A stretch of 64,000 nucleotides of DNA from a candidate division FCPU426 bacterium (lineage in GTDB: Bacteria > Oederibacteriota > Muellerivitia > Muellerivitales > Muellerivitaceae), in the NCBI GenBank assembly GCA_963738405.1, contig CAVTWJ010000014.1, forward strand, positions 160,001-224,000. Reading direction: 5' to 3'. The translations under genes were made by a program, and so were the position numbers. Positions 1 to 64,000 of the stretch are shown here, one piece after another; position 1 is the first letter of the stretch; each line of letters begins with the position of its first letter. The notes under the pieces were generated by a model, which made no database searches, was not told the origin of the DNA, and worked only from the letters and a program-made list of their open reading frames with translations.

Positions 1-2
1 TA

Positions 3-1250
3 GTCGCTGTTCCCCCGAACGAGCCCAGTTACCACTTGAAGCGCCTCAAACTCACCCGAAGGGAGGAACAGGGCTTCTATGAGGGGTTTTCCAACGAAAC
101 CCTTTGGCCCTTGTGCCACGTATGCTACGTGCGCCCCAAATTTTCCCCCTCCGATTGGCAGACCTATGAAGAGGTCAATCTTAAATTCGCCCTGGCTGTA
201 GCCGATACGGCGCCCAAGGGAAGCCTGGTTTTTCTTCAGGATTACCACCTCTGCCGTGTGGCCCATCATTTGAAGGCTGTCAGGCCGGATCTCATCACCG
301 CCCTCTTTTGGCATATCCCCTGGCCCAACCCGGAGATTTTCCGGATCCTTCCCTGGAAAAAAGAAGTGCTGGAAGGTCTTCTGTCAAACGACATTTTGGG
401 TTTCCACCTGAAGTACCACGCCGAAAACTTCCTGGAAACAGTGGGATTGGAATTGGAATGCCGGATCGATTGGGAAAAATCCAGGGTGGAGCGGGGCGAT
501 AGAATCACTCAGGTGAACGCCTATCCTATTTCCATCGACTTCGATTCCATATTCCGCCAATCCGAAAGCCCTTGGGTTTCAAAAACCTGCGGGACGCTTA
601 CGGTCGAACAGCGCCTAGGCGGGTTGAAGCTCATCCTGGGCGTGGATCGCCTGGATTACACCAAGGGAATCCCCGAAAGGCTGGAAGCCTTCGACCGGTT
701 GCTGGATACTCACCCCGAACACCTGGGGCGGGTCAAATTGATTCAGATCGGGGTTCCCAGCCGCACCGGCCTTGAGGATTACCAACAGGTCGTGGCACAA
801 ATTGAGGAGAAATGCGCCGCGCTCAACGCCCGTTATTCGAACGAGGACTGGGAACCGGTTCTTTTTCTGAAGGGCCACCAGGACTTCGACACCCTCCTTC
901 CCTACTACCGTATGGCGGAAGTCTGCGTGGTAAGTTCCCTGCACGACGGAATGAATCTGGTGGCCAAGGAGTTCGTCGCGGCCTCCGGCAATGACCGGGG
1001 AGTTCTGGTCCTTTCCCGTTTCACGGGCGCGGCCCGGGAACTGGAACCGGCCCTCCTCGTGAACCCCTACGATACCGTCTCCTTCGCAGAGGTCCTGCAT
1101 CAGGCCTTGACCATGCCTCCTGAGGAACAAAAAGCCCGTCTGGACCGCATGCGCATGACGGTGGCCGAGAACAACATTTACGCTTGGGCCCAGGCCATCC
1201 TGAGCGACGCCATAAGGCTTGCCGAGCATCAGTCCCTGGAAAGGGGTTGA
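3..1250 (+). CDS. otsA: Trehalose-6-phosphate synthase (GT20), 5'-truncated by window edge
   Basis: Motifs FYEGFSNETLWPLCH, QDYHL, FWHIPWP, GVDRLDYTKGIPERL, HDGMNLVAKEF, LSRFTGAA. The frame is open back to base 3 (VAVPPNEPSYHL...). Confidence 0.95.
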   Translation, partial: VAVPPNEPSYHLKRLKLTRREEQGFYEGFSNETLWPLCHVCYVRPKFSPSDWQTYEEVNLKFALAVADTAPKGSLVFLQDYHLCRVAHHLKAVRPDLITALFWHIPWPNPEIFRILPWKKEVLEGLLSNDILGFHLKYHAENFLETVGLELECRIDWEKSRVERGDRITQVNAYPISIDFDSIFRQSESPWVSKTCGTLTVEQRLGGLKLILGVDRLDYTKGIPERLEAFDRLLDTHPEHLGRVKLIQIGVPSRTGLEDYQQVVAQIEEKCAALNARYSNEDWEPVLFLKGHQDFDTLLPYYRMAEVCVVSSLHDGMNLVAKEFVAASGNDRGVLVLSRFTGAARELEPALLVNPYDTVSFAEVLHQALTMPPEEQKARLDRMRMTVAENNIYAWAQAILSDAIRLAEHQSLERG

Positions 1251-1253
1251 CCC

Positions 1254-2051
1254 ATGAGCGAAATCCTTCCCTTCTTCCCCGTGGGATTTTCCCAAGCCGG
1301 ACCTGATCTTTTTTCCCGGGAGCCCCGGCTCCTTTCGCTGGATTTTGACGGCACCCTAGCGGAAATAGCGTCTACGCCCGAAGCGGCGAGGATGACGGAT
1401 GATTTTCGAATTCTGCTCAAGGGCCTTTCCCTCCTTCCCCGGACCAAGCTCGTTATCCTGAGCGGTCGGTCGGTCCCCGATATCAAGGCCAAGATTCGGG
1501 TTCCGGGAATCGTTTTCGTCGGCAATCACGGGTTGGATTTTTCCCCTCCTTCGGCGGGTTGGGGCATTTCCGCCCTGAGCGAATGGACCCGTAAAACGGT
1601 TGAGGTCCGGGAAAGACTGAGTCTCCTGGTAAAAAAATGGCCGGGGGCTTTCCTAGAAGCCAAGGGCCCCGACCTGAGCCTTCATTACCGCCTATTAAAA
1701 CCCGAACTGGCCCTACAACTCATTCCTGAGGCCCTGGGCGCCATTCAGGATCTTCCAGTCGTGACACGCGAGGGAAAATGCGTGCTGGAATTCAAACCGA
1801 AGGGCGCACCCGGCAAGGGGGAAGCGCTGGAGCGCTTGGCAGACCGCTTTTTTAAAGCCAATGAGGAAGGCCTTTGCCTCCATATGGGGGACGATCAAAC
1901 CGACGAGGAAGCTTTCCAGGCCCTGCGCAACATGGGGAGACGGGGCCTTGGGGTGAAGGTGGGGCCTGGCCCCTCCCGCGCCCACTTCCGGCTATCGGGG
2001 CCCCCGGAAGTTTATCGGTTTTTGAAACTATTTATGTCGGCGGAACTTTAA
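1254..2051 (+). CDS. otsB: Trehalose-6-phosphate phosphatase (HAD family)
   Basis: HAD motifs LDFDGTLAEI, ILSGR, GNHG, LHYR, KGEAL, GDDQTDEEAF; starts 3 nt after otsA. Confidence 0.93.
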   Translation: MSEILPFFPVGFSQAGPDLFSREPRLLSLDFDGTLAEIASTPEAARMTDDFRILLKGLSLLPRTKLVILSGRSVPDIKAKIRVPGIVFVGNHGLDFSPPSAGWGISALSEWTRKTVEVRERLSLLVKKWPGAFLEAKGPDLSLHYRLLKPELALQLIPEALGAIQDLPVVTREGKCVLEFKPKGAPGKGEALERLADRFFKANEEGLCLHMGDDQTDEEAFQALRNMGRRGLGVKVGPGPSRAHFRLSGPPEVYRFLKLFMSAEL

Positions 2052-2071
2052 CCCTACCAAAGGAGAAAATA

Positions 2072-2755
2072 ATGGATACGACCACAAACGGAAATTTCTG
2101 GATGGCTCCTCTGCAGGATTTGGCGAACGACTTTGGAAGTTGGGCTCCCCATCTTTTGGCCGCCCTGCTGGTGCTGGCCGTGGGGTTGGTGGCGGCTTGG
2201 CTTTGCCGTTATCTAGCCACTGCCCTTTTCACACTGCTCAAACTTGAGACAAAGTTTCAAGGCCTATGGTTTTTCAGGCTTTGGACCCGCGGCCTTCACG
2301 GGCGTAAACCCACCGATGCCATGACGGCTTTTATTTTTTACCTTATCCTTTTCATGACCATCCTGGTGGCCATCCGAATGCTGGGGGTGGAGGGAGGCCA
2401 AGCCATCCTTTCCTCGCTCTTGGGGGTTGTTCCACGGGTCTTGAGTTTCATGCTGATCCTTTTTCTGGGAACCCTCCTAGCCATGTTTTTCTCGGTGGTG
2501 GCCCAGCTGGCTCTCGTTGGTTCCGGTGCCCAGCATCCCAGTTTCTGGGGTAAGGTGATCGCCTGGAGCACCTTCGCGGTCACGGTGATGTTTTCCCTGG
2601 AACCCCTGGGGCTGGTCGGCCAATTCTTGACCACCGCCGTCTTTATTGTCTTGGGTGTGATGGGTTTGGCCGTCGCCATCGCCTTCGGTTTGGGCTGTAA
2701 AGACTTGGCCCGTGAATTCGTCATCGAACTTTTGAAGGAAGACAAGCCGGATTAA
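2072..2755 (+). CDS. MscS-associated TM-helix membrane protein (small mechanosensitive channel-like N-terminal repeats)
   Basis: ATG at 2072 after AAGGAG; about 5 hydrophobic segments; C-terminal AIAFGLGCKDLARE is typical of this family. Confidence 0.7.
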   Translation: MDTTTNGNFWMAPLQDLANDFGSWAPHLLAALLVLAVGLVAAWLCRYLATALFTLLKLETKFQGLWFFRLWTRGLHGRKPTDAMTAFIFYLILFMTILVAIRMLGVEGGQAILSSLLGVVPRVLSFMLILFLGTLLAMFFSVVAQLALVGSGAQHPSFWGKVIAWSTFAVTVMFSLEPLGLVGQFLTTAVFIVLGVMGLAVAIAFGLGCKDLAREFVIELLKEDKPD

Positions 2756-2768
2756 GGGAACCTTTCCC

Positions 2769-3518
2769 ATGAACTCATTCCTTTTCCGGTCCTCGGTCGA
2801 ATCGGTCCAATTGACCGGGCTCAAGGCCGCCAGCCTTTCCGAACTGGAAGAGGGACTTCGCCGGGTGGATGAAACCTCCATTTACCACCATACCCACCGC
2901 TTTTACCGGTCCCATTCCTTCCTCGGACCTTCGGACCGGTCCGATTTCGCCCTGTGGGTGGCTGAGAACCTGAAAGAGGCTATAGTTGCGGAACGAATGG
3001 GGGCCCTAGACTTGCGGGATTACGGTTCCATCCAGGAATTGAGGGAGGCGATCCTCACCACGCTCGACCCGTTAAGGGAAGCACCCGAACGATGGAATCG
3101 CAGCGTCCCCCCGGGACTGGAATTTCACTTCTGCCGGTCCACCAGTCTGGTTCTTCCCGCCCGTTACGAAGCCCGGAATTTGGAAGAATTTCTTTTTGCC
3201 CTGGAACGGGTGGACATTTCCTGCATTTATTTCCACCTGATTGAGGCCCCTTTGCATCTGGCCCCGGCGGAACGGCGTTTCAACAACGATTTTTCCCAAT
3301 GGCTGTCCGAAGGCCTAGGAATGCAAGCCCAGGCCCAGGCCGTCGCCAACCTGGACCCCTACCGGTCCGATCTGGAAACCCTCCGTCGGGACTTGATTTC
3401 GATTTTCCGCAGAGACCGCTTAAAAGCCGCCGTGCGGCGCGTTCTGGAAAGGATCCCCTCCCAGCCAGCGGGTGAGGCGGCGACACTTTGGCTTCGCCGC
3501 TTCCGAAAGGAATCCTAA
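2769..3518 (+). CDS. DUF5752-family protein (trehalose-cluster associated, internally duplicated)
   Basis: Two repeats of 'A..L.E....L.RVD.S.IY.H....DF..W'; lies directly upstream of the TreT-like gene, the usual context for this family. Confidence 0.8.
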   Translation: MNSFLFRSSVESVQLTGLKAASLSELEEGLRRVDETSIYHHTHRFYRSHSFLGPSDRSDFALWVAENLKEAIVAERMGALDLRDYGSIQELREAILTTLDPLREAPERWNRSVPPGLEFHFCRSTSLVLPARYEARNLEEFLFALERVDISCIYFHLIEAPLHLAPAERRFNNDFSQWLSEGLGMQAQAQAVANLDPYRSDLETLRRDLISIFRRDRLKAAVRRVLERIPSQPAGEAATLWLRRFRKES

Positions 3519-4769
3519 ATGTCATCCCCCTATGCGGATTACCGCTCTATCATCGGAAGGTCGGAACATGATTTGATCGCAAGATTGGCTGGGCATTTGC
3601 GGGGTCAAACCGCTGTCATGGTCAACTCCACCCGGGATGGAGGCGGGGTGGCCGAAATTTTAATGAACATGGTTCCCCTCCTGAATGAATTGGGGGTGGA
3701 TATCACCTGGGAAGTCATAGAAGGACGGCCCGATTTCTTCTCCATGACCAAGACCCTGCACAACGCCCTGCACGGGCGTCCCGAACCCCTGACCCCTGCC
3801 ATGGTCAAAGCTTATTGGGAAGTATCCGAGATGAATGCAGACAAACTGAAGGGCCGGTTGGACAAATCTATCATTTTTATCCATGACCCACAGCCCGCCG
3901 GGCTCTTGAGGCATTTAAAGAAGGCTGGACAAAGCTGGATCTACCGCTGCCACGTCGATGTATCCAGCCCCTATCCACCCGCATGGGATTTCCTGGGTCC
4001 GATCATGGAGGAATACCATGCCTCGGTTTTCTCCCATCCCAGTTTCGCCCAGAAAATGGCCATGCCTCAGTTCCTCATCGCCCCCTCAATTGATCCCCTG
4101 GCCGCCAAGAACAAGCCGATCCCCGGGGAATTTATCCTCAAGACCCTGGCGCGGTACCACTTGGATTCAAGCCGCCCTCTCATTACCCAGGTTTCCCGTT
4201 TCGATAAGTTGAAGGACCCCCTAGGAGTGATTGAGGCTTTTAAAAAGGTCAAGAAAACCCATTCCAACGTTCAGCTTCTTCTGGCTGGGGGCGCCGCCTC
4301 CGATGACCCAGAGTCCGTCCATATTCTTCCCGCCATCCAGGAAGCGGCGGGGAAGGACGATTCCATCCATATTCTGGACCTGCCCCCTTTCTCCGATCTG
4401 GAGATCAACGCGCTCCAGAGGGCCAGCGCGGTGGTGCTGCAGAAATCCCTCAAGGAAGGTTTTGCCCTGACCGTGACGGAAGCGCTTTGGAAAGAACGGC
4501 CCGTGGTGGCCATGGCGGTTGGGGGCATTCCATTACAGGTTTTACCCGGCAAGACGGGTTACCTGGTGCATACGGTGGAAGGAACGGCGGCGGCCATCCG
4601 GCATATCCTCAACAACCCACAAGAGGCTGCCCAATTGGCGAAAAACGGGCGGGAGCATGTCCGGCAGAATTTTCTGGTCACCCGCCATATCCGGGATTAC
4701 ATAAGCCTGTTCTTGTGTGTCCTCAATCCGGGAAAACCGGTTTTGAGGCTTGAGGACCATGCGGGTTGA
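3519..4769 (+). CDS. treT: Trehalose glycosyltransferring synthase TreT-like (GT4)
   Basis: VNSTRDGGGVAEIL, TKTLHNALHG, IHDPQPAGL, RCHVD, PSIDPL, QVSRFDKLKDP, QKSLKEGFALTVTEALWK. Confidence 0.85.
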   Translation: MSSPYADYRSIIGRSEHDLIARLAGHLRGQTAVMVNSTRDGGGVAEILMNMVPLLNELGVDITWEVIEGRPDFFSMTKTLHNALHGRPEPLTPAMVKAYWEVSEMNADKLKGRLDKSIIFIHDPQPAGLLRHLKKAGQSWIYRCHVDVSSPYPPAWDFLGPIMEEYHASVFSHPSFAQKMAMPQFLIAPSIDPLAAKNKPIPGEFILKTLARYHLDSSRPLITQVSRFDKLKDPLGVIEAFKKVKKTHSNVQLLLAGGAASDDPESVHILPAIQEAAGKDDSIHILDLPPFSDLEINALQRASAVVLQKSLKEGFALTVTEALWKERPVVAMAVGGIPLQVLPGKTGYLVHTVEGTAAAIRHILNNPQEAAQLAKNGREHVRQNFLVTRHIRDYISLFLCVLNPGKPVLRLEDHAG

Positions 4770-4810
4770 CTCATGCGTTTCACTCGTCTAATGAGAAAGA
4801 GGATAAAGCC

Positions 4811-5080
4811 ATGGATATCCAGGAACACCAGATGGGCGGAAAAGTGAAAAAGAGTTTTGCTTTTTTGGGTTCTTTCATTTTGATGCTGCTGATTACTTAC
4901 GTCGATTACGTGAGCGGCATTGAGGTCCACCTGACCGTCCTGCTTCTCATTCCTGTTTATTTCGCCACTTGGTATTCGAGCTTCACCGGTGGAGCCCTCC
5001 TCTCCCTTCTGGGCGCCTCCAGTCTGATCATGGACCCACTTTTGGAAAGAAAAATCTATCCCCAAAGGAGGCTGGTATGA
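4811..5080 (+). CDS. Small membrane protein, possibly a truncated sensor membrane domain
   Basis: ATG at 4811 after GAGGA; about 3 TM segments; DYVSGIEVHLTVLLLIPV..ATW resembles N-terminal TM domains of GGDEF/kinase sensors, but no output domain follows. Confidence 0.5.
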   Translation: MDIQEHQMGGKVKKSFAFLGSFILMLLITYVDYVSGIEVHLTVLLLIPVYFATWYSSFTGGALLSLLGASSLIMDPLLERKIYPQRRLV

Positions 5081-5331
5081 AACTCAACATCAAATCTTTC
5101 GGATTAGCTTGTGGCCTGTTTTGGGGTGTGGGCCTTTTCGGCCTGACCTGGTGGGTCATTCTGTTGGAGGGCCCAACCCACGATCTCTTGGTGATCGGGC
5201 ACATTTATAGGGGTTATGACGTGAGCCCCTTGGGCAGCTTAGCAGGCCTTGGCTACGGCCTGGTGGATGGCGGTGTGGGCGGAGCCCTCTTCGCCTGGAC
5301 CTACAACATACTCAACGCAAAGTTAAAATAA
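5077..5331 (+). CDS. Small 2-TM membrane protein (holin-like family as usually annotated)
   Basis: AGGAGG RBS; ATGA overlap with upstream stop; MKLNIKSFGLACGLFWG...YRGY..SPLGSLAG...DG..GGALFAWTYN. Confidence 0.65.
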   Translation: MKLNIKSFGLACGLFWGVGLFGLTWWVILLEGPTHDLLVIGHIYRGYDVSPLGSLAGLGYGLVDGGVGGALFAWTYNILNAKLK

Positions 5332-5355
5332 CGGCTAAGATATCAAGTTGGTACT

Positions 5356-6624
5356 TTACTTAAGACTTTTTCCGACTCCGTAATGTTTGAGGAGTCGGCT
5401 CATGGTAAGCCCCTGGACTAGGACCGAAAACAAAACCACTCCATAAGTCGCAGCCAAAATCATCCCCTTTTCCGGAATAGCCGGCAAAGAAAGCGCCATT
5501 GCGATCGAAAGCCCTCCCCTCAAGCCTCCCCAGGTGAGGATAGGCACGATTCCCTTCCGAGCCTTATGCCAGTGAAGCAAACTGACCGGCAGGAGAACCG
5601 ATAGATATCTTGAAAGGAGGGCGATCAGAATCGCCGCTAAAACGGTTAACATGATGCGCGGCGATAGGACAGTTTCGAAAACTTCCAGGCCGATCAAAAG
5701 AAAAAGAACGGCGTTTAGGATGTCATCAACCATTCCCCAGAAGGTATCTACGTGTTCCACCGTTTTGGGGCTCATGGCCAAGCGCTTTCCCTGGTTACCG
5801 GTCAGAAGACCCGCCACCACTACCGCGATGGGGCCGGAAACACCCAGGCGAAAAGAGAGGGAGTAGGTGAACATGACCAGGGCCAGGGTAATCAGAAGCT
5901 CCAATTGGTGGTAATTGATGCTTTTGAGCATCCGGAAGGCTAGGTAGCCTAAGCCCAGGCCCAATAGCACCCCGCCCGCCACTTCCTGAAAAAACAAAAC
6001 GATCAAAGGAAGGACATGGAAAGATAAAGCGGCCTCGCCCGCCCCGCTTAAGCCCGCCAGCGAAACCAAGGCAAAAAAAACCACGACGGCCACCCCATCA
6101 TTGAAAAGGGATTCACCGGCAATTGTGGCTTCAAAATCCTTTGGGGCGTGGAGTTCCTTCAGCAGACCCAAAACCGCGATGGGATCGGTGGGTGAAATGA
6201 GTGCCCCGAACACAAGACAGATCGGCAGGGATATTTCCATTCCAAGGGCTCTGAATATCCCATAGGCCAAAGCGCCCACCATTGCCATTGAAAGGAGAAC
6301 CCCAAGGGTCGCCAAAGCGACAATCGTCCACTGGTTGGCCTTGAGATCCTCGAACTTGACATGCAAGGCGCCCGCAAAAAGGAGGTAGCACAGCATCCCA
6401 TGCATCAGCGCCTGATTAAAATCGACACCCGATAGAAACACCTTTATAACCGCCATCAGATGGAGGTTCGGAAAAAATCCATTAATAGCGAACAGGGCAA
6501 AGGAAGATAAAAGGGTGATGGTTAAAATTCCGGTGGTGGCAGGCAACCGGAGGAAACGGTAGTTGATGTAACCAAAAGCCCCAGCCAGGGTAATTAAAAC
6601 GGCCGCAATATCAAAAAAACTCAT
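5356..6624 (-). CDS. nhaP: Na+/H+ antiporter, CPA1/NhaP family
   Basis: LLFAGALH, FGALISPTDPIAV, GESLFNDG, WGGLRGGLSIAMALSLP; about 12 TM segments. Confidence 0.9.
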   Translation of the reverse strand: MSFFDIAAVLITLAGAFGYINYRFLRLPATTGILTITLLSSFALFAINGFFPNLHLMAVIKVFLSGVDFNQALMHGMLCYLLFAGALHVKFEDLKANQWTIVALATLGVLLSMAMVGALAYGIFRALGMEISLPICLVFGALISPTDPIAVLGLLKELHAPKDFEATIAGESLFNDGVAVVVFFALVSLAGLSGAGEAALSFHVLPLIVLFFQEVAGGVLLGLGLGYLAFRMLKSINYHQLELLITLALVMFTYSLSFRLGVSGPIAVVVAGLLTGNQGKRLAMSPKTVEHVDTFWGMVDDILNAVLFLLIGLEVFETVLSPRIMLTVLAAILIALLSRYLSVLLPVSLLHWHKARKGIVPILTWGGLRGGLSIAMALSLPAIPEKGMILAATYGVVLFSVLVQGLTMSRLLKHYGVGKSLK

Positions 6625-6721
6625 TTAGAACTCTTTAAATAATTTATTGAAACAACCCGATCTTTTCTTCTATAGATCATATAATAAATCACCATCAAAA
6701 TAGCCTTGCTAGGGGATCACT

Positions 6722-7129
6722 TTGCCATCACCTATCCACTCTCATGAGGTTATCATCCGCGAACAGCATTTGGACACCTTCGGGCATGTCAACAACGCCG
6801 CCTACATGGTGCTTTTTGAGGAAGCCAGGTGGGAATGGATCACCCTCAATCGGTTCGGCGTGGAACGCGTCAAGGAAGTCCAATACGGCCCGGTGCTGTT
6901 AGAAGCCACGGTGCGTTTTAAGCGCGAGATCAAGTTGCGGGAAAAGATCCGCATCACCACGATGCTGAAAGAGCAAAAGGGCCTGATCAGCTACGTCTAT
7001 CAAGAGATGATTAAAGAAAACGACCAAGTAGGGGCGGACGGCACCTTCGTGATAGGCCTTTTTGATCTTAAAACCCGAAAATTGATGAAACCCACCCCTG
7101 AATGGAAAAAAGCCATCGGGTTGGAATAA
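6722..7129 (+). CDS. Acyl-CoA thioesterase (4HBT/YbgC-like hot-dog fold)
   Basis: DTFGHVNNAAY..LFEEAR motif; TTG start after a GGGGA RBS. Confidence 0.85.
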   Translation: MPSPIHSHEVIIREQHLDTFGHVNNAAYMVLFEEARWEWITLNRFGVERVKEVQYGPVLLEATVRFKREIKLREKIRITTMLKEQKGLISYVYQEMIKENDQVGADGTFVIGLFDLKTRKLMKPTPEWKKAIGLE

Positions 7130-7230
7130 GCCTTTTTCTTCAAATAACCCAACTAACAAAACTTTTAGGGGCTTACAAAGGGCCCCGACTGCGTCAAAAC
7201 CTTAGCAATGAATCTTTGAGGATGGTATTC

Positions 7231-8565
7231 ATGAAACGGTGCGTGGCAGGCTTATCCCTCATTCTATTATTGGCCCTTCCCTGGGCTGCGCTGTCTCAGC
7301 AAGTGGACCGCAACCATGATACAAATAAAGAAAAAGGCGGTCCCACACCCCAGATTCAGCCCGATCAAAAAACCAATCCCAAACCCCAGCCCGTTTCACG
7401 GCCCCTTCCCCCATCCCGCCCCGTCGTAGAATCCCATTTTTCCGTTCCCCGCACGGTAAGGCCCTCAACCCCTATCGACCAATGGAATGAAACCCGGGCG
7501 GTTGAGATCAACGTCAGCCAACCCAGCGGAACCTGGAACGGCTATGAGAACCCGCCCCAGGTGCAGGCCGAATTCATGCCCCGGGACATGGCCCCAGGCG
7601 AAGATAACAGCCTACAGGTCAGCCCCGCTCCACCGGCCGAATCCGTCCCCAATGTCAGAAGCAACGCCCCGCATCAGCATCACCCCTATCAACCCGGGTA
7701 CGTCCGCAAGAAACTGCAAAAGCTCGGGGTGGCCAAGATTCCCTACCCGCTCTCGGACCGTTCCCAATTGCTGGACGATGACAGGTCCCATTCCATCATC
7801 CGCGTGCCCCGCAAGGGATCCAACCACCAAGTCTTGACGGCCAAGGCCCTTTCTCCCCGAAATTTCAACGATGGGTTGGTGCGGGGCCCCATGTCCCTGA
7901 TCGATCAGGACAGCTGGCGCCAAACCATCAACCAACTCAATCTTTCCGAAACCAAGCCAAACCATTACTACTGGCACACCACAAAAAGCTTCAATTACTG
8001 CCATTACCTGGACGCCTCCGGAAACCAGTGGTACGGCTGGTATGCGGGCGACAGTTATTTTTGGACGCGCTGTTATGGGGACCTTTGGTGGTGGTACGAC
8101 CCGGATTTTAACCGCTGGTGCTTCTGGAGCGAGGGTTGGTGGTGGTGGCAGGACCCCTACCATGTGGGAGATTTGTACTTCTATAACGGAGATCAATACA
8201 TTCCCTGCAATTCAGCCAACGACAAGGTGGAAGTAACCACCATCATGACCCCGAATCCGGTTATCACGGTCAGTCCCGACGGCACCCGGCAGGTAAAGGT
8301 TGTGGGCGAAGGACAGGATGCCTTTTTATACGACGCGACCGTTCCTCCCGCCTTCACCCCTATCTACTTGGCTTCGAAAGTGCAAAAAGTTGAATTTGTT
8401 GATCCCGGCGACGGCGGGCCGGATGAAATTAACGTGACCCTTTCCGATGGAACGGTGAATTATTTCGATCTTCAGGGGAGTCCGCAGGAAACTACGGCAA
8501 TGAGCGAAGGAACCTCACCGCCCCCGAATACGGGGGCAGGAGATATACCGTCAGCGAATCCTTAA
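7231..8565 (+). CDS. Secreted hypothetical protein with a Pro-rich region and a Trp/Tyr-rich domain
   Basis: Signal peptide MKRCVAGLSLILLLALPWAALS; Pro/Gln-rich N-half; YYWH...WYGWY...WWWYD...WWWWQDP block. Confidence 0.7.
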   Translation: MKRCVAGLSLILLLALPWAALSQQVDRNHDTNKEKGGPTPQIQPDQKTNPKPQPVSRPLPPSRPVVESHFSVPRTVRPSTPIDQWNETRAVEINVSQPSGTWNGYENPPQVQAEFMPRDMAPGEDNSLQVSPAPPAESVPNVRSNAPHQHHPYQPGYVRKKLQKLGVAKIPYPLSDRSQLLDDDRSHSIIRVPRKGSNHQVLTAKALSPRNFNDGLVRGPMSLIDQDSWRQTINQLNLSETKPNHYYWHTTKSFNYCHYLDASGNQWYGWYAGDSYFWTRCYGDLWWWYDPDFNRWCFWSEGWWWWQDPYHVGDLYFYNGDQYIPCNSANDKVEVTTIMTPNPVITVSPDGTRQVKVVGEGQDAFLYDATVPPAFTPIYLASKVQKVEFVDPGDGGPDEINVTLSDGTVNYFDLQGSPQETTAMSEGTSPPPNTGAGDIPSANP

Positions 8566-8669
8566 TCGTTGAAAAAGACGTAATAAACTGCCAACTCTAT
8601 CAGCACAAAGACAATCGAAGCCGGAAGCAAAGCCGAACTGATCCATTCCCCAATACGGTAAAGCGTCAT
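8562..8669 (-). CDS. Putative 35-aa single-TM membrane protein downstream of kdpC
   Basis: Hand-translated MTLYRIGEWISSALLPASIVFVLIELAVYYVFFND*; ATG 5 nt after the kdpC stop; fills the intergenic gap. Confidence 0.5.
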   Translation of the reverse strand: MTLYRIGEWISSALLPASIVFVLIELAVYYVFFND

Positions 8670-8674
8670 CTTTC

Positions 8675-9262
8675 TTATTTAATGGAATCCAAAGCCAAAT
8701 TCAACATCACCACATTAACTCCAGGGTCGCCGATGAAGCCCAGCCAGCGTCCTTGGGTCTTTTGGGCCACCAGGTCCCGAACCTTTTGGGGGGCCAAGCC
8801 CCGGGCTTTGGCCACCCGGGCCACTTGGTAATCCGCCGCCGCGGGACTGATATGCGGGTCCAATCCCGAACCCGAGGCCGTCACTAGGTCCATCGGTACG
8901 GGAGCGTCCGCCATGTCCGGGTCGGCCTTGCGCAGGGCGTCCACCCGCCCCTTGACCGAATTGATGAAATCCGGATTGGTGGGTCCCAGGTTGGACCCGC
9001 TAGAACTGGCGGCGTTATAGCCAAAAGGTCCGGTAGCCGATGGCCTGCTCCAAAAATACTTAGGATCGTCGAAGGGCTGGCCGATCAGTTCCGAGCCCAC
9101 GGTCTTTCCGTTTACGACCATCAAGCTTCCCCCCGCCTGATGGGGAAACAGAGTTTGGCCGATCAGGGTCACCATTCCCGGATAAATAAACCCGCAGAAC
9201 ACCGTGAAAACCAGCAAGAACATGAATGAAAGTCTTAGTTGAGTTCCGAATTGCTTAAGCAT
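8675..9262 (-). CDS. kdpC: K+-transporting ATPase subunit C
   Basis: [50 protein letters not shown]. Confidence 0.97.
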
Positions 9263-9315
9263 ATAACCCTCCGAAATCTAGCCAGAAGCAAACTGCCTCT
9301 GGCTGATAAATGAAT

Positions 9316-11388
9316 TTAAACCAAGCCCAGCGTTACCAAAATCATGTCGATCAACTTGATTCCCACAAATGGAACTATGAGCCCTCCCACGCCATAAACC
9401 AAAAAATTATCCTGAAGGAGTTTGGAAGCCGAAGCGGGCCTATATTTGACGCCCTTCAGGGCCAGGGGCACCAAAAAGACGATGATGACGGCGTTAAAGA
9501 TCACCGCCGATAAAATCGCGCTTTGGGGCGTGGCCAGCCGCATAATATTCAAGGCGTTCAGCTCCGGATAGGTCAGGGCGAAGGCCGCGGGGATGATGGC
9601 GAAATATTTCGCAACGTCGTTGGCGATGGAAAAAGTGGTCAATGAACCCCGAGTCATCAAGAGCTGTTTTCCGATCTTGACCACCTCGATCAGCTTGGTG
9701 GGGTTGGAATCCAGGTCCACCATGTTGCCCGCTTCCTTGGCGGCCTGGGTGCCGGTATTCATGGCCACCGCCACGTCCGCCTGGGCTAGGGCCGGAGCGT
9801 CGTTGGTGCCGTCTCCCGCCATGGCTACCAGCCTGCCACCCGCCTGCGATTCGCGGATCAGCTTAAGCTTGGCTTCCGGCGTGGCCTGAGCCAAAAAGTC
9901 ATCCACGCCCGCTTCCGCCGCGATGGCCGCCGCCGTCAGGGGGTTGTCTCCCGTGATCATGACCGTCTTGATGCCCATACGGCGAAGCTCGGCAAATCTT
10001 TCCTGGATGCCGCCCTTCACGATGTCCTTGAGGTGGATGACCCCCAAGACCCTCTTCCCATCGGCTACCACCAGGGGAGTCCCGCCCAACCGGGCGATGG
10101 AATCCACGCCCTTGCGGACATCTTCGGGGTACTTGCCCCCCTGGTCTTTCACGTAATTTTCGATGGACTCTGCCGCGCCCTTGCGAACCGCGCGCTTGCC
10201 GATATCCACGCCGCTCATGCGGGTCTGGGCCGTAAAGGGCACGAAGGTGGCGTGCAAGTCCTTAATTTCCTGCCCCCGCAAGCCGTACTTTTCTTTGGCC
10301 AAAACCACGATACTGCGGCCCTCAGGCGTCTCATCGGCCAAGGAGGAGAGTTGTGCCGCCTCAGCCAGTTCTTTGATATCCACGTCGGAGGCGGGGATAA
10401 GTTCGGTGGCCTGCCGGTTGCCTAAAGTGATGGTTCCCGTCTTGTCGAGAAGAAGCATATCCACGTCACCAGCGGCCTCCACCGCCCGGCCCGACATGGC
10501 GATCACATTGGCCTGGATCATCCGGTCCATGCCCGCAATGCCGATGGCGGACAGAAGCCCGCCGATGGTGGTCGGCGCCAGACACACGAAGAGGGCCACC
10601 AAGACCGTCACAGTAACCACCTTCCCAGCCCCCGAAACCGCTACGCTGTAGATGGAATAGGGAAGCAATGTGGCGCAAACGATAAGAAATACGATGGTCA
10701 GGGCTGCCAACAATATATTGAGGGCAATCTCATTGGGCGTCTTTTGGCGCTTGGCGCCTTCCACCATGGAAATCATGCGGTCCAAAAAGGATTCCCCTGG
10801 ATTGGAAGACACCTTCACAATCAGCCAGTCAGAAATAACCCGGGTTCCCCCGGTCACCGCGCTGCGGTCGCCGCCCGATTCACGCACCACGGGGGCGGAT
10901 TCGCCTGTAATGGCGCTTTCATCTACCATCGCGATCCCCACCACGGCCTCCCCATCGGCGGGAACGAAATCACCCGCTTCCACCAGCACCAGGTCACCCT
11001 TGCGCAGGTCGCCGGACAAAATTTCGGTTTGTTTGGAATCCTTATCGGCCTTGGATAGTTTCTTGGCTTTCACTTCCTGCCTGCTTTTGCGCAGGGTGTC
11101 GGCCTGAGCCTTGCCCCGTCCTTCCGCCATGGCCTCGGCGAAATTGGCAAAAACCACGGTGAACCAAAGCCAGATCGCCACGGCGAAAATGAATCCTGGC
11201 GCCGATTCCCCCTTGCCACTCAGGGCCTGGAGCCAAAGCCCGGTCGTGAGGATGCTTCCCACGTAAACCGTGAACATGACCGGATTTTTGATCATGTGGG
11301 CAGGCGCCAACTTTTTGAAAGATTCCATGATTGCCCTGCGGGTAATCTCGGGATCGAATAATTTATGGGCCTTCGTATGTTCCGTCAT
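9316..11388 (-). CDS. kdpB: K+-transporting P-type ATPase subunit B (alternative in-frame start at 11529)
   Basis: KNPVMF, TGES, DKTGT phosphorylation motif, [28 protein letters not shown] before the ATG at 11388. Confidence 0.97.
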
Positions 11389-11529
11389 TTTTTGTTCTCC
11401 TTTTTTCGGACTGTCAATAACTTGCGGGACCGTCTGGGTCGCCTTGATTTTGTTCTTCTTTGTGGGTTTCGATCTGGCCCTGGATTTGCGCAAGGCCGTT
11501 TTTCTCTTAGGTTTGCTTTTCGCTTTCAT

Positions 11530-13323
11530 TTACATCGCCATCATTTTCAGCTGTTCCACAATCGGGCCCAGGGCCATGGCCGGAAAAAAGACCAGCGCGC
11601 CCACGATCAATACGGTGGAAATCAGCATGACAATGAAAAGAAAGGTATGCGTCGGAAGGGTTCCCGCGCTTTCCGGCACGATCTTCTTTTTGGCTAAGCT
11701 TCCGGCGATGGCCAAAACGGGTATCTTGATCCAAAAACGGCCGAACCAGATAGCCACCGCTCCCAACAGGTCATAAAAGGTATTGCCCGAAAGTCCGGCG
11801 AAGGCGCTTCCGTTGTTGTTCGACATAGAGGCGAAAGCATAAAGAATCTCAGAAAAGCCATGGGCTCCGGGGTTGTTGGTTCCAGGCCCGCCGATCGCCA
11901 CGGCGATGGCCGTACAGATCAGGACCAAAAGGGCGGGGATCAGGATGGCGATGGAAGCCATCTTGGTCTCGAAAGTTTGCAGCTTCTTGCCCAGGTACTC
12001 GGGCGTGCGGCCCACCATAAGCCCCGACACGAAGACCGCCACGATGACGAAAGCCAGCATGCCGTAAAGCCCGCAGCCCACCCCTCCGAAAATGACTTCC
12101 CCTAATTCGATGAGCCACAAGGGCACCAGCCCCCCCATGGGCGTGTAGGAATCGTGCATGGAATTGACGGAACCGTTGGACGTGGCCGTGCAGGAGGAGG
12201 CCCAAAGGGCCGAATTGACGATACCAAACCGCACTTCCTTTCCTTCCATATTCCCGTCGTGCAAGCTCTCGCCGTGGGCGCCTGCCGTGAGCCTATTGAG
12301 AAGGGGATTGCCAGCCTGCTCGGAGGCAAAACAGAGATAAAACATGGGGGCAAAGATAAGGAACATCGCTAATATCAGCGACCACCCCTGCCGCCGATCC
12401 TTAACCATGACCCCGAAGGTGTAAAACTGGGCTATGGGAACAAGAAGGATGGCCAAAAGCTCCAGGAAATCGGTCAGGGGCGTGGGATTCTCATAGGGGT
12501 GAGCCGAGTTGACGTTCATGAACCCTCCGCCATTGGTGAAGGCTTCTTTTACCGATTCCTGCGATGCCATGGGTCCCAGGGCTATCGATTGTTCGGTCAC
12601 CGTCACGTGTGTCATCTCGGGCTTGCCGTCCTTGCCCGTGACAGGCGCGCCCGCGGATGTGGTCACCGGTTGGTCGTAGCCTGTAGCTTGAACCAGGGAT
12701 GCTGTGGGAAAGGCGCTGAAGGTTTGAGGCGTACCCTGCTGGATCAAAACCAGGGCGAAAACGAAGCTGATAGGAAACACGATATAGAGTGTGCCCCGGG
12801 TCAAATCGACCCAAAAATTGCCCAGCAGGGTGGTTTCCCGGCGGGCGATACCCCGGATGAGTGCGATCATGACCGCCAGCCCGGAGGCCGCGCACACGAA
12901 ATTCTGGACCGCCAGGCCCGCCATCTGGGTCAGGTTGCTCATGGTGGTCTCGCCGCCGTAGAACTGCCAGTTGGTGTTGGTGATGAAGCTGATGGCGGTG
13001 TTCAAGGACAGGTCGGGCGGAACGGCGCTTTGGCCCGCGGGGTTCAGAGGCAGGTATTGCTGAACCCGCATGAGGGTATAGAGAACCACCCCTCCCATAA
13101 TATTAAAGAAGAGCATGGCCAGCGCGTAGCCCTTCCAATCCATCTCCTTTTTGGGGTCCATCCCGCAGATTCGGTAGATCATCCTTTCCAGCCAACCCAG
13201 CCATTTTTCCATAAAGAAGGGCCCGTCCCCGTAAACCTTGGCCATATAAAGCCCAGCGGGTTTTACGAGAACTAAAAGCACCGTAAAGAAAAATATGATT
13301 TGCACCCATTGATTCGTCATCAT
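11530..13323 (-). CDS. kdpA: K+-transporting ATPase subunit A
   Basis: Selectivity-filter motifs TNTNWQ, TNGGG, SNGSVN, NNGSAF; GLMVGRTPEYLGKK; ALGPIVE. Confidence 0.97.
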   Translation of the reverse strand: MMTNQWVQIIFFFTVLLVLVKPAGLYMAKVYGDGPFFMEKWLGWLERMIYRICGMDPKKEMDWKGYALAMLFFNIMGGVVLYTLMRVQQYLPLNPAGQSAVPPDLSLNTAISFITNTNWQFYGGETTMSNLTQMAGLAVQNFVCAASGLAVMIALIRGIARRETTLLGNFWVDLTRGTLYIVFPISFVFALVLIQQGTPQTFSAFPTASLVQATGYDQPVTTSAGAPVTGKDGKPEMTHVTVTEQSIALGPMASQESVKEAFTNGGGFMNVNSAHPYENPTPLTDFLELLAILLVPIAQFYTFGVMVKDRRQGWSLILAMFLIFAPMFYLCFASEQAGNPLLNRLTAGAHGESLHDGNMEGKEVRFGIVNSALWASSCTATSNGSVNSMHDSYTPMGGLVPLWLIELGEVIFGGVGCGLYGMLAFVIVAVFVSGLMVGRTPEYLGKKLQTFETKMASIAILIPALLVLICTAIAVAIGGPGTNNPGAHGFSEILYAFASMSNNNGSAFAGLSGNTFYDLLGAVAIWFGRFWIKIPVLAIAGSLAKKKIVPESAGTLPTHTFLFIVMLISTVLIVGALVFFPAMALGPIVEQLKMMAM

Positions 13324-13357
13324 TTTATTTTCTCCATTTTCAAAAAGTTAAATTCTC

Positions 13358-13447
13358 TTAGAACCATTCCGGTTTCATCATGGCTATCACCAAATAGACT
13401 AAAAGCCCCGCCGAAACGATTCCGCTCACGATGTAAACCGCGCTCAT
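13358..13447 (-). CDS. kdpF: K+-transporting ATPase subunit F (29 aa)
   Basis: Hand-translated MSAVYIVSGIVSAGLLVYLVIAMMKPEWF*; carries the YL..A...PE.F signature; GGAGG RBS; upstream of kdpA. Confidence 0.9.
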   Translation of the reverse strand: MSAVYIVSGIVSAGLLVYLVIAMMKPEWF

Positions 13448-13542
13448 GATTCGCCTCCCATCATTTTGTCCAGGGCGTAAATGAGCCAAATGGACGACCC
13501 CGACAAAGCGATAAAAATTCCAACACAATAAAGTTCGAGCAT
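13444..13542 (-). CDS. 32-aa single-TM protein upstream of kdpF
   Basis: MLELYCVGIFIALSGSSIWLIYALDKMMGGES*; AAGGAG RBS; its stop overlaps the kdpF start (ATGA). Confidence 0.7.
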   Translation of the reverse strand: MLELYCVGIFIALSGSSIWLIYALDKMMGGES

Positions 13543-13912
13543 TTTTTTCTCCTTAACATTTCAGAAATGGCTTTTTAAACTTTCTCCCCTTGCGTGAAAA
13601 CCGTAAGGGTTTTCGCCTCCTTCCGCATCTCTCTTTTGCGGGTCCAATGGGCGAAATAACCCATGCCCAGCACCAAGGCCCCCCAAAGGAGTGGGCTCAT
13701 TAAAAACAAGACCCTTTCCACGGAACACCTCCACAATGAAAACAAGCCTCAACAACTCATCTGCTGTCGAAGAAACAATACGGCGAAAGGGGATATGGAT
13801 GCTGTTAAGAGGGATGAAGTAATAATTAGGGAAAAATAAATATGGCTGTTTTATGGAGCCTTTTCCTGTCCGCTTCCCCGCCAGAAGCGTAAAATCATCT
13901 TGAACATGAAAG

Positions 13913-16639
13913 GTGGTTCTTGTGCCGATCGAAGTTTTTCCCCATGACGATAAAAGACCCGATCCGGACCAGCTTTTAAAACAGGTCCAGGCAGAGGAAA
14001 AGGCCCAAAAAAGAGGGAAACTTAAGATTTTCTTCGGAGCCGCCCCCGGGGTCGGAAAAACCTACGCCATGCTGGAAGCCGCCCGCGCCAAGAAGGCGGA
14101 GGGACTGGATGTGGTGGTTGGAGTGGTGGAAACCCATGGCCGCTCGGCCACCGCTTCCCTGGCGGAGGGTTTGGAAATCCTGCCCTCCACGGAAGTGGAC
14201 TACAAGGGAACCCGTTTGAAGGAAATGGATATCGACGGGGCCTTGAAGCGGCGCCCCGGCCTCTTATTAGTAGATGAACTGGCCCACACCAACGCCCCGG
14301 GTTCCCGCCACCCCAAACGCTGGCAGGACGTGGAAGAACTCTTGGATAGCGGAGTCAATGTCTATTCCACCCTGAACGTCCAGCACCTGGAAAGCCTTAA
14401 CGACATCGTGGCCCAAATCACCGGCGTCATCGTCAAGGAAACCCTTCCGGACAAGGTCTTGCAGACCGCCGACGAGGTGGAATTGATCGACCTTCCATCG
14501 GACGACCTGTTGAAGCGCCTGATGGAAGGGAAGGTGTACCGGCCCGAACAAGCTCAAAAGGCGGGCAACAATTTTTTCCGCAAAGGAAACCTGACGGCGC
14601 TCCGGGAAATTGCCCTGCGTACCACCGCCGACCGGGTCAACGACCAGGTGCTGGTTTACCGCAAGGACAAGGCCATCACCCAGACCTGGGCCACGGTGGA
14701 GCGCATCCTGGTTTGCGCGGGGCCCAGCCCCTCCTCTGCCAGCTTGGTAAGGGCCGCCCACCGCATGGCCAAATCCCTCAGGGCCGGGTGGATCGCCCTT
14801 TATGTTGAAACTCCGGCCCTAGCCCGACAGGGTGAAGATGTCAGGGGAAAAGCCGTTCAAAACCTGCGCCTAGCCGAGCAGTTGGGGGCGGATACTGCCA
14901 TTGTCAGCGCACCCTCTTTCGCCGAGGAGGTCATCGATTACGCTCGACACCGCAACGTGACTAAGATTTTCGTGGGAAAACCCCCAAAGCACGACTGGCG
15001 TTCCCTCTTTCGGCCATCGCCTGTTGACCAACTGATCCGCATGAGCGGCGACATTGATGTTTACGCCACAAGGGGCGAATCGGCCGATCCCCGGGAAAAA
15101 AAGACAACCGCACCCCGCCTTGCCAAAGAACTCTTCAATATAAAGGGATACCTCTATGCCCTTTTAGCGGTAGCGGCGAGCACCGGCCTCGCCTGGTTTC
15201 TCTATCCCAGCGTGGACCTAGCCAACCTGATCATGGTCTATCTTTTAGGCACCCTAGCCGTTTCGTCGAAACAAGGTTTCGGTCCTTCCACCACGGCTTC
15301 TTTTTTAAGCGTCATCGCCTTCGATTTCTTCTTCGTGCCCCCCCGTTTCTCCTTCGCCGTTTCCGACACCCAGTACATCTTCATGTTCCTGGTAATGCTG
15401 TTGGTGGGCCTTTCCATCAGCAATCTGACGGTAAGGGTGCGCCGCCAGGCACAGGTTTCCCGATTGAGAGAGCGCCGCACAGCGGCCCTCTATGCCCTCT
15501 CGCGCGAACTGGCCTCCACGCGCGGCACGGCCGAACTATTGGAAATCGCGGTCAAGCACATCTCGGAAGTTTTTGAGAGTTCGGTCATTGCCTTTCTTCC
15601 TAATTCGGAAGGGAGGTTAAAAATCCAATGCGGCGACCAGGAGGCCTTTAATCTGTCCCCTAAAGAGATGGGCGTGGCCCATTGGGCCTATGACTTAGGA
15701 CAAATGGCCGGACGGGGAACGGATACCCTGCCCTCGACCGAAGCCCTTTACGTCCCCCTCCTGGCCTCGGGAGCGCCTGTGGGGGCCCTGGGCGTGAAAC
15801 CAAAGGACGCCGAGCGTCTTTTCATCCCTGAGCAATTGCATCTTTTGGAAGCCTTCGCCCACCAGACCGCCCTGGCCGTGGCGGGGGACAAACTCGAGGA
15901 AAAACAACGGGAAACCCAAATGCAGATGGAAGCCGAAAAACTGCGCAGTTCCCTTTTAAGCTCCGTTTCCCACGACCTTCGAACCCCTCTGGCGGCCATT
16001 ACCGGCTCCATCTCGAGCCTATTGGTCAACGGCAAAAAACTGGATGAAACCACCCGCTATGACCTGTTACTCAACGTTCATGATGAGGCCGAACGTTTGG
16101 AAAGGCTGGTGACCAACCTTTTGGAAATGACCAAGCTGGAGGCCAAGGCGGTTCGTCCCAAACTGGAAGCCCAGCATCCCGGGGAAGTGATCGGTTCAGC
16201 CCTAATGCGGGTTGAAAAAAAGCTGGAAGGCCGGCAAATCACGACTCATCTGGCCCCCGACCTTCCGTTGGTGCCCATGGATGCCCTCTTGATCGAGCAG
16301 GTTTTGGTGAACCTTCTGGAAAACGCCGTAAAATATGCTCCCCCTGACAGCCCCATTGAATTATCGGCGCAGGTTGAGAAAAACCATTTAACGGTGGAGG
16401 TAGCGGACCATGGTCCGGGCCTGCCGGAAGAAGATCTGGAAAAGGTATTCGAGAAATTTTACCGGGGACCCCAAAAGGAGAAAAAAGGCGGAGCGGGACT
16501 TGGTCTTGCCATCTGCAAGGGCATCGTTGAAATTCACGGGGGGATCATCGAGGCGAAAAACCGCCCGGGTGGGGGGGCTCAGTTTAAATTCACCATTCCC
16601 CTGGCGCCTCCGGCGCCAGAACCAGCCAATGGAGCGTGA
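13913..16639 (+). CDS. kdpD: Sensor histidine kinase KdpD (likely start GTG at 13922)
   Basis: GKLKIFFGAAPGVGKTYAML, DELAHTN, HPKRWQDV, USP domain, 4 TM, GAF, SVSHDLRTPL H-box, NLLENAVKY, GLGLAIC. Confidence 0.96.
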   Translation: MVLVPIEVFPHDDKRPDPDQLLKQVQAEEKAQKRGKLKIFFGAAPGVGKTYAMLEAARAKKAEGLDVVVGVVETHGRSATASLAEGLEILPSTEVDYKGTRLKEMDIDGALKRRPGLLLVDELAHTNAPGSRHPKRWQDVEELLDSGVNVYSTLNVQHLESLNDIVAQITGVIVKETLPDKVLQTADEVELIDLPSDDLLKRLMEGKVYRPEQAQKAGNNFFRKGNLTALREIALRTTADRVNDQVLVYRKDKAITQTWATVERILVCAGPSPSSASLVRAAHRMAKSLRAGWIALYVETPALARQGEDVRGKAVQNLRLAEQLGADTAIVSAPSFAEEVIDYARHRNVTKIFVGKPPKHDWRSLFRPSPVDQLIRMSGDIDVYATRGESADPREKKTTAPRLAKELFNIKGYLYALLAVAASTGLAWFLYPSVDLANLIMVYLLGTLAVSSKQGFGPSTTASFLSVIAFDFFFVPPRFSFAVSDTQYIFMFLVMLLVGLSISNLTVRVRRQAQVSRLRERRTAALYALSRELASTRGTAELLEIAVKHISEVFESSVIAFLPNSEGRLKIQCGDQEAFNLSPKEMGVAHWAYDLGQMAGRGTDTLPSTEALYVPLLASGAPVGALGVKPKDAERLFIPEQLHLLEAFAHQTALAVAGDKLEEKQRETQMQMEAEKLRSSLLSSVSHDLRTPLAAITGSISSLLVNGKKLDETTRYDLLLNVHDEAERLERLVTNLLEMTKLEAKAVRPKLEAQHPGEVIGSALMRVEKKLEGRQITTHLAPDLPLVPMDALLIEQVLVNLLENAVKYAPPDSPIELSAQVEKNHLTVEVADHGPGLPEEDLEKVFEKFYRGPQKEKKGGAGLGLAICKGIVEIHGGIIEAKNRPGGGAQFKFTIPLAPPAPEPANGA

Positions 16640-16699
16640 AAGAAATTCAGAGGCCCGTATAGAACTGGGTTTATATTAGTTTCCTGAGGGAGGAGCCCC

Positions 16700-17395
16700 A
16701 TGGTTGATACCGGAACGATCCTATTAATAGAAGATGAATTGCCTATCCGCCGGTTCCTTAAGCCTACCTTGACCAGCCAGGGTTTTAAGGTGCTGGAAAG
16801 TGAAAAGGGAGAAGAGGGCCTGGCTTTAGCTAGTTCCCATAACCCCGACCTGGTACTTTTGGATTTAGGATTGCCCGATATGGACGGGTTGGAAGTCTTG
16901 AGGCGCCTGCGGGAATGGTCCACGGTGCCGGTCATTATCATCACCGCCCGGGGCAAGGAAAAGGACAAGATCGCCGGGCTCGATGCCGGCGCCGACGATT
17001 ACCTGACCAAACCCTTCGGCGTTGGGGAACTGATGGCCCGTTTAAGGGTGGCCTTGAGGCATTCTCAAAGGGTCAAGCAAGGCCGGGAAGAATCGGTTTT
17101 CGAGACCCCCGACTTCAAGGTGGACCTAGCCGCCCGGGTCGTGACCGTGCGGGGCAAAGAAGTGCACCTAACCCCCAACGAATACGACCTATTGGCGGTA
17201 TTAATAAGGTTCGCGGGAAAGGTGGTTACCCAAAAGCAGATTTTGAAGGAAGTTTGGGGGCCTGCCAGCGGGGACCAAATCCAGTACCTGCGCATCTACA
17301 TCTATCAACTGCGCCATAAGCTAGAAGCCGATCCCGACCGGCCGCAGTACATCCTGACCGAATCGGGTGTGGGTTACCGCCTTAAAGCGGAATAG
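16700..17395 (+). CDS. kdpE: Response regulator KdpE (OmpR family)
   Basis: LLDLGLPDMDG, GADDYLTKPFG, LRIYIYQLRHKLE, TESGVGYRL; follows kdpD. Confidence 0.93.
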   Translation: MVDTGTILLIEDELPIRRFLKPTLTSQGFKVLESEKGEEGLALASSHNPDLVLLDLGLPDMDGLEVLRRLREWSTVPVIIITARGKEKDKIAGLDAGADDYLTKPFGVGELMARLRVALRHSQRVKQGREESVFETPDFKVDLAARVVTVRGKEVHLTPNEYDLLAVLIRFAGKVVTQKQILKEVWGPASGDQIQYLRIYIYQLRHKLEADPDRPQYILTESGVGYRLKAE

Positions 17396-17669
17396 GTTCC
17401 TTTTCAGGCCCCAGGCCAAAGGAAGCTGCGTTCATCTTGACCTTCCGGCATCGCGCCAAGAGCCTAGCCGTTTCGTTGACTTGGTAGTTCAGGCTTTTCA
17501 CAACTTCCAATACCCTTTGGCGGGTTTCTTCGGTGATGCGTGGGTCATTGCTCATCACCATCGACACGGTCGCTTTGCAAACCTTGGCCCTTTCAGCGAC
17601 ATCCTCCATGGTCGGCTTGTTCCTGCTTAAAGATCGAATTCCAATCATCGTGGTTCCCTTTTCTTCCAT
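17382..17669 (-). CDS. Stand-alone LacI-family DNA-binding headpiece (no effector domain)
   Basis: PTMEDVAERAKVCKATVSMVMS...ITEETRQRVLEVVKSLNYQVNETARLLA is a LacI HTH plus hinge helix; ATG at 17669 (or 17648); about 95 aa. Confidence 0.75.
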   Translation of the reverse strand: MEEKGTTMIGIRSLSRNKPTMEDVAERAKVCKATVSMVMSNDPRITEETRQRVLEVVKSLNYQVNETARLLARCRKVKMNAASFGLGPEKEPIPL

Positions 17670-17680
17670 AGTTTCCCCCG

Positions 17681-20191
17681 TTATTTCAGAATGAGCAATT
17701 TGCCAATTGTTTTGCCGGAGTTGGTGGTCACCACCACGTAATAAACCCCGTTGGCTAGGTAGTTCCATCCCCAGCCCGTCAAACTCACCGTTACCGCCGT
17801 CCCAGACGGAACGTTGTAGAAAGTCTCGTCTTTCACCTTGCGGAAATTCACCGTGAAGATTTCAACCCTCACATTCGAAATACCCAAGTAGGGCGGCGGG
17901 AGGACGTTGACCGTGGGTCCCGAGACCGGGTTGGGATAGATGCCTACTGTTCCCCTGACAACCGACGGCACGGGCGACACCGTGGGCGTATGGGAAGCCG
18001 TAGTGGTCGGGGTAAAGGTCCAAGTCGGAGTCCAGCTGGGTGTAGACGTGAAAGTGGATGTGTAGCTGGCTGTGGAGGTAAAGGTGTTCGTGGGCGTGAA
18101 AGTGCGGGTGGGGGTTGAAGTGGACGATGCCGTGGATGTGGCGGTGAAGGTCACGGTCGACGTATGGGTAGCGGTTGATGTCATTGAAGAGGTAGATGTA
18201 GCCGTGGGAGTGGATGTAAAGGGAGCCGTTGATGTGGAAGAAGCTGTGTTGGTAGAGGTGGCTGTGGAAGTGGCAGTCGAGGTGTGGGTCCAGGTAGCGG
18301 TAAATGAGGGTGTGGCGGTCGGAGTCCTGGTGGAAGTAGCTGTGGGAGTGCGAGTCGGAGTGGCCGTCCCGGTGGATGTCGGAGACAGGGTCACCGTCGG
18401 GCTATTCGTTACCGTATAGGTGAACACCGGTGTCAAAGTCGGGGTTCCCGTCGTGGTTGGACTAAGTGAGGGCGTGGAAGTTCCCGTGGAGGTTTCAGTC
18501 GGCGTGGGTGAAGGCGTGGCGGTACGGGTAAAAGTCGGAGTAGGGGTCGAGGTGTATGTGTTTGTAGGTGTGCTGGAGGGCACGGCCGTATGGGTGTCGG
18601 AAGGAGTCGCGGAAAGGGTCACGGTAGGACTGTTTGTAGCCGTGTAGGTGAATTGGGGTATCTGGGTGGGGGTGCTGGTAAAAACGCTCGTGGAAGTGGG
18701 TGTGGAAGTGCGAGTAGGGGTAGGCGTAAAGGAAGACGTGGGGCTATTGACGAGAGTTGGGGTGCCGGTTGAGGTATTTATCGGCGTGGAAGTCTTTGTG
18801 GCAGTCGAGGTGCCGGTATAACTCCAAGTAGCAGTAGTGGTGGCCGTGGAAGTACTGGTGGAGGTCCGGGTAGAAGTAGAGGTGGCGGTCGGTGTGGCCG
18901 TATTGACCACTGTATTGGTGGTAGTACTAGTCGGTGTGGAACTTCTTGTCGGGGTCGGCGTCGTAGTGGGCGCAAGGGTTGGGGTCTTCGTAACGGTCGA
19001 GGTAAAGGTATTGGAGGGCGTAGAAGTCTTCGTCGGAGTGGCAGTGGAAGCCGATGTTGCGGTGGGTGTAGGCGTGACCACGGTACAGGTCGTCACCACC
19101 GCGTTATCACGGACAAAGAGGTAATCGCGAACTTCACCGGCGGGAGCGAACCACATGCTCTTGTTGCCCGGCGTCCCGAAATTATTGTTCAGGTAGGTAA
19201 AAAGATCTTGGAGGGTCGCCTGGTTCGTGCTGTAGGTGTCGGCGGCGGCTCCGCTGCCCTGCGAAACGCTGTGGGTGTATTCGATAAGCCAGGTGGAACG
19301 GGTTTGACCCGCCGCGGAGGCAGCCAATGATTTCCAGGCCGTGTCATCGGTTCCGAACATCCCGCCCCTCTGGAACTGGAAAGGCAGGGGAGTCGTATCT
19401 ATATAATTGTAGGAACCTCCCCCGCACTCCGCGGAGAGGAGATAGGAAGGCGGATATCCGGCACAAGTGTTCGCCGAGGAATTCTCGTAGGGAAACACCA
19501 TTTGGGTGACGTTGTAGCCAGGAAAATACTTCAGCAAAAGCGGTTCGTTATTACTCAACTCGGGCCCGATGTCGGTAGCGGTACCGTTGCAGGTCAAGGG
19601 ATTGGGGTGGTCATAGGAATGATCCAACATGTCCCATCCCGCCGCCCTCATGGCCTGCAGGCAGGTCCAGTTCATAAAATAACTTCCGCTCCCGGACGCC
19701 CCACCCCCATTGGCCCAGGAACCCACCACCGCTTCCCCCGCCCTCCAGCCCATGGCATCCAAAAGGGGTTTGCCGTAATCGTATTGGGATAATCGATTGT
19801 CGTCGAATGTGAGGGAATAGGCCCAATGGTAATTGTTGTAAAGGGTCGCCTTCGTGACCGCGCCTGTACCGCCTGCCGTCCAATTCTGGGCGGTTACCAC
19901 AATGGAACTGCCGGTGGTGGTGAAGGTGGCTGTTCCGGCGGAGGAACTATAGGTGGCTGAAACCGCCGCTCCATCGGCCGTGACGGCTACGGAGGCGCAG
20001 GTTCCCACATTTACGATAAGCGTTATTTTTTTGTAATTAATAAGAGAAGGGACTTTTGAGTAATCGACATTCACGCAGTAGTTCTTGTCCGCGGCCATGG
20101 CCATCGAGGCCGCTCCAGCGAAAAAGGCGAGGAAGGAAAGCAAAGTAAATCGCAATAAAGGGTGTTTAGGATTTATGCGGGAGGGTTCCAT
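17681..20191 (-). CDS. Secreted polysaccharide deacetylase-like protein (CE4/NodB fold) + Thr/Pro stalk + T9SS-like CTD
   Basis: Signal peptide; YSLTFDD and GWDMLDHSYDHP metal-site motifs; about 370-aa T/P stalk; terminal IYPNP...LANGVYY...GKLLILK. Confidence 0.8.
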   Translation of the reverse strand: MEPSRINPKHPLLRFTLLSFLAFFAGAASMAMAADKNYCVNVDYSKVPSLINYKKITLIVNVGTCASVAVTADGAAVSATYSSSAGTATFTTTGSSIVVTAQNWTAGGTGAVTKATLYNNYHWAYSLTFDDNRLSQYDYGKPLLDAMGWRAGEAVVGSWANGGGASGSGSYFMNWTCLQAMRAAGWDMLDHSYDHPNPLTCNGTATDIGPELSNNEPLLLKYFPGYNVTQMVFPYENSSANTCAGYPPSYLLSAECGGGSYNYIDTTPLPFQFQRGGMFGTDDTAWKSLAASAAGQTRSTWLIEYTHSVSQGSGAAADTYSTNQATLQDLFTYLNNNFGTPGNKSMWFAPAGEVRDYLFVRDNAVVTTCTVVTPTPTATSASTATPTKTSTPSNTFTSTVTKTPTLAPTTTPTPTRSSTPTSTTTNTVVNTATPTATSTSTRTSTSTSTATTTATWSYTGTSTATKTSTPINTSTGTPTLVNSPTSSFTPTPTRTSTPTSTSVFTSTPTQIPQFTYTATNSPTVTLSATPSDTHTAVPSSTPTNTYTSTPTPTFTRTATPSPTPTETSTGTSTPSLSPTTTGTPTLTPVFTYTVTNSPTVTLSPTSTGTATPTRTPTATSTRTPTATPSFTATWTHTSTATSTATSTNTASSTSTAPFTSTPTATSTSSMTSTATHTSTVTFTATSTASSTSTPTRTFTPTNTFTSTASYTSTFTSTPSWTPTWTFTPTTTASHTPTVSPVPSVVRGTVGIYPNPVSGPTVNVLPPPYLGISNVRVEIFTVNFRKVKDETFYNVPSGTAVTVSLTGWGWNYLANGVYYVVVTTNSGKTIGKLLILK

Positions 20192-21545
20192 CGTCGTTTC
20201 CTAATTCCTTTTGCCCTTGTGAGGCACCCAGACTGTCCAGTTGGACAGCCCCAATTAGGTTGTTCATAAGGCCATCCCGGCCGTCAAGCCGGGATAAACA
20301 GGCCCGCCTTTTATCTGAGGATCAGCAATTTGCCAATTGTTTTGCCGGAGTTGGTGGTCACCATCACGTAATAAACCCCGTTCGCCAGGGTGTTCCATCC
20401 CCAGCCCGTCAAACTCACCGTCACCGCCGTCCCAGACGGAACGTTGTAGAAAGTCTCGTCCTTCACCTTGCGGAAATTCACCGTGAAGATTTCCACTCTT
20501 ACGTTGGAAAGGCCCAGGTAGGGCGGAGGCAAGATATTGACCGTGGGTCCCGATACCGGGTTAGGATAGATGCCTACTGTTCCCCTAACAACCGACGGCA
20601 CGGGCGACACCGTGGGTGTTTGGGAAGGGGTCGTCGTCGGGGTAAAGGTCCAAGTCGCTGTCCGGCTCGGGGTGAACGTAAAGGTGGGGGTGAAGCTGGG
20701 CGTTTCGGTAAAGGTATTAGTGGGCGTGAAAGTGCGGGTTGGGGTTGAAGTGGACGATGCCGTGGATGTGGCGGTGGAGGTCACGGTGGGCGTGTGAGTG
20801 GCGGTTGACGTCATGGAATAGGTGGGTGTAGCCGTGGGAGTACGAGTCGGAGTGGGCGTCCCGGTGGATGTCGGGGACAGGGTCACCGTAGGGCTATTCG
20901 TTACCGTATAGGTGAAAACCGGTGTCAAAGTCGGGGTTCCCGTCGTGGTTGGACTAAGTGAGGGCGTAGAAGTTCCTGTGGAGGTTTCAGTCGGCGTGGG
21001 TGAAGGCGTGGCGGTACGGGTAAAAGTCGGGGTGGAGGTTGGGGTTGAGGTGGAAGTGAGGGTATTGGAAGGCACCGCCGTATGGGTGTCGGTAGGAGTC
21101 GCGGAAAGGGTCACGGTGGGGCTGTTCGTAGCCGTGTAGGTGAACTGGGGCGTCTGGGTGGGAGTGCTGGTAAAGACGCTTGTAGAAGTGGGCGTAGAAG
21201 TGCGGGTGGAAGTAGGCGTACCGGTAGAAGTAGTCGTCCAGCTATTCGTCGGGGTAGAGGTTTGAGTCCTGGTATTGGTCGAAGTCCATGTGGAAGTTGG
21301 GGTAGGCGTAAAGGAGGACGTGGGGCTATTAACGGGAGTTGAGGTACTAGTGGGGGTGTTCATCGGGGTGGAAGTCTTTGTGGCAGTCGAGGTTCCGGTG
21401 GAACTCCATGTAGAAGTAGCGGTGGCCGTGGAAGTACTGGTGAAGGTCCGAGTTGAGGTTGAGGTGGCGGTAGGTGTTGCCGTATTGATCACCGTATTGG
21501 TGGAGGTACTAGTCGGTGTGGAACTCCTTGTCGGAGTCGGGGTTC
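17681..21545 (-). repeat. Direct repeat pair: 3' about 1.2 kb (stalk + CTD) of the CE4 gene (17681-~18960) and the GH30 gene (20311-~21545)
   Basis: Long near-identical DNA (e.g. GCAATTTGCCAATTGTTTTGCCGGAGTTGGTGGTCACCA) with mostly synonymous changes and indels. Confidence 0.9.
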
Positions 21546-23607
21546 CGGTAAAAGTGGCAGTAGGCGTGGGAGTTCCAGTGGAAGTTCGGGTCGGAGTCAA
21601 ACTAGGAGTGCTGGTTGGCGTGGATGTGGTTGTCGATGTAGAGGTGCGAGTCGGGGTAGGGGTCATCGTAGGCGTCCCGCCAGGACAATAGGCTCCCAAA
21701 ACCTCAACATTGTCGAGTTGAAGATTGTAGGTCCCCCCCGCAACGCTAGCCCATTGAAACACGGTAACTTGACTGGCTGAGAAAGTCTCAGGGGTTCCGA
21801 ACCCCCGCTGGGTGAGCTGGCTGAACAGGACTGTCACCGGCGTCCATGCTGCGGACGCGGTAAAACTCACGCCGAAATTATCCCCATCGGTCACCGCAGG
21901 TATCGCCATCTGGAACCAATAGGTCCCGCTTCCCTTGGCATAAAACACGATTCCGCCGGTATAGGGGCTCAAGTCCACTGTCCCGCCCAAGGGACAGGTA
22001 ATGCCCCCATAGTTACTGACCGAGCCCGAAGCGCTCAAGCTGTGAGCAGTTGATCCCGGCGCGCCGCCGGTTGGAATGGTAATGTTGATGGTCGTGTTCG
22101 CGTCGCCGTAGGTGACCCAGCTTCCTCCCCAGTTGTTAGCGGTGTTTCCGTCCTCAAAATCATCGATCATGCAAAAAGCGCCGGGGATGGGGGTTGGCGT
22201 GCGGGTAGGGGTAGATGTCGGAGGCAGGGTATTCGTGATCGTGGCTGTGGGCCCCACGGACCCAATGATCCCCACGAAAGTCGTGATGCTCTGGGCGGTC
22301 AAGGTGTAGGTGAAGCTGTTCCCCGTAACAGGGATAGCCGTTTGGCGGGTCAGGTTATTACTGGGGTCCGTCACCCACGGGGTCACGGAACTTACGGTGA
22401 TACCGTTGAAGGTGATGGGCTGGGACACGGTCAAGGTGTTGACGTTCATGGCGACGACAACAACCGTGGTCGGAGCTGAGGGATCGTTCTTGAAGGCCGA
22501 GACTGAGACACCCGCCGAGGGCACCTCGGTGGCGCCGATACGGTAATAGCCGGGCCGGACGAACCGGCTCCAGTTTCCCATGCACCAAAGCTTCTTGGTG
22601 GAGGCGTTGTCCGAACCGATAAGGGATTCGTTAGTGCTCCCGCTGGCGGGGTACAGCCACCAAGCGTGATAGGCGTTCATGCTGGCATCCACGATGCATT
22701 GGTGGAGCCATCCCGCCACCTGTAGCCCCGATTTCATCGTGGTGTCGTTGGCGGCCCCGCTCACATCCGACATCTCGGTCTCCCAGCTTTCCTGGTTGGT
22801 TAGGTGCGTAAACCCCGCCCCCGAAAGGCTATAGGGGGTCGCTCCGTTCAACCCATAGAGGTGGTTTCCGATGACGCCGACCATGGGGGCATTCGTGGCG
22901 TCGTCCATGGCAGTAGCCGCCAAAGCTTTGTTGTCGGCAAAACTCTCCGGAATCATGATTTTGGTGGTAAGCGATGCGCCTTTGAGGGCGGTATTCAGCG
23001 CTCCGACGAAAACATCAAACTGGCCCGCGGACCATTCATTGCTCTCGTAGGTGGGGTTCCAATCCGGCTCGTTCTGAGGTGAGACCGCCAGGATGCTTAC
23101 CCCGGTGCTTGAAATTTGTGTGTTGGCGTACTTGATGTAGTTCACCAAGTAACTGGCATAATCGGTGTCATTGCCGTTGGGGGCCCCGCTGGCCGCGCCC
23201 AGAAAGTCGTTGTTGGAACTGCCCCAGGTGGACCCAGAGACACGGTCATTAGCGGGCGGCGCCCATTCGGTGCACCAGACCTGTGTGACGCCCAAGCCGA
23301 TGGCCTGCTTCATGACCGCGGTTTCCCCCGGATCCGAGATACTCGTGGTGGTGTTGGTATAGGGAATGTGGCAGCGGAGCATAGACAACCCTATTCCGTT
23401 GGGGTTGTTGCCGGTCATACCGGTGGAATCCCAATACCAGGTCGCCAATTGGGTGGAATAGGCGCTCTCGTGCCAGGCACTGCAGGCACCGAAGCCCCTT
23501 ATGTATTGGTCAGTAGTGGTGGCGTCAATGGTGGCCGTTCCGGCCCAAAGGGAAAAGGCAGACGAAAAAAACAGAAAAAAAGTTAATAACGTTTCATTTC
23601 TTTTCAT
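20311..23607 (-). CDS. Secreted GH30 (xylanase-like) + CBM11-like domain + Thr/Pro stalk + T9SS-like CTD
   Basis: Start MKRNETL at 23607; WAPPA, QNEPD (acid/base), WETEMS (nucleophile), GNWSRFVRPGYYR; MIDDFEDG..WGGSW CBM11-like domain; CTD. Confidence 0.85.
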   Translation of the reverse strand: MKRNETLLTFFLFFSSAFSLWAGTATIDATTTDQYIRGFGACSAWHESAYSTQLATWYWDSTGMTGNNPNGIGLSMLRCHIPYTNTTTSISDPGETAVMKQAIGLGVTQVWCTEWAPPANDRVSGSTWGSSNNDFLGAASGAPNGNDTDYASYLVNYIKYANTQISSTGVSILAVSPQNEPDWNPTYESNEWSAGQFDVFVGALNTALKGASLTTKIMIPESFADNKALAATAMDDATNAPMVGVIGNHLYGLNGATPYSLSGAGFTHLTNQESWETEMSDVSGAANDTTMKSGLQVAGWLHQCIVDASMNAYHAWWLYPASGSTNESLIGSDNASTKKLWCMGNWSRFVRPGYYRIGATEVPSAGVSVSAFKNDPSAPTTVVVVAMNVNTLTVSQPITFNGITVSSVTPWVTDPSNNLTRQTAIPVTGNSFTYTLTAQSITTFVGIIGSVGPTATITNTLPPTSTPTRTPTPIPGAFCMIDDFEDGNTANNWGGSWVTYGDANTTINITIPTGGAPGSTAHSLSASGSVSNYGGITCPLGGTVDLSPYTGGIVFYAKGSGTYWFQMAIPAVTDGDNFGVSFTASAAWTPVTVLFSQLTQRGFGTPETFSASQVTVFQWASVAGGTYNLQLDNVEVLGAYCPGGTPTMTPTPTRTSTSTTTSTPTSTPSLTPTRTSTGTPTPTATFTGTPTPTRSSTPTSTSTNTVINTATPTATSTSTRTFTSTSTATATSTWSSTGTSTATKTSTPMNTPTSTSTPVNSPTSSFTPTPTSTWTSTNTRTQTSTPTNSWTTTSTGTPTSTRTSTPTSTSVFTSTPTQTPQFTYTATNSPTVTLSATPTDTHTAVPSNTLTSTSTPTSTPTFTRTATPSPTPTETSTGTSTPSLSPTTTGTPTLTPVFTYTVTNSPTVTLSPTSTGTPTPTRTPTATPTYSMTSTATHTPTVTSTATSTASSTSTPTRTFTPTNTFTETPSFTPTFTFTPSRTATWTFTPTTTPSQTPTVSPVPSVVRGTVGIYPNPVSGPTVNILPPPYLGLSNVRVEIFTVNFRKVKDETFYNVPSGTAVTVSLTGWGWNTLANGVYYVMVTTNSGKTIGKLLILR

Positions 23608-23700
23608 TACTTTATCTTCCCCTGAAGAACCGGAGGCATCCGGGCCTTTTTCCAAAGCTTTTCATGCGTGCCAAGGATTTCAAAACGATTTTACGATGGG

Positions 23701-23713
23701 TGAAAACGCTTCA
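23701..23713. promoter_or_regulatory. LacI-type operator-like site upstream of the GH30-CBM11 gene
   Basis: TGAAAACGCTTCA; the reverse strand shares TTTGAAGCGTTT with the site near 48804. Confidence 0.5.
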
Positions 23714-23970
23714 AATCATCACCTTCGCTTCAGTGGAAAGATACCGCCGGAAGGGGGGAGGCACAACAGCGGAGACAAATCAATAGGCTCAAAAAAATCA
23801 AACTTATAGACTTTTATTTCAAACAACACAATTTACCGAATTTTCTAAGTTTCTCGGTCAAACCTGCTTCACCTCCGTGAGATTGCCTCACCCCAACCAG
23901 GAAGCCCAATTCGCCAGCGGGACGTTTGCACCTCACAGAGGTTGAAACCAGGAACAACGTTTTCTTTGTT

Positions 23971-26900
23971 CTACTTCAAGATCAGCAGTTTACAAGTCGT
24001 CGTGGTGGACTGGCCCTGGGATTTCACCGTGCAGGTCACGATGTATAGCCCGTTGGCCAGGTAGTTCCCCACGTAGTTTTTCTCGTTCCAATAGACCGTG
24101 TGGTTGCCCGTGGAGTCGAACGAGGCTCCCGACACCGTGGTCGACCAGATCAACCGGCCATCGATGGTATAGGCCTTGAGGGTGATATCGGAGTTCGGGT
24201 CAATTCCCTCTTCGCCCGAGGAACCCACCGTCTTGGCGCTGGCATTGGAGCTTCCCGATCCGGTACCGGACAAATTAACCGCCAGGTTTACCCCGTTCCC
24301 CGTGGAGGGGTTCGGGTAGGCGATCACGCTGGCCGCCTTCAAGGCCGCAGACGATCCAGACGGCTCCTGGCCCCAAACTAAGGACCCGCCCTCATAGGCC
24401 GTGACATGGGTCCAAGGCGTGTAGCTGGTATAGGCCGCGTAGCTCCAGTCGTTGTCCTGGAGCATGTTGCTCCAGTCGCTCTTGTTGAAGCGGCTCTGGA
24501 TCTGGATAGCCTGCCCAGGCTGAAGTACCAGATTCCCGGTGAACTTGTAGCTGATGTAGTTGGTCTGGCCGCCCAGGCTGGTGGCTACGGTCGTATGCAA
24601 CACATCACTCGTCACCGAAGTCCCGGCAGGCATCAACCCCGCCCAATCCACCCAGCTTTGGACGCTCTGGTTGGTGCAGTCGCAGTTGAACCAGTAGCGA
24701 ACTTCAACATTATTCAGATTCAAAGCCCCGGACCCTGTGTTGACCACCTCAATGAAGGGGTGAGGGCTGTTGGTCGAATCGGTCGTGATCGACGACAACA
24801 GTTCCACGGTCAAGGCCGCCGCCCCGGAGGGAGTAGGCGTGAAGGTGAAGGTCGCCGTCGGAGGAACCGGCGTATTGGTAAAGGTGAATGTCGCCGTCGG
24901 CGGCACAGGTGTGTTGGTGTGGGTAAAGGTGAAGGTGGCCGTTGGGGGCACCGGCGTGTTGGTGTGCGTAAAGGTGAAGGTAAAGGTGGCCGTTGGCGGA
25001 ACCGACGTGAAGGTCGAAGTGGGTGGAATCGCCGTATTCGTCCTCGTCGCCGTCGGTGGAACCGCTGTGTTGGTGGCCGTCCCAGTAAACGTATAGGTAT
25101 TGGTTGGGGTTTGGGAGACCGTTGGACTAGGCGGAGCCGGAGTGTTGGTAGCGGTTGGAGGCAGCGGCGTGTTCGTGACCGTGGGGGGCACGGGACTATT
25201 CGTACTCGTGGCCGTGGGCGGAACAGGTGTGCTGGTGCTGGTAGATGTCGGAGGAGCCGCCGTGTTCGTAGCCGTGGGTGGTGCCGGAGTATTGGTAGCG
25301 GTCGCCGTAGGCGGAACGGCCGTATTGGTGGATGTGGGTGGCACCGAGGTGAAGGTCGAGGTCGCCGGGATTGCCGTATTCGTCGACGTCGGCGGCACGG
25401 CCGTGCTAGTCCTTGTGGCCGTGGGCGGAACAGCGGTCAAGGTCGCCGTCGGGGTGAAGGTAAAAGTGGAGGTTGGCGGTACGGGACTGTTGGTATTAGT
25501 CGCAGTCGGAGGAATAGCCGTATTCGTCCTCGTCACCGTGGGCGTAAAGGTAAAGCTCGCCGTCGAGGTACGCGTGGCCGTGGACGTTGCCGTCGGTGTC
25601 CCCGTGGCTGTCCAAGTCTTCGTGGGAGTGTTCGTAAAGGTCGGCGTGGCGGGTTGGGGGATGACCTGGATGGCTTCCACCATGGCGCTGGTATCGGTGC
25701 TGGTGGTTCCCGTGAAGGTGATGGTAATGACTCCGCCGGTGGGCGACACGTTATTGATCACCTTGTCGTCCTGGGTGTTGGCGCCCACCTGGGCGTAAAC
25801 GTCCAGGTTGGAAACAGCGGTCGAGCCGTTGACGGCCACGTTGAAAACCCTGTCCCCTGCGGCGAAGTCGCCCGAATAGGTCTCGGCGAATTTCAGGGTG
25901 ACCTGGTAGCTCCCGGCGGGCACGTTGAAGGAATAGCTGAAGCTGTTCCCGTAGCGCTGGGTGTCGTAAAGGGTGGAATCGGAGGTGCCGGTCACGGCCG
26001 CTCCCTCAGCCACGGTGGTTCCGCCGCTGAAGTTTTCATCCGCGGCCCAAACGTTGCTCGTGGTGTCCGTATAAGCCGGACCGCCGGCGTTGACCCGCCA
26101 GCTGGAGGACACAATCGGAGTCGGTGTCGAGGTGACGGTGGGGGTGTGGGTAAAGGTGGCCGTGGGCGGGACGGGGGTGTTGGTGGCCGTGGGGGCCGAC
26201 GGCGTGTTCGTCTTCGTCGGGGTGCTGGTCGACCCATTGGACTGGGTGAAACTGTACGACTCAAAATTAAAGAGTGTCCCGGATCCTCCGGTGAACACGA
26301 AATAAACATCATGCAGGCCGGTCGCGCCCGTGATCGCACAGGTGGCATTTTGCCAGGTCTGGGTTCCTCCCGTGTTGGGCACCGGGCATGTGCCGATAAG
26401 CGTGCCGGTCGTGCTGTCAAGGCGGATCTGGATCGAGCCCCCGCTGACGGTTCCCGCGACGCGGGCGCTGAAGGAGGAAGCGCCGGTCCCAAAACTCATG
26501 TTCCGAACCTGGGTCCAGGAGCCGTTAATAGTACCCGTAATATTCATCCCGCCTTCGGAGCAAACCCCAGTTTGGAGCCCCGATTCTTTGGCCATCATCA
26601 CGGCCCGAAGTGTGGAAAAGGGGTTTTGATTCTTCAAGGCCGCAACACCCGCGGTGGTTGGGGTCACGACCGCCAGGGTACCGTCCGAGTTCACGAAAAG
26701 ACGGTCCAGGTTCACGCTGCGCTGATAGACAGCGTTCCCACTGCAGGTCAGTCCGTTCAGAAGAGCCAGCTCTCGGTTGTGATAGGCGATGTAATAGTTG
26801 CTGCCGATATTGACGATCCCGGCATGGTTATTATTACCGCAGTTATTGGGAGGATTAAATAAAGCCGTCCCGCGATGGGTGAACCCGCTCATAGGGCTGC

Positions 26901-27624
26901 TACTGGTCATGTAATCGATGCTGGCCGCGGGCGAGGCCGAAAAATCCGTCGAGTAGGAAAAATAGTAGGTTCCGTTGATCTTGTTCATGAAGGGCGCCTC
27001 GAAATAACGAGGGGCGTCGATTGAGACCGCGGAACCGCTCACGCTGATCATGTCAGAGTTCAATTTGATGACCCGGGCATTTCCTGGGCCCCCACCCCCG
27101 AAATAAAGATAGGCCTGGCCGTCATCGTCGATGAAGGCGGCCGGATCGAAAACATAAGTGATATTGGTGCCCGGAGTGCTGTTGCTGACCAGCGAATGGC
27201 CCAAGGGATCGGTAAAAGGTCCGGTCGGGCTAGTGCTGCGGGCGACGCCAATGCTGCCGCCCCCGTTCCCGTAGTAAAGGTAATAGAACCCGTTGCGGAA
27301 GATTGTATCCGGGGCATAGGTCAGGCCGGCCCAGGAGGTGTTACTGGCGCTGAACGGTATCCCTTCGTCGGTCCAATTCACCAGATCGTCAGAGGACATG
27401 AGGTAGACATTTGTGATTGAATAACCCGTTTGGCCGGTGATGTCGTGGGAACAATAGATGTACATCCGGCTGCTGGCGGTGTCCCAAAAGGCGGTGGGGT
27501 CAGCGGTGTATTGCTGGTAAATGAGCGGGTTTGCGGAGGCGGGCGAGTTGAATAAAGCGAAACACAACAGGGTCAAAATTGGAAATCCAAAATATCGTTT
27601 CAAGCTGAACTGTTGCCCTTGCAT
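23971..27624 (-). CDS. Secreted GH43 + CBM6 + malectin + Pro/Thr stalk + CBM3 + T9SS-like CTD
   Basis: ADPTA, YCSHD, FDPAAFIDDDGQAYLYFGG, FEAP; CBM6 (FSARVA..IRLDSTTGTLIG..TGG.QTW..HDVYFVF); malectin RVNAGG/LKFAE; CBM3 VRYWF..DWA..NDWSY. Confidence 0.9.
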   Translation of the reverse strand: MQGQQFSLKRYFGFPILTLLCFALFNSPASANPLIYQQYTADPTAFWDTASSRMYIYCSHDITGQTGYSITNVYLMSSDDLVNWTDEGIPFSASNTSWAGLTYAPDTIFRNGFYYLYYGNGGGSIGVARSTSPTGPFTDPLGHSLVSNSTPGTNITYVFDPAAFIDDDGQAYLYFGGGGPGNARVIKLNSDMISVSGSAVSIDAPRYFEAPFMNKINGTYYFSYSTDFSASPAASIDYMTSSSPMSGFTHRGTALFNPPNNCGNNNHAGIVNIGSNYYIAYHNRELALLNGLTCSGNAVYQRSVNLDRLFVNSDGTLAVVTPTTAGVAALKNQNPFSTLRAVMMAKESGLQTGVCSEGGMNITGTINGSWTQVRNMSFGTGASSFSARVAGTVSGGSIQIRLDSTTGTLIGTCPVPNTGGTQTWQNATCAITGATGLHDVYFVFTGGSGTLFNFESYSFTQSNGSTSTPTKTNTPSAPTATNTPVPPTATFTHTPTVTSTPTPIVSSSWRVNAGGPAYTDTTSNVWAADENFSGGTTVAEGAAVTGTSDSTLYDTQRYGNSFSYSFNVPAGSYQVTLKFAETYSGDFAAGDRVFNVAVNGSTAVSNLDVYAQVGANTQDDKVINNVSPTGGVITITFTGTTSTDTSAMVEAIQVIPQPATPTFTNTPTKTWTATGTPTATSTATRTSTASFTFTPTVTRTNTAIPPTATNTNSPVPPTSTFTFTPTATLTAVPPTATRTSTAVPPTSTNTAIPATSTFTSVPPTSTNTAVPPTATATNTPAPPTATNTAAPPTSTSTSTPVPPTATSTNSPVPPTVTNTPLPPTATNTPAPPSPTVSQTPTNTYTFTGTATNTAVPPTATRTNTAIPPTSTFTSVPPTATFTFTFTHTNTPVPPTATFTFTHTNTPVPPTATFTFTNTPVPPTATFTFTPTPSGAAALTVELLSSITTDSTNSPHPFIEVVNTGSGALNLNNVEVRYWFNCDCTNQSVQSWVDWAGLMPAGTSVTSDVLHTTVATSLGGQTNYISYKFTGNLVLQPGQAIQIQSRFNKSDWSNMLQDNDWSYAAYTSYTPWTHVTAYEGGSLVWGQEPSGSSAALKAASVIAYPNPSTGNGVNLAVNLSGTGSGSSNASAKTVGSSGEEGIDPNSDITLKAYTIDGRLIWSTTVSGASFDSTGNHTVYWNEKNYVGNYLANGLYIVTCTVKSQGQSTTTTCKLLILK

Positions 27625-27675
27625 GGGTCCCCCCGAAATCAAATGTTGGGAATGCCCTCAGGCGCATTCCCAGGC

Positions 27676-27709
27676 GAAACCGCTTCCACCTTCAAGTGGA
27701 CCGGTTCAC
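27676..27709. promoter_or_regulatory. LacI-type operator-like sites just downstream of the ECF promoter
   Basis: GAAACCGCTTCC (27676) and near-palindrome GTGGACCGGTTCAC (27696-27709). Confidence 0.5.
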
Positions 27710-27711
27710 TA

Positions 27712-27742
27712 GATTTGTGTTTGGAGAAGTGGGTTTTATTCC
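27712..27742 (-). promoter_or_regulatory. Putative ECF promoter upstream of the GH43-CBM6-malectin-CBM3 gene
   Basis: Minus strand GGAATAAAACccacttctccAAACACaaATC; identical spacing to the other two copies. Confidence 0.72.
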
Positions 27743-27777
27743 AAAGGAGGAAAAAGGAGGGGAAAGACTTGTGTCGA

Positions 27778-30700
27778 TTACCTTAGGACCAGCAATTTCC
27801 CTATCGTTTTTCCGCCGTTCGTCGTCACCACCACATAGTAAAGCCCGTTGGCCATCGGCCCTCCCCAACGGCTCACCAACGGGAGATGAAGGGCCGTTCC
27901 TGAAGGCACCGAATCCTCTGTCCAATCGACAACCTTGCGGAAATTGACCGTGAAAACCTCAATTCGAACCTTTGACAGGCCCGGATAGCTCGGCGGGAGG
28001 ATGTTGACGGTTCCGCCCGGAACGGGGTTGGGATAGAGGCCCACATGACCCGCTAGCGGCGTGGAAACCGGGGTTACCGTCAAGGCAGGGCTCGGCGTGG
28101 AGGTGGGGGTGGCCGAAGGGCTAGGGGTAGCGGTAAAGACGGGGGTGCTGGTGGCCGAGGGCGAAAAGGTTGGCGTCGAGGTTCGGGTCAAGGTGATGGT
28201 AAAGCTCGCGGTAGCGGAAGGGGTCGGAGTTGAAGTCGAAGCGGCGGTATTGACCGGTGTCAGGGTGGCGGTGGGCGTCACCGTCCAGGTTGGGGTTGGA
28301 GTCGGGGTCCCCGACGCGGTTTGCGTCAAGGTGGAAGTAGATGTCAGCGTATGGGTAGGGCTGAATTGCGCGGTTAAGGTCGGTGTTTCCGTAAGGGTCG
28401 GAGTCGTCGTCATCGTGAAGGTCGATGTCCTAGTGGCGGTATGGGTGGAAGTCGGGGTGGTCGTAACGGTGGAAGTGGAGGTAAGGGTCGCGGTCAAGGT
28501 TTGGGTGGCAGTGAAAGATGAGGAGGATGTGGGTGTAGAAGTGAAAGAATGGGTGGGGGTAGGGGACAGGGTGTTGGTGGGACTGAATTGCGGCGTGAGG
28601 GTTATCGTTCCCGTGGGGGTGGGCGTGCTGGTGGTCGTATTGGTTGCTGTACGGGTGGCAGTCGCCGGGAGCGTGGCGGTTGATGTAAAAGTTCCCGTGG
28701 AGGTCGAGGACGCCGTCGGGGTAAGGGTCTTAGTCGTGGTGGTCGTCGCGGTAGAGGTTTGAGTCAGGGTGGCCGTGGGTGAGGAAGTCGCAGTCACGGT
28801 CCGGGTACTGGTTAAAGTATTGGCGGTGGTGAAGGTGGAGGAGGCCGTGAGGGTTTGGGTTGGGGTAGAGGTAAGGGTGCTTGTCTTTGTCACCGTGGGG
28901 GTAGAGGTTTGAGTCGCCGTCAATGTGCTGGTGGGGGTGTTGGTGCGGGTGACTGTTGATGTGGAAGTCGAGGTACTCGCCGGAGTGGGTGTGGAAGTCG
29001 GGCTCGGCGTCGGGGTGCGGGTGGGAGTACCCGAAGGCGTCGGAGAACTGGTGCCAGTTGAAGTAATGGTATTGCTGGGTGTGGAAGTTTTGGTCAGGGT
29101 GGCTGAGGGGGTAGGGCTGGGTGTGTTCGTGCGGGTCGCGGTGGGCGTGCTGGTCGGGGTGCCCGCCGGGATATCCCCGTAAAGGATTCCCCTGGCCCCG
29201 GGGGCTATATAACAACGGCCATAGATACTTTCATCCCCCTCGATCCAACCTGGGATGAACGGCTTGCTGGCGTTGCTGATCGAGGTCCAGGTTACGCCCG
29301 CGCCGTCGTCGCACCGGAAAATACCTTGGGTTCCATTAACGGTTCCTGACAGGAAGACCGCCGGGTGGGTCTGGCCGGAGGCGGCCTTGCCGAACCCCAC
29401 CGGACCCTTGGGCTCGTACACGTTCGCGAGGGCCGTCACGCTGGAACCCCCGTTGGTGAATCGGAAGAGGGCGTTGTAGGTGGAGACCCAGAATTCCCCG
29501 GGCTCCCCGAAGACGGAACGGGGCATGACCCACTGCCCGTTGCCGTTGGCGTCGCCCCAATTGACCGCGATGGTGTTCACCTGGGTGAAGCTGGCCCCGG
29601 AGTTGGTGCTCTCGTAGATCGTCACCGAATTGCCGTAAACCCATTCGCTGGGATAGGTGGCGTAGAAGGTGGTTGCGTTCGAACGGTCCGAGGCCACCAT
29701 GGCGCCGCTGGGAAGACCCGAGCAGGCCGTCCAACTCCCGCCGAGGGAGGAAGCATAGGCCGGGGAGCCGTAGCCGCTATAGGGAGAAACCACCACCCGG
29801 GACCCGTCGGCGGCCACCGCCACCGATCCCATCTGGCCCGTTGTGGTATAGCCCGGAGGGGCGCTGCCCCAGGGCGTCCAGGTTTGCCCGTTGTTGGTAG
29901 AATAGGCCACGTCGCTGTTCACGGCTGAGGGGTTGGTGCTATTCCCCGCCCGGACCACCGTATTGGGTTTGGATTCGGCGAAGTCCAGCATGTTGGTGTT
30001 CGTGTATTGGGGATTGCAGTACATCCCTAAGGCGGGCGACTGGGTCACGTTCGTGTGGCGCATGCCCCCCACGTCGCCCATGCAGGAAAAGAGGATGCCT
30101 CCCGTCGCCGCGGGAGGCATGTAAATAGGAACCGTCTCCTCCAGGTTGTTGTCGGTGTAGGTCCAGGAAACGGGGCTCGCCTGGATATTGGCGCTGCTCC
30201 AAACCCCGCCCCCTTCCCCGGAGGGATAATAGGCGTTGTTGGAATTGAACGGATCGATGGCCACGAACCCCGCCCAACCCGCCCCGCCCGGGGCACCGCT
30301 GCATCCATTTTGGTAAATGGCGCTGTTGTTGTTGAAGACCGAGGAACCGGAGCCGGCCTCGGCGATAACCGACCAGGAACCCCCGCCGTTGGCGGTCGAA
30401 AGGACCCTATCGGGACCGCCCCACCAATCGATGGTCGAGACCAGGATATGGCTGGCGTTCTCGTGATCCACGCAGATACCGGCGTAACCGCCGGCGCCGC
30501 TCCCGGGGCCAATGGAAGGGGTTTCGTTGGTCCAGCCCAGGGTTCCGGTATTGAGCTTCCAGACCTGGCCCGTCGAGACGCTGTTGGGGCCGTAGCCGCC
30601 GCTGTCGTAGACGATCCAAAGGTTGCTGTCCGTCCCCAGGCTGGCGTGGGGCGTGACCATGTTGGAAGGCCCGCCGGAAATAAGGGTCCAGCTTCCTCCG

Positions 30701-31410
30701 GAGTTGGTGGAACGGTAGATATTGCTGTTGCCGGAGGACATGGAGAGGACGCCCACATAGATCGTGGCGGAAGCCGAGCCCGAGGTACCGTGGGGGTCGA
30801 AGATCACCCAGGAAAGGCCGTAGCCGGTATCGCCCAGAACCGGGAAGGAACCGACCTGAGTCCAGGAAGCGGCCGAATTGGCGCTCACCCAAAGCCCCTG
30901 CCAACGGGAGGCGAAATAAAGCTTGGAGGTCAGGTTGGGGTCCACCGCCAATCGTTCCCCCGCTTCCCTTCCGTCATTGTTGCCCGCGATGGAGACCGGA
31001 ATGGCATTGGCGGTCCAGGAGTTGCCTTGGTCGGTGGAGCTGAGGATGGTGCCGGCACCCGAGAAGCCCGCGGCGGCGTAGACCACGTTGGCGTTGACGG
31101 GATCGGGCGCGATGCTCTCCCCCCCGAAGTTGTTGCCCCCTCCATACATGTCGGTCAAGGGCACCCATTGGCTTGTGGAATTATTCCAGCGGTAGAAACC
31201 GCCGACATCGGTGCGCGCGTAAAGGAGATTCTGTTGGACAGGGCTGTAGACTAAGCCCGGGACAAAGCCGCCGCCCATAATCGCCACACTCTGCCAGGTA
31301 TAGGCTTGGGCGTAGGACCTTCCAGCACAACCTAAAACAAGACACAGCACCGCCAAAAAGACCGGCCTGCTTAGCACAAATAATTTGATTGGGTTATTCG
31401 AATAGGACAT
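27778..31410 (-). CDS. Secreted GH74 xyloglucanase + Thr/Pro stalk + T9SS-like CTD
   Basis: GGGFVPG, YARTDVGG (catalytic Asp), GERLAVDP, STDQG/STNSG Asp-boxes, LEET, MGDVGG (second Asp); start at 31410 after GGGAG. Confidence 0.9.
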   Translation of the reverse strand: MSYSNNPIKLFVLSRPVFLAVLCLVLGCAGRSYAQAYTWQSVAIMGGGFVPGLVYSPVQQNLLYARTDVGGFYRWNNSTSQWVPLTDMYGGGNNFGGESIAPDPVNANVVYAAAGFSGAGTILSSTDQGNSWTANAIPVSIAGNNDGREAGERLAVDPNLTSKLYFASRWQGLWVSANSAASWTQVGSFPVLGDTGYGLSWVIFDPHGTSGSASATIYVGVLSMSSGNSNIYRSTNSGGSWTLISGGPSNMVTPHASLGTDSNLWIVYDSGGYGPNSVSTGQVWKLNTGTLGWTNETPSIGPGSGAGGYAGICVDHENASHILVSTIDWWGGPDRVLSTANGGGSWSVIAEAGSGSSVFNNNSAIYQNGCSGAPGGAGWAGFVAIDPFNSNNAYYPSGEGGGVWSSANIQASPVSWTYTDNNLEETVPIYMPPAATGGILFSCMGDVGGMRHTNVTQSPALGMYCNPQYTNTNMLDFAESKPNTVVRAGNSTNPSAVNSDVAYSTNNGQTWTPWGSAPPGYTTTGQMGSVAVAADGSRVVVSPYSGYGSPAYASSLGGSWTACSGLPSGAMVASDRSNATTFYATYPSEWVYGNSVTIYESTNSGASFTQVNTIAVNWGDANGNGQWVMPRSVFGEPGEFWVSTYNALFRFTNGGSSVTALANVYEPKGPVGFGKAASGQTHPAVFLSGTVNGTQGIFRCDDGAGVTWTSISNASKPFIPGWIEGDESIYGRCYIAPGARGILYGDIPAGTPTSTPTATRTNTPSPTPSATLTKTSTPSNTITSTGTSSPTPSGTPTRTPTPSPTSTPTPASTSTSTSTVTRTNTPTSTLTATQTSTPTVTKTSTLTSTPTQTLTASSTFTTANTLTSTRTVTATSSPTATLTQTSTATTTTTKTLTPTASSTSTGTFTSTATLPATATRTATNTTTSTPTPTGTITLTPQFSPTNTLSPTPTHSFTSTPTSSSSFTATQTLTATLTSTSTVTTTPTSTHTATRTSTFTMTTTPTLTETPTLTAQFSPTHTLTSTSTLTQTASGTPTPTPTWTVTPTATLTPVNTAASTSTPTPSATASFTITLTRTSTPTFSPSATSTPVFTATPSPSATPTSTPSPALTVTPVSTPLAGHVGLYPNPVPGGTVNILPPSYPGLSKVRIEVFTVNFRKVVDWTEDSVPSGTALHLPLVSRWGGPMANGLYYVVVTTNGGKTIGKLLVLR

Positions 31411-31636
31411 GGTTACTGAAGCTCCCGTTCCATTGTACCTCGATCGCCGCTGGGAGCTATTTGACTTTACCGCCAAACTGACCGTAAAAATATCAGACCA
31501 AAAAAAATAAGCTCGAAAACTTTAAACTTAGAGTGTTAGAAGAAAAAAACCACGCCCTCAACCCAAGATCCACGGAGGGAAGGGGAAGGAAGCCCATTCA
31601 TTCCCCTGCCCGTCCGCAGTTGCCTTGGTACGGCTT

Positions 31637-34600
31637 CTATTTCAAGATCAGCAGTTTACAAGTTGTCGTGGTGGTCTGGCCCTGCGATTTCACCGTGCAG
31701 GTCACGATATATAACCCGTTTGCCAGGTAATTCCCCACGTAGTTTTTCTCGTTCCAATAGACCGAATGGTTGCCGGTGGACCCGATGGAGGCTCCTGAAA
31801 CCATGGTCGACCAGATCAACCGGCCATCGATGGTATAGGCCTTGAGGGTGATCTCGGCGTTCGGGTCGATTCCCTCATCTCCCGAGGAACCCACCGTCTT
31901 GGCGCTGGCATTGGAGCTTCCCGAGCCGGTACCGGATAGATTCACCGCCAGGTTCACCCCGTTCCCTGTGGAGGGGTTCGGGTAGGCGATCACGCTCGCC
32001 GCCTTCAAGGCCGCTGAGGAGCCGGAAGGTTCTTGGCCCCAAACCAGAGACCCGCCCTCATAAGCCGTGATATGGGTCCAAGGCGTGTAGCTGGTGTAGG
32101 CCGCGTAGCTCCAGTCGTTGTCCTGGAGCATGTTGCTCCAGTCGCTCTTGTTGAACCGGCTTTGGATCTGGATAGCCTGCCCAGGCTGGAGAACCAGATT
32201 CCCCGTGAACTTGTAGCTGATGTAGTCGGTCTGGCCGCCCTGGCTGGTGGCAACAGTCGTGTGCAACACATCACTCGTCACTGAAGTCCCGGCAGGCATC
32301 AACCCCGCCCAATCCACCCAGCTTTGGACGCTCTGGTTGGTGCAATCGCAGTTGAACCAGTAGCGCACTTCAACGTTATTCAGGTTCAAGGACCCGGACC
32401 CTGTGTTGACCACCTCAATGAAGGGATGGGGGCTGTTGGTGGAATCGGTCGTGACCGACGACAACAGTTCCACGGTCAAGGCCGCAGCTCCGGAAGGCGT
32501 GGGTGTGAAGGTAGCGGTTGGGGGCACCGGCGTGTTGGTAAAGGTGAATGTCGCTGTGGGCGGCACCGGCGTGTTGGTGTGGGTAAAGGTCGCCGTTGGC
32601 GGAACCGCCGTGCTAGTACTGGTAACGGTCGGAGGCGCTGGGGTATTCGTGACCGTCGGTGGTACCGGCGTATTCGTCACCGTGGGCGGCACCGGACTAT
32701 TGGTAGCCGTTGCCGTAGGCGGAACAGGCGTGCTGGTACTGGTAGATGTCGGAGGAGCCGCCGTATTCGTGGCTGTTGGAGGCGCCGGAGTGTTGGTAAC
32801 CGTCGGCGGAGCAGGCGTATTGGTCACGGTCGGCGGTACCGGGCTGTTGGTAACCGTCGCTGTGGCAGGCACCGAGGTGAAGGTCGAAGTCGGCGGGATT
32901 GCCGTATTCGTCGACGTTGGCGGCACGGCTGTGGCCGTTCTTGTGGCCGTCGACGTAAAGGTAGCGGTTGCGGTCGGCGTCCCCGTGGCTGTCGAAGTCC
33001 TCGTGGGGGTATTTGTAAAGGTTGGCGTAGCCGGTTGCGGAATGACCTGGATGGCTTCCACCATGGCGCTGGTATCGGTGCTGGTGGTTCCCGTAAAGGT
33101 GATGGTAATCACGCCGCCGGTGGGCGACACGTTGTTGATCACCTTGTCGTCCTGGGTGTTGGCGCCCACTTGGGCGTAAACGTCCAGGTTCGAAAGCGCC
33201 GTGCTTCCGTTGACGGCCACGTTGAAAACCCTGTCCCCTGTGGCGAAATCGCCCGAATAGGTCTCGGCGAATTTCAGGGTGACCTGGTAGCTCCCGGCTG
33301 GCACGTTGAAGGAATAGCTGAAGCTGTTCCCGTAGCGCTGGGTGTCGTAAAGGGTGGAATCGGAGGTGCCGGTCACGGCCGCTCCCTCAGCCACGGTGGT
33401 TCCGCCGCTGTAGTTCTCGTCCGCGGCCCAAACGTTGCTCGTGGTGTCCGTGTAAGCCGGACCGCCGGCGTTCACCCGCCAGCTGGAGGACACAATCGGA
33501 GTCGGTGTGGAGGTGACGGTGGGGGTGTGGGTAAAGGTGGCCGTGGGCGGGACGGGGGTGTTGGTGGCCGTGGGGGCCGACGGAGTGTTTGTCTTGGTCG
33601 GCGTAAAGGTAAAGGTCGCCGTCGGGTTGGTTACCCCCGAGACAACTCCCACGAAACTCGTGACGCTAGAGCCGGTCAAGGAATAGGTGAAACTGTTACC
33701 CGAGACTGCTACGGGGGATTTCGCAACAAGGTTATTGCTGCCGTCCGTCACCCAGGGGGTCACCGAAGTCACGTTGACGCCGTTAATGCTGAAAGTCTGG
33801 CTGGTGGTTGAACTGTTGTTGTTGATGGCGACGAAGACGATGGTCTGGGGTGAAGAGGTATTGGTATTTTTGAATGCGCTCACATTAACACCTGATGTCG
33901 GGCTCGCGGTTGCGCCCATGCGGTAATAACCAGGCCGGATGAACTTGCTGTAATTGCCCAGGACATAGGCCTTGATGGTGAAGGCGTTATTGCTGATCAG
34001 GTCGGTGAGCCACCAATAGTGAAAAGCGTTCATATTGGAATTAACCAGGCAGTTTTGTATCCATCCCGCTTCCGTCAATGCGCCCGGAATATCGGTGCTA
34101 TTCCCAGACATCTCAGTTTCCCACCATTCCTGATTCGTCACATGGGTGAAACCAAAGGAAGAAAGGGGCCCCGGATTGGGGGAACCATAAAGATGGGTCC
34201 CGATGATGCCGATCATGGGGGCCACGGTCGTGTCGTCCATGGCGGTCGAGGCCAGGTTCATCCCTCCGGTGTTGTCCGGCTCGGGGAGCATGATCTTGGT
34301 CGAAAGACCCGCGCTTTGGAGGGCGCTATGGAAAGCATTCGCGTAAACATCAAACTGGCCCGCCGTCCAAAGGCAGGCTTCGTAGGTGGGGTTGAAATTG
34401 GGTTCGTTCTGGATGGAAAGGGCGTAAAGGGGGGCGCCATGGCTTTGGGCATATTGGATGAAAGAGACTTGGTAAGAAGCTAATCCTGTGTCGGCGCTGT
34501 TGGGGGAGCCGGAGCCGGCGCCCAAAAAGGTATCGTTGCTGGCGCCGCCATTGACGTTATTGTTCGCCTTGTATTGGGCCGGGGGTGACCATTCGGTAGC

Positions 34601-34903
34601 CCATAAAAGGACATTGGGATTGACCGAATGGGCTGTCGCGAGGGTACTCACTTCCGGCGAGAAGTTGTTGTTGGGGTCGATGCGTGCCCGGAGGGAGCTG
34701 ATCCCGATGTGGCCGTTCACGTTGTCCTCGGCGAACAGGGCCTGGCCTAGGCTTCCGATACCGCTCCAGGCGCTGGAGGCCCCGATGCAATGGATGTACT
34801 GGTTGGTCTGGGTGGCGTCAACGGTACAGGTGCCGGCCAGTGCGGCAGAAGCAGCCGTGAAAATCACCGAGATGAAAAGACCCAGGAAATATTTTTTACC
34901 CAT
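31637..34903 (-). CDS. Secreted GH30 + malectin + Pro/Thr stalk + CBM3 + T9SS-like CTD
   Basis: WSPPA, QNEPN, WETEMS, FHYWW, GNYSKFIRPGYYR; tail near-identical to the 23971-27624 gene. Confidence 0.88.
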   Translation of the reverse strand: MGKKYFLGLFISVIFTAASAALAGTCTVDATQTNQYIHCIGASSAWSGIGSLGQALFAEDNVNGHIGISSLRARIDPNNNFSPEVSTLATAHSVNPNVLLWATEWSPPAQYKANNNVNGGASNDTFLGAGSGSPNSADTGLASYQVSFIQYAQSHGAPLYALSIQNEPNFNPTYEACLWTAGQFDVYANAFHSALQSAGLSTKIMLPEPDNTGGMNLASTAMDDTTVAPMIGIIGTHLYGSPNPGPLSSFGFTHVTNQEWWETEMSGNSTDIPGALTEAGWIQNCLVNSNMNAFHYWWLTDLISNNAFTIKAYVLGNYSKFIRPGYYRMGATASPTSGVNVSAFKNTNTSSPQTIVFVAINNNSSTTSQTFSINGVNVTSVTPWVTDGSNNLVAKSPVAVSGNSFTYSLTGSSVTSFVGVVSGVTNPTATFTFTPTKTNTPSAPTATNTPVPPTATFTHTPTVTSTPTPIVSSSWRVNAGGPAYTDTTSNVWAADENYSGGTTVAEGAAVTGTSDSTLYDTQRYGNSFSYSFNVPAGSYQVTLKFAETYSGDFATGDRVFNVAVNGSTALSNLDVYAQVGANTQDDKVINNVSPTGGVITITFTGTTSTDTSAMVEAIQVIPQPATPTFTNTPTRTSTATGTPTATATFTSTATRTATAVPPTSTNTAIPPTSTFTSVPATATVTNSPVPPTVTNTPAPPTVTNTPAPPTATNTAAPPTSTSTSTPVPPTATATNSPVPPTVTNTPVPPTVTNTPAPPTVTSTSTAVPPTATFTHTNTPVPPTATFTFTNTPVPPTATFTPTPSGAAALTVELLSSVTTDSTNSPHPFIEVVNTGSGSLNLNNVEVRYWFNCDCTNQSVQSWVDWAGLMPAGTSVTSDVLHTTVATSQGGQTDYISYKFTGNLVLQPGQAIQIQSRFNKSDWSNMLQDNDWSYAAYTSYTPWTHITAYEGGSLVWGQEPSGSSAALKAASVIAYPNPSTGNGVNLAVNLSGTGSGSSNASAKTVGSSGDEGIDPNAEITLKAYTIDGRLIWSTMVSGASIGSTGNHSVYWNEKNYVGNYLANGLYIVTCTVKSQGQTTTTTCKLLILK

Positions 34904-34996
34904 CGAAGCACCCCTTTGAATTTTCGCGACTTAAATTTCAATTAAATCGTTGTGAGCCAAGGACAAGGCATGGAAAGGCGTAGGGACCCTGACATC

Positions 34997-35027
34997 GATT
35001 AGTGTTTGGAGAATGCCGGTTTATTCC
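34997..35027 (-). promoter_or_regulatory. Putative ECF promoter upstream of the GH30-malectin-CBM3 gene
   Basis: Minus strand GGAATAAACCggcattctccAAACACtaATC matches the motif upstream of the sigma gene. Confidence 0.75.
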
Positions 35028-35081
35028 CGTCAGGCGACGGTTTTTATCCGGGAAGCGGGGAGGCTTATTTTATTAGGAAAA

Positions 35082-36413
35082 TCAGGGGTTTTGAGGGTGT
35101 TTAAGGTGGTATGTCCCCAACCATTGGCTTAAAGCTTGGTCGCTCGGGTTCAGGCGGAGGGCCTGTTCCAGGCATTGGAGAGCCTGGGCATTCTGGCCCA
35201 ATCGCAGGTAAACAATTCCCAGGTTCCGCCAGGCCCGGCTGTCCTGCGGGTTCGCCTGAACCGCCTGCTCATAGGGCCCTGTCAAACTGGAAGCCTGGTT
35301 CGCCGTGCCCGGGGTTGCCACGGCGGCGGGGAGTTCGAAACGCACTTCAACCTTCGATTTGGCGACTCCTTCCGGGAGGGGAGAGGGCATGGGCGTCGCC
35401 ACTACCGTAACCGGGAGGGCCTGAACCGTCACAGGTTTGGGGGAAACTGGGGTGGGATTGGCAAATTCGTATCCCACGCTAATACGGTGCGAGGTTCCCA
35501 GGTCGCCGTAAGGAACAAAGGCGTAGTCCAATTGAAAAGAACCTAACTTTACACCCGCTCCGGCAGTGAAACCCGTCAACCCGTTGATTTGGTTGTCAGA
35601 GAGCGCCCCTTGGTAACCCACCCGAAGGCTATAGTCCCGTTCAATGGTTCCTTCCAAACCGCATTGGAGGCGGCTCACGCCATTGGGCTCCCAGTCCCCC
35701 ACAAGAAGGGGGCAAAGATCCGCGCCCTTTCCCAAATACAGGATCGTCGAGAGGCCTAGGCGCAGATCCTGGGCCGGAGTTATGCCGGAAAGATCCGTCC
35801 CCAGTCCCGAGTAGGTCAAACCCAATCGAAAGTCAGGTGCCGGGATAAAGAGGGCGCCCACATCGCCGGACATACTCGTATAAAGCGCCTCAACGATCTT
35901 TTGTTGGAATCCGTGCAAGGCGATCCCCAGGGAAAATTCCCGCGCCACCCTAGTTCCCCAACCCAGGCTGAAGGCAGCGTCGCTGTCGGTGAAGGATCCA
36001 AGGTAAACCCCATTGGGATCCCGTTCATCCAAATTTCCCCAGGAAACATATTGAAGGGCCCCGGCGAAACCGCCCAGGGAGCCCGCGGGTAATCCGAAAA
36101 GAAGGGTCTCCTCGAAGGAACCTGCCAGATAGCTGTTATGGTTAATGGAAAGACTGGCGGCGCGCAATTGGGATAGCCCCGCGGCGTTAAAGAACAATGC
36201 CGAAGGATCGTCGGCGAGCCCCGCGAGGGCGTCCCCCAATGCGTCCGCCCGGGCCGAGGCCCCGAGAGCGGTGAGCGGAGTCTCCAGACCCGCGCCTGAA
36301 GAAACCGTCTGGACCGGAAGAGCCGTCTGCGGCAAGAAAAGAAACATGACGACGACCAAAATCGTTTTAGACCATCGTCGCGCCGTTTTGAAAGGGCGGA
36401 AAACCATTATCAT
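35082..36413 (-). CDS. PorV/PorQ-like (UPF0164-type) outer-membrane beta-barrel with C-terminal Pro linker and TPR
   Basis: Signal peptide; GASARADALGDA..LADDPSALFFNAAGL N-terminal signature; amphipathic strands ending LDYAFVPYGDLGTSHRISVGYEF; TPR AWRNLGIVYLRLGQ...ALRLNP. Confidence 0.8.
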   Translation of the reverse strand: MIMVFRPFKTARRWSKTILVVVMFLFLPQTALPVQTVSSGAGLETPLTALGASARADALGDALAGLADDPSALFFNAAGLSQLRAASLSINHNSYLAGSFEETLLFGLPAGSLGGFAGALQYVSWGNLDERDPNGVYLGSFTDSDAAFSLGWGTRVAREFSLGIALHGFQQKIVEALYTSMSGDVGALFIPAPDFRLGLTYSGLGTDLSGITPAQDLRLGLSTILYLGKGADLCPLLVGDWEPNGVSRLQCGLEGTIERDYSLRVGYQGALSDNQINGLTGFTAGAGVKLGSFQLDYAFVPYGDLGTSHRISVGYEFANPTPVSPKPVTVQALPVTVVATPMPSPLPEGVAKSKVEVRFELPAAVATPGTANQASSLTGPYEQAVQANPQDSRAWRNLGIVYLRLGQNAQALQCLEQALRLNPSDQALSQWLGTYHLKHPQNP

Positions 36414-37840
36414 TTTTCGACCGCCAGAACCTGGGTCTTAAAGTTATCGGCCCGGCCCGAGGAGTAATTCAGCTCGACGCGGTAAAAATAATGTCCCGGC
36501 GCGAAGGCGGAAATGTTGAGAGTGCTTGATTGCAATCCAGACCCCTTGGGATCGCTCAGGGTGGCGGCAAGGTTTCCCCAGGCGTTCCAGATCTTGATAT
36601 TGGCGGTACCCGACTCGGCCATGGTGTAAACGAACTGCACGGTGTTCCCGCTGGTGGGGTTGGGAGCCACGTAGGGGTTGCCCCCAACAGGCGCGGGCGG
36701 TGTGGAAACAGGCGTAGGACAGGCGCCCGCCAGATTCATTTGGCCGTAATCGCTCGCGTTCGAATAATCGTCCGATTCGCCATTCCAGATGATTTGACCG
36801 TCCCGGCAATTGCCCCCGTTGTGGTTCACATCGACCCCTACATCAAAACCTAAAACCGTTCCGGGATTGGGACTGCCTATTCCTAATGTGGACCAGGGGA
36901 TCGAGGCCTCAATCACATATCCGGCGGGGATCGTCGTGGTCCGCATGCTGACCCCCGCGGTCCTTCCCTGGGACTCGGTAGCTGTCGTATCGTTCCATCG
37001 GAAAAAATATTCGAAGTCGGCATTCGTAACCGTGACACCTCGTGAATCCGCCGTATCCAGATAAAGTTCCACCGTCGAATTGACCCATACGGAGGCTGAT
37101 CCTGTATTCGTGAGCTGACTGTCAGTGACCGTTACGCCCAGATAAAGATTTGTCGAGTCCCATAGGGTCTTAAATTGGGCCGTGGTGCCATAAACATTGC
37201 CCAGCACAGTTTTGTTGACGGTATTCCAGCCTGTCGGGATTTCCCAGGGCCATTCGTTCAAAACCCCGTCCACGCTGACGCCCGCTTGGCAGGCGGAAGG
37301 TGTTTGGGGCGTGGGGGTGGGGTTGAGCGGGGCCCCCGAGAAGAGGTATTCCCGGGGTATATATTCCTGGGCTTGGGAAGGGCTCTGCCAGGCCAGTTGG
37401 ATGAGGTCCGTAGTTGGGTTGGCGCCGTTGGTGAAATAATCCAACTCGATCGAGACGGGCGTATTGGCGGTGAGCGTAATGACCCCTGCAAAGCCTCGGA
37501 TAGGCGGGGGGAAATCGGTCCATTGGTTGATGAGAACCTGTCCGTTGATGATCAGGCTCACACCCCCATTCACATCTGCGATGAAGGTGTAGGGTTCGCT
37601 ATAGGCGGGTTCCACTTGGCCCGTCCACTTCACCGAAAAGGAGGTGCCCGACATGCCCGGCTGGGGGGGACAGCCAAACCAGCGATAGCTGATCAGAGGA
37701 TCCACCACCGTTACCGCCGGGCTGGTCAAATTGGAGTTAATGTAATAGACGCCCTTGAGGCCGTCGCCGTTGAACTGGGCGAAGGAGGGTTTGGGGAGGC
37801 AAAGCAGAACAGCGCAAAGGGCGAATGGGATCCGTTTCAA
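36410..37840 (-). CDS. Secreted non-catalytic PA14 + CBM9-like protein with a divergent T9SS-like CTD
   Basis: GDGLKGVYY..FSVKWTGQV..LAWQSPS (PA14); VDGVLNEW..LWDSTNLYLGVTVTD..IEASIPW (CBM9-like); VAPNP..IWN..G..PGHYFYRV CTD; stop overlaps the PorV-like start. Confidence 0.8.
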   Translation of the reverse strand: MKRIPFALCAVLLCLPKPSFAQFNGDGLKGVYYINSNLTSPAVTVVDPLISYRWFGCPPQPGMSGTSFSVKWTGQVEPAYSEPYTFIADVNGGVSLIINGQVLINQWTDFPPPIRGFAGVITLTANTPVSIELDYFTNGANPTTDLIQLAWQSPSQAQEYIPREYLFSGAPLNPTPTPQTPSACQAGVSVDGVLNEWPWEIPTGWNTVNKTVLGNVYGTTAQFKTLWDSTNLYLGVTVTDSQLTNTGSASVWVNSTVELYLDTADSRGVTVTNADFEYFFRWNDTTATESQGRTAGVSMRTTTIPAGYVIEASIPWSTLGIGSPNPGTVLGFDVGVDVNHNGGNCRDGQIIWNGESDDYSNASDYGQMNLAGACPTPVSTPPAPVGGNPYVAPNPTSGNTVQFVYTMAESGTANIKIWNAWGNLAATLSDPKGSGLQSSTLNISAFAPGHYFYRVELNYSSGRADNFKTQVLAVEK

Positions 37841-37925
37841 GGCAGCCTCGAGAATGGTTCATTCGGACCGACCAAACCATTATTTACCCGGGGCCTAACA
37901 ACGCACCAGAGAATATTCGTGTTCT

Positions 37926-38603
37926 TTAGGGAGCCGTCGGCTGGAGCTTGATCCGGATGTTCTTGGACATGTGTGCCTCGCCCGCCTGCACATCAATGCG
38001 GTAATCGCCCGTGCCCGCCGCTTCCCCGTTATCCAAAAGGCCGTCCCATTTAAAGTCCCACCGCCCGGCCTGGACAAAACCGGCGTAAAGGGCCCTTACT
38101 TCCTTTCCGCCCGAATCGAGGATACGGACCGTCACGAGGGATTTTTGCGGCGCGTCCACCAGAACACTCAATTCTTGGCCTTCCTGACCGGGTCCGGCCG
38201 ATAAGGGTTGAATGGGAACGGGTTTTTGGACCACAGGTTTCAAGGTTGAAACGCTGGATTTTTCAATGGGTTGTTGGACGGTCTGCGGTTGAACCTGCAG
38301 AGGAACTTCCATTTTAGTTTGGGGCCAGAACTTCCAAAGGGCAGTCCCCCCGGCGGCCAGAACCACCAAAAGAAGCTTGGCCGCGCCGGACCAACCAACC
38401 GGGCCCGCGCCTCCGGGATGGGGAAGGGATTGCAGGCCCTGGGGGAGTGTCGGCTGGGGAAGGCCGGTGGCAAGATAATGCTGTTGGAGCATTTTCTCAT
38501 AGCTCAAAGCGGCATCGGGGGAACTTTCCAAAAGCTTGGAAAGGGCCGCATGTTCGGCCTCGCTCAGTTCCCTCGTGAAAAATTCTTGGACTAAATCAGC
38601 CAT
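37926..38603 (-). CDS. Membrane anti-sigma factor with periplasmic FlgD-Ig/CTD-like domain
   Basis: N-terminal ASD-like ELSEAEHAALSKLLESSPDA (no Zn-binding Cys/His motif); one TM; VRILDSGGKEVRAL..KWDG..NG..GDYRI FlgD-Ig pattern; overlaps the sigma stop. Confidence 0.75.
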   Translation of the reverse strand: MADLVQEFFTRELSEAEHAALSKLLESSPDAALSYEKMLQQHYLATGLPQPTLPQGLQSLPHPGGAGPVGWSGAAKLLLVVLAAGGTALWKFWPQTKMEVPLQVQPQTVQQPIEKSSVSTLKPVVQKPVPIQPLSAGPGQEGQELSVLVDAPQKSLVTVRILDSGGKEVRALYAGFVQAGRWDFKWDGLLDNGEAAGTGDYRIDVQAGEAHMSKNIRIKLQPTAP

Positions 38604-39168
38604 TTTCGCCTTCTTTTATGAACTGCTCGACTAGCACCTTGAGCGCCTTTTTGCACCGGGAAAGCCTCGACATCACGGTCCCCAAGGGGATCTTGAGCGT
38701 CTTTCCGACCTCGATATAACTCATTTCCTTCATTTCTCGTATTTGAATAATCTCCCGGCATTCCTGGCCTATCTTTTCCAGGCATTTCTCGATGATTCCC
38801 AGCTTGAAGCGTTTTTCCTGTTCCCGATCCCCAGCTTCCTGCCGGTCCTTGGCCGCGGATTGGAGCAAAAAATCTAATTCAGCGTGTTCTTGACTCACCA
38901 GCTTCGCCCTTTGCCGGTACCGGTTGTGGCACTTAAAGATGCAAATCTGCGTCAGCCAGGTCGAGAGACTGGACCGGAACTCGAATTCGGGCAATTTTTC
39001 AAAGGCTGTGATAAAGGTTTCTTGGACCAAATCTTCAGCCTCCGGGTCCTGATAGCCCAATAAATACACGCAGTTTCGATAAAGTCTTTCCCGATAGGTG
39101 ACGAAAAACTGGGTCTTAGCTTGATCGTCGCCTTGGAGGATCTTTTGAACCAACTCCCGTTCGTCCAA
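38596..39168 (-). CDS. ECF (sigma-70 group 4) RNA polymerase sigma factor
   Basis: AEDLVQETF..AF, FRSSLSTWL (region 2); SYIEVG..L.IPLGTVMSRLSR (region 4); 190 aa. Confidence 0.93.
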   Translation of the reverse strand: MDERELVQKILQGDDQAKTQFFVTYRERLYRNCVYLLGYQDPEAEDLVQETFITAFEKLPEFEFRSSLSTWLTQICIFKCHNRYRQRAKLVSQEHAELDFLLQSAAKDRQEAGDREQEKRFKLGIIEKCLEKIGQECREIIQIREMKEMSYIEVGKTLKIPLGTVMSRLSRCKKALKVLVEQFIKEGENG

Positions 39169-39182
39169 GAGTGCCCCTTACA

Positions 39183-39213
39183 GATGAGTGTTTTAACGTG
39201 AATGGTTTATTCC
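39183..39213 (-). promoter_or_regulatory. Putative autoregulatory ECF promoter (GGAATAAACC-N10-AAACACTCATC)
   Basis: Ends 14 nt before the sigma start codon; same 31-nt pattern and spacing as 34997-35027 and 27712-27742. Confidence 0.75.
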
Positions 39214-39274
39214 ATTTTGAACCCAAATGGGAGGTTTTCATCAAAAAACTTTCTCTTTAAAAAGCTGATTTCCC

Positions 39275-41089
39275 TTAACCTCGCTGGGATTTTTTCCGGA
39301 ATTGCTGTGGTGATTGAGCGGTTTTTCGCCGAAAGAACCGCGCGAAGTGGGAGCCGGGTTTGAATCCGCAGGATTTGGCGACTTGAGAGACTGGCAGGCT
39401 TCCAGTTTTCAAAAGCCGTTTCGCTTCCTCCAGCCGCAGGTTCTGTAAGTAGTTTTCCAAGCCCATTCCCGCGGTTTTCTTGAAATGACGGCTAAGAGTG
39501 GCGGTCGATACATCCGCAAGCCTCGCGAGTTTGGCGATTCTCAATGGTTCTCGGAAATGCTCGTTCAAATAATCACGGACCTTTTCCATTGAAAAGGCCG
39601 TCTTCAAAGCGCCAGGACCCTGCATGAGACGCAAAAGTTTTTCCAACGCGTCCTTGAAAGAGAAAACCATTTCCTGCGTGGTCCCGGCTTTCTCCAGGGA
39701 AAGCACCAGGTTTTGGTGGAGTTGATCGGCCTCCTTTTCGCTTAAGTTCCCTTGGGCGCGGATCGTATCTCTCATCTGGATCAAAGCGTACTGCAGGTGC
39801 AGGCGGATGCCGTCAGGGTCGTGCATGGAGAGGGTCAGGACCTGTTTCAAGAATTCATCCAGCACCGCTTCCATGCCTGAGAGGGATGAAACCTCGATGC
39901 GCTTCTTAAGTTCCCGCAAGAGGCTCGACAATTCCAAGATCCCTTCTGAAACTTCCAACCGGACGGGTTTGAAAAAAACAATTTCCTGGCCCGTTGCCCG
40001 GCCCAAGTGCAGGGCCAACACCGCCTGCTGATAGGAATCCAAAAGCGTTTCACCGGGCGTGACAGTTTCTCCCACTCCCACCAGAACAGGCCCCTCCAAT
40101 TCTTCCTGGGCGAAAGCGTGAATCCTTTCGGTAAGTTCCCTCAATTCATCCCGGCGTTGGGGCCGGCTCTTGGAAAGATCGGGCGAGGTGATGAAAAGTG
40201 CGCCGTAATTTTCAAGCCGTCCTCCCAAGGTTTGGGGCAGGGTCTTCGCGAAGCGGAAAGCCCGCCGCTGGAAACGGTAGATCCGAAACATTTCCTCAAT
40301 GGGGTCTCTCTTCTTCCCTTGAATGGTCAGCGGAATGGCTGTCAGGACCGTCGTCGGAATACGGCTGATGCCGATATCGGACTTGATCCAGTCCATTTTC
40401 GGAACTTCGGTGTTCCAAAGGGGCGTAGCCTGCCGGGTGGGAAGTCCCAGGGCCCAATCCATGAAATAACTGTGGGGAAAATGCCTGGAGAATATTTTCG
40501 TCGAAAGTTCCTGAAGACGGCGGGGCGCGTTGGAGAGATTTTCCCGGACCAAGATATCGGCGAACAGTTTCAACGCTTCCCGGTAAGCCGAAAGAACCGG
40601 CCCTTCCAGAACGGGTGTATCGAGCATGACGCGGACAAACTGCCGGAATTCGGGGTTTTCAGGAGTTGCGGTTTGTCCCGTCAATTGGTTCCAGCTCATT
40701 TTGAGGAGGGGGTAGGTCACTTCCTCTTTTGCGAAGGCGCCGGATAGGATCGTCCCAAACCGCACCTTCCCCCGCCGGATGGGCATGAAAATGTCATAAA
40801 ACCCCAGGGTCTCCAAAAGAAGCGGCTGGTCCTTGCCCTGTTTCGCCTCATATTCTGGATCAGTGAGTTTGTCCCAATTAAAAGATTGTCCGTATTTCTT
40901 CTCGAAATCGAAGAGCGAGGCGTCCCGGCGGTGATAATTGGCGGCCAACCATCCCTCGGTGCCGCTTCCCGGGTCTTTGGTGATGATGAAACAATTCAGG
41001 TCGACGTAATACCGAAGGATGTTGATGAACCCTTCATATCCAATGAGGTTCTCGAACACCCGGAAGGTTTTGGAAGGACGGGGAGCCAT
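39275..41089 (-). CDS. AraC-family regulator with large N-terminal sensory region (PocR-like plus degenerate GGDEF-like)
   Basis: C-terminal LSRHFKKTAG..YLQNLRLEEAKRLL..VAKSCGF..HFARFFRRKT..SP..FR; central VLVGVG..LLDSYQQA. Confidence 0.85.
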   Translation of the reverse strand: MAPRPSKTFRVFENLIGYEGFINILRYYVDLNCFIITKDPGSGTEGWLAANYHRRDASLFDFEKKYGQSFNWDKLTDPEYEAKQGKDQPLLLETLGFYDIFMPIRRGKVRFGTILSGAFAKEEVTYPLLKMSWNQLTGQTATPENPEFRQFVRVMLDTPVLEGPVLSAYREALKLFADILVRENLSNAPRRLQELSTKIFSRHFPHSYFMDWALGLPTRQATPLWNTEVPKMDWIKSDIGISRIPTTVLTAIPLTIQGKKRDPIEEMFRIYRFQRRAFRFAKTLPQTLGGRLENYGALFITSPDLSKSRPQRRDELRELTERIHAFAQEELEGPVLVGVGETVTPGETLLDSYQQAVLALHLGRATGQEIVFFKPVRLEVSEGILELSSLLRELKKRIEVSSLSGMEAVLDEFLKQVLTLSMHDPDGIRLHLQYALIQMRDTIRAQGNLSEKEADQLHQNLVLSLEKAGTTQEMVFSFKDALEKLLRLMQGPGALKTAFSMEKVRDYLNEHFREPLRIAKLARLADVSTATLSRHFKKTAGMGLENYLQNLRLEEAKRLLKTGSLPVSQVAKSCGFKPGSHFARFFRRKTAQSPQQFRKKSQRG

Positions 41090-41198
41090 AGCCCAAGTTA
41101 ACCCTCTTTTTAGAAAATAGTCACGAAAGATTTAATTCTGGGAAAGGTCATTGCGAGTTCGAAGTTCGGGAATCTTCAGCGAAATGGATCTGTAAGAT

Positions 41199-44100
41199 TT
41201 ATCTCAAAACCAGCAGTTTGCCGATGGTGCGCTTGCCGTTGACGGTCACAGTCACGTAATAAATGCCGTTGGCGAGGTTGTTCCCTCCCCTGCCTGTCAG
41301 GGTTAAGGTGATAGCTGTGCCGGAGGGTATAGAATCGAAGGTTTCGTCTTTCACCTTCCTGAAGGCCAGGGTGTAAACCTCCACCCGCACGTTCGATAGG
41401 CCCAAATAAGGCGGCGGAAGAATCTGTACCGTGGGGCCTGTCCCTGGATTGGGATAGATTTCAATAACCCCCGGGACGGCCGTCGGAGCCGGGGTGATAG
41501 ATGGGGTTGCCGTAACCGAAGGTGTGGCGGTGCCTGTTGGTGTCGAGGTCGGCTGTTGTACCACCACCGTATAGCCTGTTACCGGCAATCCCGTGAAAAA
41601 GGCTGGCTGGCCTCCGTTATTCCCGCTCTTCCCGGTCATAGCGCCGATCGAAAGATTGTAGGTGCCAGAAGACGAATTGGAGAAATTCACGACAATCTGC
41701 AGCGTCTGCGTACCGGAGAGTAGGACATAGTTCCCAAGTGTCAGGTTGGCCGTGGTCCCTGAGAAAACCGCTGGTGTGCCCGCAGTGGTTCCATTGATGA
41801 CTACGCTGACACTTGTGATGTCCGCCGTGTTGCCCGTGCCCGAGTCCATAAGGGTCAGATTTGTCAAAGTCACCGGCGCCCCGCTCGGGTTGGTCACACT
41901 TACTTGTATGGCCGTCACGTTGCCGCTTCCAGAGATCGTATTCACCGTTCCAACTAATCCCGAGCCCATATTGACGACCGCCGAGGTAGCCGTGGAGGTC
42001 GGAGTGTAGGTTTGGGTAGAAGTCAGAGTCGGGGTAAAGGTTTTGGTACTCGTAACAGTCGGTGTGAAGCTTGGCGTCCAACTAGAGGTGTTAGAGGCGG
42101 TAGGGGTGGAGGTAGAAGTAAAAGTACTGGTGGAGGTAGCTGTCGCGGTTGAGGTAAAGGTTGGGGTTTGAGTGTAGGTAAAGGGCGGGGTATCGGTGGG
42201 AGTAGGGGTTACGGTAGGCGTATCGGTCACCGTGGGGCTGTTGGTGGAAGTGAAAGTCGAAGTCACGGTCGGAGTAGCAGTCAGGGTGGCGGTGCGGGTC
42301 GGCGTGAAGGTTTGGGTAGGTGAAAGAGTATTCGTCGAGCTGTATTGCGCAGTGGAGGTGGCCGTTCCCGTGAGGGTGGGGGTCGGGGTCAGGGTTGCCG
42401 TCTGTGTGAATGTTTGAGTGGCCGTCATCGTATTAGTCTTGGTGTTGGTGGTAGTGGCCGTGGATGTCGTAGTCGGCGTCAGGGTCGTGGTTTTAGTGTT
42501 GGTGACGGTCGGCGTGGAAGAAGCTGTGGGGGATTGGGTGGGAGTGGAAGTTAGAGTCGCAGTCAGTGTCGCTGTTTTGCTATTGGTGACCGTCGGGGTG
42601 GAGGTTTGAGTCAGGGTTGAAGTTTGAGTAAAGGTTAGGGTTTGGGTCTTGGTCGCGGTTGGGGTGGAGGTGGGAGTGGCAGTCAGGGTATAGGTCCTTG
42701 TAACCGTCGGTGTGACGGTTAGGGTGAAGGTCGAGGTATTACCCGGGGTGGGGGAACTCGTCGGACTGGGAGTCGGGGTTCGGGTGGATGTGCCGGAGGG
42801 CGTAGGGGTAATGGTGCGGGTGGAGGTGATGGTATTGCTGGGAGTCGATGTTTTGGTCGGCGTGGCGGTAATTGTTGGGCTTGGAGTGTTCGTTCGGGTC
42901 GCTGTCAATGTCGGGGTGGGTGTGGCAGTACTAGAAACGGACACGACCCCCACGAAGGAAACCACGCTGGAAACCGGCATCGAGTAAGTAAAACTGTTCC
43001 CGGAAACTGGTACAGCAGCCTGCTGAACTAGGCCGTTGCCGACATCGGTCAGCCAGGGCGTGACCGATGTCACGGTAACGCCGTTCAGGGCGAAGGTCTG
43101 GTTCACCGAACTGGCGTTGTAGTTGATGGCCACGATGACGATGGTGGTGGGCGAGGAAGTGTTGGTGTTCTTATATGCGGAAACCGTCACGCCGGCCTGG
43201 GGGCCTTCGGTCGCTCCCATGCGGTAATAGCCGGGCCGGATGAACTTGGAATAATTGCCCAGCACGAAGGCCGCGTCGGTGAGATTGGTTCCATTGATCA
43301 GGTCGGCCAACCACCAATAATGGAAGGAGTTCATCTGGCCCTCGACCAGGGACTGGTGGGCCCAGCCCGCCACGCACAGGCCCGCCGAATTCTGGGCCGT
43401 GATAAGCCCGGTAGTACAGCCAGAAATCTCCGTCGCCCACCACTCCTGGTTCGTCAGGTGGGTATAACCGTAATTCGAGGCGATCTGGGCAAGAGTGTCG
43501 TAAAAGGTGCCGTACAAGTGGGTGTTGATGATGCTGACCAGGGGGGCCGCATTGGCGTCGGACATGGTGGCGGTGCCTAGGTTCATGCCCCATTCATTCG
43601 GCGGTTCCGGCATCATGATCTTGGTGGTAAGCCCCGCGCCCGTGATGGAGGCGGCCATGCAGGGGATGAAAATGTCGAACTGGCCGGTGGTCCAATTGGC
43701 GCCTTCATAGGTGACCTCGAAACTGGGTTCGTTTTGAGCCGAGATGGAGTAAAGGCTCACACCGGTATAGGTTTTGCAGTATTGGAGGTATTGAGTCAGG
43801 TATTGGGCGTAGCCAGTGTCGGCGCTGTTGGGGGCGTTGCCCGTGTCGGAACCAGTGAAGGCACCGACGTTGGTGACCCCCGCGTTCACAACCTCCCCAT
43901 CGACGCTGTTGTTGGTTTTGTACATGGCAGGGGGAGACCACTCGGTGCTCCAGAAAAGGACGTTGGGGTTGACCGCATGGGCCGCAGTGATATTGTTCAG
44001 CTCGCTGTTCCAGGCGCCGGTGTTGCCGCCGACGGCGGTGGGGTCGATGCGGGTCCTCAGCGAGGTCAGCCCGATGTGGCCGTTCACCGTGTCGTCGGCG

Positions 44101-44282
44101 AACAGGGCCTGCCCCATGCTTCCCACGCCGCTCCAGGCGCTGGAGGCCCCGATACAATGGATATATTGGTTCGTCTGGGTGGCGTCCACTGTGCAGGTAC
44201 CCGCCCAAAGAGTATGCGTGACAAAAAAAAACCCAAAGGCCAGCGTGCAATTTTGAATGTTTAGGGCGAATAGTTTTTTCAA
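41199..44282 (-). CDS. Secreted GH30 + Thr stalk + unknown Ig-like domain + T9SS-like CTD (ORF extends to 44345)
   Basis: WSPPA, QNEPS, WATEIS, GNYSKFIRPGYYR; likely TTG start at 44282 after GGAG. Confidence 0.85.
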   Translation of the reverse strand: MKKLFALNIQNCTLAFGFFFVTHTLWAGTCTVDATQTNQYIHCIGASSAWSGVGSMGQALFADDTVNGHIGLTSLRTRIDPTAVGGNTGAWNSELNNITAAHAVNPNVLFWSTEWSPPAMYKTNNSVDGEVVNAGVTNVGAFTGSDTGNAPNSADTGYAQYLTQYLQYCKTYTGVSLYSISAQNEPSFEVTYEGANWTTGQFDIFIPCMAASITGAGLTTKIMMPEPPNEWGMNLGTATMSDANAAPLVSIINTHLYGTFYDTLAQIASNYGYTHLTNQEWWATEISGCTTGLITAQNSAGLCVAGWAHQSLVEGQMNSFHYWWLADLINGTNLTDAAFVLGNYSKFIRPGYYRMGATEGPQAGVTVSAYKNTNTSSPTTIVIVAINYNASSVNQTFALNGVTVTSVTPWLTDVGNGLVQQAAVPVSGNSFTYSMPVSSVVSFVGVVSVSSTATPTPTLTATRTNTPSPTITATPTKTSTPSNTITSTRTITPTPSGTSTRTPTPSPTSSPTPGNTSTFTLTVTPTVTRTYTLTATPTSTPTATKTQTLTFTQTSTLTQTSTPTVTNSKTATLTATLTSTPTQSPTASSTPTVTNTKTTTLTPTTTSTATTTNTKTNTMTATQTFTQTATLTPTPTLTGTATSTAQYSSTNTLSPTQTFTPTRTATLTATPTVTSTFTSTNSPTVTDTPTVTPTPTDTPPFTYTQTPTFTSTATATSTSTFTSTSTPTASNTSSWTPSFTPTVTSTKTFTPTLTSTQTYTPTSTATSAVVNMGSGLVGTVNTISGSGNVTAIQVSVTNPSGAPVTLTNLTLMDSGTGNTADITSVSVVINGTTAGTPAVFSGTTANLTLGNYVLLSGTQTLQIVVNFSNSSSGTYNLSIGAMTGKSGNNGGQPAFFTGLPVTGYTVVVQQPTSTPTGTATPSVTATPSITPAPTAVPGVIEIYPNPGTGPTVQILPPPYLGLSNVRVEVYTLAFRKVKDETFDSIPSGTAITLTLTGRGGNNLANGIYYVTVTVNGKRTIGKLLVLR

Positions 44283-45475
44283 GGAGACTCCGTCACATCT
44301 GTCGGCATCCAGGTTGTTGAGAATGAAATTTCTTAATCTATCCAATTTTTAATAGCTTACCGCAAAACTAGCAGTTTGCCGATGGAACGGTTCCCGTTGA
44401 CGGTTACGACTACGTAGTAGATGCCGTTGGCGAGGTTGTTCCCACCCCTGCCCGTCAAGGTCAGGGTCACGGCCGTTCCTGATGGAATGGAATCAAAGGT
44501 CACGTCCTTCACCTTCCTGAAGGCCAGCGTGTAAACCTCCACCCTCACGTTCGATATCCCAATATAGGGCGGTGGTAGAACCTGTACCGTCGGGCCTGTC
44601 CCTGGGTTGGGGTAGATTCCCACATGCCCTGGGATGGCCGTGGGGGCCGGAGTGATGGAGGGGGTCGCTGTCACCGAGGGTGTGGCCGTTTCGGTTGGTG
44701 TCGACGTCGGCCGCGTTACCACCACCGTATAGCCTGTCACTGGTAATCCCGTGAAGGATGCCGCCTGGCCTCCGTTGTTGCCGCTCGTTCCAGTCATGGT
44801 GGTGATCGAAAGATTGTAAGTGCCAGAAGAAGAATTAGAGAAATTCACGACAATCTGCAGGGTCTGGGTCCCCGGCGGTAGGACATAGTTGCTTAGAGTC
44901 AGGTTGGCTGTGTTTCCCGTGAAGACCGCCTGTATGCCAGCAGCGGTTCCATTGATCACTACGCTGACCCCTGTAATATCAGCTGTATTGCCCGTTCCTG
45001 AGTCAGTGAGTGTCAGGTTATTCAAGGTGACAGGCGCCCCGCTGGGGTTGGTCACACTTACTTGTATATCCGTTATATTACCGCTTCCAGAAATTGTATT
45101 CACCGTTCCCACGAATCCCGAGCCCATATTTACTACCGCTGAGGTCGCCGTGGAGGTAGGCGTGTAGGTTTGGGTGGAAGTCAGGGTCGGGGTAAAGGTT
45201 TTGGTACTCGTAACAGTCGGTGTGAAGCTTGGCGTCCAACTGGAGGTGTTAGAGGCGGTAGGGGTGGAGGTAGAAGTAAAAGTGCTGGTGGAGGTAGCTG
45301 TCGCAGTTGAGGTAAAGGTTGGGGTTTGAGTGTAGGTAAAGGGCGGGGTATCGGTGGGAGTGGGGGTTACGGTAGGCGTATCGGTCACCGTAGGGCTGTC
45401 GGTGGAAGTGGAGGTCGAAGTCACAGTCGGAGTAGCAGTCAGGGTGGAGGTGCGGGTCGGCGTGAAGGTTTGGGT
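41199..45475 (-). repeat. Direct repeat pair: stalk-Ig-CTD tail of GH30 (41199-~42320) and GH74 (44357-~45475)
   Basis: Shared TDTPPFTYTQTP...SAVVNMGSG...YPNPGTGPTVQ segments with long identical DNA runs. Confidence 0.9.
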
Positions 45476-48400
45476 AGGCGTGTATGTCTGTGTCGGGGTG
45501 CTGGTAAAAGTGGGGCTCAAGGTCATGGTGGGGGTTCTGCTAGCCGTGCTTGTTTGGGTCGGGGTAGAAGTCGTGGTAACGGTCAGGGTATGGGTGGGTG
45601 AGAGGGTGTTCGTCGGGCTGAATTGAGAGGTGGGGGTCGGGGTTTCGGTGGTGGTGGGAGTATTAGTAACCGTGTTAGTCGTTGTACGGGTGGATGTTGA
45701 AGTAAGCGTTGCCGTCAGGGAATAGGTTGAAGTGGCTGTTAAGGAAGCCGTAGGCGTATTGGTCTGGGTTCGGGTGGATGTAGAGGTACCTGTCTGGGTG
45801 GAGGTAACGGTGGTTGTGAGTGAAAGGGTAGGTGTTGGAGATAGGGTGTTGGTGGCGCTGAATTGGAAGGTGGCTGTAGGGGTCCCAGTAAACACAGGAG
45901 TAGAGGTCAAAGAAGATGTAGCGGTTTGAGTGGGGGTTACCGTGGCCGTAAAGGTCCGACTGGTAGTAGGAGTTTGAGTCAGGGTGGTCGTTTTGGTGTT
46001 GGTGGTGGTCGCGGTCAAGGTGGGGGTACTGGTACTGACGGGCGTGGAAGTGGTAGTAGCCGTGGAGGTAGAGGTACGGGTGGATGTTCCCGTAACCGTG
46101 AGGGTGGCCGTGGGAGTCACCGTCTGGGTGGCGGTCAGGGTGGTCGTTTTCGTCACGGTGGGGGTGGAAGTTTGGGTCGCCGTCAAGGTGCGGGTGGCAG
46201 TGGAGGTAGAAGTTGAGGTATTCGCCGGGGTGGGAGAGGAAGTCGAGCTCGGAGTAGGTGTACGGGTTGCGGTACTGGAAGGTGTAGGCGTGTTCGTAAG
46301 AGTCGGAGTGATCGTATTACTGGGAGTAGATGTCTTTGTAGGACTGGGGGTCGGCGTTAGGGATGGCGTGTTTGTTCGAGTGGCCGTCAAGGTGGGGGTG
46401 GGAGTGTTGGTCGATCCAGAAGAAATATCGCCGTACAAAATCCCGCGACCATTAGTGCCTATATACATCCGTCCATAAACGGTCTCATCACCGCCGGCAT
46501 ACCCCGCGGCTCCAAACTGGTGGTTGGCGTCGTTGATGCGGGTCCAGGTAGTCCCCACCCCGTCGTCGCAACGGAAGAAACCATAGGTGCCGCTCACCGT
46601 CCCCACTAGATAGACGGCCGGATGGTTGGCGGGGGGAGCCCCATTGGTGGATATACCAAACCCAACCGCAGTGGCGCTGGAAACATTGGCAATGGTGGCC
46701 TTCGTGGTTCCCCCATTGGTAAATCGGAACAAACCGCTTCCACCCGCGGGCACCCAAACCTCTCCCGCCTCCCCAAAAACCGCCCGAGGCATCCCGGTTC
46801 CAGTGAAGGTGTTGACCGAGGCAAAACTAGACCCGCTATTCGTGCTGACGTAAAGGGTGTTGCCGCTGGTGGCATAGATAGTAGTGGGGTTGACCCGGTC
46901 AGAGGCCAACTGGGCTCCCGAGGGAAGCCCCGTACAGGTAGTCCAGGCCCCGCCCAAGGATGAGGCATAAGCCGGAGAACCATAACCGTTATAGGGAGAA
47001 ACAACTACATGAGAGCCATTGGCGGCCACAGCTACCGAGCCCATTTCATTCGAAGTTCCATAGCCCGGAGGAGCGCTCCCCCAAGGGGTCCAGGTTTGGC
47101 CGTTGTTGGTGGAATAGGCCACGTCGGAAGTGGTCGTACTGCTGTTCCCCACTCTCACCACGTCGTTAGTGTTTGACTCGGCAAAGTCCACGCAGTTGGT
47201 GTTGGTGAAGCTGGGATTACAGTACATGCCTCCCGCGGGCGATTGGGTCAAGTTGGTATGGCGCATCCCCGAGATGTCCCCCACGGCGCTGAAAAAGATT
47301 CCGCCCGCCGAGGCCGAGTTAATCGCCAGCACGGCCGTTTCTTCCAGGCCGTAATCTTTAAAGGTCCAAGTGACACCGGCGGGCTGAGTTCCGGCCGTGA
47401 TGTTGGAGCTATCCCAAACCCCGCCCCCGGTGGTGTAAATGGCGTGGCCCGAATTGAAAGGGTCGATTCTGACGTCCCCTTGCCATCCTACGCCTCCGTC
47501 ATAGGTCGAGCAAAATCTTGTCCATAAAGCACCGTTGTTGTTGTAATTGGCGAAAGGTCCGCCATCCCAGCTATTTTGCGCGTTCCCAATGACCGACCAG
47601 CTGGTCCCGCCATTGGTCGTGCTGTAGATATGGTCAGGGCCGCCCCACCAATCCAAGGTGGCGACTACCACATGCTGGGCGTTTTCGGCATCCACGCTGA
47701 GACCACCAAATCCGCCGCTTCCCGCCGCCGGATTGGGCATTGTCACCTGCGTCCAAGCTAAGGTGCTGGTGTTTAACTTCCAGATTTGTCCGGTGGTAAT
47801 GCTATTGGGGCCGTATCCACCGCTGTCATAAACAACCCATAAATTGCCGTCGGTCCCAAGACAGGCGCGGGGAGTAATCATGTTGCTGGGTCCGCCAGGC
47901 ACGAGAGTCCAGCTGGCGCCCGCGTTCGTGGACCGGTAGAGGTTGCTGTTGCCCGAGGCCATGGCTTCCACCCCGACATAGATCGTGGCGGAGGCGGTTC
48001 CCGAGGTGCCATGGGGATCAAAAAGTACGTAACTCAAACCGTAACCGGCGTCGCCGCTTACCGGAAATCCCCCGACTTTGCTCCAACTGGCGGCGGAATT
48101 CGTGCTGGTCCATAACCCGTTGCTTCGAGAGGCGAAATAGAGGGTAGAGGTCAAATTGGGATCGACCGCAAGGCGTTCCCCGGCTTCGCGGCCGTCGTTG
48201 TTTCCGCCCATGGGCACGGCAATGGTGTTGACGGCCCAAGTATTTCCCTGGTCGGTGGAAGAAAGGATGACCCCGTTTCCACTGGCGGTGTACATTCCCG
48301 CAGCCTCATAAACCACATTTGCGTTTTTGGGATCAGGGGCAATGCTTTCCCCGCCGTAATAGTTGTACTGGCTGTTGCTGTACATGTCGTTGAGGGGAAC

Positions 48401-48622
48401 CCAGACGCTGTTGGCGTTGTCCCAACGATAGACGCCTCCGATATCCGTGCGGCAATAATAAAGACCGCTCTGAACCGGGCTGAATTCCACCCCGGCCACA
48501 AACCCTCCGGCTGGAATGGTTACGTTTTTCCAAGTATAGGTTTGGGCAAACGCTTGGGTAACAAATAGGCAGATGCCAATTGTCAGCGCTTTCATAAAAA
48601 GAGACTTCAATCCCTTGTTCAC
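44357..48622 (-). CDS. Secreted GH74 xyloglucanase + Thr stalk + unknown Ig-like domain + T9SS-like CTD
   Basis: YCRTDIGG, GERLAVDPN, GLEETAV, VGDISG, WTRIND..HQFG, YIGTNGRGILYGD. Confidence 0.92.
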   Translation of the reverse strand: MNKGLKSLFMKALTIGICLFVTQAFAQTYTWKNVTIPAGGFVAGVEFSPVQSGLYYCRTDIGGVYRWDNANSVWVPLNDMYSNSQYNYYGGESIAPDPKNANVVYEAAGMYTASGNGVILSSTDQGNTWAVNTIAVPMGGNNDGREAGERLAVDPNLTSTLYFASRSNGLWTSTNSAASWSKVGGFPVSGDAGYGLSYVLFDPHGTSGTASATIYVGVEAMASGNSNLYRSTNAGASWTLVPGGPSNMITPRACLGTDGNLWVVYDSGGYGPNSITTGQIWKLNTSTLAWTQVTMPNPAAGSGGFGGLSVDAENAQHVVVATLDWWGGPDHIYSTTNGGTSWSVIGNAQNSWDGGPFANYNNNGALWTRFCSTYDGGVGWQGDVRIDPFNSGHAIYTTGGGVWDSSNITAGTQPAGVTWTFKDYGLEETAVLAINSASAGGIFFSAVGDISGMRHTNLTQSPAGGMYCNPSFTNTNCVDFAESNTNDVVRVGNSSTTTSDVAYSTNNGQTWTPWGSAPPGYGTSNEMGSVAVAANGSHVVVSPYNGYGSPAYASSLGGAWTTCTGLPSGAQLASDRVNPTTIYATSGNTLYVSTNSGSSFASVNTFTGTGMPRAVFGEAGEVWVPAGGSGLFRFTNGGTTKATIANVSSATAVGFGISTNGAPPANHPAVYLVGTVSGTYGFFRCDDGVGTTWTRINDANHQFGAAGYAGGDETVYGRMYIGTNGRGILYGDISSGSTNTPTPTLTATRTNTPSLTPTPSPTKTSTPSNTITPTLTNTPTPSSTATRTPTPSSTSSPTPANTSTSTSTATRTLTATQTSTPTVTKTTTLTATQTVTPTATLTVTGTSTRTSTSTATTTSTPVSTSTPTLTATTTNTKTTTLTQTPTTSRTFTATVTPTQTATSSLTSTPVFTGTPTATFQFSATNTLSPTPTLSLTTTVTSTQTGTSTSTRTQTNTPTASLTATSTYSLTATLTSTSTRTTTNTVTNTPTTTETPTPTSQFSPTNTLSPTHTLTVTTTSTPTQTSTASRTPTMTLSPTFTSTPTQTYTPTQTFTPTRTSTLTATPTVTSTSTSTDSPTVTDTPTVTPTPTDTPPFTYTQTPTFTSTATATSTSTFTSTSTPTASNTSSWTPSFTPTVTSTKTFTPTLTSTQTYTPTSTATSAVVNMGSGFVGTVNTISGSGNITDIQVSVTNPSGAPVTLNNLTLTDSGTGNTADITGVSVVINGTAAGIQAVFTGNTANLTLSNYVLPPGTQTLQIVVNFSNSSSGTYNLSITTMTGTSGNNGGQAASFTGLPVTGYTVVVTRPTSTPTETATPSVTATPSITPAPTAIPGHVGIYPNPGTGPTVQVLPPPYIGISNVRVEVYTLAFRKVKDVTFDSIPSGTAVTLTLTGRGGNNLANGIYYVVVTVNGNRSIGKLLVLR

Positions 48623-48669
48623 TTCAGCAAATCCTTTTTCAAAGCAAAAACGTTATGAGTTGATATTAC

Positions 48670-48817
48670 AAAACCGGTTACATCGTTGAAATATATGGCA
48701 TTGAAGCGATACCAAAGTTTACCGAATTCTTCATTTTTCAGCGTAGAAAACGCTTTTCCGTTTCACGGTTAACTTCGATTGTTTTGAAGGAATTGAAATA
48801 AATTTTGAAGCGTTTCC
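48670..48817. promoter_or_regulatory. Cluster of LacI-type operator-like sites upstream of the GH74 gene
   Basis: AAAACCGGTTAC (48670), GAAAACGCTTTTC (48746), TGAAGCGTTTCC (48806). Confidence 0.55.
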
Positions 48818-48860
48818 CGTTTGACCGGCCACACAAGTCTTAATGTTTCACCCGCTTCAT

Positions 48861-51800
48861 CTAACGCAAGATCAGCAATTTAGCTGTGGATCTTCCCCCG
48901 CCTGTTGTCACCACGAGGTAATAAAGACCGTTCGACAAGGGATGCCCGCTTCTTCCCGTTAAGTTCAAGATCACCGCCGTGCCTGAGGGAACCGAAGTGA
49001 ATGTCACGTCCTGCACTTTCCTAAAGGCCAAACTGTAAATCTCAACCCTCACATTGGATGTTCCTGAATAGGAAGGGGGAAGAACATTGACGGTCGGACC
49101 AGTTGCGGGATTGGGATAAACACCAAGGAGCTCGGCAGTGGGGGTGTAAGTTTGTGTTACCGTACCCTGAAGAATAGTTGTGGAAGTCGGGCTTGGCGAA
49201 GGAGTGGCGCTGAATGACGCTGTGGAAGTTACAGTAGCCGTGGGCACAACAGGCGTATGGGTACTCGTGAGGGTCGGAGGGACTGATGTAAAAGTCGAAG
49301 TGGGCTGAGGTGTATTTGTCGATGTCGGAGGTATGGAAGTGTTCGTGGCGGTCGGCGGCACCGGGGTATTCGTCGATGTTTGCGGAACAAGCGTAGAGGT
49401 TCTGGTCGCGGTGGGAGGAAGGGGCGTGGCAGTCGATGTGAAAGTAGGAGGGACGGGCGTATTCGTGGCGGTTGGGAGAACCGCCGTACTGGTCAAGGTG
49501 GGCGGAACCGGACTATTCGTAGCCGTAAGGGTAGGCGGCACAAGAGTTTGTGTTGGGGTGCTGGAGGGCGGTGCCAATGTTTGAGTCGGCGTAAGGGTAG
49601 GGGGTACAGGCGTGGCGGTGGGCGTTAAAGTAGGTGGAACCGGGCTGTTTGTATTTGTGGCCGTTGGCGGGACCTGAGTATTGGTTCTCGTCGAAGTCGC
49701 GGTCGCCGTTACGGTCAAGGTGGCCGTCGGAGGCACAACGGTATTTGTTTTGGTAGCCGTAACCGTGCCGGTTGAGGTGGAAGTAACGGTCGGTGGAACG
49801 GGTGTATTGGTAGAGGTTGGGGGAACAGGGGTATGGGTGCGGGTCGCCGTTAAAGTCAGTGTGACGGTGGTCGTCGAGGTATTGGTCGGCGGCACAAGTG
49901 TGTTCGTGCCCGTGGCCGTGGGGGTACTCGTCACCGTCGAGGTCGCGGTTGGAGGAACCGGCGTATTTGTCTTTGTCGGGGTCGGCAGATTACACCCATT
50001 CCCGAATGCATCCATCGCGTGGGTAGGCTTCCCCGTGTTATCGAATGCCACCAACCCATAACCCATCCAGTTGTAGGCTTCCGGCTCCCAATAAAAAACC
50101 CCCAATCCATTCCCGCCCGGAAGGCCGCTGTTCTTGGCGATGATATCGGAAAGGAACGCGAAAGAATTCGTCGGGTCCGTAACGTCCATTCCCACTTCCG
50201 AAATGACAACAGGCTTTCCATAGCGGGTGATCATGTCGTTCATATTGGTCAGGCATTGGGAATCCAAGGTGGCCCAGTTGGTCGTGGAAGGGTAAAGGGA
50301 CATGCCGATGGCGTCCCAATTGGCGCCGGCAGCCTTTAATCCATCGAACATCCAGCGGAACAAAGTATTATCGTAGCCATTGGAAATGTGGATGACCACC
50401 TTGGCGGCCGGTTCCACCGATTTGACCGCCGCGTAACCGCTGTTAATAAGTTGGGCGAATGCCGGGAATCCGTTGACGGAGACCCGCCCCCCCGGGTCTC
50501 CCGTATTAACCGGCCACAGCATCCCATCATTCGTTTCGTTCCCCACCTGTACCCATTCGGGATGGACTCCCGCCGCCGACAAGGCGCTCAACACATCAAC
50601 CGTATGGTCATGGACCCCTTGGACCAGCTGGGCCATGGTGTAGGAGGCCCAAGCCGCCGGCTTGTTCTGTTGGCCGGGGTCAGCCCAGGAATCGCTGTAA
50701 TGGAAATCGATCATGATCCGGTAACCCATGGCATTGGCCCGGATGGCCATGGCCACCACGTCCGCTTTGCCTGACCATCCCGGCGCCGCGGGATTGACCC
50801 AAACCCGAAGTCGAATGGCATTAATGCACTTTTCCTGGAGGACCGACAGACATCCCATGGTCACCCCGGAATTGTCCTGGAAGGTTCGCCCCTGGGATTC
50901 CATTTGAGACAACCAACCCACATCCGCTCCCCGAGCGAAGGGAGCAGAAACACTCGAAGTAGCCGTCCAAGTTGGTATGGCGGTTAGAGTGCTTGTTTCG
51001 ATTGCCGTGGCTGTATTCGTGAATGTCGGTGGAACCACAGTATTTGTTCTTGTGGAGGTCGGTGTCAGAGTAAATGTTGGAGGCAAAGCCGTGTTGGTCC
51101 TAGTGGCGGTGGACGTTCCAGTCGCGGTTGAAGTAGGGGTGGGGGGAACAGGCGTTGAGGTGTGGGTTGAAGTCGAGGTTGCCGTGCTGATCGCCGTACT
51201 GGTACGGGTGGGTGTGGCGGTTGCAGTCGCTGTATTCATTGGAGTATTCGTTCGAGTCGCGGTTGAGGTGCCGGTTGTTGTAGCCGTCGGAGGAACTGCC
51301 GTGTTGGTACGGGTTGGAGTGGAGGTGAAGGTCGCTGTGGCGGCGGATGGCGTGTTGGTTCTCGTAAAAGTAGCCGTTGGCCCGCAAGCCGGAAAAGCCA
51401 CATCGTCCGTCCCCGCCATAGCCGCGTTGTAGGTTGTGACCGCAGCGGTATTGGAAGGCGCCTTGCCGTTGATCAGGCAGTTGCAATCGAAGGTGACTCC
51501 TTGGGTGTTGAACACGTCGAAAATCTTGGAGCCCGTCAGGGTGCAGGCGTCGAACAAGATGTTGGAGACCGGTGCCTGGGGCAGTCCCCACATAATCCCC
51601 ACGTTGGCCGTGCCGGTGGAAGCCTGACTCGCGGTGACATTCTGGAACTTGATATTTTCCCAGAAGGGCGTAGTGCTGTTGGCGGCTGAACCCGTGTCCG
51701 TGGCCGGATTGGAAGGCACGGTGGGGTAGTAGCTGTACATGAGGATGGGGTTGACCATGATGTTGGACATGGTGACGTTGGAGTAGGTGATGTTGGAGGT

Positions 51801-52649
51801 GATTCCGCCTTCGGTGTTGTTCGACTTCAGCCTCAACCCGTACTGGGTGCCGTTAAACACGCAGTTGTCGACCAGAACGTTGGAGACCCCTCCCGAAGTG
51901 ATGCTTCCGATGGAAAGACCGTGCCCCGTGCCGAAGGTACAGCCCGAGACCGTGACCCCGTTGCAGGCGTTGGAACCGCCGATCTGCACCACGTCGTCCC
52001 CGTCGCTGATGTAGCAGTTTTGGATGTTGACGTTCACGCCGCGCAGGTCGATGCCGTCGGTATTGGGGGAAGGCCAGGGGGCGGTGATGGAAAGGGCCGA
52101 AGCCAAAATGTTGGTGCCGTTGCCCAGAAACTGGATATGGAACTTGGGCGAGTTCTGCACCGTGATGCCCGACACCGTCACGCTCGTGCATCCCGTGAGC
52201 TCGATCATGGCGGGCGGGCGGTTGTCCGTTCCCCCGCCGTTGAAATAGGTCCACCATTCCTGCCCCTGGCCGTCCATGACGCCCGAACCGTTGATGGTGG
52301 TATTGGTCAGCTTGGAGCCGTAGAGAAAATCGGCGCTCACCGGATAGGCCGGGTGGCTTCCGGTGGCCGTCATGGGAAGCATCATGAGGGTGGCCCCGGC
52401 GGAAATTTGGAAGATCATGTTGCTCTTGAGGGTCATCGGGCCGCTATAGAAGGTGCCAGCTGGAACCAAGACAGTACCGTTGGTTCCTACCGCGTTGATG
52501 GCGGCCTGAATGGCGGCGGCGTTATCAGCATTACCCGTCGAGGCGTTATAGGGCGCCGAGGTAATATTGATGGTTTGGGAATTGGCGGTTGAACCGGTTA
52601 CACAAAAGAGGCCTATCAAAGTGAACAATGAAATGAATTTAAGTTTCAT
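48861..52649 (-). CDS. Secreted bifunctional GH28 polygalacturonase / GH53 endo-beta-1,4-galactanase + stalks + T9SS-like CTD
   Basis: GH28 [23 protein letters not shown]53 [45 protein letters not shown]. Confidence 0.92.
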
Positions 52650-52652
52650 CTT

Positions 52653-55600
52653 TTATCCCAATATTAGGATTTTGGAGAGGACCGAGCTCTTTTGTCCGTT
52701 GGACTCCACCGAGACCCGCAGGATGTAGACCCCGTTGGCAAGATGCGATCCCTTGATCGCCCGCTCGTTCCAGTAAAGCTCATGCTCCCCGGTCGTCCCA
52801 TAGGCCCCGCCCGTGACCGTCTGGGTCCAGATCAGCCTCATGGCCATGGTGTAGATACTCAAGGTGATCTTGGCGTTCGGGTCCAATAAAAGTGGATGAT
52901 TGGCAACTAACAATGAAGCCACCGCCCCGGTCTGATTTCCATTAAGAACAAACGAAAGAGTTGTTCCGTTTCCGGTCGAGGGGTTCGGAAAAGCCACCGC
53001 ACTGGCTACCGTCAAGGCCGCCGGAGCCGCCACTGGCTCTTGGCCCCAAGTCAGTGTTCCGTTCAAGTATCCGGTCACCTGTATCCAATCGGTGAAGCTC
53101 GTGTAGGCTGCGAAGCTCCAGTCATTGCCCTGGGCCATATTGCTCCAGTCGTTCTTGTTGAACCGGCTCTGGATTTGAATCGCCTGGCCCGGCTGCAAGA
53201 CCATGTTCCCCGTAAAGGTGTAAAGCACGTAGTTGGTCTGTCCTCCCAAGCTGGTTCCCTGCACTGACACCTGCACGTCGCCCGTAGCTGTGGTACCCGC
53301 CGGCATCAACCCAGCCCAATCCACAAAGGCTTGAACCGTCTGGTTCGTGCAATCGCAGTTAAACCAGTACTTCACCTGCACGTTGTTCAGGCTCAAGGGT
53401 CCGGTACCAGTGTTGACCACCTGGATCTGAGGATGGGGGCTGTTGGTGGTGCCGCTGGTCACTCCGCTCAGCAATTGAATCTTGAAGCTCGTGCTGGCGA
53501 CTATTACGGTGGGGGTCGGGGTGTCCGTCGGCAAAGGAGTAACGGTGAAAGTCATGGTCGGAGGGACAGGGGTCCTTGATGGAGTGGGAGAGGCTGTCCT
53601 CGTGGCGGTTCCAGTGGGTGTGGAAGTTCCCGTCGAGGTCGGAGGAACCGGTGTATTGGTTCGGGTAGCGGTAGAAGTAGAAGTGGAAACCAAGGTGTTC
53701 GTTGCGGTGGCTGTTGGCGGCAGAGCCGTAAAGGTGGAAGTGGGTGTTCGAGTTGGGGACGAGGGCACCGGGCTATTGGTATTTGTGGCTGTTGAGGTAC
53801 TCGTCGGTGGAACAGGCGTTGCAGTCCTCGTGGTGGTAGGCGGCACAGGGGTTGAAGTCGATGTGGAAGTGGGTGGAACAGGGGTACTTGTAGAAGTTGC
53901 GGGTACGGGTGTGCTGGTCGAGGTTGGCGGCACAGGCGTTTGAGTCATGGTGGGGGTAGCGGGAACGGGTGTGTTCGTTGTCGTGGGAGGAACAGATGTG
54001 CTTGTTGATGTTGCGGGCACAGGGCTGTTAGTGCTCGTAACGGTGGGAGGCACGAGAGTTGAAGTAGAGGTCGCGGGGACAGAAGTGCTGGTAGATGTTG
54101 GCGGGACCAAAGTGTTTGTAGATGTAGGCGGTACCGGGCTATTGGTATTCGTTGCCGTAGGCGGCACAGGTGTTTGAGTTGAGGTTGGGGATGGCGGTAC
54201 AGGACTATTCGTAGCGGTTGCGGTGGGCGGCACGGCCGTATTGGTTTTCGTGGAAGTCGCGGTGGCCGTTGGCGGAATGGAAGTATTGGTAGATGTAGGT
54301 GGTATAGCTGTATTCGTTCTCGTGGCGGTAGCCGTCGAAGTGGCCGTGGTGGTGGGTGTGGAGGTCGGCGGAACGGCCGTATTGGTCTTAGTTGCGGTGG
54401 CCGTACCTGTCGCGCTCGCCGTGGGAGTATTCGAGGGGGTGGGGGTGCGGCTCGGGGTGGAACTAGACGTGCTGGTCGCTGTCGGTACCGCCGTGTTCGT
54501 TCGGGTCGAGGTTGCGGTGGGCGGCAGGGGTGTGTTCGTTTTAGTCGCGGTAGCGCCCGTCCCCACCGTGGGTGTGGGGGTTGGGAACCCGGTTAATTCG
54601 AGACGTAGGTAATCATATTCAAACCCGTTTCCAACACCCGCCCCGCCGGTCGCCCGCATACCGATATCGATCTCGTTCATTCCTGCCTTCAGTTTATTGC
54701 CCGCGAAGTTCAGGTAAGCGTCACCCCATGCCCCCTGAGAACCCAGACGAAGGATGGAATCAAAACTGACGTTCGGCGGGTAGAAGCCGGTGGTGGCGTT
54801 GGTGATCGTGGTGTAGTTTCCGTCGGTGGAACCCATAACCGAGGCGGTTTGGACGGTACCGTTGATGGTGAGGATGCAGGCCGAGCTGAAAGCGGAAGCG
54901 AAGGCGATGTATAGCCTTGCGGTTTGGGACGTCGTGGGTGCCGTTGCCAAGTTGAAAAAAATCTTGGACGTGGACCCATTGAAGCCTCCCGATCCATTGG
55001 AAACGGTCGGCTGGCAATAGTCCCAAGCGGTGCCGGGGTCGCTGGTCCCGACCACAAAACTGACCCCGTTGGGATACTGGGCGGGATAAGCCATGAAAGC
55101 GCCCCAAGCCGCCGGAACATCGTAAGGAGGGCCGCCCGCGTAGGCCGGCAGGATACCGCTATAGGGCGTCGATTGGTGTTCTCCATTATTGAACTCATTC
55201 GAATTTCGGTCGGGAGAGCCGATTTCCCACACGGTGGGCCCCAGGCGCAAGGGCGACCAGGTCAGGGTGCCCAAATTCAAAGACTGGCCTGCGGTTACAG
55301 AGACATTGGCCTGCTCAAAGGTTCCGATCACGCCGGGGCCGAAAGCCCAAAGGTTATAGGTTCCGGGCAACACATTGGGAATTGAAAATGTTCCTCCCGT
55401 TCCCGTGCGGACCCAAAACTGGCTGGTGAAGTACTGCTGTTGGAAATCCACCCCGCCATCGACCGGCGCAAGCCCGATCCACAAGCTGACTGGCGAGGTT
55501 CCCGGATTGTTCGGATCATTGATTCCGAGAGTACCGCTCACCGTGGCGCGGCTTGAAGCCTGGGGATAGACCGTGCCGGTTGCGCCGGCCACCGGTTGGG

Positions 55601-56615
55601 GGTTGAACCAAGTGTAGGGCCAAGCCGCCTGTTCCGCAGCCGCTTGGGCCTGGGCGTCCGCCCAAAGCACCCGAGCCTTGAGCGAAACGGGATCGCTGGA
55701 GGAACCGGTGTACTGGTTGGCGTAAATAAAAGCGGGTCCGAAGGTCTTGGATGAAAAAGTTCCCGCGGGCTGGTCTTGAGTCAGGCCGAACCCGTAGTGG
55801 CCGCCTCCGAACATGTCCAACAAAGTGTTTCCAATGTGCTCGGTGAGCTCCCGGTGCATCGGCCCGCCGTCTTCAAACTCGTGACTGGGCAGCGTCTGCC
55901 AGACGCCGTATTTGGAGGTCGAAGAAGCCCAACCCCAGGTATCCACTTGGCCCAGGGGAGAGCTGTAGGAATATTTGCAATTCGTGAGTCCGTTATAGGG
56001 TCCGGCGGTATATTGCATCACTTCCGGGGGCGCGCCCGGCACGGTGGTTACCGCGGTACTGGGAGGCGCCATCTGCCGGAATCGGTAGGGATCCACGCAC
56101 AGCCAGTCGAACGCGGAGCCGACGTACATATTGGTGCGCAGTTCGGCGCCGGGGTAGTCGGGGTAGCCTGCCTCGTGGGTGAGGACCATGGTGTCGTAGA
56201 TGCCCTGTTGTCCGCGCAGTAGATCGTAATAGACGGCCATGTCCATGGGGCTAGCGGTTGATTGCAGCCACACTTCCGCCTGGTTGCCGCCGTTGTTGGC
56301 GGGGTTCACGCTCAGCGTATAAACCGTATTGGCCAGGGTGGGCCCGCCGGAACCGTCGAAGTAAAAGTACCCTCCTCCGTTTCCTCCTGATAGGAGGTTC
56401 GTACCGTTGTAGGTGAAGTTGGTGATATTCCCGTTGGATTTGTTGATGGTAATAGAGACGATGCCGTTCGCGAGGACCACGGTTCCGCCGTTATCAGTCA
56501 CGGTCACGTTGGCGCCGGTGCCGGTACCGCCTCCGGCAACGTTCGCGAAGGTGTTAGGGACGCAAAATGAGACGGCTCCCAACAGGAAAAGGAAAATGAT
56601 TTTAATTCGGTTCAT
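52653..56615 (-). CDS. Secreted rhamnogalacturonan lyase (PL4) + Pro/Thr stalk + CBM3 + T9SS-like CTD
   Basis: LANGIVSITI, KYSYS, EF..GGP..REL, HYG, WPYTWF, NVLPGTYNLWA, WEIGSPDR..EF, YDYLRLE. Confidence 0.88.
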   Translation of the reverse strand: MNRIKIIFLFLLGAVSFCVPNTFANVAGGGTGTGANVTVTDNGGTVVLANGIVSITINKSNGNITNFTYNGTNLLSGGNGGGYFYFDGSGGPTLANTVYTLSVNPANNGGNQAEVWLQSTASPMDMAVYYDLLRGQQGIYDTMVLTHEAGYPDYPGAELRTNMYVGSAFDWLCVDPYRFRQMAPPSTAVTTVPGAPPEVMQYTAGPYNGLTNCKYSYSSPLGQVDTWGWASSTSKYGVWQTLPSHEFEDGGPMHRELTEHIGNTLLDMFGGGHYGFGLTQDQPAGTFSSKTFGPAFIYANQYTGSSSDPVSLKARVLWADAQAQAAAEQAAWPYTWFNPQPVAGATGTVYPQASSRATVSGTLGINDPNNPGTSPVSLWIGLAPVDGGVDFQQQYFTSQFWVRTGTGGTFSIPNVLPGTYNLWAFGPGVIGTFEQANVSVTAGQSLNLGTLTWSPLRLGPTVWEIGSPDRNSNEFNNGEHQSTPYSGILPAYAGGPPYDVPAAWGAFMAYPAQYPNGVSFVVGTSDPGTAWDYCQPTVSNGSGGFNGSTSKIFFNLATAPTTSQTARLYIAFASAFSSACILTINGTVQTASVMGSTDGNYTTITNATTGFYPPNVSFDSILRLGSQGAWGDAYLNFAGNKLKAGMNEIDIGMRATGGAGVGNGFEYDYLRLELTGFPTPTPTVGTGATATKTNTPLPPTATSTRTNTAVPTATSTSSSTPSRTPTPSNTPTASATGTATATKTNTAVPPTSTPTTTATSTATATRTNTAIPPTSTNTSIPPTATATSTKTNTAVPPTATATNSPVPPSPTSTQTPVPPTATNTNSPVPPTSTNTLVPPTSTSTSVPATSTSTLVPPTVTSTNSPVPATSTSTSVPPTTTNTPVPATPTMTQTPVPPTSTSTPVPATSTSTPVPPTSTSTSTPVPPTTTRTATPVPPTSTSTATNTNSPVPSSPTRTPTSTFTALPPTATATNTLVSTSTSTATRTNTPVPPTSTGTSTPTGTATRTASPTPSRTPVPPTMTFTVTPLPTDTPTPTVIVASTSFKIQLLSGVTSGTTNSPHPQIQVVNTGTGPLSLNNVQVKYWFNCDCTNQTVQAFVDWAGLMPAGTTATGDVQVSVQGTSLGGQTNYVLYTFTGNMVLQPGQAIQIQSRFNKNDWSNMAQGNDWSFAAYTSFTDWIQVTGYLNGTLTWGQEPVAAPAALTVASAVAFPNPSTGNGTTLSFVLNGNQTGAVASLLVANHPLLLDPNAKITLSIYTMAMRLIWTQTVTGGAYGTTGEHELYWNERAIKGSHLANGVYILRVSVESNGQKSSVLSKILILG

Positions 56616-56648
56616 AATTCTTTCCGCTTGCAGGCGGGTTTTTTAACC

Positions 56649-56674
56649 GGTAGCGCTTTCACGTAACCGGTTAC
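56649..56674. promoter_or_regulatory. Tandem LacI-type operators between the PL4 and GH127 genes
   Basis: Perfect palindrome GTAACCGGTTAC (56663-56674) plus GGTAGCGCTTTC (56649-56660); both resemble the GnAAnCGnTTnC LacI pattern. Confidence 0.65.
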
Positions 56675-56912
56675 AATTGGCTTAATTAAAGAAAAAGGTG
56701 CCTCTTCAAAGGCGCACTAATTTTAAGCCCTCTCTTTCTATTTTGTCCCCTCGAAAAGGAGCCTACAAAAGTAAAACGAGGAACGGGTTTAAAAGTAAAC
56801 AGGGTTTAACGCAATATCGATTCACTCCAAATGTGCTTTACTAAAACTTTACCGTGGAATAGCAAACTAAAATCCGCTTGTTTTTGATTCAATTCACTGG
56901 AAGATAGGTTCC

Positions 56913-58985
56913 ATGCCGGAAATCATCCCACCTCCCACTCCAAGCAGCCCCTCCAAACCCCGATCCCTCATGGTTCCCCTTCTTATATTAATCGTCATCG
57001 TATCGGGCATCCTGGCCTGGGCCCTTTACAAGCGCTCAGAAGAAAACCGGATGGCCAGCCACATGACCGCCCTGGAACCCCTGGTCTTCCAACCCCTCCC
57101 CTTGGGGGCGGTCAAACCACAGGGGTGGTTGTTGGATCAGTTGAAGCTCCAGGCTTCTGGCCTTTCCGGACATTTGGATGAGTTTTGGCCCGACGTGATG
57201 GGAAGCGGATGGATCGGCGGGAAAAACGAGGGCTGGGAAAGGGCTCCCTATTGGCTGGACGGCATGGTGCCCCTGGCCTATTTGACCGGCGACGAAAGGC
57301 TGAAGAAAAAGGCAACTCGCTGGATCGACTATATTCTCAAACATCAGTTGGCCGACGGATGGCTGGGGCCCGAAAAAAGCCCCCCGCCTTTTGGCAGTCC
57401 GCCTGGGGCCGAAGCCCCCAACCCAAGGGACCCATGGCCCCAATTCATTATCCTAAAAGTTCTGGCCCAATATGAGGAAGCCACCGGCGACCCTCGAGTT
57501 ATCCCGGCAATGGAAAAAGATATTCAAGCCATCAGCGCCCAGATGGACCGCAACACCCAAACGATCGGCCAGGGGCTTTATGCTTGGAACTTTTTCCGCT
57601 GGGGCGATTTCGCCCTGACCCTCGACTGGCTTTTTGACCGCACCGGCGAGCCCTGGCTCTTGGACCTGGAGCGCAAGGTGGCCAGCCAAGGCTACAACTG
57701 GGCCAAGCATTTCGACGACCTGCCGGTGAAGGAACGCTCCCCCCGCTGGAACTGGCTGGGACACGTAGTGAACAACGCCATGGGCCTCAAGACTCCCGCC
57801 CTGCTTTACCGCCTGACGGGCGACAGCTACTTTAAAAAATCGACCCTCAAGGAACTTGAAAACCTGGACCGCTACCACGGCGAACCCAACGGCCTGATGA
57901 GCGGGGACGAGTGCCTGGCGGGTTTGAGCCCTTCCCAGGGTACGGAACTTTGCGCCATTGTGGAAACCATGTTCTCCATGGAAAACCTGGTGTCATTGAC
58001 GGGCGAGGTGAAATATTCGGACCGGTTGGAAAAGGTGGCCTTCAACGCCCTGCCCGCCGCCATCACCCCCGACTTCTGGGGCCATCAATACGACGAGCAA
58101 TCCAACCAGATCGCCTGTGTCTATGACCGGGAACCCGTCTATACCACGAACCGGGGCGACGCCAATCTATTCGGATTAGAACCCCAATTCGGCTGCTGTC
58201 TGGCCAACTTTCACCAGGGCTGGCCCAAGTTCACTTCCCACCTTTGGATGGGCACCCCCGACGGGGGTTTGGCCGCGATCGCCTACGCACCTAGCCTGGT
58301 AGAAACTAACATCAACGGGAACCCAGTGAAGATTCAGTTAGTGACCGACTATCCCTTCAGCGAAGACCTGGTCTTCAACGTGACAGTACAACAGAGTCTG
58401 GAATTTCCCCTCTACTTAAGGATTCCTGCTTGGGCTAAGGGTGCAACCTTGAAGTTGCCCGATGGAACGGTGCAAAACCTGGAGACGGGTAAATTTAATA
58501 AAATCCTAAGGAAATGGACTGGTGGCGAAGCCGTCACTCTGCACCTGCCTATGGGCTTCCATGTGCGCAAGGGTTACAACGATTCTTTAAGCGTGGAACA
58601 CGGCCCCTTGGTTTACAGCCTGGGGCTCAAGGAAGAATGGCATAAATTTATGCCCTTCAAGCAACAGCCGCCGGGAGAAAAGAAGTACGACTACGCCATC
58701 ACGCCCCAAAGCCCCTGGAATTTCGCGCTGATTTTGGACCCCGGCAACCCGGATAAGTACCTGACCTTTGAGGCTGGCACCTTAAAAGGCAACCCCTTCA
58801 CTTTGGAGGGAGCCCCCTCGAAGGTGATGGTTCAGGGAAGAAGCATTGAGTGGGGCTACGATCACGGGGCCTTGATTCCCCCGCCCCAGAGCCCAGTGAA
58901 AAGCGCCAGCCCGCCTGAGAATTTAGTGCTGGTTCCCTACGGCTCGACCAAACTTAGGGTCACGGCCTTTCCCGAGACGAAATAG
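56913..58985 (+). CDS. GH127-family beta-L-arabinofuranosidase-like protein with N-terminal membrane anchor
   Basis: VKPQGWL..QL, WERAPYWLDG, HVVN, GTELCAIVE, GCCLANFHQGWPKF, TDYPF, LRIPAWA, LVPYG; one N-terminal TM; no CTD. Confidence 0.85.
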   Translation: MPEIIPPPTPSSPSKPRSLMVPLLILIVIVSGILAWALYKRSEENRMASHMTALEPLVFQPLPLGAVKPQGWLLDQLKLQASGLSGHLDEFWPDVMGSGWIGGKNEGWERAPYWLDGMVPLAYLTGDERLKKKATRWIDYILKHQLADGWLGPEKSPPPFGSPPGAEAPNPRDPWPQFIILKVLAQYEEATGDPRVIPAMEKDIQAISAQMDRNTQTIGQGLYAWNFFRWGDFALTLDWLFDRTGEPWLLDLERKVASQGYNWAKHFDDLPVKERSPRWNWLGHVVNNAMGLKTPALLYRLTGDSYFKKSTLKELENLDRYHGEPNGLMSGDECLAGLSPSQGTELCAIVETMFSMENLVSLTGEVKYSDRLEKVAFNALPAAITPDFWGHQYDEQSNQIACVYDREPVYTTNRGDANLFGLEPQFGCCLANFHQGWPKFTSHLWMGTPDGGLAAIAYAPSLVETNINGNPVKIQLVTDYPFSEDLVFNVTVQQSLEFPLYLRIPAWAKGATLKLPDGTVQNLETGKFNKILRKWTGGEAVTLHLPMGFHVRKGYNDSLSVEHGPLVYSLGLKEEWHKFMPFKQQPPGEKKYDYAITPQSPWNFALILDPGNPDKYLTFEAGTLKGNPFTLEGAPSKVMVQGRSIEWGYDHGALIPPPQSPVKSASPPENLVLVPYGSTKLRVTAFPETK

Positions 58986-58987
58986 TT

Positions 58988-59425
58988 TTATTTAAGGGCT
59001 TTTTCGATCTTGTCCAAGTGGTTTCGCCGATGCAGGGCCCGATGCAAAAACCTTTCGTTCCCCACCTTCAAAAACTCGTCCACCTGCGCTTGGGTTAGTT
59101 TCTCAACCGTTTGGTCCGCGATCTCAGCCGCCGCCTTAGTGAATTTCACAACGGTTGCCGAAGGTATGGCTTCACAAAGAAGGTTTAATGGATCGTTGAC
59201 CGCGTCCGCATCGAGCGTGCCGGGCGCCTTGCCTTCCGAAATCCAGCGCTGAAACATGGTGGCTTGCCGGAAATCCCAAAAGGCCAAGTGGGCCAAGGTG
59301 ACCGATACCGACCAGCCGTTTGCCAAGCGGCGTTTGAAATCTTCCTCTTTTAAACCCGCCATGAGGGTTAAAAGCCTTTGACGCTCCTCTTGATTGTCCC
59401 GGATCATCGTTTGAAGATCGGCCAT
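58988..59425 (-). CDS. DinB-like / MDMPI N-terminal domain protein
   Basis: ERQRLL..M..L, GWSVSVTLAHLAFWD, HRRNHLDKI; ATG at 59425 after GGAGGG. Confidence 0.75.
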   Translation of the reverse strand: MADLQTMIRDNQEERQRLLTLMAGLKEEDFKRRLANGWSVSVTLAHLAFWDFRQATMFQRWISEGKAPGTLDADAVNDPLNLLCEAIPSATVVKFTKAAAEIADQTVEKLTQAQVDEFLKVGNERFLHRALHRRNHLDKIEKALK

Positions 59426-59503
59426 ATTTCCCTCCGAATAGTGCATTTTGAGAAAAGAATGAATAAAGTAAACGCATCCTAAAACAACAGCGAGGGAAAA
59501 ACT

Positions 59504-60025
59504 ATGGAAGCTCCCCAATATCCCGTCGGTCCATATAATTCAGAAGAAGATAACCAGCCTTCCCGCCGTGAAGCATTGATTAGCGTGATCGAGAAGGCAC
59601 CCCAAGCCCTTCGGGAGGCGGTGAAAGGGCTCTCGGACGCCCAGTTAGACGCGAAATATAAGAACTGGACCATCCGCCAGATCGTGCATCACTTGGCCGA
59701 CAGCCACGTGAATAGTTATATTCGATTTAAGTGGGCCCTTACCGAGGATAACCCGGTCATCAAGGCCTATGACGACGGCAAATGGGCCGAATTGGACGAT
59801 TCCAAGTTGGGCCCAATTGAAGCGCCCCTAGCCATGATGGAAGGTGTTCATAAGCAGTGGGTTGTTTTATTGAAGTCCATGACTGACGATCATTTTGCCC
59901 GAACCTTCGTGCATCCCACCAATAATCGAGTGACCGTTCTTTCTAATGCGCTGGGCATCTATGCTTGGCATGGACGCCACCACACTGGACAGATACTTTG
60001 GATGAGGGAACAAAAGAAAGTCTAA
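59504..60025 (+). CDS. YfiT/BstA-like DinB-family thiol transferase
   Basis: YPVG, WTIRQIVHHLADSH.NSY.RFK.ALTE, Y.WHGRHH. Confidence 0.85.
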   Translation: MEAPQYPVGPYNSEEDNQPSRREALISVIEKAPQALREAVKGLSDAQLDAKYKNWTIRQIVHHLADSHVNSYIRFKWALTEDNPVIKAYDDGKWAELDDSKLGPIEAPLAMMEGVHKQWVVLLKSMTDDHFARTFVHPTNNRVTVLSNALGIYAWHGRHHTGQILWMREQKKV

Positions 60026-60185
60026 CTACGTTTCAATTAGTCCGAAGCGACAGATCAGACAGCCAATATCTTGAAGCCGGGTTTCCCAATCCTGCTTGGT
60101 TGTCGAACTTTCGGAAAGCTTCTCGATCTCTTTATTACGAAGAAAACAAAGATCTCGCGCCACATAAGACGAGATTATTCCTGTT

Positions 60186-61196
60186 TTATCCGCCCCTCAG
60201 TACGTATTTACCCGTTTTCTTGGTTCCAACCTTCTCAATCAGTCCGGCCTTCATCAACGGCCTTAAAAGATTCATGGCCCCCTGCTTTGAAACACCCAGG
60301 GCTTCCCATAATTCACGGGGCGTCAGGCTTCCACGATCCCTCAAAATGGTTAAAAGTTTTTCTTGGCGGGGCAAGAGAACAACCTTTTCCGAGCCCTTCA
60401 TGCCTTTCAATCGTTGACTCCGTTCCCAAACCCTCTCCAAGGTCAGCTGAACGGCCTTTGCGTTATATTCCAACCAGCTCGTTAAATCTTCTCCGTGGGT
60501 TCGGACCATTTCTAATTGCCGATAATAGGTCTCTCTCTCTTCCCAAAAAACCTCGTCCACGGAAAATATGTGATGGGTATCAAATCCAAATCTAAAGAGT
60601 TCCCAGAGAGAAAGCATTCTTCCCACTCGACCGTTCCCGTCCGCAAATGGATGAATAGCCTCAAATCGATAATGAAGAATCCCCGAAGAGATAACTGGCA
60701 GCCATACTTTAGACTCCATGTTCCACCATTCCAAAAGTTCGCGCATCAAACCACTAACCTGTGCAGGCGGTGGCGGAAGGTGCTTTCCTACCCTCACTTG
60801 AATTGTTCGATATCTTCCAACCTCACCTTGATCCATGACCTTTGAAGCCAAAAGCTTGTGGAGTTTGAACAAATCCTCGTGAGTTATCACTTTCTTTTTC
60901 GCATTTTTTTCAACAAACCTGAGTCCCGCAAAGTAATTGAGCACTTCCCGCTTCGAGCGTTCCATTGTGGTCGGGAGTTCTTTTCCCGCCTCCAATATCC
61001 GCACTTCCGCCAAAGTAAGGGGGTTTCCCTCGATGGCGGTAGAACTGTGCCCATTGCGGGCCCGGGTGTCTTTTTGAAGGGCCGGAATCCAGGATACCTG
61101 CAAGGTGGCAGCCTGGATCTTTTCCCGCAAAGCGGAGATATCCGACAGAGTTTTGACAAGATGGTGGGTAACTGTGAATTTAGGTTCGTAAGCCAT
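60186..61196 (-). CDS. Fic-domain protein with C-terminal winged HTH
   Basis: HPFADGNGRVGR Fic motif; SSTAIEGN inhibitory helix; C-terminal LTPRELWEALGVSKQGA..LL..L..GLI. Confidence 0.9.
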   Translation of the reverse strand: MAYEPKFTVTHHLVKTLSDISALREKIQAATLQVSWIPALQKDTRARNGHSSTAIEGNPLTLAEVRILEAGKELPTTMERSKREVLNYFAGLRFVEKNAKKKVITHEDLFKLHKLLASKVMDQGEVGRYRTIQVRVGKHLPPPPAQVSGLMRELLEWWNMESKVWLPVISSGILHYRFEAIHPFADGNGRVGRMLSLWELFRFGFDTHHIFSVDEVFWEERETYYRQLEMVRTHGEDLTSWLEYNAKAVQLTLERVWERSQRLKGMKGSEKVVLLPRQEKLLTILRDRGSLTPRELWEALGVSKQGAMNLLRPLMKAGLIEKVGTKKTGKYVLRGG

Positions 61197-61208
61197 AAAA
61201 ACAGTCTA

Positions 61209-61242
61209 ATTATTAGTCAATTATTAGTCAAGTTATGAGTCA
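61209..61242. repeat. Triple tandem 11-12 bp repeat upstream of the Fic gene
   Basis: ATTATTAGTCA ATTATTAGTCA AGTTATGAGTCA; the minus strand reads TTGACT three times. Confidence 0.75.
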
Positions 61243-61253
61243 ACTCGGATTAG

Positions 61254-63998
61254 CTATCGAACCGCGAAATACTCGCATTCGGGGTGATGGATCACGATAG
61301 CGCTAGTGGATTGCTCAGGCACCATCATGTGGGCCTCCGTCAAGGTGATGCCGATGGCCTTGGTGGCGTCCAACAGCCTGAAATACTTCTCCTGGTCCGA
61401 CTGCTCGGGGCATGCGGGATAGCCGGGGCTGTATCGCTTACCCTGCCCGATAGGCAAATCCCATTCTTTGCGAACCCGGCGGTGAATCCATTCGGCCATG
61501 GCCTCGGCAGTCTGTACGGCCAGCCCGTGTAAATAATAGGAATCGGTGTATTTCCCGTCTTTATTCAATTTCTCCACCAGCTCGGTGGCCTTGTCACCGA
61601 TGGTGACCACTTGGAAAGCCACCACGTCTTTCTCACCCGAGGAGACCGGCTTGAAATAATCGGAAAGGCACAGGTGGCGGCCCACCCTTTGGCGGGGAAA
61701 CTTGAAGCGTTCCAGTTCTTTCTTAGGATCGTTGCCGTCGTAAATAATCAAGTCGTTGCCATCCGAATTGGCCAGCCAGAAGCCATAAACCAGCTTGGGC
61801 TCGAACCAGTTCTTGGCCAAAATCTCATCCTGCATCTTGAGGCGCATGGGCTCGAACTGCTCTTTGATCAGCTTCTTATATTCATCCGAATCCTTGCCCT
61901 TCACGCCCCAGTTGAGTTTGTAAAGCTGGGTCAGGTCCAGATAGGGCCAAACTTCCCTTAAAGGCACCTTGTTGATGATGGAGGTTCCCGCGAAGGGGTT
62001 TTTGGGGATGCTCAAGGCCGGTTTGACCGTGGGCGGATATTTTTCCGGCGTGGCTTCTTCCTCTTCGTGCTTCACTTCGGCAAAACCCGAGGCTTTCGAT
62101 TTCAGAGCCTCTTCCTTGATTCGGTTGCGGAAGGTTTCCCGGCTGGCCAAATCCGACAGGGCGTTCAATATATCCAATCCCTCGAAGGCGTCCTTGGCGT
62201 AGTAAACGCCCGGTTCGTAAAGTTTCTCGTCCACAAAGCTGATGCGGTAGCCGTAGCGGCGGTTGATGGCGGCGCCCCCCACGACCACGGGATATTGCAG
62301 GCCCAGCTTTTCCAATTCCTGCACGCAAATGGGCATTTGCTTGGAAGTGACAACGAGAAGAGCCGAAAGCCCGATGGCGTCGGCCTTCACTTCCTGCGCC
62401 TTGGCGATGATGGTAGAAATCGGAACCTGCTTGCCCAGGTCGTGCACGGTGTAGCCGTTGTTGGAGAGAATTGTACGCACCAAGTTCTTGCCGATGTCGT
62501 GCACATCGCCGTAAACGGTGGCCAAAACCACTGTGCCCTTGGTGGTAGCGGTGGATTTATCTAGAAACTGCTCCACGTAGGACACGGCCTTCTTCATACA
62601 TTCGGCGGATTGAAGCACGAAGGGCAAGATCAATTCTCCCGCGCCGAACTTGTCCCCCACTTCCTTCATGGCGGGAAGAAGCACGGTGTTCAACGCCTCC
62701 ACCGCCGTTTTTTCTTTCAGCACCTCCGCCAGGTCCGCCTCGATGCCGTCGGGCTTGCGGTTCACGATTTTCCAATGCACTTTCTGCGCGGGGGCCATGC
62801 CCTCGGTCGGGTCAGCGGGGCCGGAGGATTCCACCGGCGCCTTGCCAGCGAAGTATTGAATGAAATTGGCCAAGGCCTGAGGGTCTCGGTTGAAAACCAG
62901 GTCGTCGGCCATCTTGCGTTCTTCCTCGGGGATGGCCGGGTAGGGCTTGATGTCGGCGGGATTCAAAATGGCCATATCGAGCCCGGCATGGACGCAGTGA
63001 TAAAGAAAGACGGAATTCAGCACTTCGCGGGCGGGCTTGGAAAGGCCGAAGGAGACGTTGGAAAGCCCCAGTACGGTGCGCACACCCGGAATTTCCTTCT
63101 TGATGGCCTTGATGCCTTCCATGGTCTCCACGGCGGAATTGCGAAATTCTTCCTCGCCCGTGGCCAGGGTAAAGGTGAGGGCGTCGAACACGATGTCTTC
63201 CGCCGGGATGCCGTATTCGTTCACGCAGATATCGGTGATCTTCTTGGCCACCTCCAGCTTTCTCGCGGCGGTTTTGGCCATGCCCTTTTCGGCGGGTTTG
63301 GACTTGTCGTAATAGAGGTCGTCAATCGTCATGGCCACCACGGCGGCACCGTATTTCTTAATAAGGGGGCAGAGTCTTTTTACGCGCCCGCCGTCGCCTT
63401 CCAGGTTGATGGAATTAACCAGCGCCCTTCCGGGGTAAATCTTTAGGGCGGCCTCGATGACGTCCGATTCGGTGGAATCGATCATCAGGGGGGTATCGAC
63501 CCCCAGGGCCAGCTTCTTGACCACCTTCATTATCTGTTCTTTCTCGTCCACCCGCTCGGTCACGGCCACGCACACATCCAGCACATGCGCCCCGCCCTCG
63601 GCCTGGCCCCGGCCCACCGTCACCATGCCGTCGTAATCGTCGGCGAGGAGTAATTGCTTGATCTTGCGGGAGCCTTGGGCGTTCACCCTTTCGCCAACGA
63701 TAAGGGGCTTGGGGTCCTGGTCCATGGAGACCGACTTGATCATGGAAGATGCGTCGCAGATATGGGTGACGTCGCGTTTTTTGGGAGCCTGGTTGCCGAT
63801 GGCTTGAACCACCTGGCGCAGATGCTCGTGGGTGGTGCCGCAGCAGCCGCCGATCACGTTAACGCCGAATTCTTCCACAAATTCCTTAAGTGCCGCCGCC
63901 AGGGCCTCTGGTTTCAAGGGGTATACCGCCTGCCCGCCCCGGTTCTCGGGAAGCCCCGCGTTGGGAATGGTGGAAATGGGGATATTGGAAAATTGGCT
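61254..63998 (-). CDS. metH: Cobalamin-dependent methionine synthase, 5' part beyond window edge
   Basis: PNAGLP, GGCCGT, VGERVN, pterin domain, GDVHDIGKNLV B12-binding motif, RYSPGYPACP, PEQSTSA. Confidence 0.96.
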   Translation of the reverse strand, partial: SQFSNIPISTIPNAGLPENRGGQAVYPLKPEALAAALKEFVEEFGVNVIGGCCGTTHEHLRQVVQAIGNQAPKKRDVTHICDASSMIKSVSMDQDPKPLIVGERVNAQGSRKIKQLLLADDYDGMVTVGRGQAEGGAHVLDVCVAVTERVDEKEQIMKVVKKLALGVDTPLMIDSTESDVIEAALKIYPGRALVNSINLEGDGGRVKRLCPLIKKYGAAVVAMTIDDLYYDKSKPAEKGMAKTAARKLEVAKKITDICVNEYGIPAEDIVFDALTFTLATGEEEFRNSAVETMEGIKAIKKEIPGVRTVLGLSNVSFGLSKPAREVLNSVFLYHCVHAGLDMAILNPADIKPYPAIPEEERKMADDLVFNRDPQALANFIQYFAGKAPVESSGPADPTEGMAPAQKVHWKIVNRKPDGIEADLAEVLKEKTAVEALNTVLLPAMKEVGDKFGAGELILPFVLQSAECMKKAVSYVEQFLDKSTATTKGTVVLATVYGDVHDIGKNLVRTILSNNGYTVHDLGKQVPISTIIAKAQEVKADAIGLSALLVVTSKQMPICVQELEKLGLQYPVVVGGAAINRRYGYRISFVDEKLYEPGVYYAKDAFEGLDILNALSDLASRETFRNRIKEEALKSKASGFAEVKHEEEEATPEKYPPTVKPALSIPKNPFAGTSIINKVPLREVWPYLDLTQLYKLNWGVKGKDSDEYKKLIKEQFEPMRLKMQDEILAKNWFEPKLVYGFWLANSDGNDLIIYDGNDPKKELERFKFPRQRVGRHLCLSDYFKPVSSGEKDVVAFQVVTIGDKATELVEKLNKDGKYTDSYYLHGLAVQTAEAMAEWIHRRVRKEWDLPIGQGKRYSPGYPACPEQSDQEKYFRLLDATKAIGITLTEAHMMVPEQSTSAIVIHHPECEYFAVR

Positions 63999-64000
63999 TA

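Follow-up and report, generated by a model that had tools for sequence, protein, structure and literature searches.

The locus raises the question of how a row of hemicellulose- and pectin-degrading enzymes, all ending in a similar tail, is exported and switched on. The window (the whole stretch of DNA analysed, 64,000 nucleotides) comes from an uncultured soil bacterium of candidate division FCPU426. In our preferred reading, to which we assign a probability of roughly 55%, the locus serves the attack on hemicellulose and pectin, its products leave the cell through a reduced, apparently motor-less relative of the T9SS, and a sensor of four genes switches part of the row.

Gene content of the enzyme row

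The region 17681-56615 consists of 14 consecutive minus-strand ORFs (Table 1). The nine secreted enzymes (CE4, three GH30, GH43, two GH74, GH28+GH53, and PL4) and the PA14-CBM9 lectin described in the first-pass annotation were all recovered by the ORF listing, Pfam, curated models, and PDB matches. The enzymes do lie in one row, but the CAZyme array described there is interrupted by five non-enzyme genes, which encode a PorV-like barrel with TPR, the lectin, an anti-sigma-like protein, an ECF sigma factor, and an AraC regulator. An orthologue of the AraC regulator (65% identity) is also present in the G021 array.

Each enzyme starts with a signal peptide (read by eye), carries one or two catalytic modules as well as binding modules, and ends in a PT/S-rich stalk and an Ig-like sorting domain at the C-terminus. 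The long PT linkers noticed earlier are real and very long; they span 200-450 residues across the row enzymes, for example residues 367-744 in CE4, 698-1037 in PL4, and 734-1163 in the second GH74 enzyme (GH74b), the longest with about 430 residues. At least 100 PT/S-rich residues are found in 53 of 75 tail-bearing ORFs, the genome total of such proteins being 67.

Pfam scans of the window ORFs of at least 150 aa returned no SusC/SusD, transporter, dockerin, cohesin, or SLH family, in agreement with the first reading. Genome-wide, SusD_RagB and Dockerin_1 gave no match, with positive controls in B. thetaiotaomicron and in two genomes, respectively. The description as neither a PUL nor a cellulosome is upheld.

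Table 1. Genes of the enzyme row, with coordinates in the window.
Feature	Coordinates	Strand	Evidence
CE4 polysaccharide deacetylase, ~380-aa PT/S stalk, subtype-1 tail	17681..20191	-	Pfam Polysacc_deac_1 29.3 bits
GH30 (XynC-like), PT/S stalk, subtype-1 tail	20311..23655	-	NF052681 184 bits, below the equivalog cut-off, so assigned at family level
GH43-CBM6-malectin-CBM3, subtype-2 tail	23971..27642	-	Pfam; sigma-type promoter motif upstream, 27717-27742
GH74 xyloglucanase, ~370-aa stalk, subtype-1 tail	27778..31476	-	PDB 6p2m E 3.7e-129
GH30-malectin-CBM3 (GH30b), subtype-2 tail	31637..34903	-	Pfam/curated models; promoter motif upstream, 35002-35027
PorV/PorQ-family outer-membrane barrel + TPR	35082..36413	-	NF033709 107.9 bits, cut-off 90
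PA14-CBM9 lectin, subtype-3 tail	36410..37840	-	Pfam PA14, CBM9_1; TIGR04183 30.5 bits
Anti-sigma-like single-pass membrane protein	37926..38603	-	Pfam FlgD_ig 47.4 bits
ECF sigma factor	38596..39168	-	Sigma70_r2/r4, TIGR02937; promoter motif upstream, 39188-39213
AraC-family regulator, 604 aa	39275..41089	-	HTH_18 81.2 bits
GH30, stalk, subtype-1 tail	41199..44345	-	NF052681 153.7 bits
GH74 xyloglucanase (GH74b), ~430-aa stalk, subtype-1 tail	44357..48622	-	PDB 6p2m E 3.6e-139
GH28 polygalacturonase + GH53 galactanase, stalks, subtype-1 tail	48861..52649	-	Pfam 179.6 and 289.8 bits
PL4 rhamnogalacturonan lyase-CBM3, 340-aa stalk, subtype-2 tail	52653..56615	-	Pfam PL4 domains II and III, CBM_3

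C-terminal tails and secretion components

A tail of about 85 residues closes all ten proteins (nine enzymes and the lectin) and models as a T9SS type-A CTD. The tails had been described as sharing an xxPNP...GxY pattern; all ten can be aligned with invariant G74 and Y76, but PNP is present in seven and DPN in three, and three subtypes are distinguished. The cut-off of TIGR04183 (23 bits) was reached by three of the ten proteins with hmmscan and by five in a six-frame search, where the CE4 tail scored 26.6 bits; the tail of the first GH74 enzyme scored 26.8 bits, and that of the XynC-like GH30 aligns with the CE4 tail at 95% identity. Of the curated models, the three DPN tails matched that of PorU alone, at its tail end, and the GH74b tail was recognised solely by the profile built from the ten window tails. 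Genome-wide, the six-frame search with TIGR04183 gave 30 matches, 24 of them above the cut-off and five of these 24 in the window. The profile of the ten tails, a count proposed with the first reading, found 37 ORFs in the genome, with every match reaching to 11 residues or fewer from the C-terminus, and 77 ORFs after iteration.

The first-pass annotation had named two grounds for refutation, either an ordinary Bacteroidota host with a canonical T9SS, or tails that do not fold as such domains together with a lack of translocon homologues; neither was borne out. The AlphaFold tail model has seven strands with a pLDDT of 88.4, and its Foldseek matches include the CTDs of PorU (6za2), RgpB (7pq4), mirolase (8qb1), and, in their translocon-bound form, NucA and RemA (8glk_D, 8gl6_D), as well as PorZ (5m11); the first-ranked match is 4g5a, a DUF3244 protein. 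A SprA/Sov homologue (C20:75216-81122, 1968 aa) is encoded in the genome, with 238.1 bits against TIGR04189 (NCBIfam cut-off 200). PorV/PorQ-like barrels are represented by 21 NF033709 matches in about 18 ORFs, several above the cut-off, and many of these paralogues are fused to TPR, fn3, or OmpA modules.

The other components searched for gave a different result. GldK/PorK had no match in the genome, its model matching weakly in three named control genomes, and GldL, GldM, and GldN (PorL/M/N) had no match in the genome or in the controls, so the sensitivity of these searches is unproven. The PorU catalytic part was undetected; NF033707 matched at 13 places, all at model positions 990-1095 (the C-terminal tail region). 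A motor may be divergent or unassembled, since the GldL/M/N searches had no positive control and genome completeness is 90.7%. The lack of a PorU homologue leaves tail removal and anchoring without explanation in the export model.

Judged by homology, the enzymes would be exported by Sec, and PorV-like barrels would recognise the tail and hand the protein over to the SprA-like pore. They are probably tethered C-terminally, because the stalk directly precedes the tail, and would reach out from the surface; we infer their surface display in this sense.

Alternatively, the tails might be ordinary Ig-like surface or adhesion domains, and a type 2-like system or vesicles might carry the enzymes out. 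Two secretin-domain genes in the genome, which score 155 and 129 bits and so stay under the GspD cut-off, make another export route possible, half of the tails in the window score too low for the curated tail models, and small Ig folds draw many structural matches. This explanation is improbable, because 74 of the 77 ORFs have the tail at their extreme C-terminus, bona fide T9SS CTDs recur among the structural matches (two of them captured within the translocon), the genome encodes homologues of SprA and PorV, as do relatives (SprA-like matches in 58 of 61 sampled phylum genomes), and tail genes are paired with PorV-like genes far above chance (directly upstream of 10 of 18, 0.48 expected, binomial 6.7e-12). 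That the host is an ordinary member of the Bacteroidota whose canonical T9SS motor genes escaped assembly is very improbable. The incomplete genome in 23 contigs speaks for this possibility, but GldK exceeded its cut-off in none of the 61 sampled phylum genomes (46 with a completeness of 90% or more), the SusD_RagB search was negative, and flagellar rod and P-ring genes were found. Bacteroidota are not known to have flagella. With SprA, about 18 PorV/PorQ-like barrels, and flagellar genes present, and with GldK/L/M/N, the PorU catalytic part, SusD, and dockerin undetected, the host does not resemble an ordinary member of the Bacteroidota, which supports the T9SS-like system outside that group proposed at first.

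The four-gene cassette and its promoter motif

A cassette of four genes inside the row, which the first-pass annotation missed, encodes an ECF sigma factor, an anti-sigma protein with a periplasmic Ig domain, the lectin with its CTD, and a TPR-armed PorV-like barrel. These genes are contiguous and keep their order in seven of seven related genomes, and CTD-bearing enzyme genes follow the cassette in all five related genomes with downstream sequence. The anti-sigma and sigma genes overlap by 8 nt, and the lectin gene and the barrel gene start by 4 nt. In the barrel protein, the barrel (about residues 40-316; best PDB fold matches of the model, PorV chains 8gl6_F and 6h3i_F) is followed by a P-rich linker and the C-terminal TPR arm (378-440). 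The anti-sigma protein consists of N-terminal cytoplasmic helices, a hydrophobic stretch recognised by eye at about residues 72-92 (a Kyte-Doolittle scan flagged none at its threshold in this copy), a P/Q linker, and the periplasmic FlgD_ig domain (142-208).

The genome has five PorV+TPR fusions, which adjoin a sigma/anti-sigma pair in three cases, a kinase/regulator pair in one, and a SpoIIE-type phosphatase in one. A kinase version of the cassette is located at C13:39820-45037, and a third, lectin-less cassette (C23:168851-171958) encodes a 125-aa protein consisting of hardly more than a tail. This small protein, the lectin, and the lectin's paralogue on C11 have one common tail subtype (subtype 3 in the lectin).

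The motif GGAATAAA-N11-13-AAACAC has three matches in the window (0.00 expected), one each in front of the sigma gene, GH30b, and GH43, and thus precedes just two of the nine enzyme genes. A looser form has seven matches in the whole genome, and a same-strand gene starts within 400 bases downstream only in the three of the window. In relatives, similar forms are found upstream of sigma orthologues and of tail-bearing enzyme genes.

We read the cassette as a putative glycan sensor resembling PorA-PorV-SigP, and this small unit probably switches some of the enzymes on. The PA14-CBM9 lectin is predicted to dock through its own tail subtype into the dedicated PorV-like barrel, the periplasmic TPR arm of which would contact the Ig domain of the anti-sigma protein. 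The freed sigma factor would then recognise the promoter of its own gene, and the same one before the GH30-malectin-CBM3 and GH43 genes; the remaining enzyme genes are probably under the AraC regulator or other factors. A predicted complex of TPR arm and Ig domain scored 0.55 (best control 0.00), called 'weak support' by the tool, whose mark 116 of 157 solved complexes pass, against 2 of 215 mismatches; at scores of up to 0.60, only 18 of the 157 pass, together with both mismatches. The runs had at least 81% of contacts in common, with partner pLDDT of at least 74.

The cassette might instead report the state of secretion rather than a glycan, the lectin tail being a periplasmic ligand of the anti-sigma protein that is removed when the barrel exports the lectin. 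According to the available part of PMC12152298, the CTD of P. gingivalis PorA binds PorY in the periplasm and activates PorXY-SigP, a precedent that suits such a sensor as well as a glycan sensor. The periplasmic domain of the anti-sigma protein is itself tail-like (FlgD_ig; tail-profile match E 2e-10), and the C23 cassette dispenses with the lectin. On the other hand, the sensor protein retains PA14 and CBM9 in both cassettes that precede CAZyme rows, lectin orthologues are 57-75% identical across seven genomes, and the sigma-type promoter fronts hemicellulase genes, not secretion genes, so we regard a secretion-state sensor as unlikely. More doubtful still is a barrel that serves the lectin alone, as its shuttle or anchor, next to a sigma/anti-sigma pair answering an unrelated envelope cue. 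PorQ and PorZ are a known anchor pair of this kind, in which PorQ anchors PorZ, and regulator-free cargo-barrel pairs do occur in the genome (for example, a subtilase-CTD followed by a 330-aa barrel, C11:33736-36431). Against it, all five TPR-armed barrels adjoin signalling genes, the four genes stay together in every relative, and the predicted TPR-Ig complex reached the mark of the tool, if weakly.

Comparison with known systems

T9SS-tagged CAZymes outside PULs and cellulosomes have been published for Bacteroidota and Fibrobacter (PMC5831590, PMC6851124, both available in part), which makes this aspect of the locus less new. As described in the available text, the enzymes of 'Ca. Paraporphyromonas polyenzymogenes', Cytophaga hutchinsonii, and Fibrobacter succinogenes likewise carry TIGR04183-type tails, partly form operon-like clusters, and lack SusC/D PULs or cellulosome parts, as here. 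However, the Bacteroidota among them are described there as encoding a full T9SS, whereas GldK/L/M/N and the PorU catalytic part were undetected in our genome. The stalks of the present enzymes are also far longer than in those CAZymes as far as the available text describes them, and a term search of the available part of PMC5831590 returned no instance of the word 'linker'. The embedded sigma/anti-sigma/lectin/barrel cassette further sets the row apart from the published clusters. Compared with the SprA-PorV translocon of Flavobacterium johnsoniae with its CTD substrate (PDB 6H3I, 8GL6, 8GLK), matches to SprA, PorV, and the CTD are all found here, but the SprA homologue is shorter than its family model (2319 positions), PorV has about 18 paralogues, and a motor or ring was undetected in the genome.

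According to the available part of PMC7712824, PorA of P. gingivalis is a lectin-like CTD protein that binds PorV and feeds PorXY-SigP. The cassette resembles that system, to the extent described there, in its tail-bearing protein, whose head is lectin-like, its PorV-type barrel (which binds the tail in P. gingivalis), and its ECF sigma output. Unlike in P. gingivalis, the PorY/PorX two-component relay is not in the cassette, and its place is held by the ECF sigma factor and a single-pass anti-sigma protein with an Ig domain instead of the PorY kinase. The system further differs in that one cassette encodes all parts, in its dedicated barrel paralogue, which has a periplasmic TPR arm, and in a predicted regulon of hemicellulases instead of secretion genes.

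In the SusC-like/anti-sigma/ECF-sigma systems of Bacteroides PULs and in FecA-FecR-FecI, an outer-membrane barrel senses the substrate, an anti-sigma protein relays the signal, and the sigma factor activates neighbouring degradative genes. The cassette follows the same logic of barrel, membrane anti-sigma protein, and ECF sigma factor, but it has no TonB-dependent transducer; its barrel is a PorV/FadL-family protein, and recognition of the substrate would fall to a separate lectin.

Enzyme row and sorting tails

Fourteen consecutive ORFs on the minus strand, referred to here as the row, occupy window positions 17681-56615. According to the family searches, nine of them encode plant polysaccharide-directed or related enzymes, with a lectin gene lying among them, and N-terminal signal peptides were recognized by eye in all ten products. 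The first-pass annotation, which had described nine secreted same-strand enzymes and one lectin, all with a C-terminal tail, was borne out by these searches and by the tail alignment; likewise, as it had stated for the window, no SusC/SusD, sugar transporter, dockerin, cohesin, or SLH family was detected in either scan (row and flanks).

Positions of features in the window and basis of their identification
Feature	Location	Basis
CE4 deacetylase	row; 17681-20191	Pfam/NCBIfam/PDB searches
GH30 enzymes (n = 3)	row; GH30a 20311-23655, GH30b 31637-34903	Pfam/NCBIfam/PDB searches
GH43-CBM6-malectin-CBM3	row; 23971-27642	Pfam/NCBIfam/PDB searches
GH74 xyloglucanases (n = 2)	row; GH74b 44357-48622	PDB 6p2m, E 3.7e-129 and 3.6e-139; missed by every Pfam model
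GH28+GH53 fusion	row	Pfam/NCBIfam/PDB searches
PL4-CBM3	row; 52653-56615	Pfam/NCBIfam/PDB searches
PA14-CBM9 lectin	among the nine enzyme genes; 36410-37840	Pfam/NCBIfam/PDB searches
ECF sigma factor	38596-39168	
Anti-sigma-like protein	37926-38603	
PorV-like barrel-TPR protein	35082-36413	
Sigma-type motif sites	39188-39213 (sigma), 35002-35027 (GH30b), 27717-27742 (GH43)	
Second motif sites	23830-23842 (GH30a), 48716-48728 (GH74b)	
Direct DNA repeat pair	23969-25885 vs 31635-33266	
Direct DNA repeat pair	18329-18961 vs 20821-21543	
Direct DNA repeat pair	41199-41498 vs 44357-44656	
GH127-like beta-L-arabinofuranosidase	56913-58985	
Two trehalose routes	3-4769	

The last 85-95 residues align in all ten proteins, with G74 and Y76 invariant, and the alignment divides these tails into three subtypes. 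Six enzymes carry the 'IYPNP...KLL[IV]LR' subtype, and three enzymes, each also with a CBM3, have 'DPN...KLLILK'-like ends; the lectin tail represents the third, and resembles the tails of two other proteins likewise preceding PorV+TPR genes. The TIGR04183 cut-off was passed by three of the ten tails in hmmscan and by five in a six-frame search, while none of the five row proteins touched by Pfam Por_Secre_tail reached its gathering score. An AlphaFold model of the tail (18-row alignment) is of high confidence (pLDDT 88.4) and has seven strands. Its top-ranked Foldseek match was 4g5a, a DUF3244 protein, and the list also contained the PorU CTD 6za2 (26% identity), PorZ 5m11, the RgpB CTD 7pq4, the mirolase CTD 8qb1, and the NucA and RemA CTDs caught in the translocon (8glk_D, 8gl6_D); these matches to known T9SS CTDs uphold the earlier reading of the tails as CTD/Ig folds.

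The genome-wide cargo count that the first-pass annotation had proposed, with an HMM built from the ten tails, returned 37 of the 8507 ORFs, every match ending at most 11 residues from the C-terminus. Iteration raised this to 77 ORFs (C-terminal match in 74), probably with some drift to FlgD_ig-type Ig domains; with TIGR04183, the curated model, 30 matches were obtained, 24 above the cut-off. Pfam scanning of the 75 tail-bearing ORFs covered those in the loci examined closely. PT/S-rich stalks lie directly before the row tails (e.g., CE4 367-744, GH74b 734-1163, PL4 698-1037), and PT/S-rich residues number at least 100 in 53 and at least 300 in 28 of the 75 tail-bearing ORFs; genome-wide, 67 proteins have at least 100 such residues, 53 of them tail-bearing. 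With their stalks of 200-450 residues, the row enzymes have an unusual putative display architecture that may be of interest to biotechnology.

The 3' modules of neighbouring enzyme genes (malectin, stalk, CBM3, and tail) are direct DNA repeats of 82-94% identity, reaching 91-94% between GH43 and GH30b across the malectin-CBM3-tail parts and 86-90% between CE4 and GH30a in the stalks. To judge from sequence, these repeats between adjacent genes suggest recent module swapping or gene conversion inside the row. The flanks hold trehalose synthesis genes, a Na+/H+ exchanger, kdpABC-kdpDE, GH127, DinB, a Fic protein, and MetH. Two trehalose routes adjoin, one of OtsA/OtsB-like genes and one with a TreT-like synthase, separated by genes for a mechanosensitive-channel-like protein and a DUF5752 protein. 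The GH127-like enzyme gene is divergent from the row, and its product is probably periplasmic or cytoplasmic because it has no sorting tail. The three sequencing runs listed for window 33000-41200 are all soil DNA from one study, with no RNA run among them, and two of the three contain part of this region.

A regulatory cassette within the row

Read in the direction of transcription, the central genes of the row encode an AraC regulator, an ECF sigma factor, an anti-sigma-like protein of 225 aa, the lectin, and a PorV-family barrel with a TPR arm; the regulatory genes were absent from the first-pass annotation. The gene for the 225-aa protein and the sigma gene share 8 nt, and the barrel and lectin genes share 4 nt. 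The 225-aa protein has an N-terminal region of cytoplasmic helices, then one hydrophobic segment (read by eye; the hydropathy scan flagged none at its threshold for the window copy) and a P/Q linker, beyond which lies a periplasmic FlgD_ig domain. In the barrel protein, the PorV-family barrel is followed by a P-rich linker and the TPR arm; its structure model (pLDDT 70 overall, 80-90 across barrel and TPR arm) has the PorV chains 8gl6_F and 6h3i_F as best PDB matches.

Across the genome, a tail-bearing gene is located directly upstream of 10 of 18 PorV-like genes (0.48 expected; binomial 6.7e-12), and every one of the five TPR-armed barrels has signalling genes as neighbours. An ECF sigma factor with a FlgD_ig anti-sigma adjoins three of these five (window, contigs C11 and C23), a histidine kinase with a response regulator adjoins one (C13), and a SpoIIE/HATPase_c_2 protein adjoins one (C11). 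The C11 copy repeats the arrangement in the window, namely sigma, anti-sigma, PA14-CBM9 tail protein, and barrel-TPR, and three malectin-CBM3 enzymes, one a GH62, follow downstream. The cargo-barrel pairing, the neighbours of the TPR barrels, and the C11 copy point to a function.

Barrel orthologues of 57-72% identity are present in seven related genomes, and in all seven the four cassette genes are contiguous and keep their order; tail-bearing GH30, GH74, or malectin-CBM3 genes come after the cassette in all five relatives with downstream sequence. One relative, of the same genus, has two tandem sigma/anti-sigma/barrel cassettes (locus L054, G033:C28, 4991-13548), which adjoin a GH127 orthologue, and the barrel of the first copy is upstream of the tail protein. 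Beyond the family, full-length barrel+TPR matches are distant (27-31% identity), and matches at E 1e-35 or better occur in 25 of 61 genomes.

The motif GGAATAAA-N11-13-AAACAC, followed by AATC-like bases, is common to the intergenic regions upstream of sigma, GH30b, and GH43, with three matches in the window against 0.00 expected (100 shuffles). A looser form of this motif has seven matches in the genome, of which the window's three alone are followed on the same strand by a gene start within 400 bases. Among relatives, related forms precede the sigma orthologues of three, tail-bearing enzyme genes in three, and one tail-less 280-aa gene. By eye, a variant with the same -35-like half and a different -10-like half precedes the sigma gene and the first enzyme gene of the C11 paralogue. 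Such a placement is what one would expect for an autoregulated ECF sigma factor with a small local regulon. The sigma-type motif covers two of the nine enzyme genes in the row; a second motif, AATTCGGTAAAYT, found upstream of GH30a and GH74b (two matches, 0.13 expected), may be recognised by a second regulator, e.g., the AraC protein. A LacI-like palindrome, TGTAACCGGTTACA, was rejected as not significant (three matches, 1.93 expected), and consensus scans for sigma-70 promoters and terminators over 17000-56999 returned fewer sites than shuffles and were uninformative.

Secretion machinery in the genome and the phylum

The T9SS-like system proposed in the first-pass annotation is supported by homologues of the pore and the barrels; GldK and the catalytic part of PorU were not found in the genome (3.18 Mb, 23 contigs, with the window on contig 14; 90.7% complete). 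The SprA homologue (1968 aa; 238.1 bits, NCBIfam cut-off 200) adjoins lptFG and comes after a LytTR-type two-component pair and before a 1599-aa tail-bearing protein. In its locus (L016, G000:C20:66001-86000), the histidine kinase and LytTR-type response regulator are upstream, and lptF/lptG and lpxI are in the flanks. The PorV/PorQ family gave 21 matches in about 18 ORFs. For GldK, control genomes gave weak matches; profiles of GldM, GldL, and GldN had no match in this genome and likewise none in the controls. Neither SusD nor dockerin was found in the genome search, and the PorP/SprF search gave a single match of 35.5 bits, to a PorV+TPR paralogue. The genome also has flagellar rod, P-ring, and export genes, and two secretin-domain genes scoring under the GspD cut-off. 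Among 61 genomes of the same phylum from at least 18 families, SprA-like matches occur in 58 and GldK exceeds the cut-off in none, with 23 weakly matching the FGE-sulfatase half of the model.

Several PorV-like barrels are fused to other domains. Two fusions (719 aa; 522 aa with fn3) are located inside a flagellar cluster on C1, between an flhB-like gene and rod genes (L030, G000:C1:182001-194000, 3503-7220). On C19 (L025, 5781-11563) and C22 (L026, 7232-13539), each locus pairs a tail-bearing fn3/NHL protein with a downstream PorV-like barrel fused to fn3, near an adenylate/guanylate cyclase gene. On C5 (L031, 9132-10877; L033, 5219-7654), the PorV-like barrels carry OmpA peptidoglycan-binding domains as fusions, and FlgD_ig is additionally present in one.

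Reviews assign type 9 secretion to Bacteroidota or the FCB group and present it as motor-driven (e.g., PMC11205867). FCPU426/Goldbacteria genomes were described as flagellated, CAZyme-rich, and 2.7-2.9 Mb in size (PMC7031533), a profile with which the present genome is compatible, and no description of T9SS parts was found in the literature searched on Goldbacteria or Elusimicrobia. A pore and about 18 barrels with no detectable motor, ring, or sortase raise the questions of what energises export and how cargo stays attached.

Proposed sensing and comparison with known systems

The row proteins would be exported by Sec, recognized through their tails by PorV-like barrels, and passed via the SprA-like pore, and C-terminal tethering would then let the catalytic modules project on their stalks. 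For regulation, the private barrel would hold the lectin at the surface, its TPR arm would touch the anti-sigma Ig domain, and sigma would be freed. When the TPR arm was folded with this Ig domain, the score was 0.55 (best control 0.00), graded as weak support. The folding mark was passed by 116 of 157 solved complexes and by 2 of 215 mismatches; of the 157, only 18 passed with a score of 0.60 or less, as did both mismatches. Contacts agreed by at least 81% between runs, and partner pLDDT was at least 74.

We tentatively propose, with a probability of roughly one in three, that the cassette is a trans-envelope glycan sensor made from type 9 secretion parts, in which a private PorV-like barrel grips the sorting tail of the surface lectin and signals through its own periplasmic TPR arm to the anti-sigma factor, with export proceeding without a GldKLMN motor. 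The main rival is that the cassette could report secretion state, as in P. gingivalis, whose PorA tail is a periplasmic ligand of the PorY sensor (PMC12152298). Glycan sensing is preferred over this reading because the sugar-binding head of the lectin is conserved and the predicted sigma targets are hemicellulase genes. If glycan sensing is true, the lineage would sense and answer plant polysaccharides much as a PUL does, but with neither SusC/D nor TonB-dependent transducers, and by way of type 9-like export independent of a GldKLMN motor. Sigma, anti-sigma, lectin, and armed barrel, together with a recognisable promoter, make a compact regulatory unit, a possible basis for the sensing of insoluble plant polymers by degraders outside Bacteroidota.

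T9SS-tagged CAZymes in neither PULs nor cellulosomes are already in print: PMC5831590 reports them from 'Ca. Paraporphyromonas polyenzymogenes' and C. hutchinsonii, and PMC6851124 from F. succinogenes. Unlike these published systems, the present genome has no detected motor, ring, or sortase and has many PorV paralogues with periplasmic extensions, and the row combines very long stalks with an embedded sensor cassette. Compared with the reviewed T9SS, the genome joins flagellar genes to 75 tail-bearing ORFs, a SprA pore, and about 18 PorV-like barrels. For the cassette itself, the nearest signalling precedent is PorA-PorV-PorXY-SigP (PMC7712824).

Follow-up and report, generated by a model that had tools for sequence, protein, structure and literature searches.

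The locus described here raises the question of whether a 31-bp sequence that recurs ahead of an ECF sigma factor gene and of two polysaccharide-degrading enzyme genes is the promoter recognised by that very sigma factor, and what the resulting regulon might respond to. The DNA analysed, referred to as the window, is a 64,000-nucleotide stretch from a candidate division FCPU426 bacterium. The original prediction had read the sequence as an autoregulated ECF promoter together with its target promoters.

Three motif copies within one gene cluster

The pattern GGAATAAAMC-N10-AAACAC-NN-ATC matched the window exactly three times, always on the minus strand, at the sites that had been predicted:

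39183..39213, minus strand: motif 1, predicted autoregulatory promoter of the sigma operon, with a -35-like GGAATAAA and a -10-like AAACAC..ATC (pattern match; conserved at sigma orthologues)
34997..35027, minus strand: motif 2, predicted promoter of the GH30 target (pattern match; sole conserved island in the spacers of 13 genomes)
27712..27742, minus strand: motif 3, predicted promoter of the GH43 target (pattern match)

No match arose in 100 dinucleotide-preserving shuffles of the window. When the scan was extended to the entire assembly (G000; 3,180,129 bases in 23 contigs), the same three sites were recovered and none besides; the reversed pattern, used as a control on the same assembly, gave 0 matches. 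Relaxing the pattern to GGAATAAA-N11..13-AAACAC again returned only the known sites, and GGAAT-N15-AAACAC returned seven matches, three of them known. The single halves are common in the assembly (GGAATAAA 266 times, AAACACNNATC 23 times). All three sites score 16/16 at the core positions, and no further site in the window reaches at least 13/16, so that the predicted absence of the motif upstream of the other enzymes holds at this threshold. Weaker or unassembled sites may exist in this genome, since the assembly is 90.66% complete and weaker sites were sought with relaxed patterns and the 13-of-16 threshold. Parts of the segment 34800-39300 are also present in three DNA runs from one soil study.

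Motif 1 ends 15 nt 5' of the TTG start codon of the sigma gene (39168), which has the ribosome-binding site AAGGGG. Motif 2 lies 55 nt past the stop codon of the preceding gene and 94 nt 5' of the GH30 ATG (34903), while motif 3 lies 36 nt past the preceding stop and ~88 nt 5' of the likely GH43 ATG (27624); the latter is preceded by GGGGGG, and in the list of open reading frames the start is an in-frame TTG (27642). Beyond the motif itself, the upstream sequences of the three genes are unalignable, and the GH30 and GH43 copies have only TTCTCC, within the spacer, in common. A scan of 23500-41500 for sigma-70-type promoters yielded fewer promoter-like sites than shuffled sequence did: two, each on the plus strand. 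In the same segment we found no convincing intergenic terminators, and operon boundaries were therefore drawn from gaps and overlaps only.

Conservation of the motif in related genomes

The same bipartite motif is located 15 nt 5' of the start codon of sigma orthologues in related genera. Among 17 upstream regions (the present genome plus 16 orthologues of 51-79% identity), GGAAT[A] occurs in all 17 at an equal distance from the TTG or GTG start, and the sequence further upstream differs. An AAACAC-type second half is found in 11 of the 17. Besides, the spacer of the sigma copy, which had been called unrelated to those of the enzyme copies, did not turn out to be arbitrary: its CACGTTA is itself conserved across genera. 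In relatives, the motif recurs ~4.2-4.6 kb downstream, past the conserved four-gene operon and ahead of GH30-malectin/CBM3 genes. When the barrel-to-GH30 spacers of 13 genomes were aligned, the invariant columns upstream of the leader were GGAATA.A, ACAC and T, making the motif the only conserved island in otherwise unalignable sequence.

Across 31 genomes of the family, the N12 form of the pattern gave 29 matches in 14 genomes (control, 0). Twelve of the 26 matches in relatives directly precede a sigma orthologue (11 relatives), and nine of the remaining 14 precede GH30/59-like genes with malectin and/or CBM3 modules. An N11 variant gave seven matches in four of the 31 genomes (control, 0); in three of these four (G002, G003, G020) the sigma promoter or a cassette target has the shorter spacing. 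The cassette promoters of G004 are one base shorter too, but their -10 halves are unlike the searched pattern. Conversely, among the genomes searched for both the motif and the sigma factor, those in which no orthologue reached 50% identity (G007-G010, G015, G017, G019 and G024) gave no motif match. All matches examined point towards a gene whose start lies 15-325 nt further downstream. Some matches in G016 face non-xylan genes, namely those of an NHL-repeat protein and of a Kelch/Sortilin protein, which was counted against the regulon reading.

Furthermore, the two promoter classes covary in the two most divergent lineages, where the -10 half changes together at both: sigma and target promoters alike carry GGGACTAAT in G001 and CTCTAAG in G021. 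This rule is not universal, because G004, G006, G014 and G020 have AAAAGGCT[AT]AT at the promoter of the sigma gene itself and an ACAC-type second half (AAACAC, AGACAC or CAACAC) at the targets, leaving only AAA..C..ATC in common.

The four-gene sigma cassette

Motif 1 precedes the following genes:

38596..39168, minus strand: ECF sigma factor, 190 aa, TTG start (Pfam Sigma70_r2, r4, r4_2; TIGR02937)
37926..38603, minus strand: probable anti-sigma factor, 225 aa, with a membrane helix, an FlgD-type Ig domain and a conserved N-terminus
36410..37840, minus strand: secreted PA14 and CBM9 protein with a C-terminal sorting domain for type IX secretion (T9SS) (Pfam; TIGR04183, 30.5 bits, cut-off 23)
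35082..36413, minus strand: PorV/PorQ-family outer-membrane barrel with a TPR tail (NF033709, 107.9 bits, cut-off 90; fold matches)

The sigma factor consists of sigma2 and sigma4 only, sigma3 being absent from its Pfam matches. It scores 85.9 bits against TIGR02937 (cut-off 42.9), its full-length profile matches solved ECF sigma factors at 1e-23 to 1e-27 (SigW, sigma-E, and one bearing the label sigma-H), and in the NCBIfam search all equivalog models stayed below their cut-offs. The sigma4.2 helix is invariant in 17/17 orthologues and paralogues, in parallel to the invariant first motif half. Residues 77-81 of sigma2 (FKCHN vs YLCYN) were considered as a correlate of the -10 type and discarded, as they separate lineages and do not cleanly separate promoter types (exceptions, G002 and G003).

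The second gene overlaps the sigma stop codon by 8 nt. In its product, a conserved N-terminal part of 50 residues is followed by a single membrane helix (~74-93), a linker rich in P and Q, and an FlgD-type Ig domain at the C-terminus; domain and profile searches returned no family match for the N-terminal part. From this layout and its gene position, the protein is the probable anti-sigma factor of the adjacent sigma. The idea that its Ig domain is a disguised T9SS sorting domain was dropped: a profile-profile comparison with the tail of the PA14-CBM9 protein aligned the right regions without reaching significance (E 0.066, probability 0.84). The PA14-CBM9 protein itself has a visible signal peptide, is 54-76% identical over 16 cassettes and is a candidate surface glycan sensor.

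In the fourth protein, a P/T/V linker that is disordered (323-372) connects the barrel (~87-316) to a TPR tail of four helices (371-438). The structure model has a pLDDT of 73.7, and in the PDB the fold best matches chain F in two T9SS translocon entries, 8gl6 (E 1e-13) and 6h3i (E 2e-12), with a TM(target) of 0.63-0.66; against the PorQ and PorV equivalog models the protein scores below their cut-offs. The operon thus comprises an ECF sigma factor, a membrane anti-sigma factor with an Ig domain, a PA14-CBM9 T9SS cargo and a PorV/PorQ-TPR barrel, a combination of which we found no description in the literature searched.

Of 106 homologous sigma genes, at least 75 have a gene for a PorV/PorQ-type barrel no more than 6 kb away. 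In one lineage, the place of the putative sensor is taken by a pectate lyase, with a GH28 target. Outside the family we retrieved six sigma homologues (29-39% identity), one of which has a PorV/Q-like gene close by (G031); for the other five, such a gene was not found within the fetched stretch.

Putative target enzymes and their leaders

Motifs 2 and 3 are followed by these features:

34927..34949, minus strand: AU-rich hairpin with an 8-bp stem and a 7-nt loop, in the GH30 leader ~24 nt 5' of the ATG
31637..34903, minus strand: GH30 (XynC-like), malectin and CBM3 enzyme, 1088 aa, first target (Pfam)
27778..31476, minus strand: 1232-aa T9SS cargo protein behind the GH30 gene, with no Pfam catalytic domain
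27647..27672, minus strand: 9-bp hairpin in the GH43 leader, directly 5' of the ribosome-binding site (terminator-like scan)
23971..27642, minus strand: GH43, CBM6, malectin and CBM3 enzyme, second target, likely true start ATG 27624

The catalytic domain of the first enzyme matches Pfam Glyco_hydro_30 at 25.3 bits (cut-off 23); against the XynC model NF052681 it scores 166.6 bits over 393 of 395 positions, which is far under the cut-off of 650. In the second enzyme, GH43 (PF04616) scores 129.1 bits (cut-off 32.2) and CBM6 118.1 bits. The hairpin of the GH30 leader has seven predicted pairs, three with changes on both sides, and was rejected as a conserved RNA on account of a consensus energy of only -1.13 kcal/mol. 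The gene of the 1232-aa protein, likewise found behind GH30 in G018 and G004, is probably co-transcribed with it, because it is without a motif of its own. An Atlas search gave a lead from this protein to Sortilin-Vps10/BNR proteins (score 0.92), which we record as a lead only.

The two enzymes had been singled out as the only ones with a malectin-CBM3 tail. Within the window this is correct (the PL4 lyase at 52653-56615 has a CBM3 without malectin); genome-wide it fails, as three more malectin-CBM3 proteins are encoded behind a paralogous cassette on contig C11. Similarly, both xylan-type enzymes do carry the motif, but the predicted output is wider than the pair that had been proposed: it takes in the four-gene sigma operon and probably the 1232-aa T9SS protein, and in relatives the regulon also includes GH62 and non-xylan proteins.

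Which factor reads the motif?

Judged from sequence and its conservation, the ECF sigma factor encoded at 38596-39168 very likely recognises the 31-bp motif as its cognate promoter. The motif's specificity, its conservation, where it lies and which way it points, and its co-occurrence with the sigma gene are shown at sequence level, and every prediction of the original reading that we tested at this level held. Copy 1 would drive the four-gene operon and hence its own sigma factor (positive autoregulation), copy 2 the xylanase-like GH30-malectin-CBM3 gene together, probably, with the following gene of the 1232-aa protein, and copy 3 the GH43-CBM6-malectin-CBM3 gene. GGAATAAA would be read by the invariant sigma4.2 helix, AAACAC..ATC would contain the -10 element ~17 nt past GGAAT, and transcription would start a few bases past ATC (for motif 1, at a predicted ~39177-39182). 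Such a start would leave the sigma mRNA with a leader of only ~11-14 nt and the enzymes with leaders of ~85-90 nt, each with a hairpin. The predicted sigma leader is unusually short, which was counted against the promoter reading. The membrane anti-sigma factor would hold the sigma factor until an envelope signal frees it, a signal that probably reports arabinoxylan-type polysaccharide. In the available portion of PMC7776599, ECF sigma factors are described as needing near-consensus promoters with spacers of 16-18 bp, and about half of them as autoregulating. The regulon is ordinary in kind; the novelty is the cassette.

It is unlikely, yet the most serious alternative, that the motif is read by a different paralogous ECF sigma factor or by several of them, in which case the regulon would lose its specificity for the adjacent sigma. 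The first motif half GGAATAAA and the invariant sigma4.2 helix are common to the four sigma paralogues of this genome, the promoter of the paralogue on contig C23 carries the near-identical second half GAACACTATAC at a spacing one base shorter, and G020 has AAACAC-type matches unlinked to any cassette. Such cross-talk is countered by the exact motif co-occurring with, and adjoining, this particular orthologue in the relatives (the 12 matches noted above), by the clearly different second half that the C11 paralogue uses at the promoters of both its sigma and its target (AAAGCATTAAG / AAAGGATTTAAG), and by the second halves of G001 and G021, which change in step at the sigma gene and the neighbouring target.

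Much less probable still is a conventional transcription-factor site, for instance for the AraC-family protein encoded at 39275-41089. Its gene does end 62 nt ahead of motif 1, and the scan found no sigma-70-like promoters in these gaps. However, the AraC homologue is not syntenic, being ~14 kb off in G043 and G044 and missing from the majority of the loci retrieved, whereas the motif keeps its place at the sigma gene; moreover, the motif is made of two parts, lacks symmetry and in every case points the same way as the gene downstream, and its end 15 nt from the sigma start codon fits a promoter rather than an activator site upstream of one. That the three copies are functionless remnants of a local duplication or a small repeat is barely credible: the six shared spacer bases of the GH30 and GH43 copies and the homologous C-terminal tails of the two proteins would agree with duplication, but the flanks are unalignable, the motif is kept across genera amid unalignable spacer, and shuffles and controls gave 0 matches.

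Comparison with known signalling systems

With RpoE, AlgU and SigW-type pairs, the cassette has in common a sigma2-sigma4 protein of ~190 aa (best solved relatives: SigW, sigma-E and one entry under the label sigma-H), a single-pass membrane partner transcribed together with it, a bipartite promoter ahead of its own operon and (predicted) autoregulation, reported for about half of ECF sigmas in that same source. It differs in an anti-sigma factor with a short unclassified N-terminus and an FlgD-type Ig domain outside the membrane, in two outer-membrane or surface proteins within the operon, and in a regulon of glycoside hydrolases instead of envelope-stress genes.

The SigI/RsgI systems of Clostridium thermocellum comprise several paralogous pairs per genome, with their own promoter variants, that activate polysaccharide-degrading enzymes (PMC6056542, PMC6852018, PMC4711584; available sections). 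They resemble the present system in the CBM and PA14 modules of their sensors and in paralogues with common promoter elements and a differing specificity element (same sections). On the other hand, SigI-type sigmas are Gram-positive and their sensor is fused to the anti-sigma factor, whereas here a plain ECF sigma is accompanied by lectin modules on a separate T9SS-exported protein and by an outer-membrane barrel, and the -35 is the shared and the -10 the variable element. No SigI model was among the 25 best of 81 NCBIfam matches, and Pfam and NCBIfam found no CBM, PA14 or GH module in the anti-sigma factor, which sets it apart from RsgI.

FecI/FecR/FecA (ECF243) and the Bacteroidetes groups ECF10/ECF240 with SusC-like transducers likewise encode an ECF sigma factor, an inner-membrane anti-sigma factor and an outer-membrane barrel together; according to the excerpts available, ECF10/ECF240 are tied to carbohydrate scavenging and have many paralogues per genome (PMC7826278, PMC10766802). 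In contrast, our anti-sigma factor has FlgD_ig as its only domain and no FecR domain, the cassette lacks a TonB-dependent receptor, and its barrel belongs to the PorV/PorQ (FadL-like) type and carries a TPR tail. The sigma factor scores 67.1 bits against TIGR02985, under the cut-off of 126.4, which places it outside this Bacteroidetes-type subfamily.

As for the T9SS, PorV/PorQ-type barrels hold proteins via a C-terminal sorting domain (PDB 8gl6; PorQ-PorZ, PMC10947112, in part), and in Porphyromonas gingivalis the sorting domain of the cargo PorA is a periplasmic ligand feeding into an ECF sigma factor (PMC12152298, in part). That route (PorA/PorXY/SigP) passes through a two-component system and controls T9SS genes, unlike the present arrangement, in which barrel, cargo and anti-sigma factor share one operon with the sigma factor, the barrel has a TPR extension and the output is glycoside hydrolases.

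A possible route for sensing polysaccharides at the cell surface

This gene content suggests an undescribed outer-membrane polysaccharide-sensing route, for which complex prediction gave weak support. Full-text literature searches found no T9SS-ECF signalling link of this kind, nor did term searches in the 2021 ECF re-classification (main text). We tentatively propose that the cassette represents a new class of cell-surface signalling system, possibly a Gram-negative equivalent, assembled from T9SS components, of the RsgI sensors of clostridia. Type IX secretion would export a lectin-type protein (with PA14 and CBM9 modules in the present genome, with pectate lyase and malectin in one relative), a dedicated PorV/PorQ-type barrel would hold it on the outer membrane, and the tethered periplasmic TPR tail of the barrel, or the sorting domain of the cargo, would contact the Ig domain of the inner-membrane anti-sigma factor, so that binding of the matching polysaccharide outside the cell could free the ECF sigma factor. 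The module appears to have been multiplied several times per genome in the family, its paralogues having one common -35 and private -10 elements.

For an unculturable soil bacterium, the regulon reading provides a concrete wiring diagram, consisting of one sigma factor, three promoters and a few arabinoxylan-type enzymes with a common malectin-CBM3 tail. Should the sensor indeed consist of the PorV/PorQ-TPR barrel and its lectin cargo, there would be an explanation for how fibre degraders that use T9SS outside Bacteroidota detect insoluble polysaccharides. ECF sigma factors would then gain a third kind of outer-membrane input, and the family would hold a set of orthogonal sigma/promoter pairs, with the same -35 and different -10 elements, that have substrate sensors built in.

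Motif copies and the genes they precede

Exactly three matches to the 31-bp motif, with its -35-like first half and -10-like second half, occur in the window, all on the minus strand and where the original prediction had placed them, namely before an ECF sigma gene and two genes for malectin/CBM3 enzymes. These promoter-like sites are co-directional with the genes downstream:

39275-41089, minus: AraC-family regulator
39183-39213, minus: motif 1
38596-39168, minus: ECF sigma factor, 190 aa
37926-38603, minus: probable anti-sigma factor, a 225-aa single-pass membrane protein with C-terminal FlgD-type Ig domain
36410-37840, minus: signal peptide, PA14, CBM9 and T9SS sorting domain
35082-36413, minus: PorV/PorQ-family barrel with TPR tail (NCBIfam NF033709, 107.9 bits, cut-off 90)
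34997-35027, minus: motif 2
31637-34903, minus: GH30 (XynC-like), malectin, CBM3
27778-31476, minus: 1232-aa T9SS protein
27712-27742, minus: motif 3
23971-27642, minus: GH43, CBM6, malectin, CBM3
48861-52649: GH28 and GH53 fusion, without motif
52653-56615: PL4 rhamnogalacturonan lyase with CBM3, without motif
56913-58985: GH127-like protein, without motif

Gene overlaps of 8 nt (sigma/anti-sigma) and 4 nt (PA14-CBM9/barrel) argue that the first four genes behind motif 1 form one operon, hereafter the cassette. The barrel gene had at first been read as encoding a plain TPR protein, an annotation superseded by the NF033709 match. The TTG start of the sigma gene lies 15 nt past the end of motif 1, with AAGGGG in between, while the GH30 ATG is found 94 nt downstream of motif 2 and the ATG at 27624, with its GGGGGG ribosome-binding site, ∼88 nt downstream of motif 3. 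Motif 2 probably serves the 1232-aa gene as well, since the latter has no site of its own and trails GH30 in two further genomes, G018 and G004, too; the resemblance of its product to Sortilin-Vps10/BNR T9SS proteins (score 0.92) is a lead only.

Beyond the window, a scan of the whole assembly (3,180,129 bases, 90.66% complete, so that ∼9% of the genome lies outside it) returned the same three sites and no other, and a relaxed pattern, GGAATAAA-N11..13-AAACAC, added nothing to them. The reversed pattern gave 0 matches in this assembly, and 0 of 100 dinucleotide-preserving shuffles of the window contained the motif; its halves are common when taken singly (266 and 23 occurrences). The other enzymes of the window were likewise correctly described as lacking the motif, no further site there agreeing at as many as 13 of the 16 core positions. 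Outside the motif, the upstream regions of the three copies cannot be aligned with one another.

Several features of the surroundings were noted alongside. A hairpin lies a short way upstream of the ribosome-binding site in the leader of each enzyme gene (34927-34949 and 27647-27672, minus strand); in close relatives the GH30-leader stem is kept through wobble pairs and both-sided changes, and in distant relatives the corresponding position holds a GC-rich hairpin. The AraC-family regulator (604 aa, its long N-terminal part without family) ends 62 nt before motif 1; its homologues (24-43% identity) sit elsewhere, in CAZyme clusters of G043, G044, G014, G002 and G001, and it may control those cluster genes without an ECF motif. 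The cluster continues through 41199-58985 with motif-free pectin- and galactan-type enzymes, including a second GH30-like protein, and a 1421-aa protein without family match. An ordinary kdpABC potassium pump operon with the KdpD/KdpE two-component system occupies 8675-17395.

The motif in related genomes

A search of 41 genomes found sigma homologues at E <= 1e-20 in 30, among them every one of the 24 other family members. When the upstream regions of the window's sigma gene and 16 orthologues (51-79% identity) were compared, GGAAT[A] stood at a fixed distance from the TTG/GTG start in 17/17, with unrelated sequence further upstream. The second half was of the AAACAC type in 11, AAAAGGCT[AT]AT in four and lineage-specific in two. 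The recognition helix of sigma4.2 shows no variation in 17 of 17 orthologues and paralogues, which fits the invariant first half.

Across the family, GGAATAAA-N12-AAACAC-NN-AT matched 29 times in 14 of 31 genomes, the reversed control nowhere. Twelve of the 26 matches in relatives directly precede a sigma orthologue. For the remaining 14, the downstream genes were scanned: nine lie before GH30/59-like genes that also encode malectin and/or CBM3 (in eight cases just past the four-gene operon, 4.2-4.6 kb downstream of the sigma promoter), one before a GH62 with CBM3, two before a malectin protein (duplicate contigs, one examined), and one each before a Kelch/Sortilin/CBM3 and an NHL-repeat protein. 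A spacing one base shorter yielded seven matches in 4 of 31 genomes (control 0), with a sigma promoter or cassette target so spaced in G002, G003 and G020; the cassette promoters of G004 are one base shorter too, their -10 halves falling outside the pattern searched. In the aligned barrel-GH30 spacers of 13 genomes, the motif is the sole conserved island upstream of the leader.

The second half covaries between regulator and target. In the two orthologue lineages that diverge most, it is unlike that of the window, and sigma promoter and neighbouring target promoter both read GGGACTAAT in G001 and CTCTAAG in G021. A paralogous cassette on contig C11 of the window's own assembly likewise has a private second half at both sigma and target.

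Two observations concern promoter detail. In the sigma's own promoter, the spacer (CACGTTA before AAACAC) is conserved across genera (39183-39213; loci L005-L011 and L014), whereas the spacer of target promoters is rich in C and ends in CC; CACGTTA may be a second binding site or strength-tuning element confined to the autoregulatory promoter. In G003, a one-mismatch copy (locus L061, 9195-9224, minus strand) is directed not at the sigma gene but into the 3' end of the last gene of the neighbouring cassette; it could be an antisense promoter or a chance match.

The cassette and its paralogues

The four-gene order was identical in 16 of 18 loci fetched; the other two end early, with the barrel gene just beyond. 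Counted among the matches listed (150 of 380) in the 41-genome sigma search set, and hence as a lower bound, a PorV/PorQ-like match lies no more than 6 kb away, on the same contig, for at least 75 of the 106 homologous sigma genes. The window's assembly holds 14 sigma-70/ECF-type matches and ∼17 places with PorV/PorQ-family matches (21 matches). This family is strongly expanded here and in the phylum: the barrel-TPR profile hits 93 of 99 phylum genomes at E <= 1e-30, several times each and often away from any sigma gene. In a large protein collection, homologues are named only 'hypothetical' or 'tetratricopeptide repeat protein'.

The barrel-TPR model (mean pLDDT 73.7) comprises a barrel (87-316) followed by a disordered linker rich in P, T and V (323-372) and then by four helices (371-438). 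Structurally, this model best matches chain F of the T9SS translocon entries 8gl6 (E 1.2e-13) and 6h3i (1.7e-12), ahead of FadL/TodX channels.

The C11 cassette (L083:839-17910) repeats sigma, FlgD_ig anti-sigma, PA14-CBM9 and PorV/Q-TPR genes with its own -10 variant, and is followed by three large proteins, all with a malectin-CBM3 tail and one a GH62; this tail seems to mark enzymes behind such cassettes in this genome. In a third paralogue, on contig C23 (L084), the barrel gene lies directly upstream of sigma, and two GGAATAAA-type sites whose second half is ATCACTACAC point towards a divergent serpin gene. In G021, the third cassette gene (L072, 9487-17196) encodes a pectate lyase with malectin that shares the sorting tail, and the lineage-specific promoter has a GH28 pectinase gene as its target; in this one case, candidate sensor module and output change together.

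Discussion

Placement, conservation, covariation and helix data are as one would expect for an ECF promoter under autoregulation and for its targets, so that the motif is very probably the cognate promoter of the adjacent sigma factor. The regulon originally proposed is thus supported by orthologue upstream regions, family-wide matches, target alignment and covariation. ECF sigmas need near-consensus promoters with spacers of 16-18 bp, and about half autoregulate (PMC7776599, in excerpt). On the other hand, the predicted sigma mRNA leader of just ∼11-14 nt and a few matches in relatives facing genes without obvious xylan link count against this reading, and in G004, G006, G014 and G020 the sigma's own promoter is unlike the targets' in its second half, with only AAA..C..ATC in common. 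Paralogous sigmas may also read the motif, as its first half is common to all four in this genome and the second half of the C23 paralogue is close to that of the window sigma; the C11 second half, in turn, is private.

As for signalling, the anti-sigma would sequester sigma at the inner membrane, and freed sigma would fire its own operon and the enzyme promoters, two steps that are well grounded in sequence comparison and analogy. Between them, we infer that the PA14-CBM9 protein, exported by the T9SS, would be anchored at the surface by a barrel dedicated to it, and that polysaccharide binding would be relayed to the anti-sigma Ig domain via the barrel's tethered TPR tail or the cargo sorting domain. 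Alternatively, lectin and barrel are merely co-induced accessory proteins. Complex prediction for barrel-TPR residues 34-443 with the outer part of the anti-sigma (120-225) hints at contact: it scored 0.46 (runs 0.47, 0.46, 0.42; best control 0.01), with at least 57% of contacts agreeing between runs and partner pLDDT of at least 67, yet this score may show likeness only, because the structure of PorV with a sorting domain bound to it has been solved. Of 157 solved complexes, 116 pass the mark for such scores, as do 2 of 215 mismatched pairs; only 18 of the 157 do so with a score no higher than 0.60, a range that also contains both mismatches that passed.

The cassette would work like clostridial SigI/RsgI sensors (PMC6056542; PMC6852018, both in excerpt) and FecIRA- or SusC-type cell-surface signalling (PMC7826278; PMC10766802, likewise). 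Unlike the former, it has neither SigI nor RsgI; unlike the latter, it contains no FecR domain and no TonB-dependent transducer, and its sigma falls below the TIGR02985 cut-off. Among T9SS precedents the closest is PorA, a protein whose sorting domain acts in the periplasm to activate PorXY-SigP (PMC12152298, in excerpt). No description of an ECF/anti-sigma/PorV-PorQ/lectin cassette emerged from full-text searches of the literature or from term searches in the main text of the ECF re-classification.

A XynC-like GH30 (a full-length match to the glucuronoarabinoxylan endoxylanase XynC, though below threshold), a GH43 with CBM6 and, in relatives, a GH62 point to arabinoxylan. The regulon is a further example of an already known type of ECF regulon; the cassette would be a variant of cell-surface signalling that is new here, and it merits a bench test.

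Follow-up and report, generated by a model that had tools for sequence, protein, structure and literature searches.

The genome of this bacterium carries a real, conserved four-gene module in which an extracytoplasmic-function (ECF) sigma factor and a candidate membrane anti-sigma factor are encoded together with a non-catalytic lectin, predicted to be secreted, and an outer-membrane barrel of the PorV/PorQ family. Our analysis established the domains and folds of the four products, their organization as one four-part unit with two invariantly adjacent gene pairs, and a promoter motif with a conserved placement. We interpret the cassette as a cell-surface signaling unit built from type IX secretion system (T9SS) parts, through which an external plant glycan would switch on neighboring enzyme genes, a reading to which we give about an even chance.

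Gene Content of the Cassette

The initial annotation had described four co-oriented genes in the middle of a CAZyme island, with overlaps within the sigma/anti-sigma and the lectin/barrel pairs. This observation is confirmed: the four open reading frames lie on the minus strand with the overlaps listed in Table 1, profile scans with the Pfam and NCBIfam collections agree with the domain make-up described earlier, and a run of CAZyme genes encloses the cassette. The minus-strand genes of this run encode a deacetylase and GH30-like, GH43/CBM6, GH28+GH53, and PL4 proteins; a GH127 gene of the same neighborhood is located on the plus strand.

Table 1. Features of the cassette and its surroundings in the 64-kb window (the whole stretch of DNA that was analyzed)
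Feature	Position	Strand	Remarks
Promoter-like site, ECF-type	39184..39213	-	GGAATAAA, 15 nt, CACTCAT; upstream of sigma gene
ECF (group 4) sigma-70 factor	38596..39168	-	190 aa
Candidate anti-sigma factor, single-pass	37926..38603	-	225 aa; 8 nt overlap with sigma gene
Non-catalytic lectin cargo, predicted secreted	36410..37840	-	476 aa
PorV/PorQ-family outer-membrane barrel with TPR tail	35082..36413	-	443 aa; 4 nt overlap with lectin gene
Promoter-like site 2, ECF-type	34998..35027	-	GGAATAAA, 15 nt, CACTAAT; between barrel stop and GH30-like gene
GH30/GH59-like + malectin + CBM3 + type 2 C-terminal sorting domain	31637..34903	-	1088 aa; Pfam
Promoter-like site 3, ECF-type	27713..27742	-	GGAATAAA, 15 nt, CACAAAT; upstream of GH43 gene
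GH43 + CBM6 + malectin + CBM3 + type 2 C-terminal sorting domain	23971..27642	-	1223 aa; Pfam

The sigma factor consists of regions 2 and 4 only within its 190 residues (Sigma70_r2, 47.6 bits, 1.4e-12; Sigma70_r4_2, 29.8 bits, 4.6e-7) and scores 85.9 bits against TIGR02937 (cut-off 42.9), which places it in the ECF class (group 4); none of the named equivalogs of NCBIfam matched it at its cut-off. Its gene starts with TTG, and three paralogs with 43-47% identity are present in the genome. The adjoining, co-oriented gene encodes a protein with the features of a membrane anti-sigma factor, N-in and single-pass according to its structural model (pLDDT 79), which comprises three N-terminal helices, a transmembrane helix (residues 72-91), a disordered linker, and a beta-sandwich (146-218). 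The C-terminal domain is a FlgD-type Ig sandwich, as indicated by this fold, by the match of residues 142-208 to FlgD_ig (47.4 bits, 1.9e-12), and by a match to FlgD among PDB profiles (4.6e-12); its earlier description as Ig-like holds. The protein is not an FlgD hook-cap protein: the Ig-like domain alone matches, NF005176 yields 47.5 against a cut-off of 230, and the transmembrane helix and the position after a sigma gene also speak against this identity. In residues 1-95, neither Pfam nor NCBIfam detected an anti-sigma domain; the leads provided by Atlas, all below 0.9, were zf-HC2 (0.89/0.88), DUF4880 (0.87), and RseA_N (0.84).

The lectin possesses a signal peptide, a PA14 domain (59.2 bits, 5.1e-16), and a CBM9_1 domain (109.4 bits, 2.6e-31), followed at residues 391-457 of 476 by a C-terminal sorting domain (CTD) that passes TIGR04183 (Por_Secre_tail; 30.5 bits, cut-off 23) and stays under the Pfam cut-off of PF18962 (25.1, cut-off 27). 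Together with a SprA-like protein encoded in the genome (238.1 bits, cut-off 200), the TIGR04183 match identifies it as a T9SS type-A sorting domain; a PorU-type sortase body and GldM were looked for, and neither was found. When the whole genome was searched with an HMM of the cargo CTD, strong matches were restricted to the three cassette cargos, and on these profile data we classify it as a cassette-specific subtype of the type-A domain. The anti-sigma Ig domain had been assigned to the same class as the CTDs of the island. A common fold class with T9SS CTDs stands; profile kinship, in contrast, is weak for the cargo CTD (hhalign 65%) and undetectable for the commoner CTD type of the island (hhalign 1%).

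The barrel scores 107.9 bits against NF033709 (PorV_fam; cut-off 90) and carries a TPR match at residues 381-433. Its model contains 14 strands (87-316), a disordered linker of about 50 residues, and a four-helix TPR tail (371-438). Foldseek ranked the solved PorV chains 8gl6_F (1.3e-12, rmsd 5.6) and 6h3i_F (2.9e-10) first, with FadL and TodX behind them (about 1e-8 to 1e-7, rmsd 8-13), so that the barrel groups with PorV, as initially proposed, ahead of FadL-type transporters. Identity with PorV proper (NF033710, 36.9 versus a cut-off of 250) or PorQ proper (NF033711, 99.2 versus 220) was rejected; judged by these scores, the barrel is a member of the PorV/PorQ family that is an orthologue of neither. 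Other PorV-family barrels of the genome sit behind CTD cargos without a regulator nearby.

A second barrel-TPR fusion is encoded at another locus (L144), on a different contig of the genome. As in the cassette, a cargo gene is followed there by a PorV-family barrel fused to a TPR region and then by an inner-membrane signal transducer. The transducer at L144 is a HAMP histidine kinase with an OmpR-type response regulator, whereas the cassette has an anti-sigma/sigma pair, and the L144 barrel, with 49 bits, remains under the PorV_fam cut-off. This barrel architecture is hence paired with two kinds of inner-membrane transducers.

Conservation of the Cassette

The genome contains three barrel-containing cassettes (two besides the copy in the window) and a fourth sigma/anti-sigma pair that stands alone. 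With HMMs built from these paralogs, we inspected 57 loci of relatives from the same family, picked by anti-sigma matches and harboring 58 anti-sigma genes. All four parts are present at 48 of the 58, and the arrangement is therefore far beyond chance; the synteny check thus shows that the cassette is kept in relatives. The sigma gene adjoins 56 of the 58 anti-sigma genes, a barrel is present at 50, and 49 of these 50 barrels have the TPR tail. Three gene orders occur (S, sigma; A, anti-sigma; C, cargo; B, barrel), namely SACB (20 cassettes), CBSA (16), and SABC (12), and the sigma/anti-sigma and cargo/barrel pairs are adjacent in all of them, with cargo/barrel gaps mostly of -4 to +22 nt. At least six ancient cassette classes can be distinguished, each of which spans several genomes without a change in gene order or type of cargo. 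Most cargo heads consist of binding modules. In at least 12 cassettes, however (11 from relatives and C23 of our genome), the cargo is a bare CTD that lacks any ligand-binding head, and these are cases that a model based on an external ligand does not explain.

In five genomes, all 20 TPR-tailed barrels were located within 6 kb of an anti-sigma match, and tail-less PorV paralogs were not near such a match. Among PorV-family loci of other lineages, none of 78 had the cassette.

A Conserved Promoter Motif and the Candidate Regulon

A conserved, putative ECF-type promoter of the form GGAATAAA-N13-15-CACTAAT, newly found here, is located upstream of the sigma gene and of two neighboring enzyme genes (GH30/malectin and GH43); in relatives, the orthologous enzyme genes are preceded by the same motif. 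The site at the sigma gene, itself part of the training set of the position weight matrix (PWM), scores 23.2 of a maximum of 24.9; its -35 box begins 45 nt upstream of the TTG codon, and the predicted promoter geometry implies a leader of only about 10 nt at the sigma genes. Its box pair recurs upstream of the sigma genes of relatives, with a G[GA]AATA box in 50 of 61 upstream regions. Site 2 (35027), which lay outside the training set, reaches the possible maximum of 24.9, the best score of the whole genome; a distance of 94 nt separates the end of its -10 box from the ATG at 34903. Lectin-class cassettes of relatives have an equivalent site after the barrel, followed by GH30/GH59 + CBM3 genes in which malectin is present or absent. 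Site 3 (27742) scores 18.9 and has TTCTCCAAACAC.AATC in common with the site at 35027.

Scanning of the 64-kb window with the PWM returned these three sites only; each is on the minus strand and precedes a gene. The relatives' loci yielded 82 matches in 880 kb compared to 2-5 in shuffled sequences; 31 were situated before sigma genes and 30 before other genes, which encode GH30/GH59+CBM3 enzymes in the lectin class and NHL-repeat giants in the NHL-cargo classes. Around the -10 box, these extra promoters resemble the sigma promoter of their own cassette (7.58 of 12 nt) more than those of other cassettes (6.05), a difference reached in 0 of 5000 permutations. Enrichment in our own genome is confined to high scores, with 7 matches at 20 bits or more versus a shuffle mean of 2.1; at 17 bits or more there was no overall enrichment (18 versus 7-16 in shuffles). 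None of the matches in the relatives' loci was attributed to a cargo gene; the cargo and barrel genes of CBSA cassettes are hence not obviously regulon members, and yet their linkage is kept. Taken at the level of sequence, sigma appears to control neighboring glycan-degrading genes, with the GH30/malectin and GH43 genes as candidate regulon members.

Predicted Contacts Between the Parts

Three-chain structure predictions scored 0.51, 0.51, and 0.52, and three controls all scored 0.00, the value also obtained when the barrel was replaced and the CTD kept. Contact agreement between runs was at least 43% and partner pLDDT at least 63, and the verdict, returned with no interface, was 'weak support', a class of pass that the tool rates as wrong in most cases unless a good prior backs it. 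Of 157 solved complexes used for calibration, 116 attained the mark, as did 2 of 215 mismatches; 18 of the 157 solved complexes and both mismatches did so at 0.60 or under. Co-divergence beyond the sigma history, for which related cassettes are not independent data points, was strongest of any part pair between barrel core and cargo CTD (partial r 0.66), followed by the anti-sigma Ig domain with the barrel core (0.49) and with the cargo CTD (0.43). It was low between the Ig domain and the TPR tail (0.21), which does not favor the tail as a specific contact. Indirect hints that the barrel binds the CTD of its cargo come from the adjacency of the two genes in 48 cassettes and from their co-divergence (0.66). 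The three-chain models weakly suggest a physical coupling of barrel and anti-sigma factor.

The initial annotation had proposed that a PorV-like barrel displays the lectin and couples to the anti-sigma factor through the CTD-like domain of the latter, so that external glycan or secretion load controls sigma. This interpretation is partly supported: it has gained a conserved module and, through the promoter motif, an apparent control of glycan-degrading genes by sigma, and display of the lectin by the barrel and a contact through that particular domain stand as proposals.

Comparison With Known Systems

In the literature searched, we found no description of the four-gene layout (sigma, anti-sigma, CTD lectin, and PorV-type barrel). 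The earlier statement that no such system has been described applies to the layout and needs narrowing otherwise, as the PorA-PorV-PorY-PorX-SigP path is a described relative in the cited parts of PMC7712824 and PMC12152298. This Porphyromonas gingivalis path and TonB-dependent cell-surface signaling are the closest known systems. In P. gingivalis, according to the sections used here, a PorV-bound, lectin-like CTD cargo controls an ECF sigma factor (PMC7712824, PMC12152298); the cassette likewise combines an ECF sigma factor with a PorV-family barrel and a CTD cargo, either a lectin or a bare CTD. The PorA cargo is small, and its CTD itself can be the signaling element, as stated in a section of PMC12152298. 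The same portions of both sources depict dispersed genes, a PorY/PorX two-component transducer, a SigP without an anti-sigma factor, a PorV that is a general shuttle without TPR tail, and the T9SS itself as regulon (PMC7712824, PMC12152298). The present system differs in being a single cassette with an Ig-bearing membrane anti-sigma factor, a TPR-tailed barrel of its own in each cassette, and neighboring secreted enzymes as candidate regulon. It does not belong to the PorA-PorXY-SigP path, since it has an anti-sigma factor, and no kinase or response regulator, where that path has the sensor kinase PorY and the PglZ regulator PorX.

FecIRA-type signaling (PMC2729926, PMC9249621) and the ECF/anti-sigma/SusC-like units of Bacteroides PULs (PMC2709373), as outlined in the cited excerpts, are likewise laid out over three compartments, with an outer-membrane protein, an anti-sigma factor in the inner membrane, and an ECF sigma factor; they also have in common with the cassette their autoregulation, their control over nearby genes for nutrient acquisition, and the presence of many paralogs per genome that differ in specificity. 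The outer-membrane component of the cassette is instead a 14-strand PorV/FadL-class barrel whose periplasmic extension lies at the C-terminus, in the form of a TPR tail, and is not the N-terminal signaling domain those excerpts describe; ligand binding falls to a protein of its own, tagged with a CTD. Profile scans gave no TonB-dependent receptor, TonB_dep_Rec, Plug, or STN match for the barrel and no FecR/DUF4974 match for the anti-sigma factor, which argues against membership in the FecIRA type. The cassette may work like such a system without being a member of it.

Two further systems share single aspects, to the extent covered by the cited passages. SigI/RsgI of Clostridium thermocellum comprises paralogous sigma/anti-sigma pairs with CBM sensor heads, including PA14, and controls genes for secreted plant-wall-degrading enzymes; this organism is monoderm, the anti-sigma factor itself bears the CBM/PA14 head as a fusion, and the sigma factor is of the SigI type, not ECF (PMC6852018, PMC10328401). 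The head in the cassette is a separate secreted protein with an outer-membrane barrel in between. In the T9SS attachment pairs of Bacteroidota, PorV holds PorU and PorQ holds PorZ; each barrel belongs to the PorV/PorQ family and has a single partner, a CTD protein whose CTD is retained (PMC7712824). The adjoining cargo and barrel genes of the cassette, often with a 4 nt overlap, recall this pairing; in the passages concerned, the Bacteroidota pairs belong to the sorting machinery and have neither TPR tail nor regulator (PMC7712824).

Proposed Mechanism and Alternatives

Under the signaling model, export of the lectin would be followed by its retention at the cell surface, where the cognate barrel would bind it via the CTD. 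The C-terminal linker and TPR tail of the barrel would extend into the periplasm, and the long linker and FlgD-type Ig domain of the anti-sigma factor would reach up to the barrel. In the resting state, the cytoplasmic three-helix domain of the anti-sigma factor would sequester the ECF sigma factor; binding of a plant-wall glycan by the lectin would then change the state of the barrel, inactivate the anti-sigma factor, and free sigma. From GGAATAAA-N15-CACTAAT promoters, free sigma would transcribe both the operon that encodes it and the neighboring GH30/malectin and GH43 genes. A sensor role of cargo and barrel is favored by the predominance of binding modules among cargo heads, by the persistent linkage of both genes in CBSA cassettes, and by the pairing of the barrel architecture with two kinds of transducers.

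The cargo might alternatively act from within the periplasm, as PorA does: its own CTD, before leaving the periplasm, would bind the anti-sigma Ig domain and free sigma, the cognate barrel would be a sink that clears the CTD from the periplasm by taking the cargo to the surface, and the unit would report export or anchoring capacity and not an external glycan. We consider this rather unlikely. Relevant sections of PMC12152298 report that the P. gingivalis PorA CTD is sufficient for periplasmic binding of PorY and activation of PorX-SigP and that inner-membrane-tethered PorA works, and they propose that periplasmic build-up of PorA raises signaling. Such a mechanism would directly explain the bare-CTD cargos of at least 12 cassettes, and it is consistent with a distinct CTD subtype confined to the cassettes of our genome, with the Ig/CTD co-divergence (partial r 0.43), and with the weak kinship of these two domains (hhalign 65%). 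It fits poorly with the drop from 0.51 to 0.00 when the barrel was swapped and the CTD kept, a weak, in silico result, and with the correspondence between heads and the products under control (glycoside hydrolases for the lectin, NHL giants for NHL heads), for which a monitor of secretion alone would have no use; moreover, it gives no role to the TPR tail conserved on 49 of 50 barrels.

Mere co-regulation strikes us as improbable. An ordinary ECF pair would then sense through its Ig domain alone (e.g., a glycan fragment or envelope stress), and lectin and barrel would be a surface-protein/anchor pair of the same regulon or neighborhood without a physical link to the anti-sigma factor. Ig-like domains are able to bind glycans, the SACB order puts cargo and barrel downstream of an autoregulated sigma operon, and the regulator-free PorV-family barrels behind CTD cargos elsewhere in the genome agree with such an arrangement. 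Yet the four parts remain linked in each of three gene orders and throughout six or more ancient classes, the 20 of 20 TPR-tailed barrels lie near an anti-sigma match and tail-less paralogs do not, and in CBSA cassettes the cargo and barrel are upstream of the sigma promoter, with cargo genes having no assigned promoter match. The co-divergence of Ig domain and barrel core beyond the sigma history (0.49) and the weak pass of the complex prediction also count against it. A chance neighborhood or an artifact of ORF calling, for which nothing speaks except that the ORFs were called mechanically, is negligibly probable and already contradicted by the curated domain thresholds that every part passes and by the recurrence of the arrangement at 48 of 58 anti-sigma genes.

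If the cassette is a cell-surface signaling unit, type IX secretion parts would stand where known surface-signaling systems have TonB-dependent receptors.

Gene content of the cassette and its surroundings

The initial annotation had proposed four co-oriented genes for an ECF sigma factor, an anti-sigma factor, a lectin tagged with a T9SS C-terminal sorting domain (CTD) and a PorV-like barrel. All four ORFs were found on the minus strand, and the domains claimed for each product were borne out by curated models (see the table). The lectin ends in a T9SS type-A sorting domain (TIGR04183; 30.5 bits, cut-off 23), while TPR repeats were located at residues 381-433 of the barrel. The surrounding CAZyme genes on the minus strand encode a deacetylase, a GH30-like protein and GH43+CBM6+malectin+CBM3, GH30/59+malectin+CBM3, GH28+GH53 and PL4+CBM3 proteins; a GH127 gene of this island is on the strand opposite to the cassette.

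An AraC-type regulator gene (39275-41089) is situated directly upstream of the sigma gene. We considered it as a fifth part of the cassette and rejected it, because a homologue was present in only two of the relatives' loci, several kb away. A scan of positions 27500-41300 for terminators and sigma-70 promoters returned counts no higher than those of shuffles, and the intergenic gaps contained no terminator. Antisense ORFs of up to 495 aa, such as that at 32324-33811 (+), were dismissed as artefacts of biased composition opposite Pro/Thr-rich linkers. Elsewhere in the window, minus-strand genes of a Kdp-type potassium pump (an E1-E2 P-type ATPase and kdpA) flank the island and are followed by plus-strand genes for the KdpD sensor kinase and an OmpR-type response regulator (9316-17395), and a Fic/DOC domain protein with a MarR-type winged helix at its C-terminus is encoded at 60186-61196 (-).

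Coordinates of the cassette genes, the matrix-matched promoter sites and the serpin gene (window positions unless a locus is named)
Feature	Position	Strand	Remarks
ECF sigma	38596-39168	-	Sigma70_r2 + r4_2; TIGR02937 85.9 bits (cut-off 42.9)
Anti-sigma	37926-38603	-	FlgD_ig 47.4 bits; 8-nt overlap with sigma gene
Lectin	36410-37840	-	PA14 59.2 bits; CBM9_1 109.4 bits
Barrel	35082-36413	-	PorV_fam NF033709 107.9 bits (cut-off 90); 4-nt overlap with lectin gene
Promoter site	39213	-	before sigma gene; matrix match
Promoter site	35027	-	right behind barrel; -10 box ends 94 nt before GH30/malectin gene
Promoter site	27742	-	before GH43 gene; matrix match
Serpin gene	L002 (G000:C23:160001-180000, contig 23 of the same genome) 7136-8714	-	443 aa; Serpin 342 bits

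Predicted folds of the barrel and the anti-sigma factor

The barrel model (pLDDT 74) comprises 14 strands, a disordered linker (321-369) and four helices (371-438). Among solved structures, it is most similar to PorV as seen in the SprA-PorV translocon (chains 8gl6_F, E 1.3e-12, and 6h3i_F, 2.9e-10; rmsd about 6 Å), whereas FadL, TbuX and TodX matched less well (E about 1e-8 to 1e-7; rmsd 8-13 Å). This ranking argues for a PorV-like rather than a FadL-type barrel, as had been suggested; the protein passes the PorV/PorQ family model and stays below both equivalog cut-offs.

The anti-sigma model (pLDDT 79) begins with three confident N-terminal helices, followed by a transmembrane helix (72-91), a disordered linker and a beta-sandwich (146-218). 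The best match of this sandwich, by structure and by profile, is the Ig domain of FlgD (Foldseek, 2.3e-4; profile against the PDB, 4.6e-12), so that the C-domain is Ig-like, as claimed. Solved T9SS CTDs (PorZ, PorU, NucA, RemA, RgpB) matched it at 3e-3 to 1e-2.

Nine large island genes (17681-56615) carry one of two related CTD types at their C-termini, YPNP...LANGxYYVxVT...KLLxLR in six and DPN..ITLKAYT..VYWNE..LANGLYIV..KLLILK in three (GH43, GH30/malectin and PL4); both genes situated behind an ECF-type promoter (GH43 and GH30/malectin) have the second type. In profile-profile comparisons, the two island types scored 98% against each other, the cargo CTD 90% against the CTDs of the island enzymes, and the anti-sigma Ig domain 65% against the cargo CTD. 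Against island types 1 and 2, hhalign gave the Ig domain 1% and 33%, respectively, which rules out at the sequence level that it belongs to the same family as the enzymes' CTDs. The proposal that these domains share a fold class is therefore valid for the fold alone, since the profile comparison separates the families.

Conservation of the four-gene unit

Further copies of the cassette are present in the same 3.18-Mb genome. Contig 11 carries all four genes in an unchanged order (42-53% identity); on contig 23, a 125-aa cargo is followed by a TPR-tailed barrel, the sigma and the anti-sigma factor; contig 9 possesses only a sigma/anti-sigma (FlgD_ig) pair. Full-length matches to the anti-sigma profile were found in all 30 other genomes of the Muellerivitaceae (2-14 per genome), and outside this family nearly all matches were limited to the Ig part (99 genomes of the phylum searched, including the one under study). 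Databases name the protein only "hypothetical" or "FlgD Ig-like domain containing protein"; at E ≤1e-30 it has 278 representative clusters worldwide, a total that also takes in giants with many FlgD_ig repeats.

To assess synteny, we inspected 57 loci around anti-sigma profile matches from 27 relatives within the family, which together hold 58 anti-sigma genes. A sigma gene adjoins 56 of these, a PorV-like barrel lies on the same strand in 50 (49 of the 50 barrels with a TPR tail), and all four parts occur together at 48; in one of these complete sets, the counted cargo belongs to another cassette of that contig. Each of the loci L183-L185 is one part short, and all three are close to contig ends. 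With S, A, C and B for sigma, anti-sigma, cargo and barrel, the gene orders are SACB (20), CBSA (16) and SABC (12); sigma and anti-sigma are neighbours in every order, as are cargo and barrel, the latter mostly separated by -4 to +22 nt. Starting from TPR-tailed barrels is less biased than picking loci by the anti-sigma gene, and in five well-assembled genomes all 20 barrel matches that span the TPR tail were less than 6 kb from an anti-sigma profile match. The cassette was absent from all 78 PorV-family loci of other lineages. A scan for related loci with a three-row barrel alignment recovered only two close relatives (L054, L055) and thus says little on the distribution beyond the family. 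These data demonstrate that the four-gene unit is a well-supported module, conserved in relatives.

A tree of 47 cassettes resolves at least six classes, each common to several genomes and uniform in gene order and cargo type, which indicates that the classes are older than the radiation of the family and have been maintained in parallel. Besides PA14+CBM9, the cargo heads comprise ConA-like lectins with DUF11, small NHL propellers, SBBP propellers, an IgGFc-binding-like domain and, in one class, pectate lyase+malectin. In one entire class (11 cassettes in relatives and the contig 23 copy), the cargo consists only of a signal peptide and a CTD of about 90 aa.

Two genes are split: the lectin of one relative (G052) into a 494-aa body and a 126-aa CTD (L170, 6313-7797), and the anti-sigma of another (G054) into an N-domain of 148 aa and an Ig part of 78 aa (L161/L054, 7947-8657). 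Both are frameshifts, assembly errors or decaying copies. In a different family of the phylum, a sigma/anti-sigma (FlgD_ig) pair (L177, G039:C2, 7111-9424) is succeeded by a gene for a protein of 347 aa whose TPR tail resembles that of the barrels; this protein gave no PorV match and could be either a diverged outer-membrane partner or one of another kind.

A promoter motif and a candidate regulon

Upstream of the sigma genes, a pair of boxes is conserved, GGAATAAA followed after 13-15 nt by a CACTAAT-like element; the first box is held by 50 of 61 sigma upstream regions. A matrix built from 32 instances matched the 64-kb window only three times, always on the minus strand (see the table), and the site at 35027 reaches the maximum possible score, the best in the genome. 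Genome-wide, seven sites score at least 20 bits, compared to a shuffle mean of 2.1 (maximum 4), and five of the seven are located at cassettes; matches of at least 17 bits showed no overall enrichment over shuffles. Two of these five are tandem copies of 20.3 bits each in front of the serpin gene that is divergent to the contig 23 cassette.

The relatives' loci yielded 82 matches in 880 kb, compared to 2-5 in shuffles, 31 of them upstream of sigma genes and 30 upstream of other genes. In lectin-class cassettes, the gene that follows the site behind the barrel encodes a GH30/GH59+CBM3 enzyme, malectin being optional (L034, L041, L048, L146, L148, L152, L154, L170), and target variants have GH44 in one case and GH62 in another. 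The targets of other classes include NHL-repeat giants, with which NHL-headed cargos are paired. Around the -10 box, the extra promoters match the sigma promoter of their own cassette at 7.58 of 12 nt, compared to 6.05 for those of other cassettes, a likeness reached by none of 5000 permutations. No promoter match was assigned to a cargo gene in the relatives' loci (L039 is a possible exception); cargo and barrel in the CBSA order are thus tied to the sigma pair and not obviously its targets. In about half of the 50 box-holding regions, including 39168-39213 of the window, the -35 box lies 41-46 nt from the sigma start codon, so that the leader would be a mere 10 nt or so in length and start at the ribosome-binding site; from this spacing, either the sigma transcripts are near-leaderless or the -35 box has a further role.

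Taken from these matches, the neighbouring enzyme genes are a well-supported candidate regulon of the sigma factor; the motif and the regulon are new in this analysis. The initial observation is thereby confirmed and its interpretation holds in part: module and candidate regulon are well supported, and the physical relay envisaged for the cassette is a proposal.

Other PorV-family barrels and the secretion system

The genome (about 3.2 Mb) encodes an SprA-like translocon (238 bits, cut-off 200) and about 18 PorV/PorQ-family barrels, whose C-terminal tails vary (fn3, OmpA-like, TPR or none). Several are encoded immediately behind giant CTD cargos, the stop codon of one gene overlapping the start codon of the next (contigs 1, 5, 16, 19 and 22; L134-L143), which suggests one private barrel for each surface protein. 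A search of the genome for PorU detected no sortase body, only matches to CTD-like C-termini; one for GldM gave no match, with a control that matched nowhere either. Contig 13 (L144, G000:C13:34001-49000; genes 5820-11037) has a row of genes for a 400-aa protein, a barrel-TPR fusion (617 aa; PorV_fam 49 bits, under the cut-off), a histidine kinase with a HAMP domain and a regulator of the OmpR type. This row parallels the cassette, with a kinase in the place of the sigma pair.

How the parts might be coupled

We predicted the complex of the barrel (35-443), the lectin CTD and the periplasmic part of the anti-sigma factor, the last being the scored partner. Three runs scored 0.51, 0.51 and 0.52 (contact agreement at least 43%, partner pLDDT at least 63), while all three controls gave 0.00, including the one in which the barrel was replaced and the CTD kept. 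In the calibration, 116 of 157 solved complexes attained the mark, along with 2 of 215 mismatches; at scores up to 0.60, only 18 of the solved complexes did so, and both mismatches. The prediction lends weak support to the proposed contact. Across the 47 cassettes, the distance matrices co-vary. After removal of the sigma factor's signal, the partial correlation was 0.66 between barrel core and cargo CTD, and the anti-sigma Ig domain correlated with the barrel core at 0.49, the cargo CTD at 0.43 and the TPR tail at 0.21; as the cassettes are of common ancestry, these Mantel-type figures are suggestive only.

We give about even chances to a cell-surface signalling unit in which the barrel would hold the CTD-tagged sensor head on the cell exterior and touch the anti-sigma factor in the periplasm; a ligand on the head would set the sigma factor free, which would then transcribe its own operon and the adjacent enzyme genes. 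The main rival is a PorA-like model, based on PMC12152298 and PMC7712824, in which the periplasmic CTD itself would be the ligand of the anti-sigma factor and the barrel a sink. It offers the best explanation of the bare-CTD class, and we regard it as rather unlikely overall. Less probable still, though not negligible, is co-regulation of the cassette parts that does without physical coupling.

Somewhat short of even, in our estimate, is the chance of a wider reading, in which PorV-family barrels with periplasmic tails would be general transducers replacing TonB-dependent ones. They would dock exchangeable CTD-tagged surface heads (PA14/CBM9 or ConA-like lectin, NHL or SBBP propeller) and report across the periplasm to a dedicated inner-membrane partner, the Ig-domain anti-sigma factor in this family and a kinase elsewhere. 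If true, this would be a plug-in sensor system assembled from secretion-system parts. On this wider reading, a bare-CTD cargo may work as bait or occupancy sensor, and it is a tempting idea that proteolysis of the exposed CTD at the surface could switch on the serpin gene beside the contig 23 cassette.

Relation to known systems and significance

The cassette would work like TonB-dependent cell-surface signalling, but has neither a TonB-dependent receptor nor a FecR domain, and like the ECF/anti-sigma/SusC systems of Bacteroides PULs, of which it is nevertheless no member. SigI/RsgI systems are alike in purpose; the cassette lacks their fused CBM and does not belong to them. Parts are shared with PorA-PorV-PorXY-SigP, but the anti-sigma factor stands where the kinase stands there, and each cassette owns a private TPR-tailed barrel. 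Searches of the literature on PorV/T9SS, ECF cell-surface signalling and SusC trans-envelope signalling yielded no description of the four-part layout, and PorV is mentioned in none of the papers listed on SusC; nor was relevant work found that joins the FlgD Ig-like domain (PF13860) to anti-sigma factors. Among the matches listed for PorV, cell-surface signaling and ECF sigma factors, none combined a PorV barrel with an anti-sigma factor, and the papers retrieved on RsgI, PA14, anti-sigma factors and polysaccharides all concerned clostridial SigI/RsgI systems or cellulosome regulation. The unit is best read as a new form of ECF-based cell-surface signalling.

In diderms, signals are known to reach ECF sigma factors across the envelope almost solely via TonB-dependent transducers, and T9SS-linked regulation is known only from PorA/PorXY of one oral pathogen. 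The cassette would be a third design, in which the sigma/anti-sigma pair is linked without intermediary to a CTD-tagged lectin and a shuttle barrel of the T9SS type. Each genome has several such units, which differ in their sensor heads and have target genes to match. The design suggests a role, open to testing, for the many unexplained PorV/PorQ paralogues outside the Bacteroidota and supplies a naturally occurring collection of orthogonal sigma/anti-sigma/promoter triples whose promoter specificity can be read, and it provides a lead on how uncultured soil bacteria choose which plant-wall enzymes to make.
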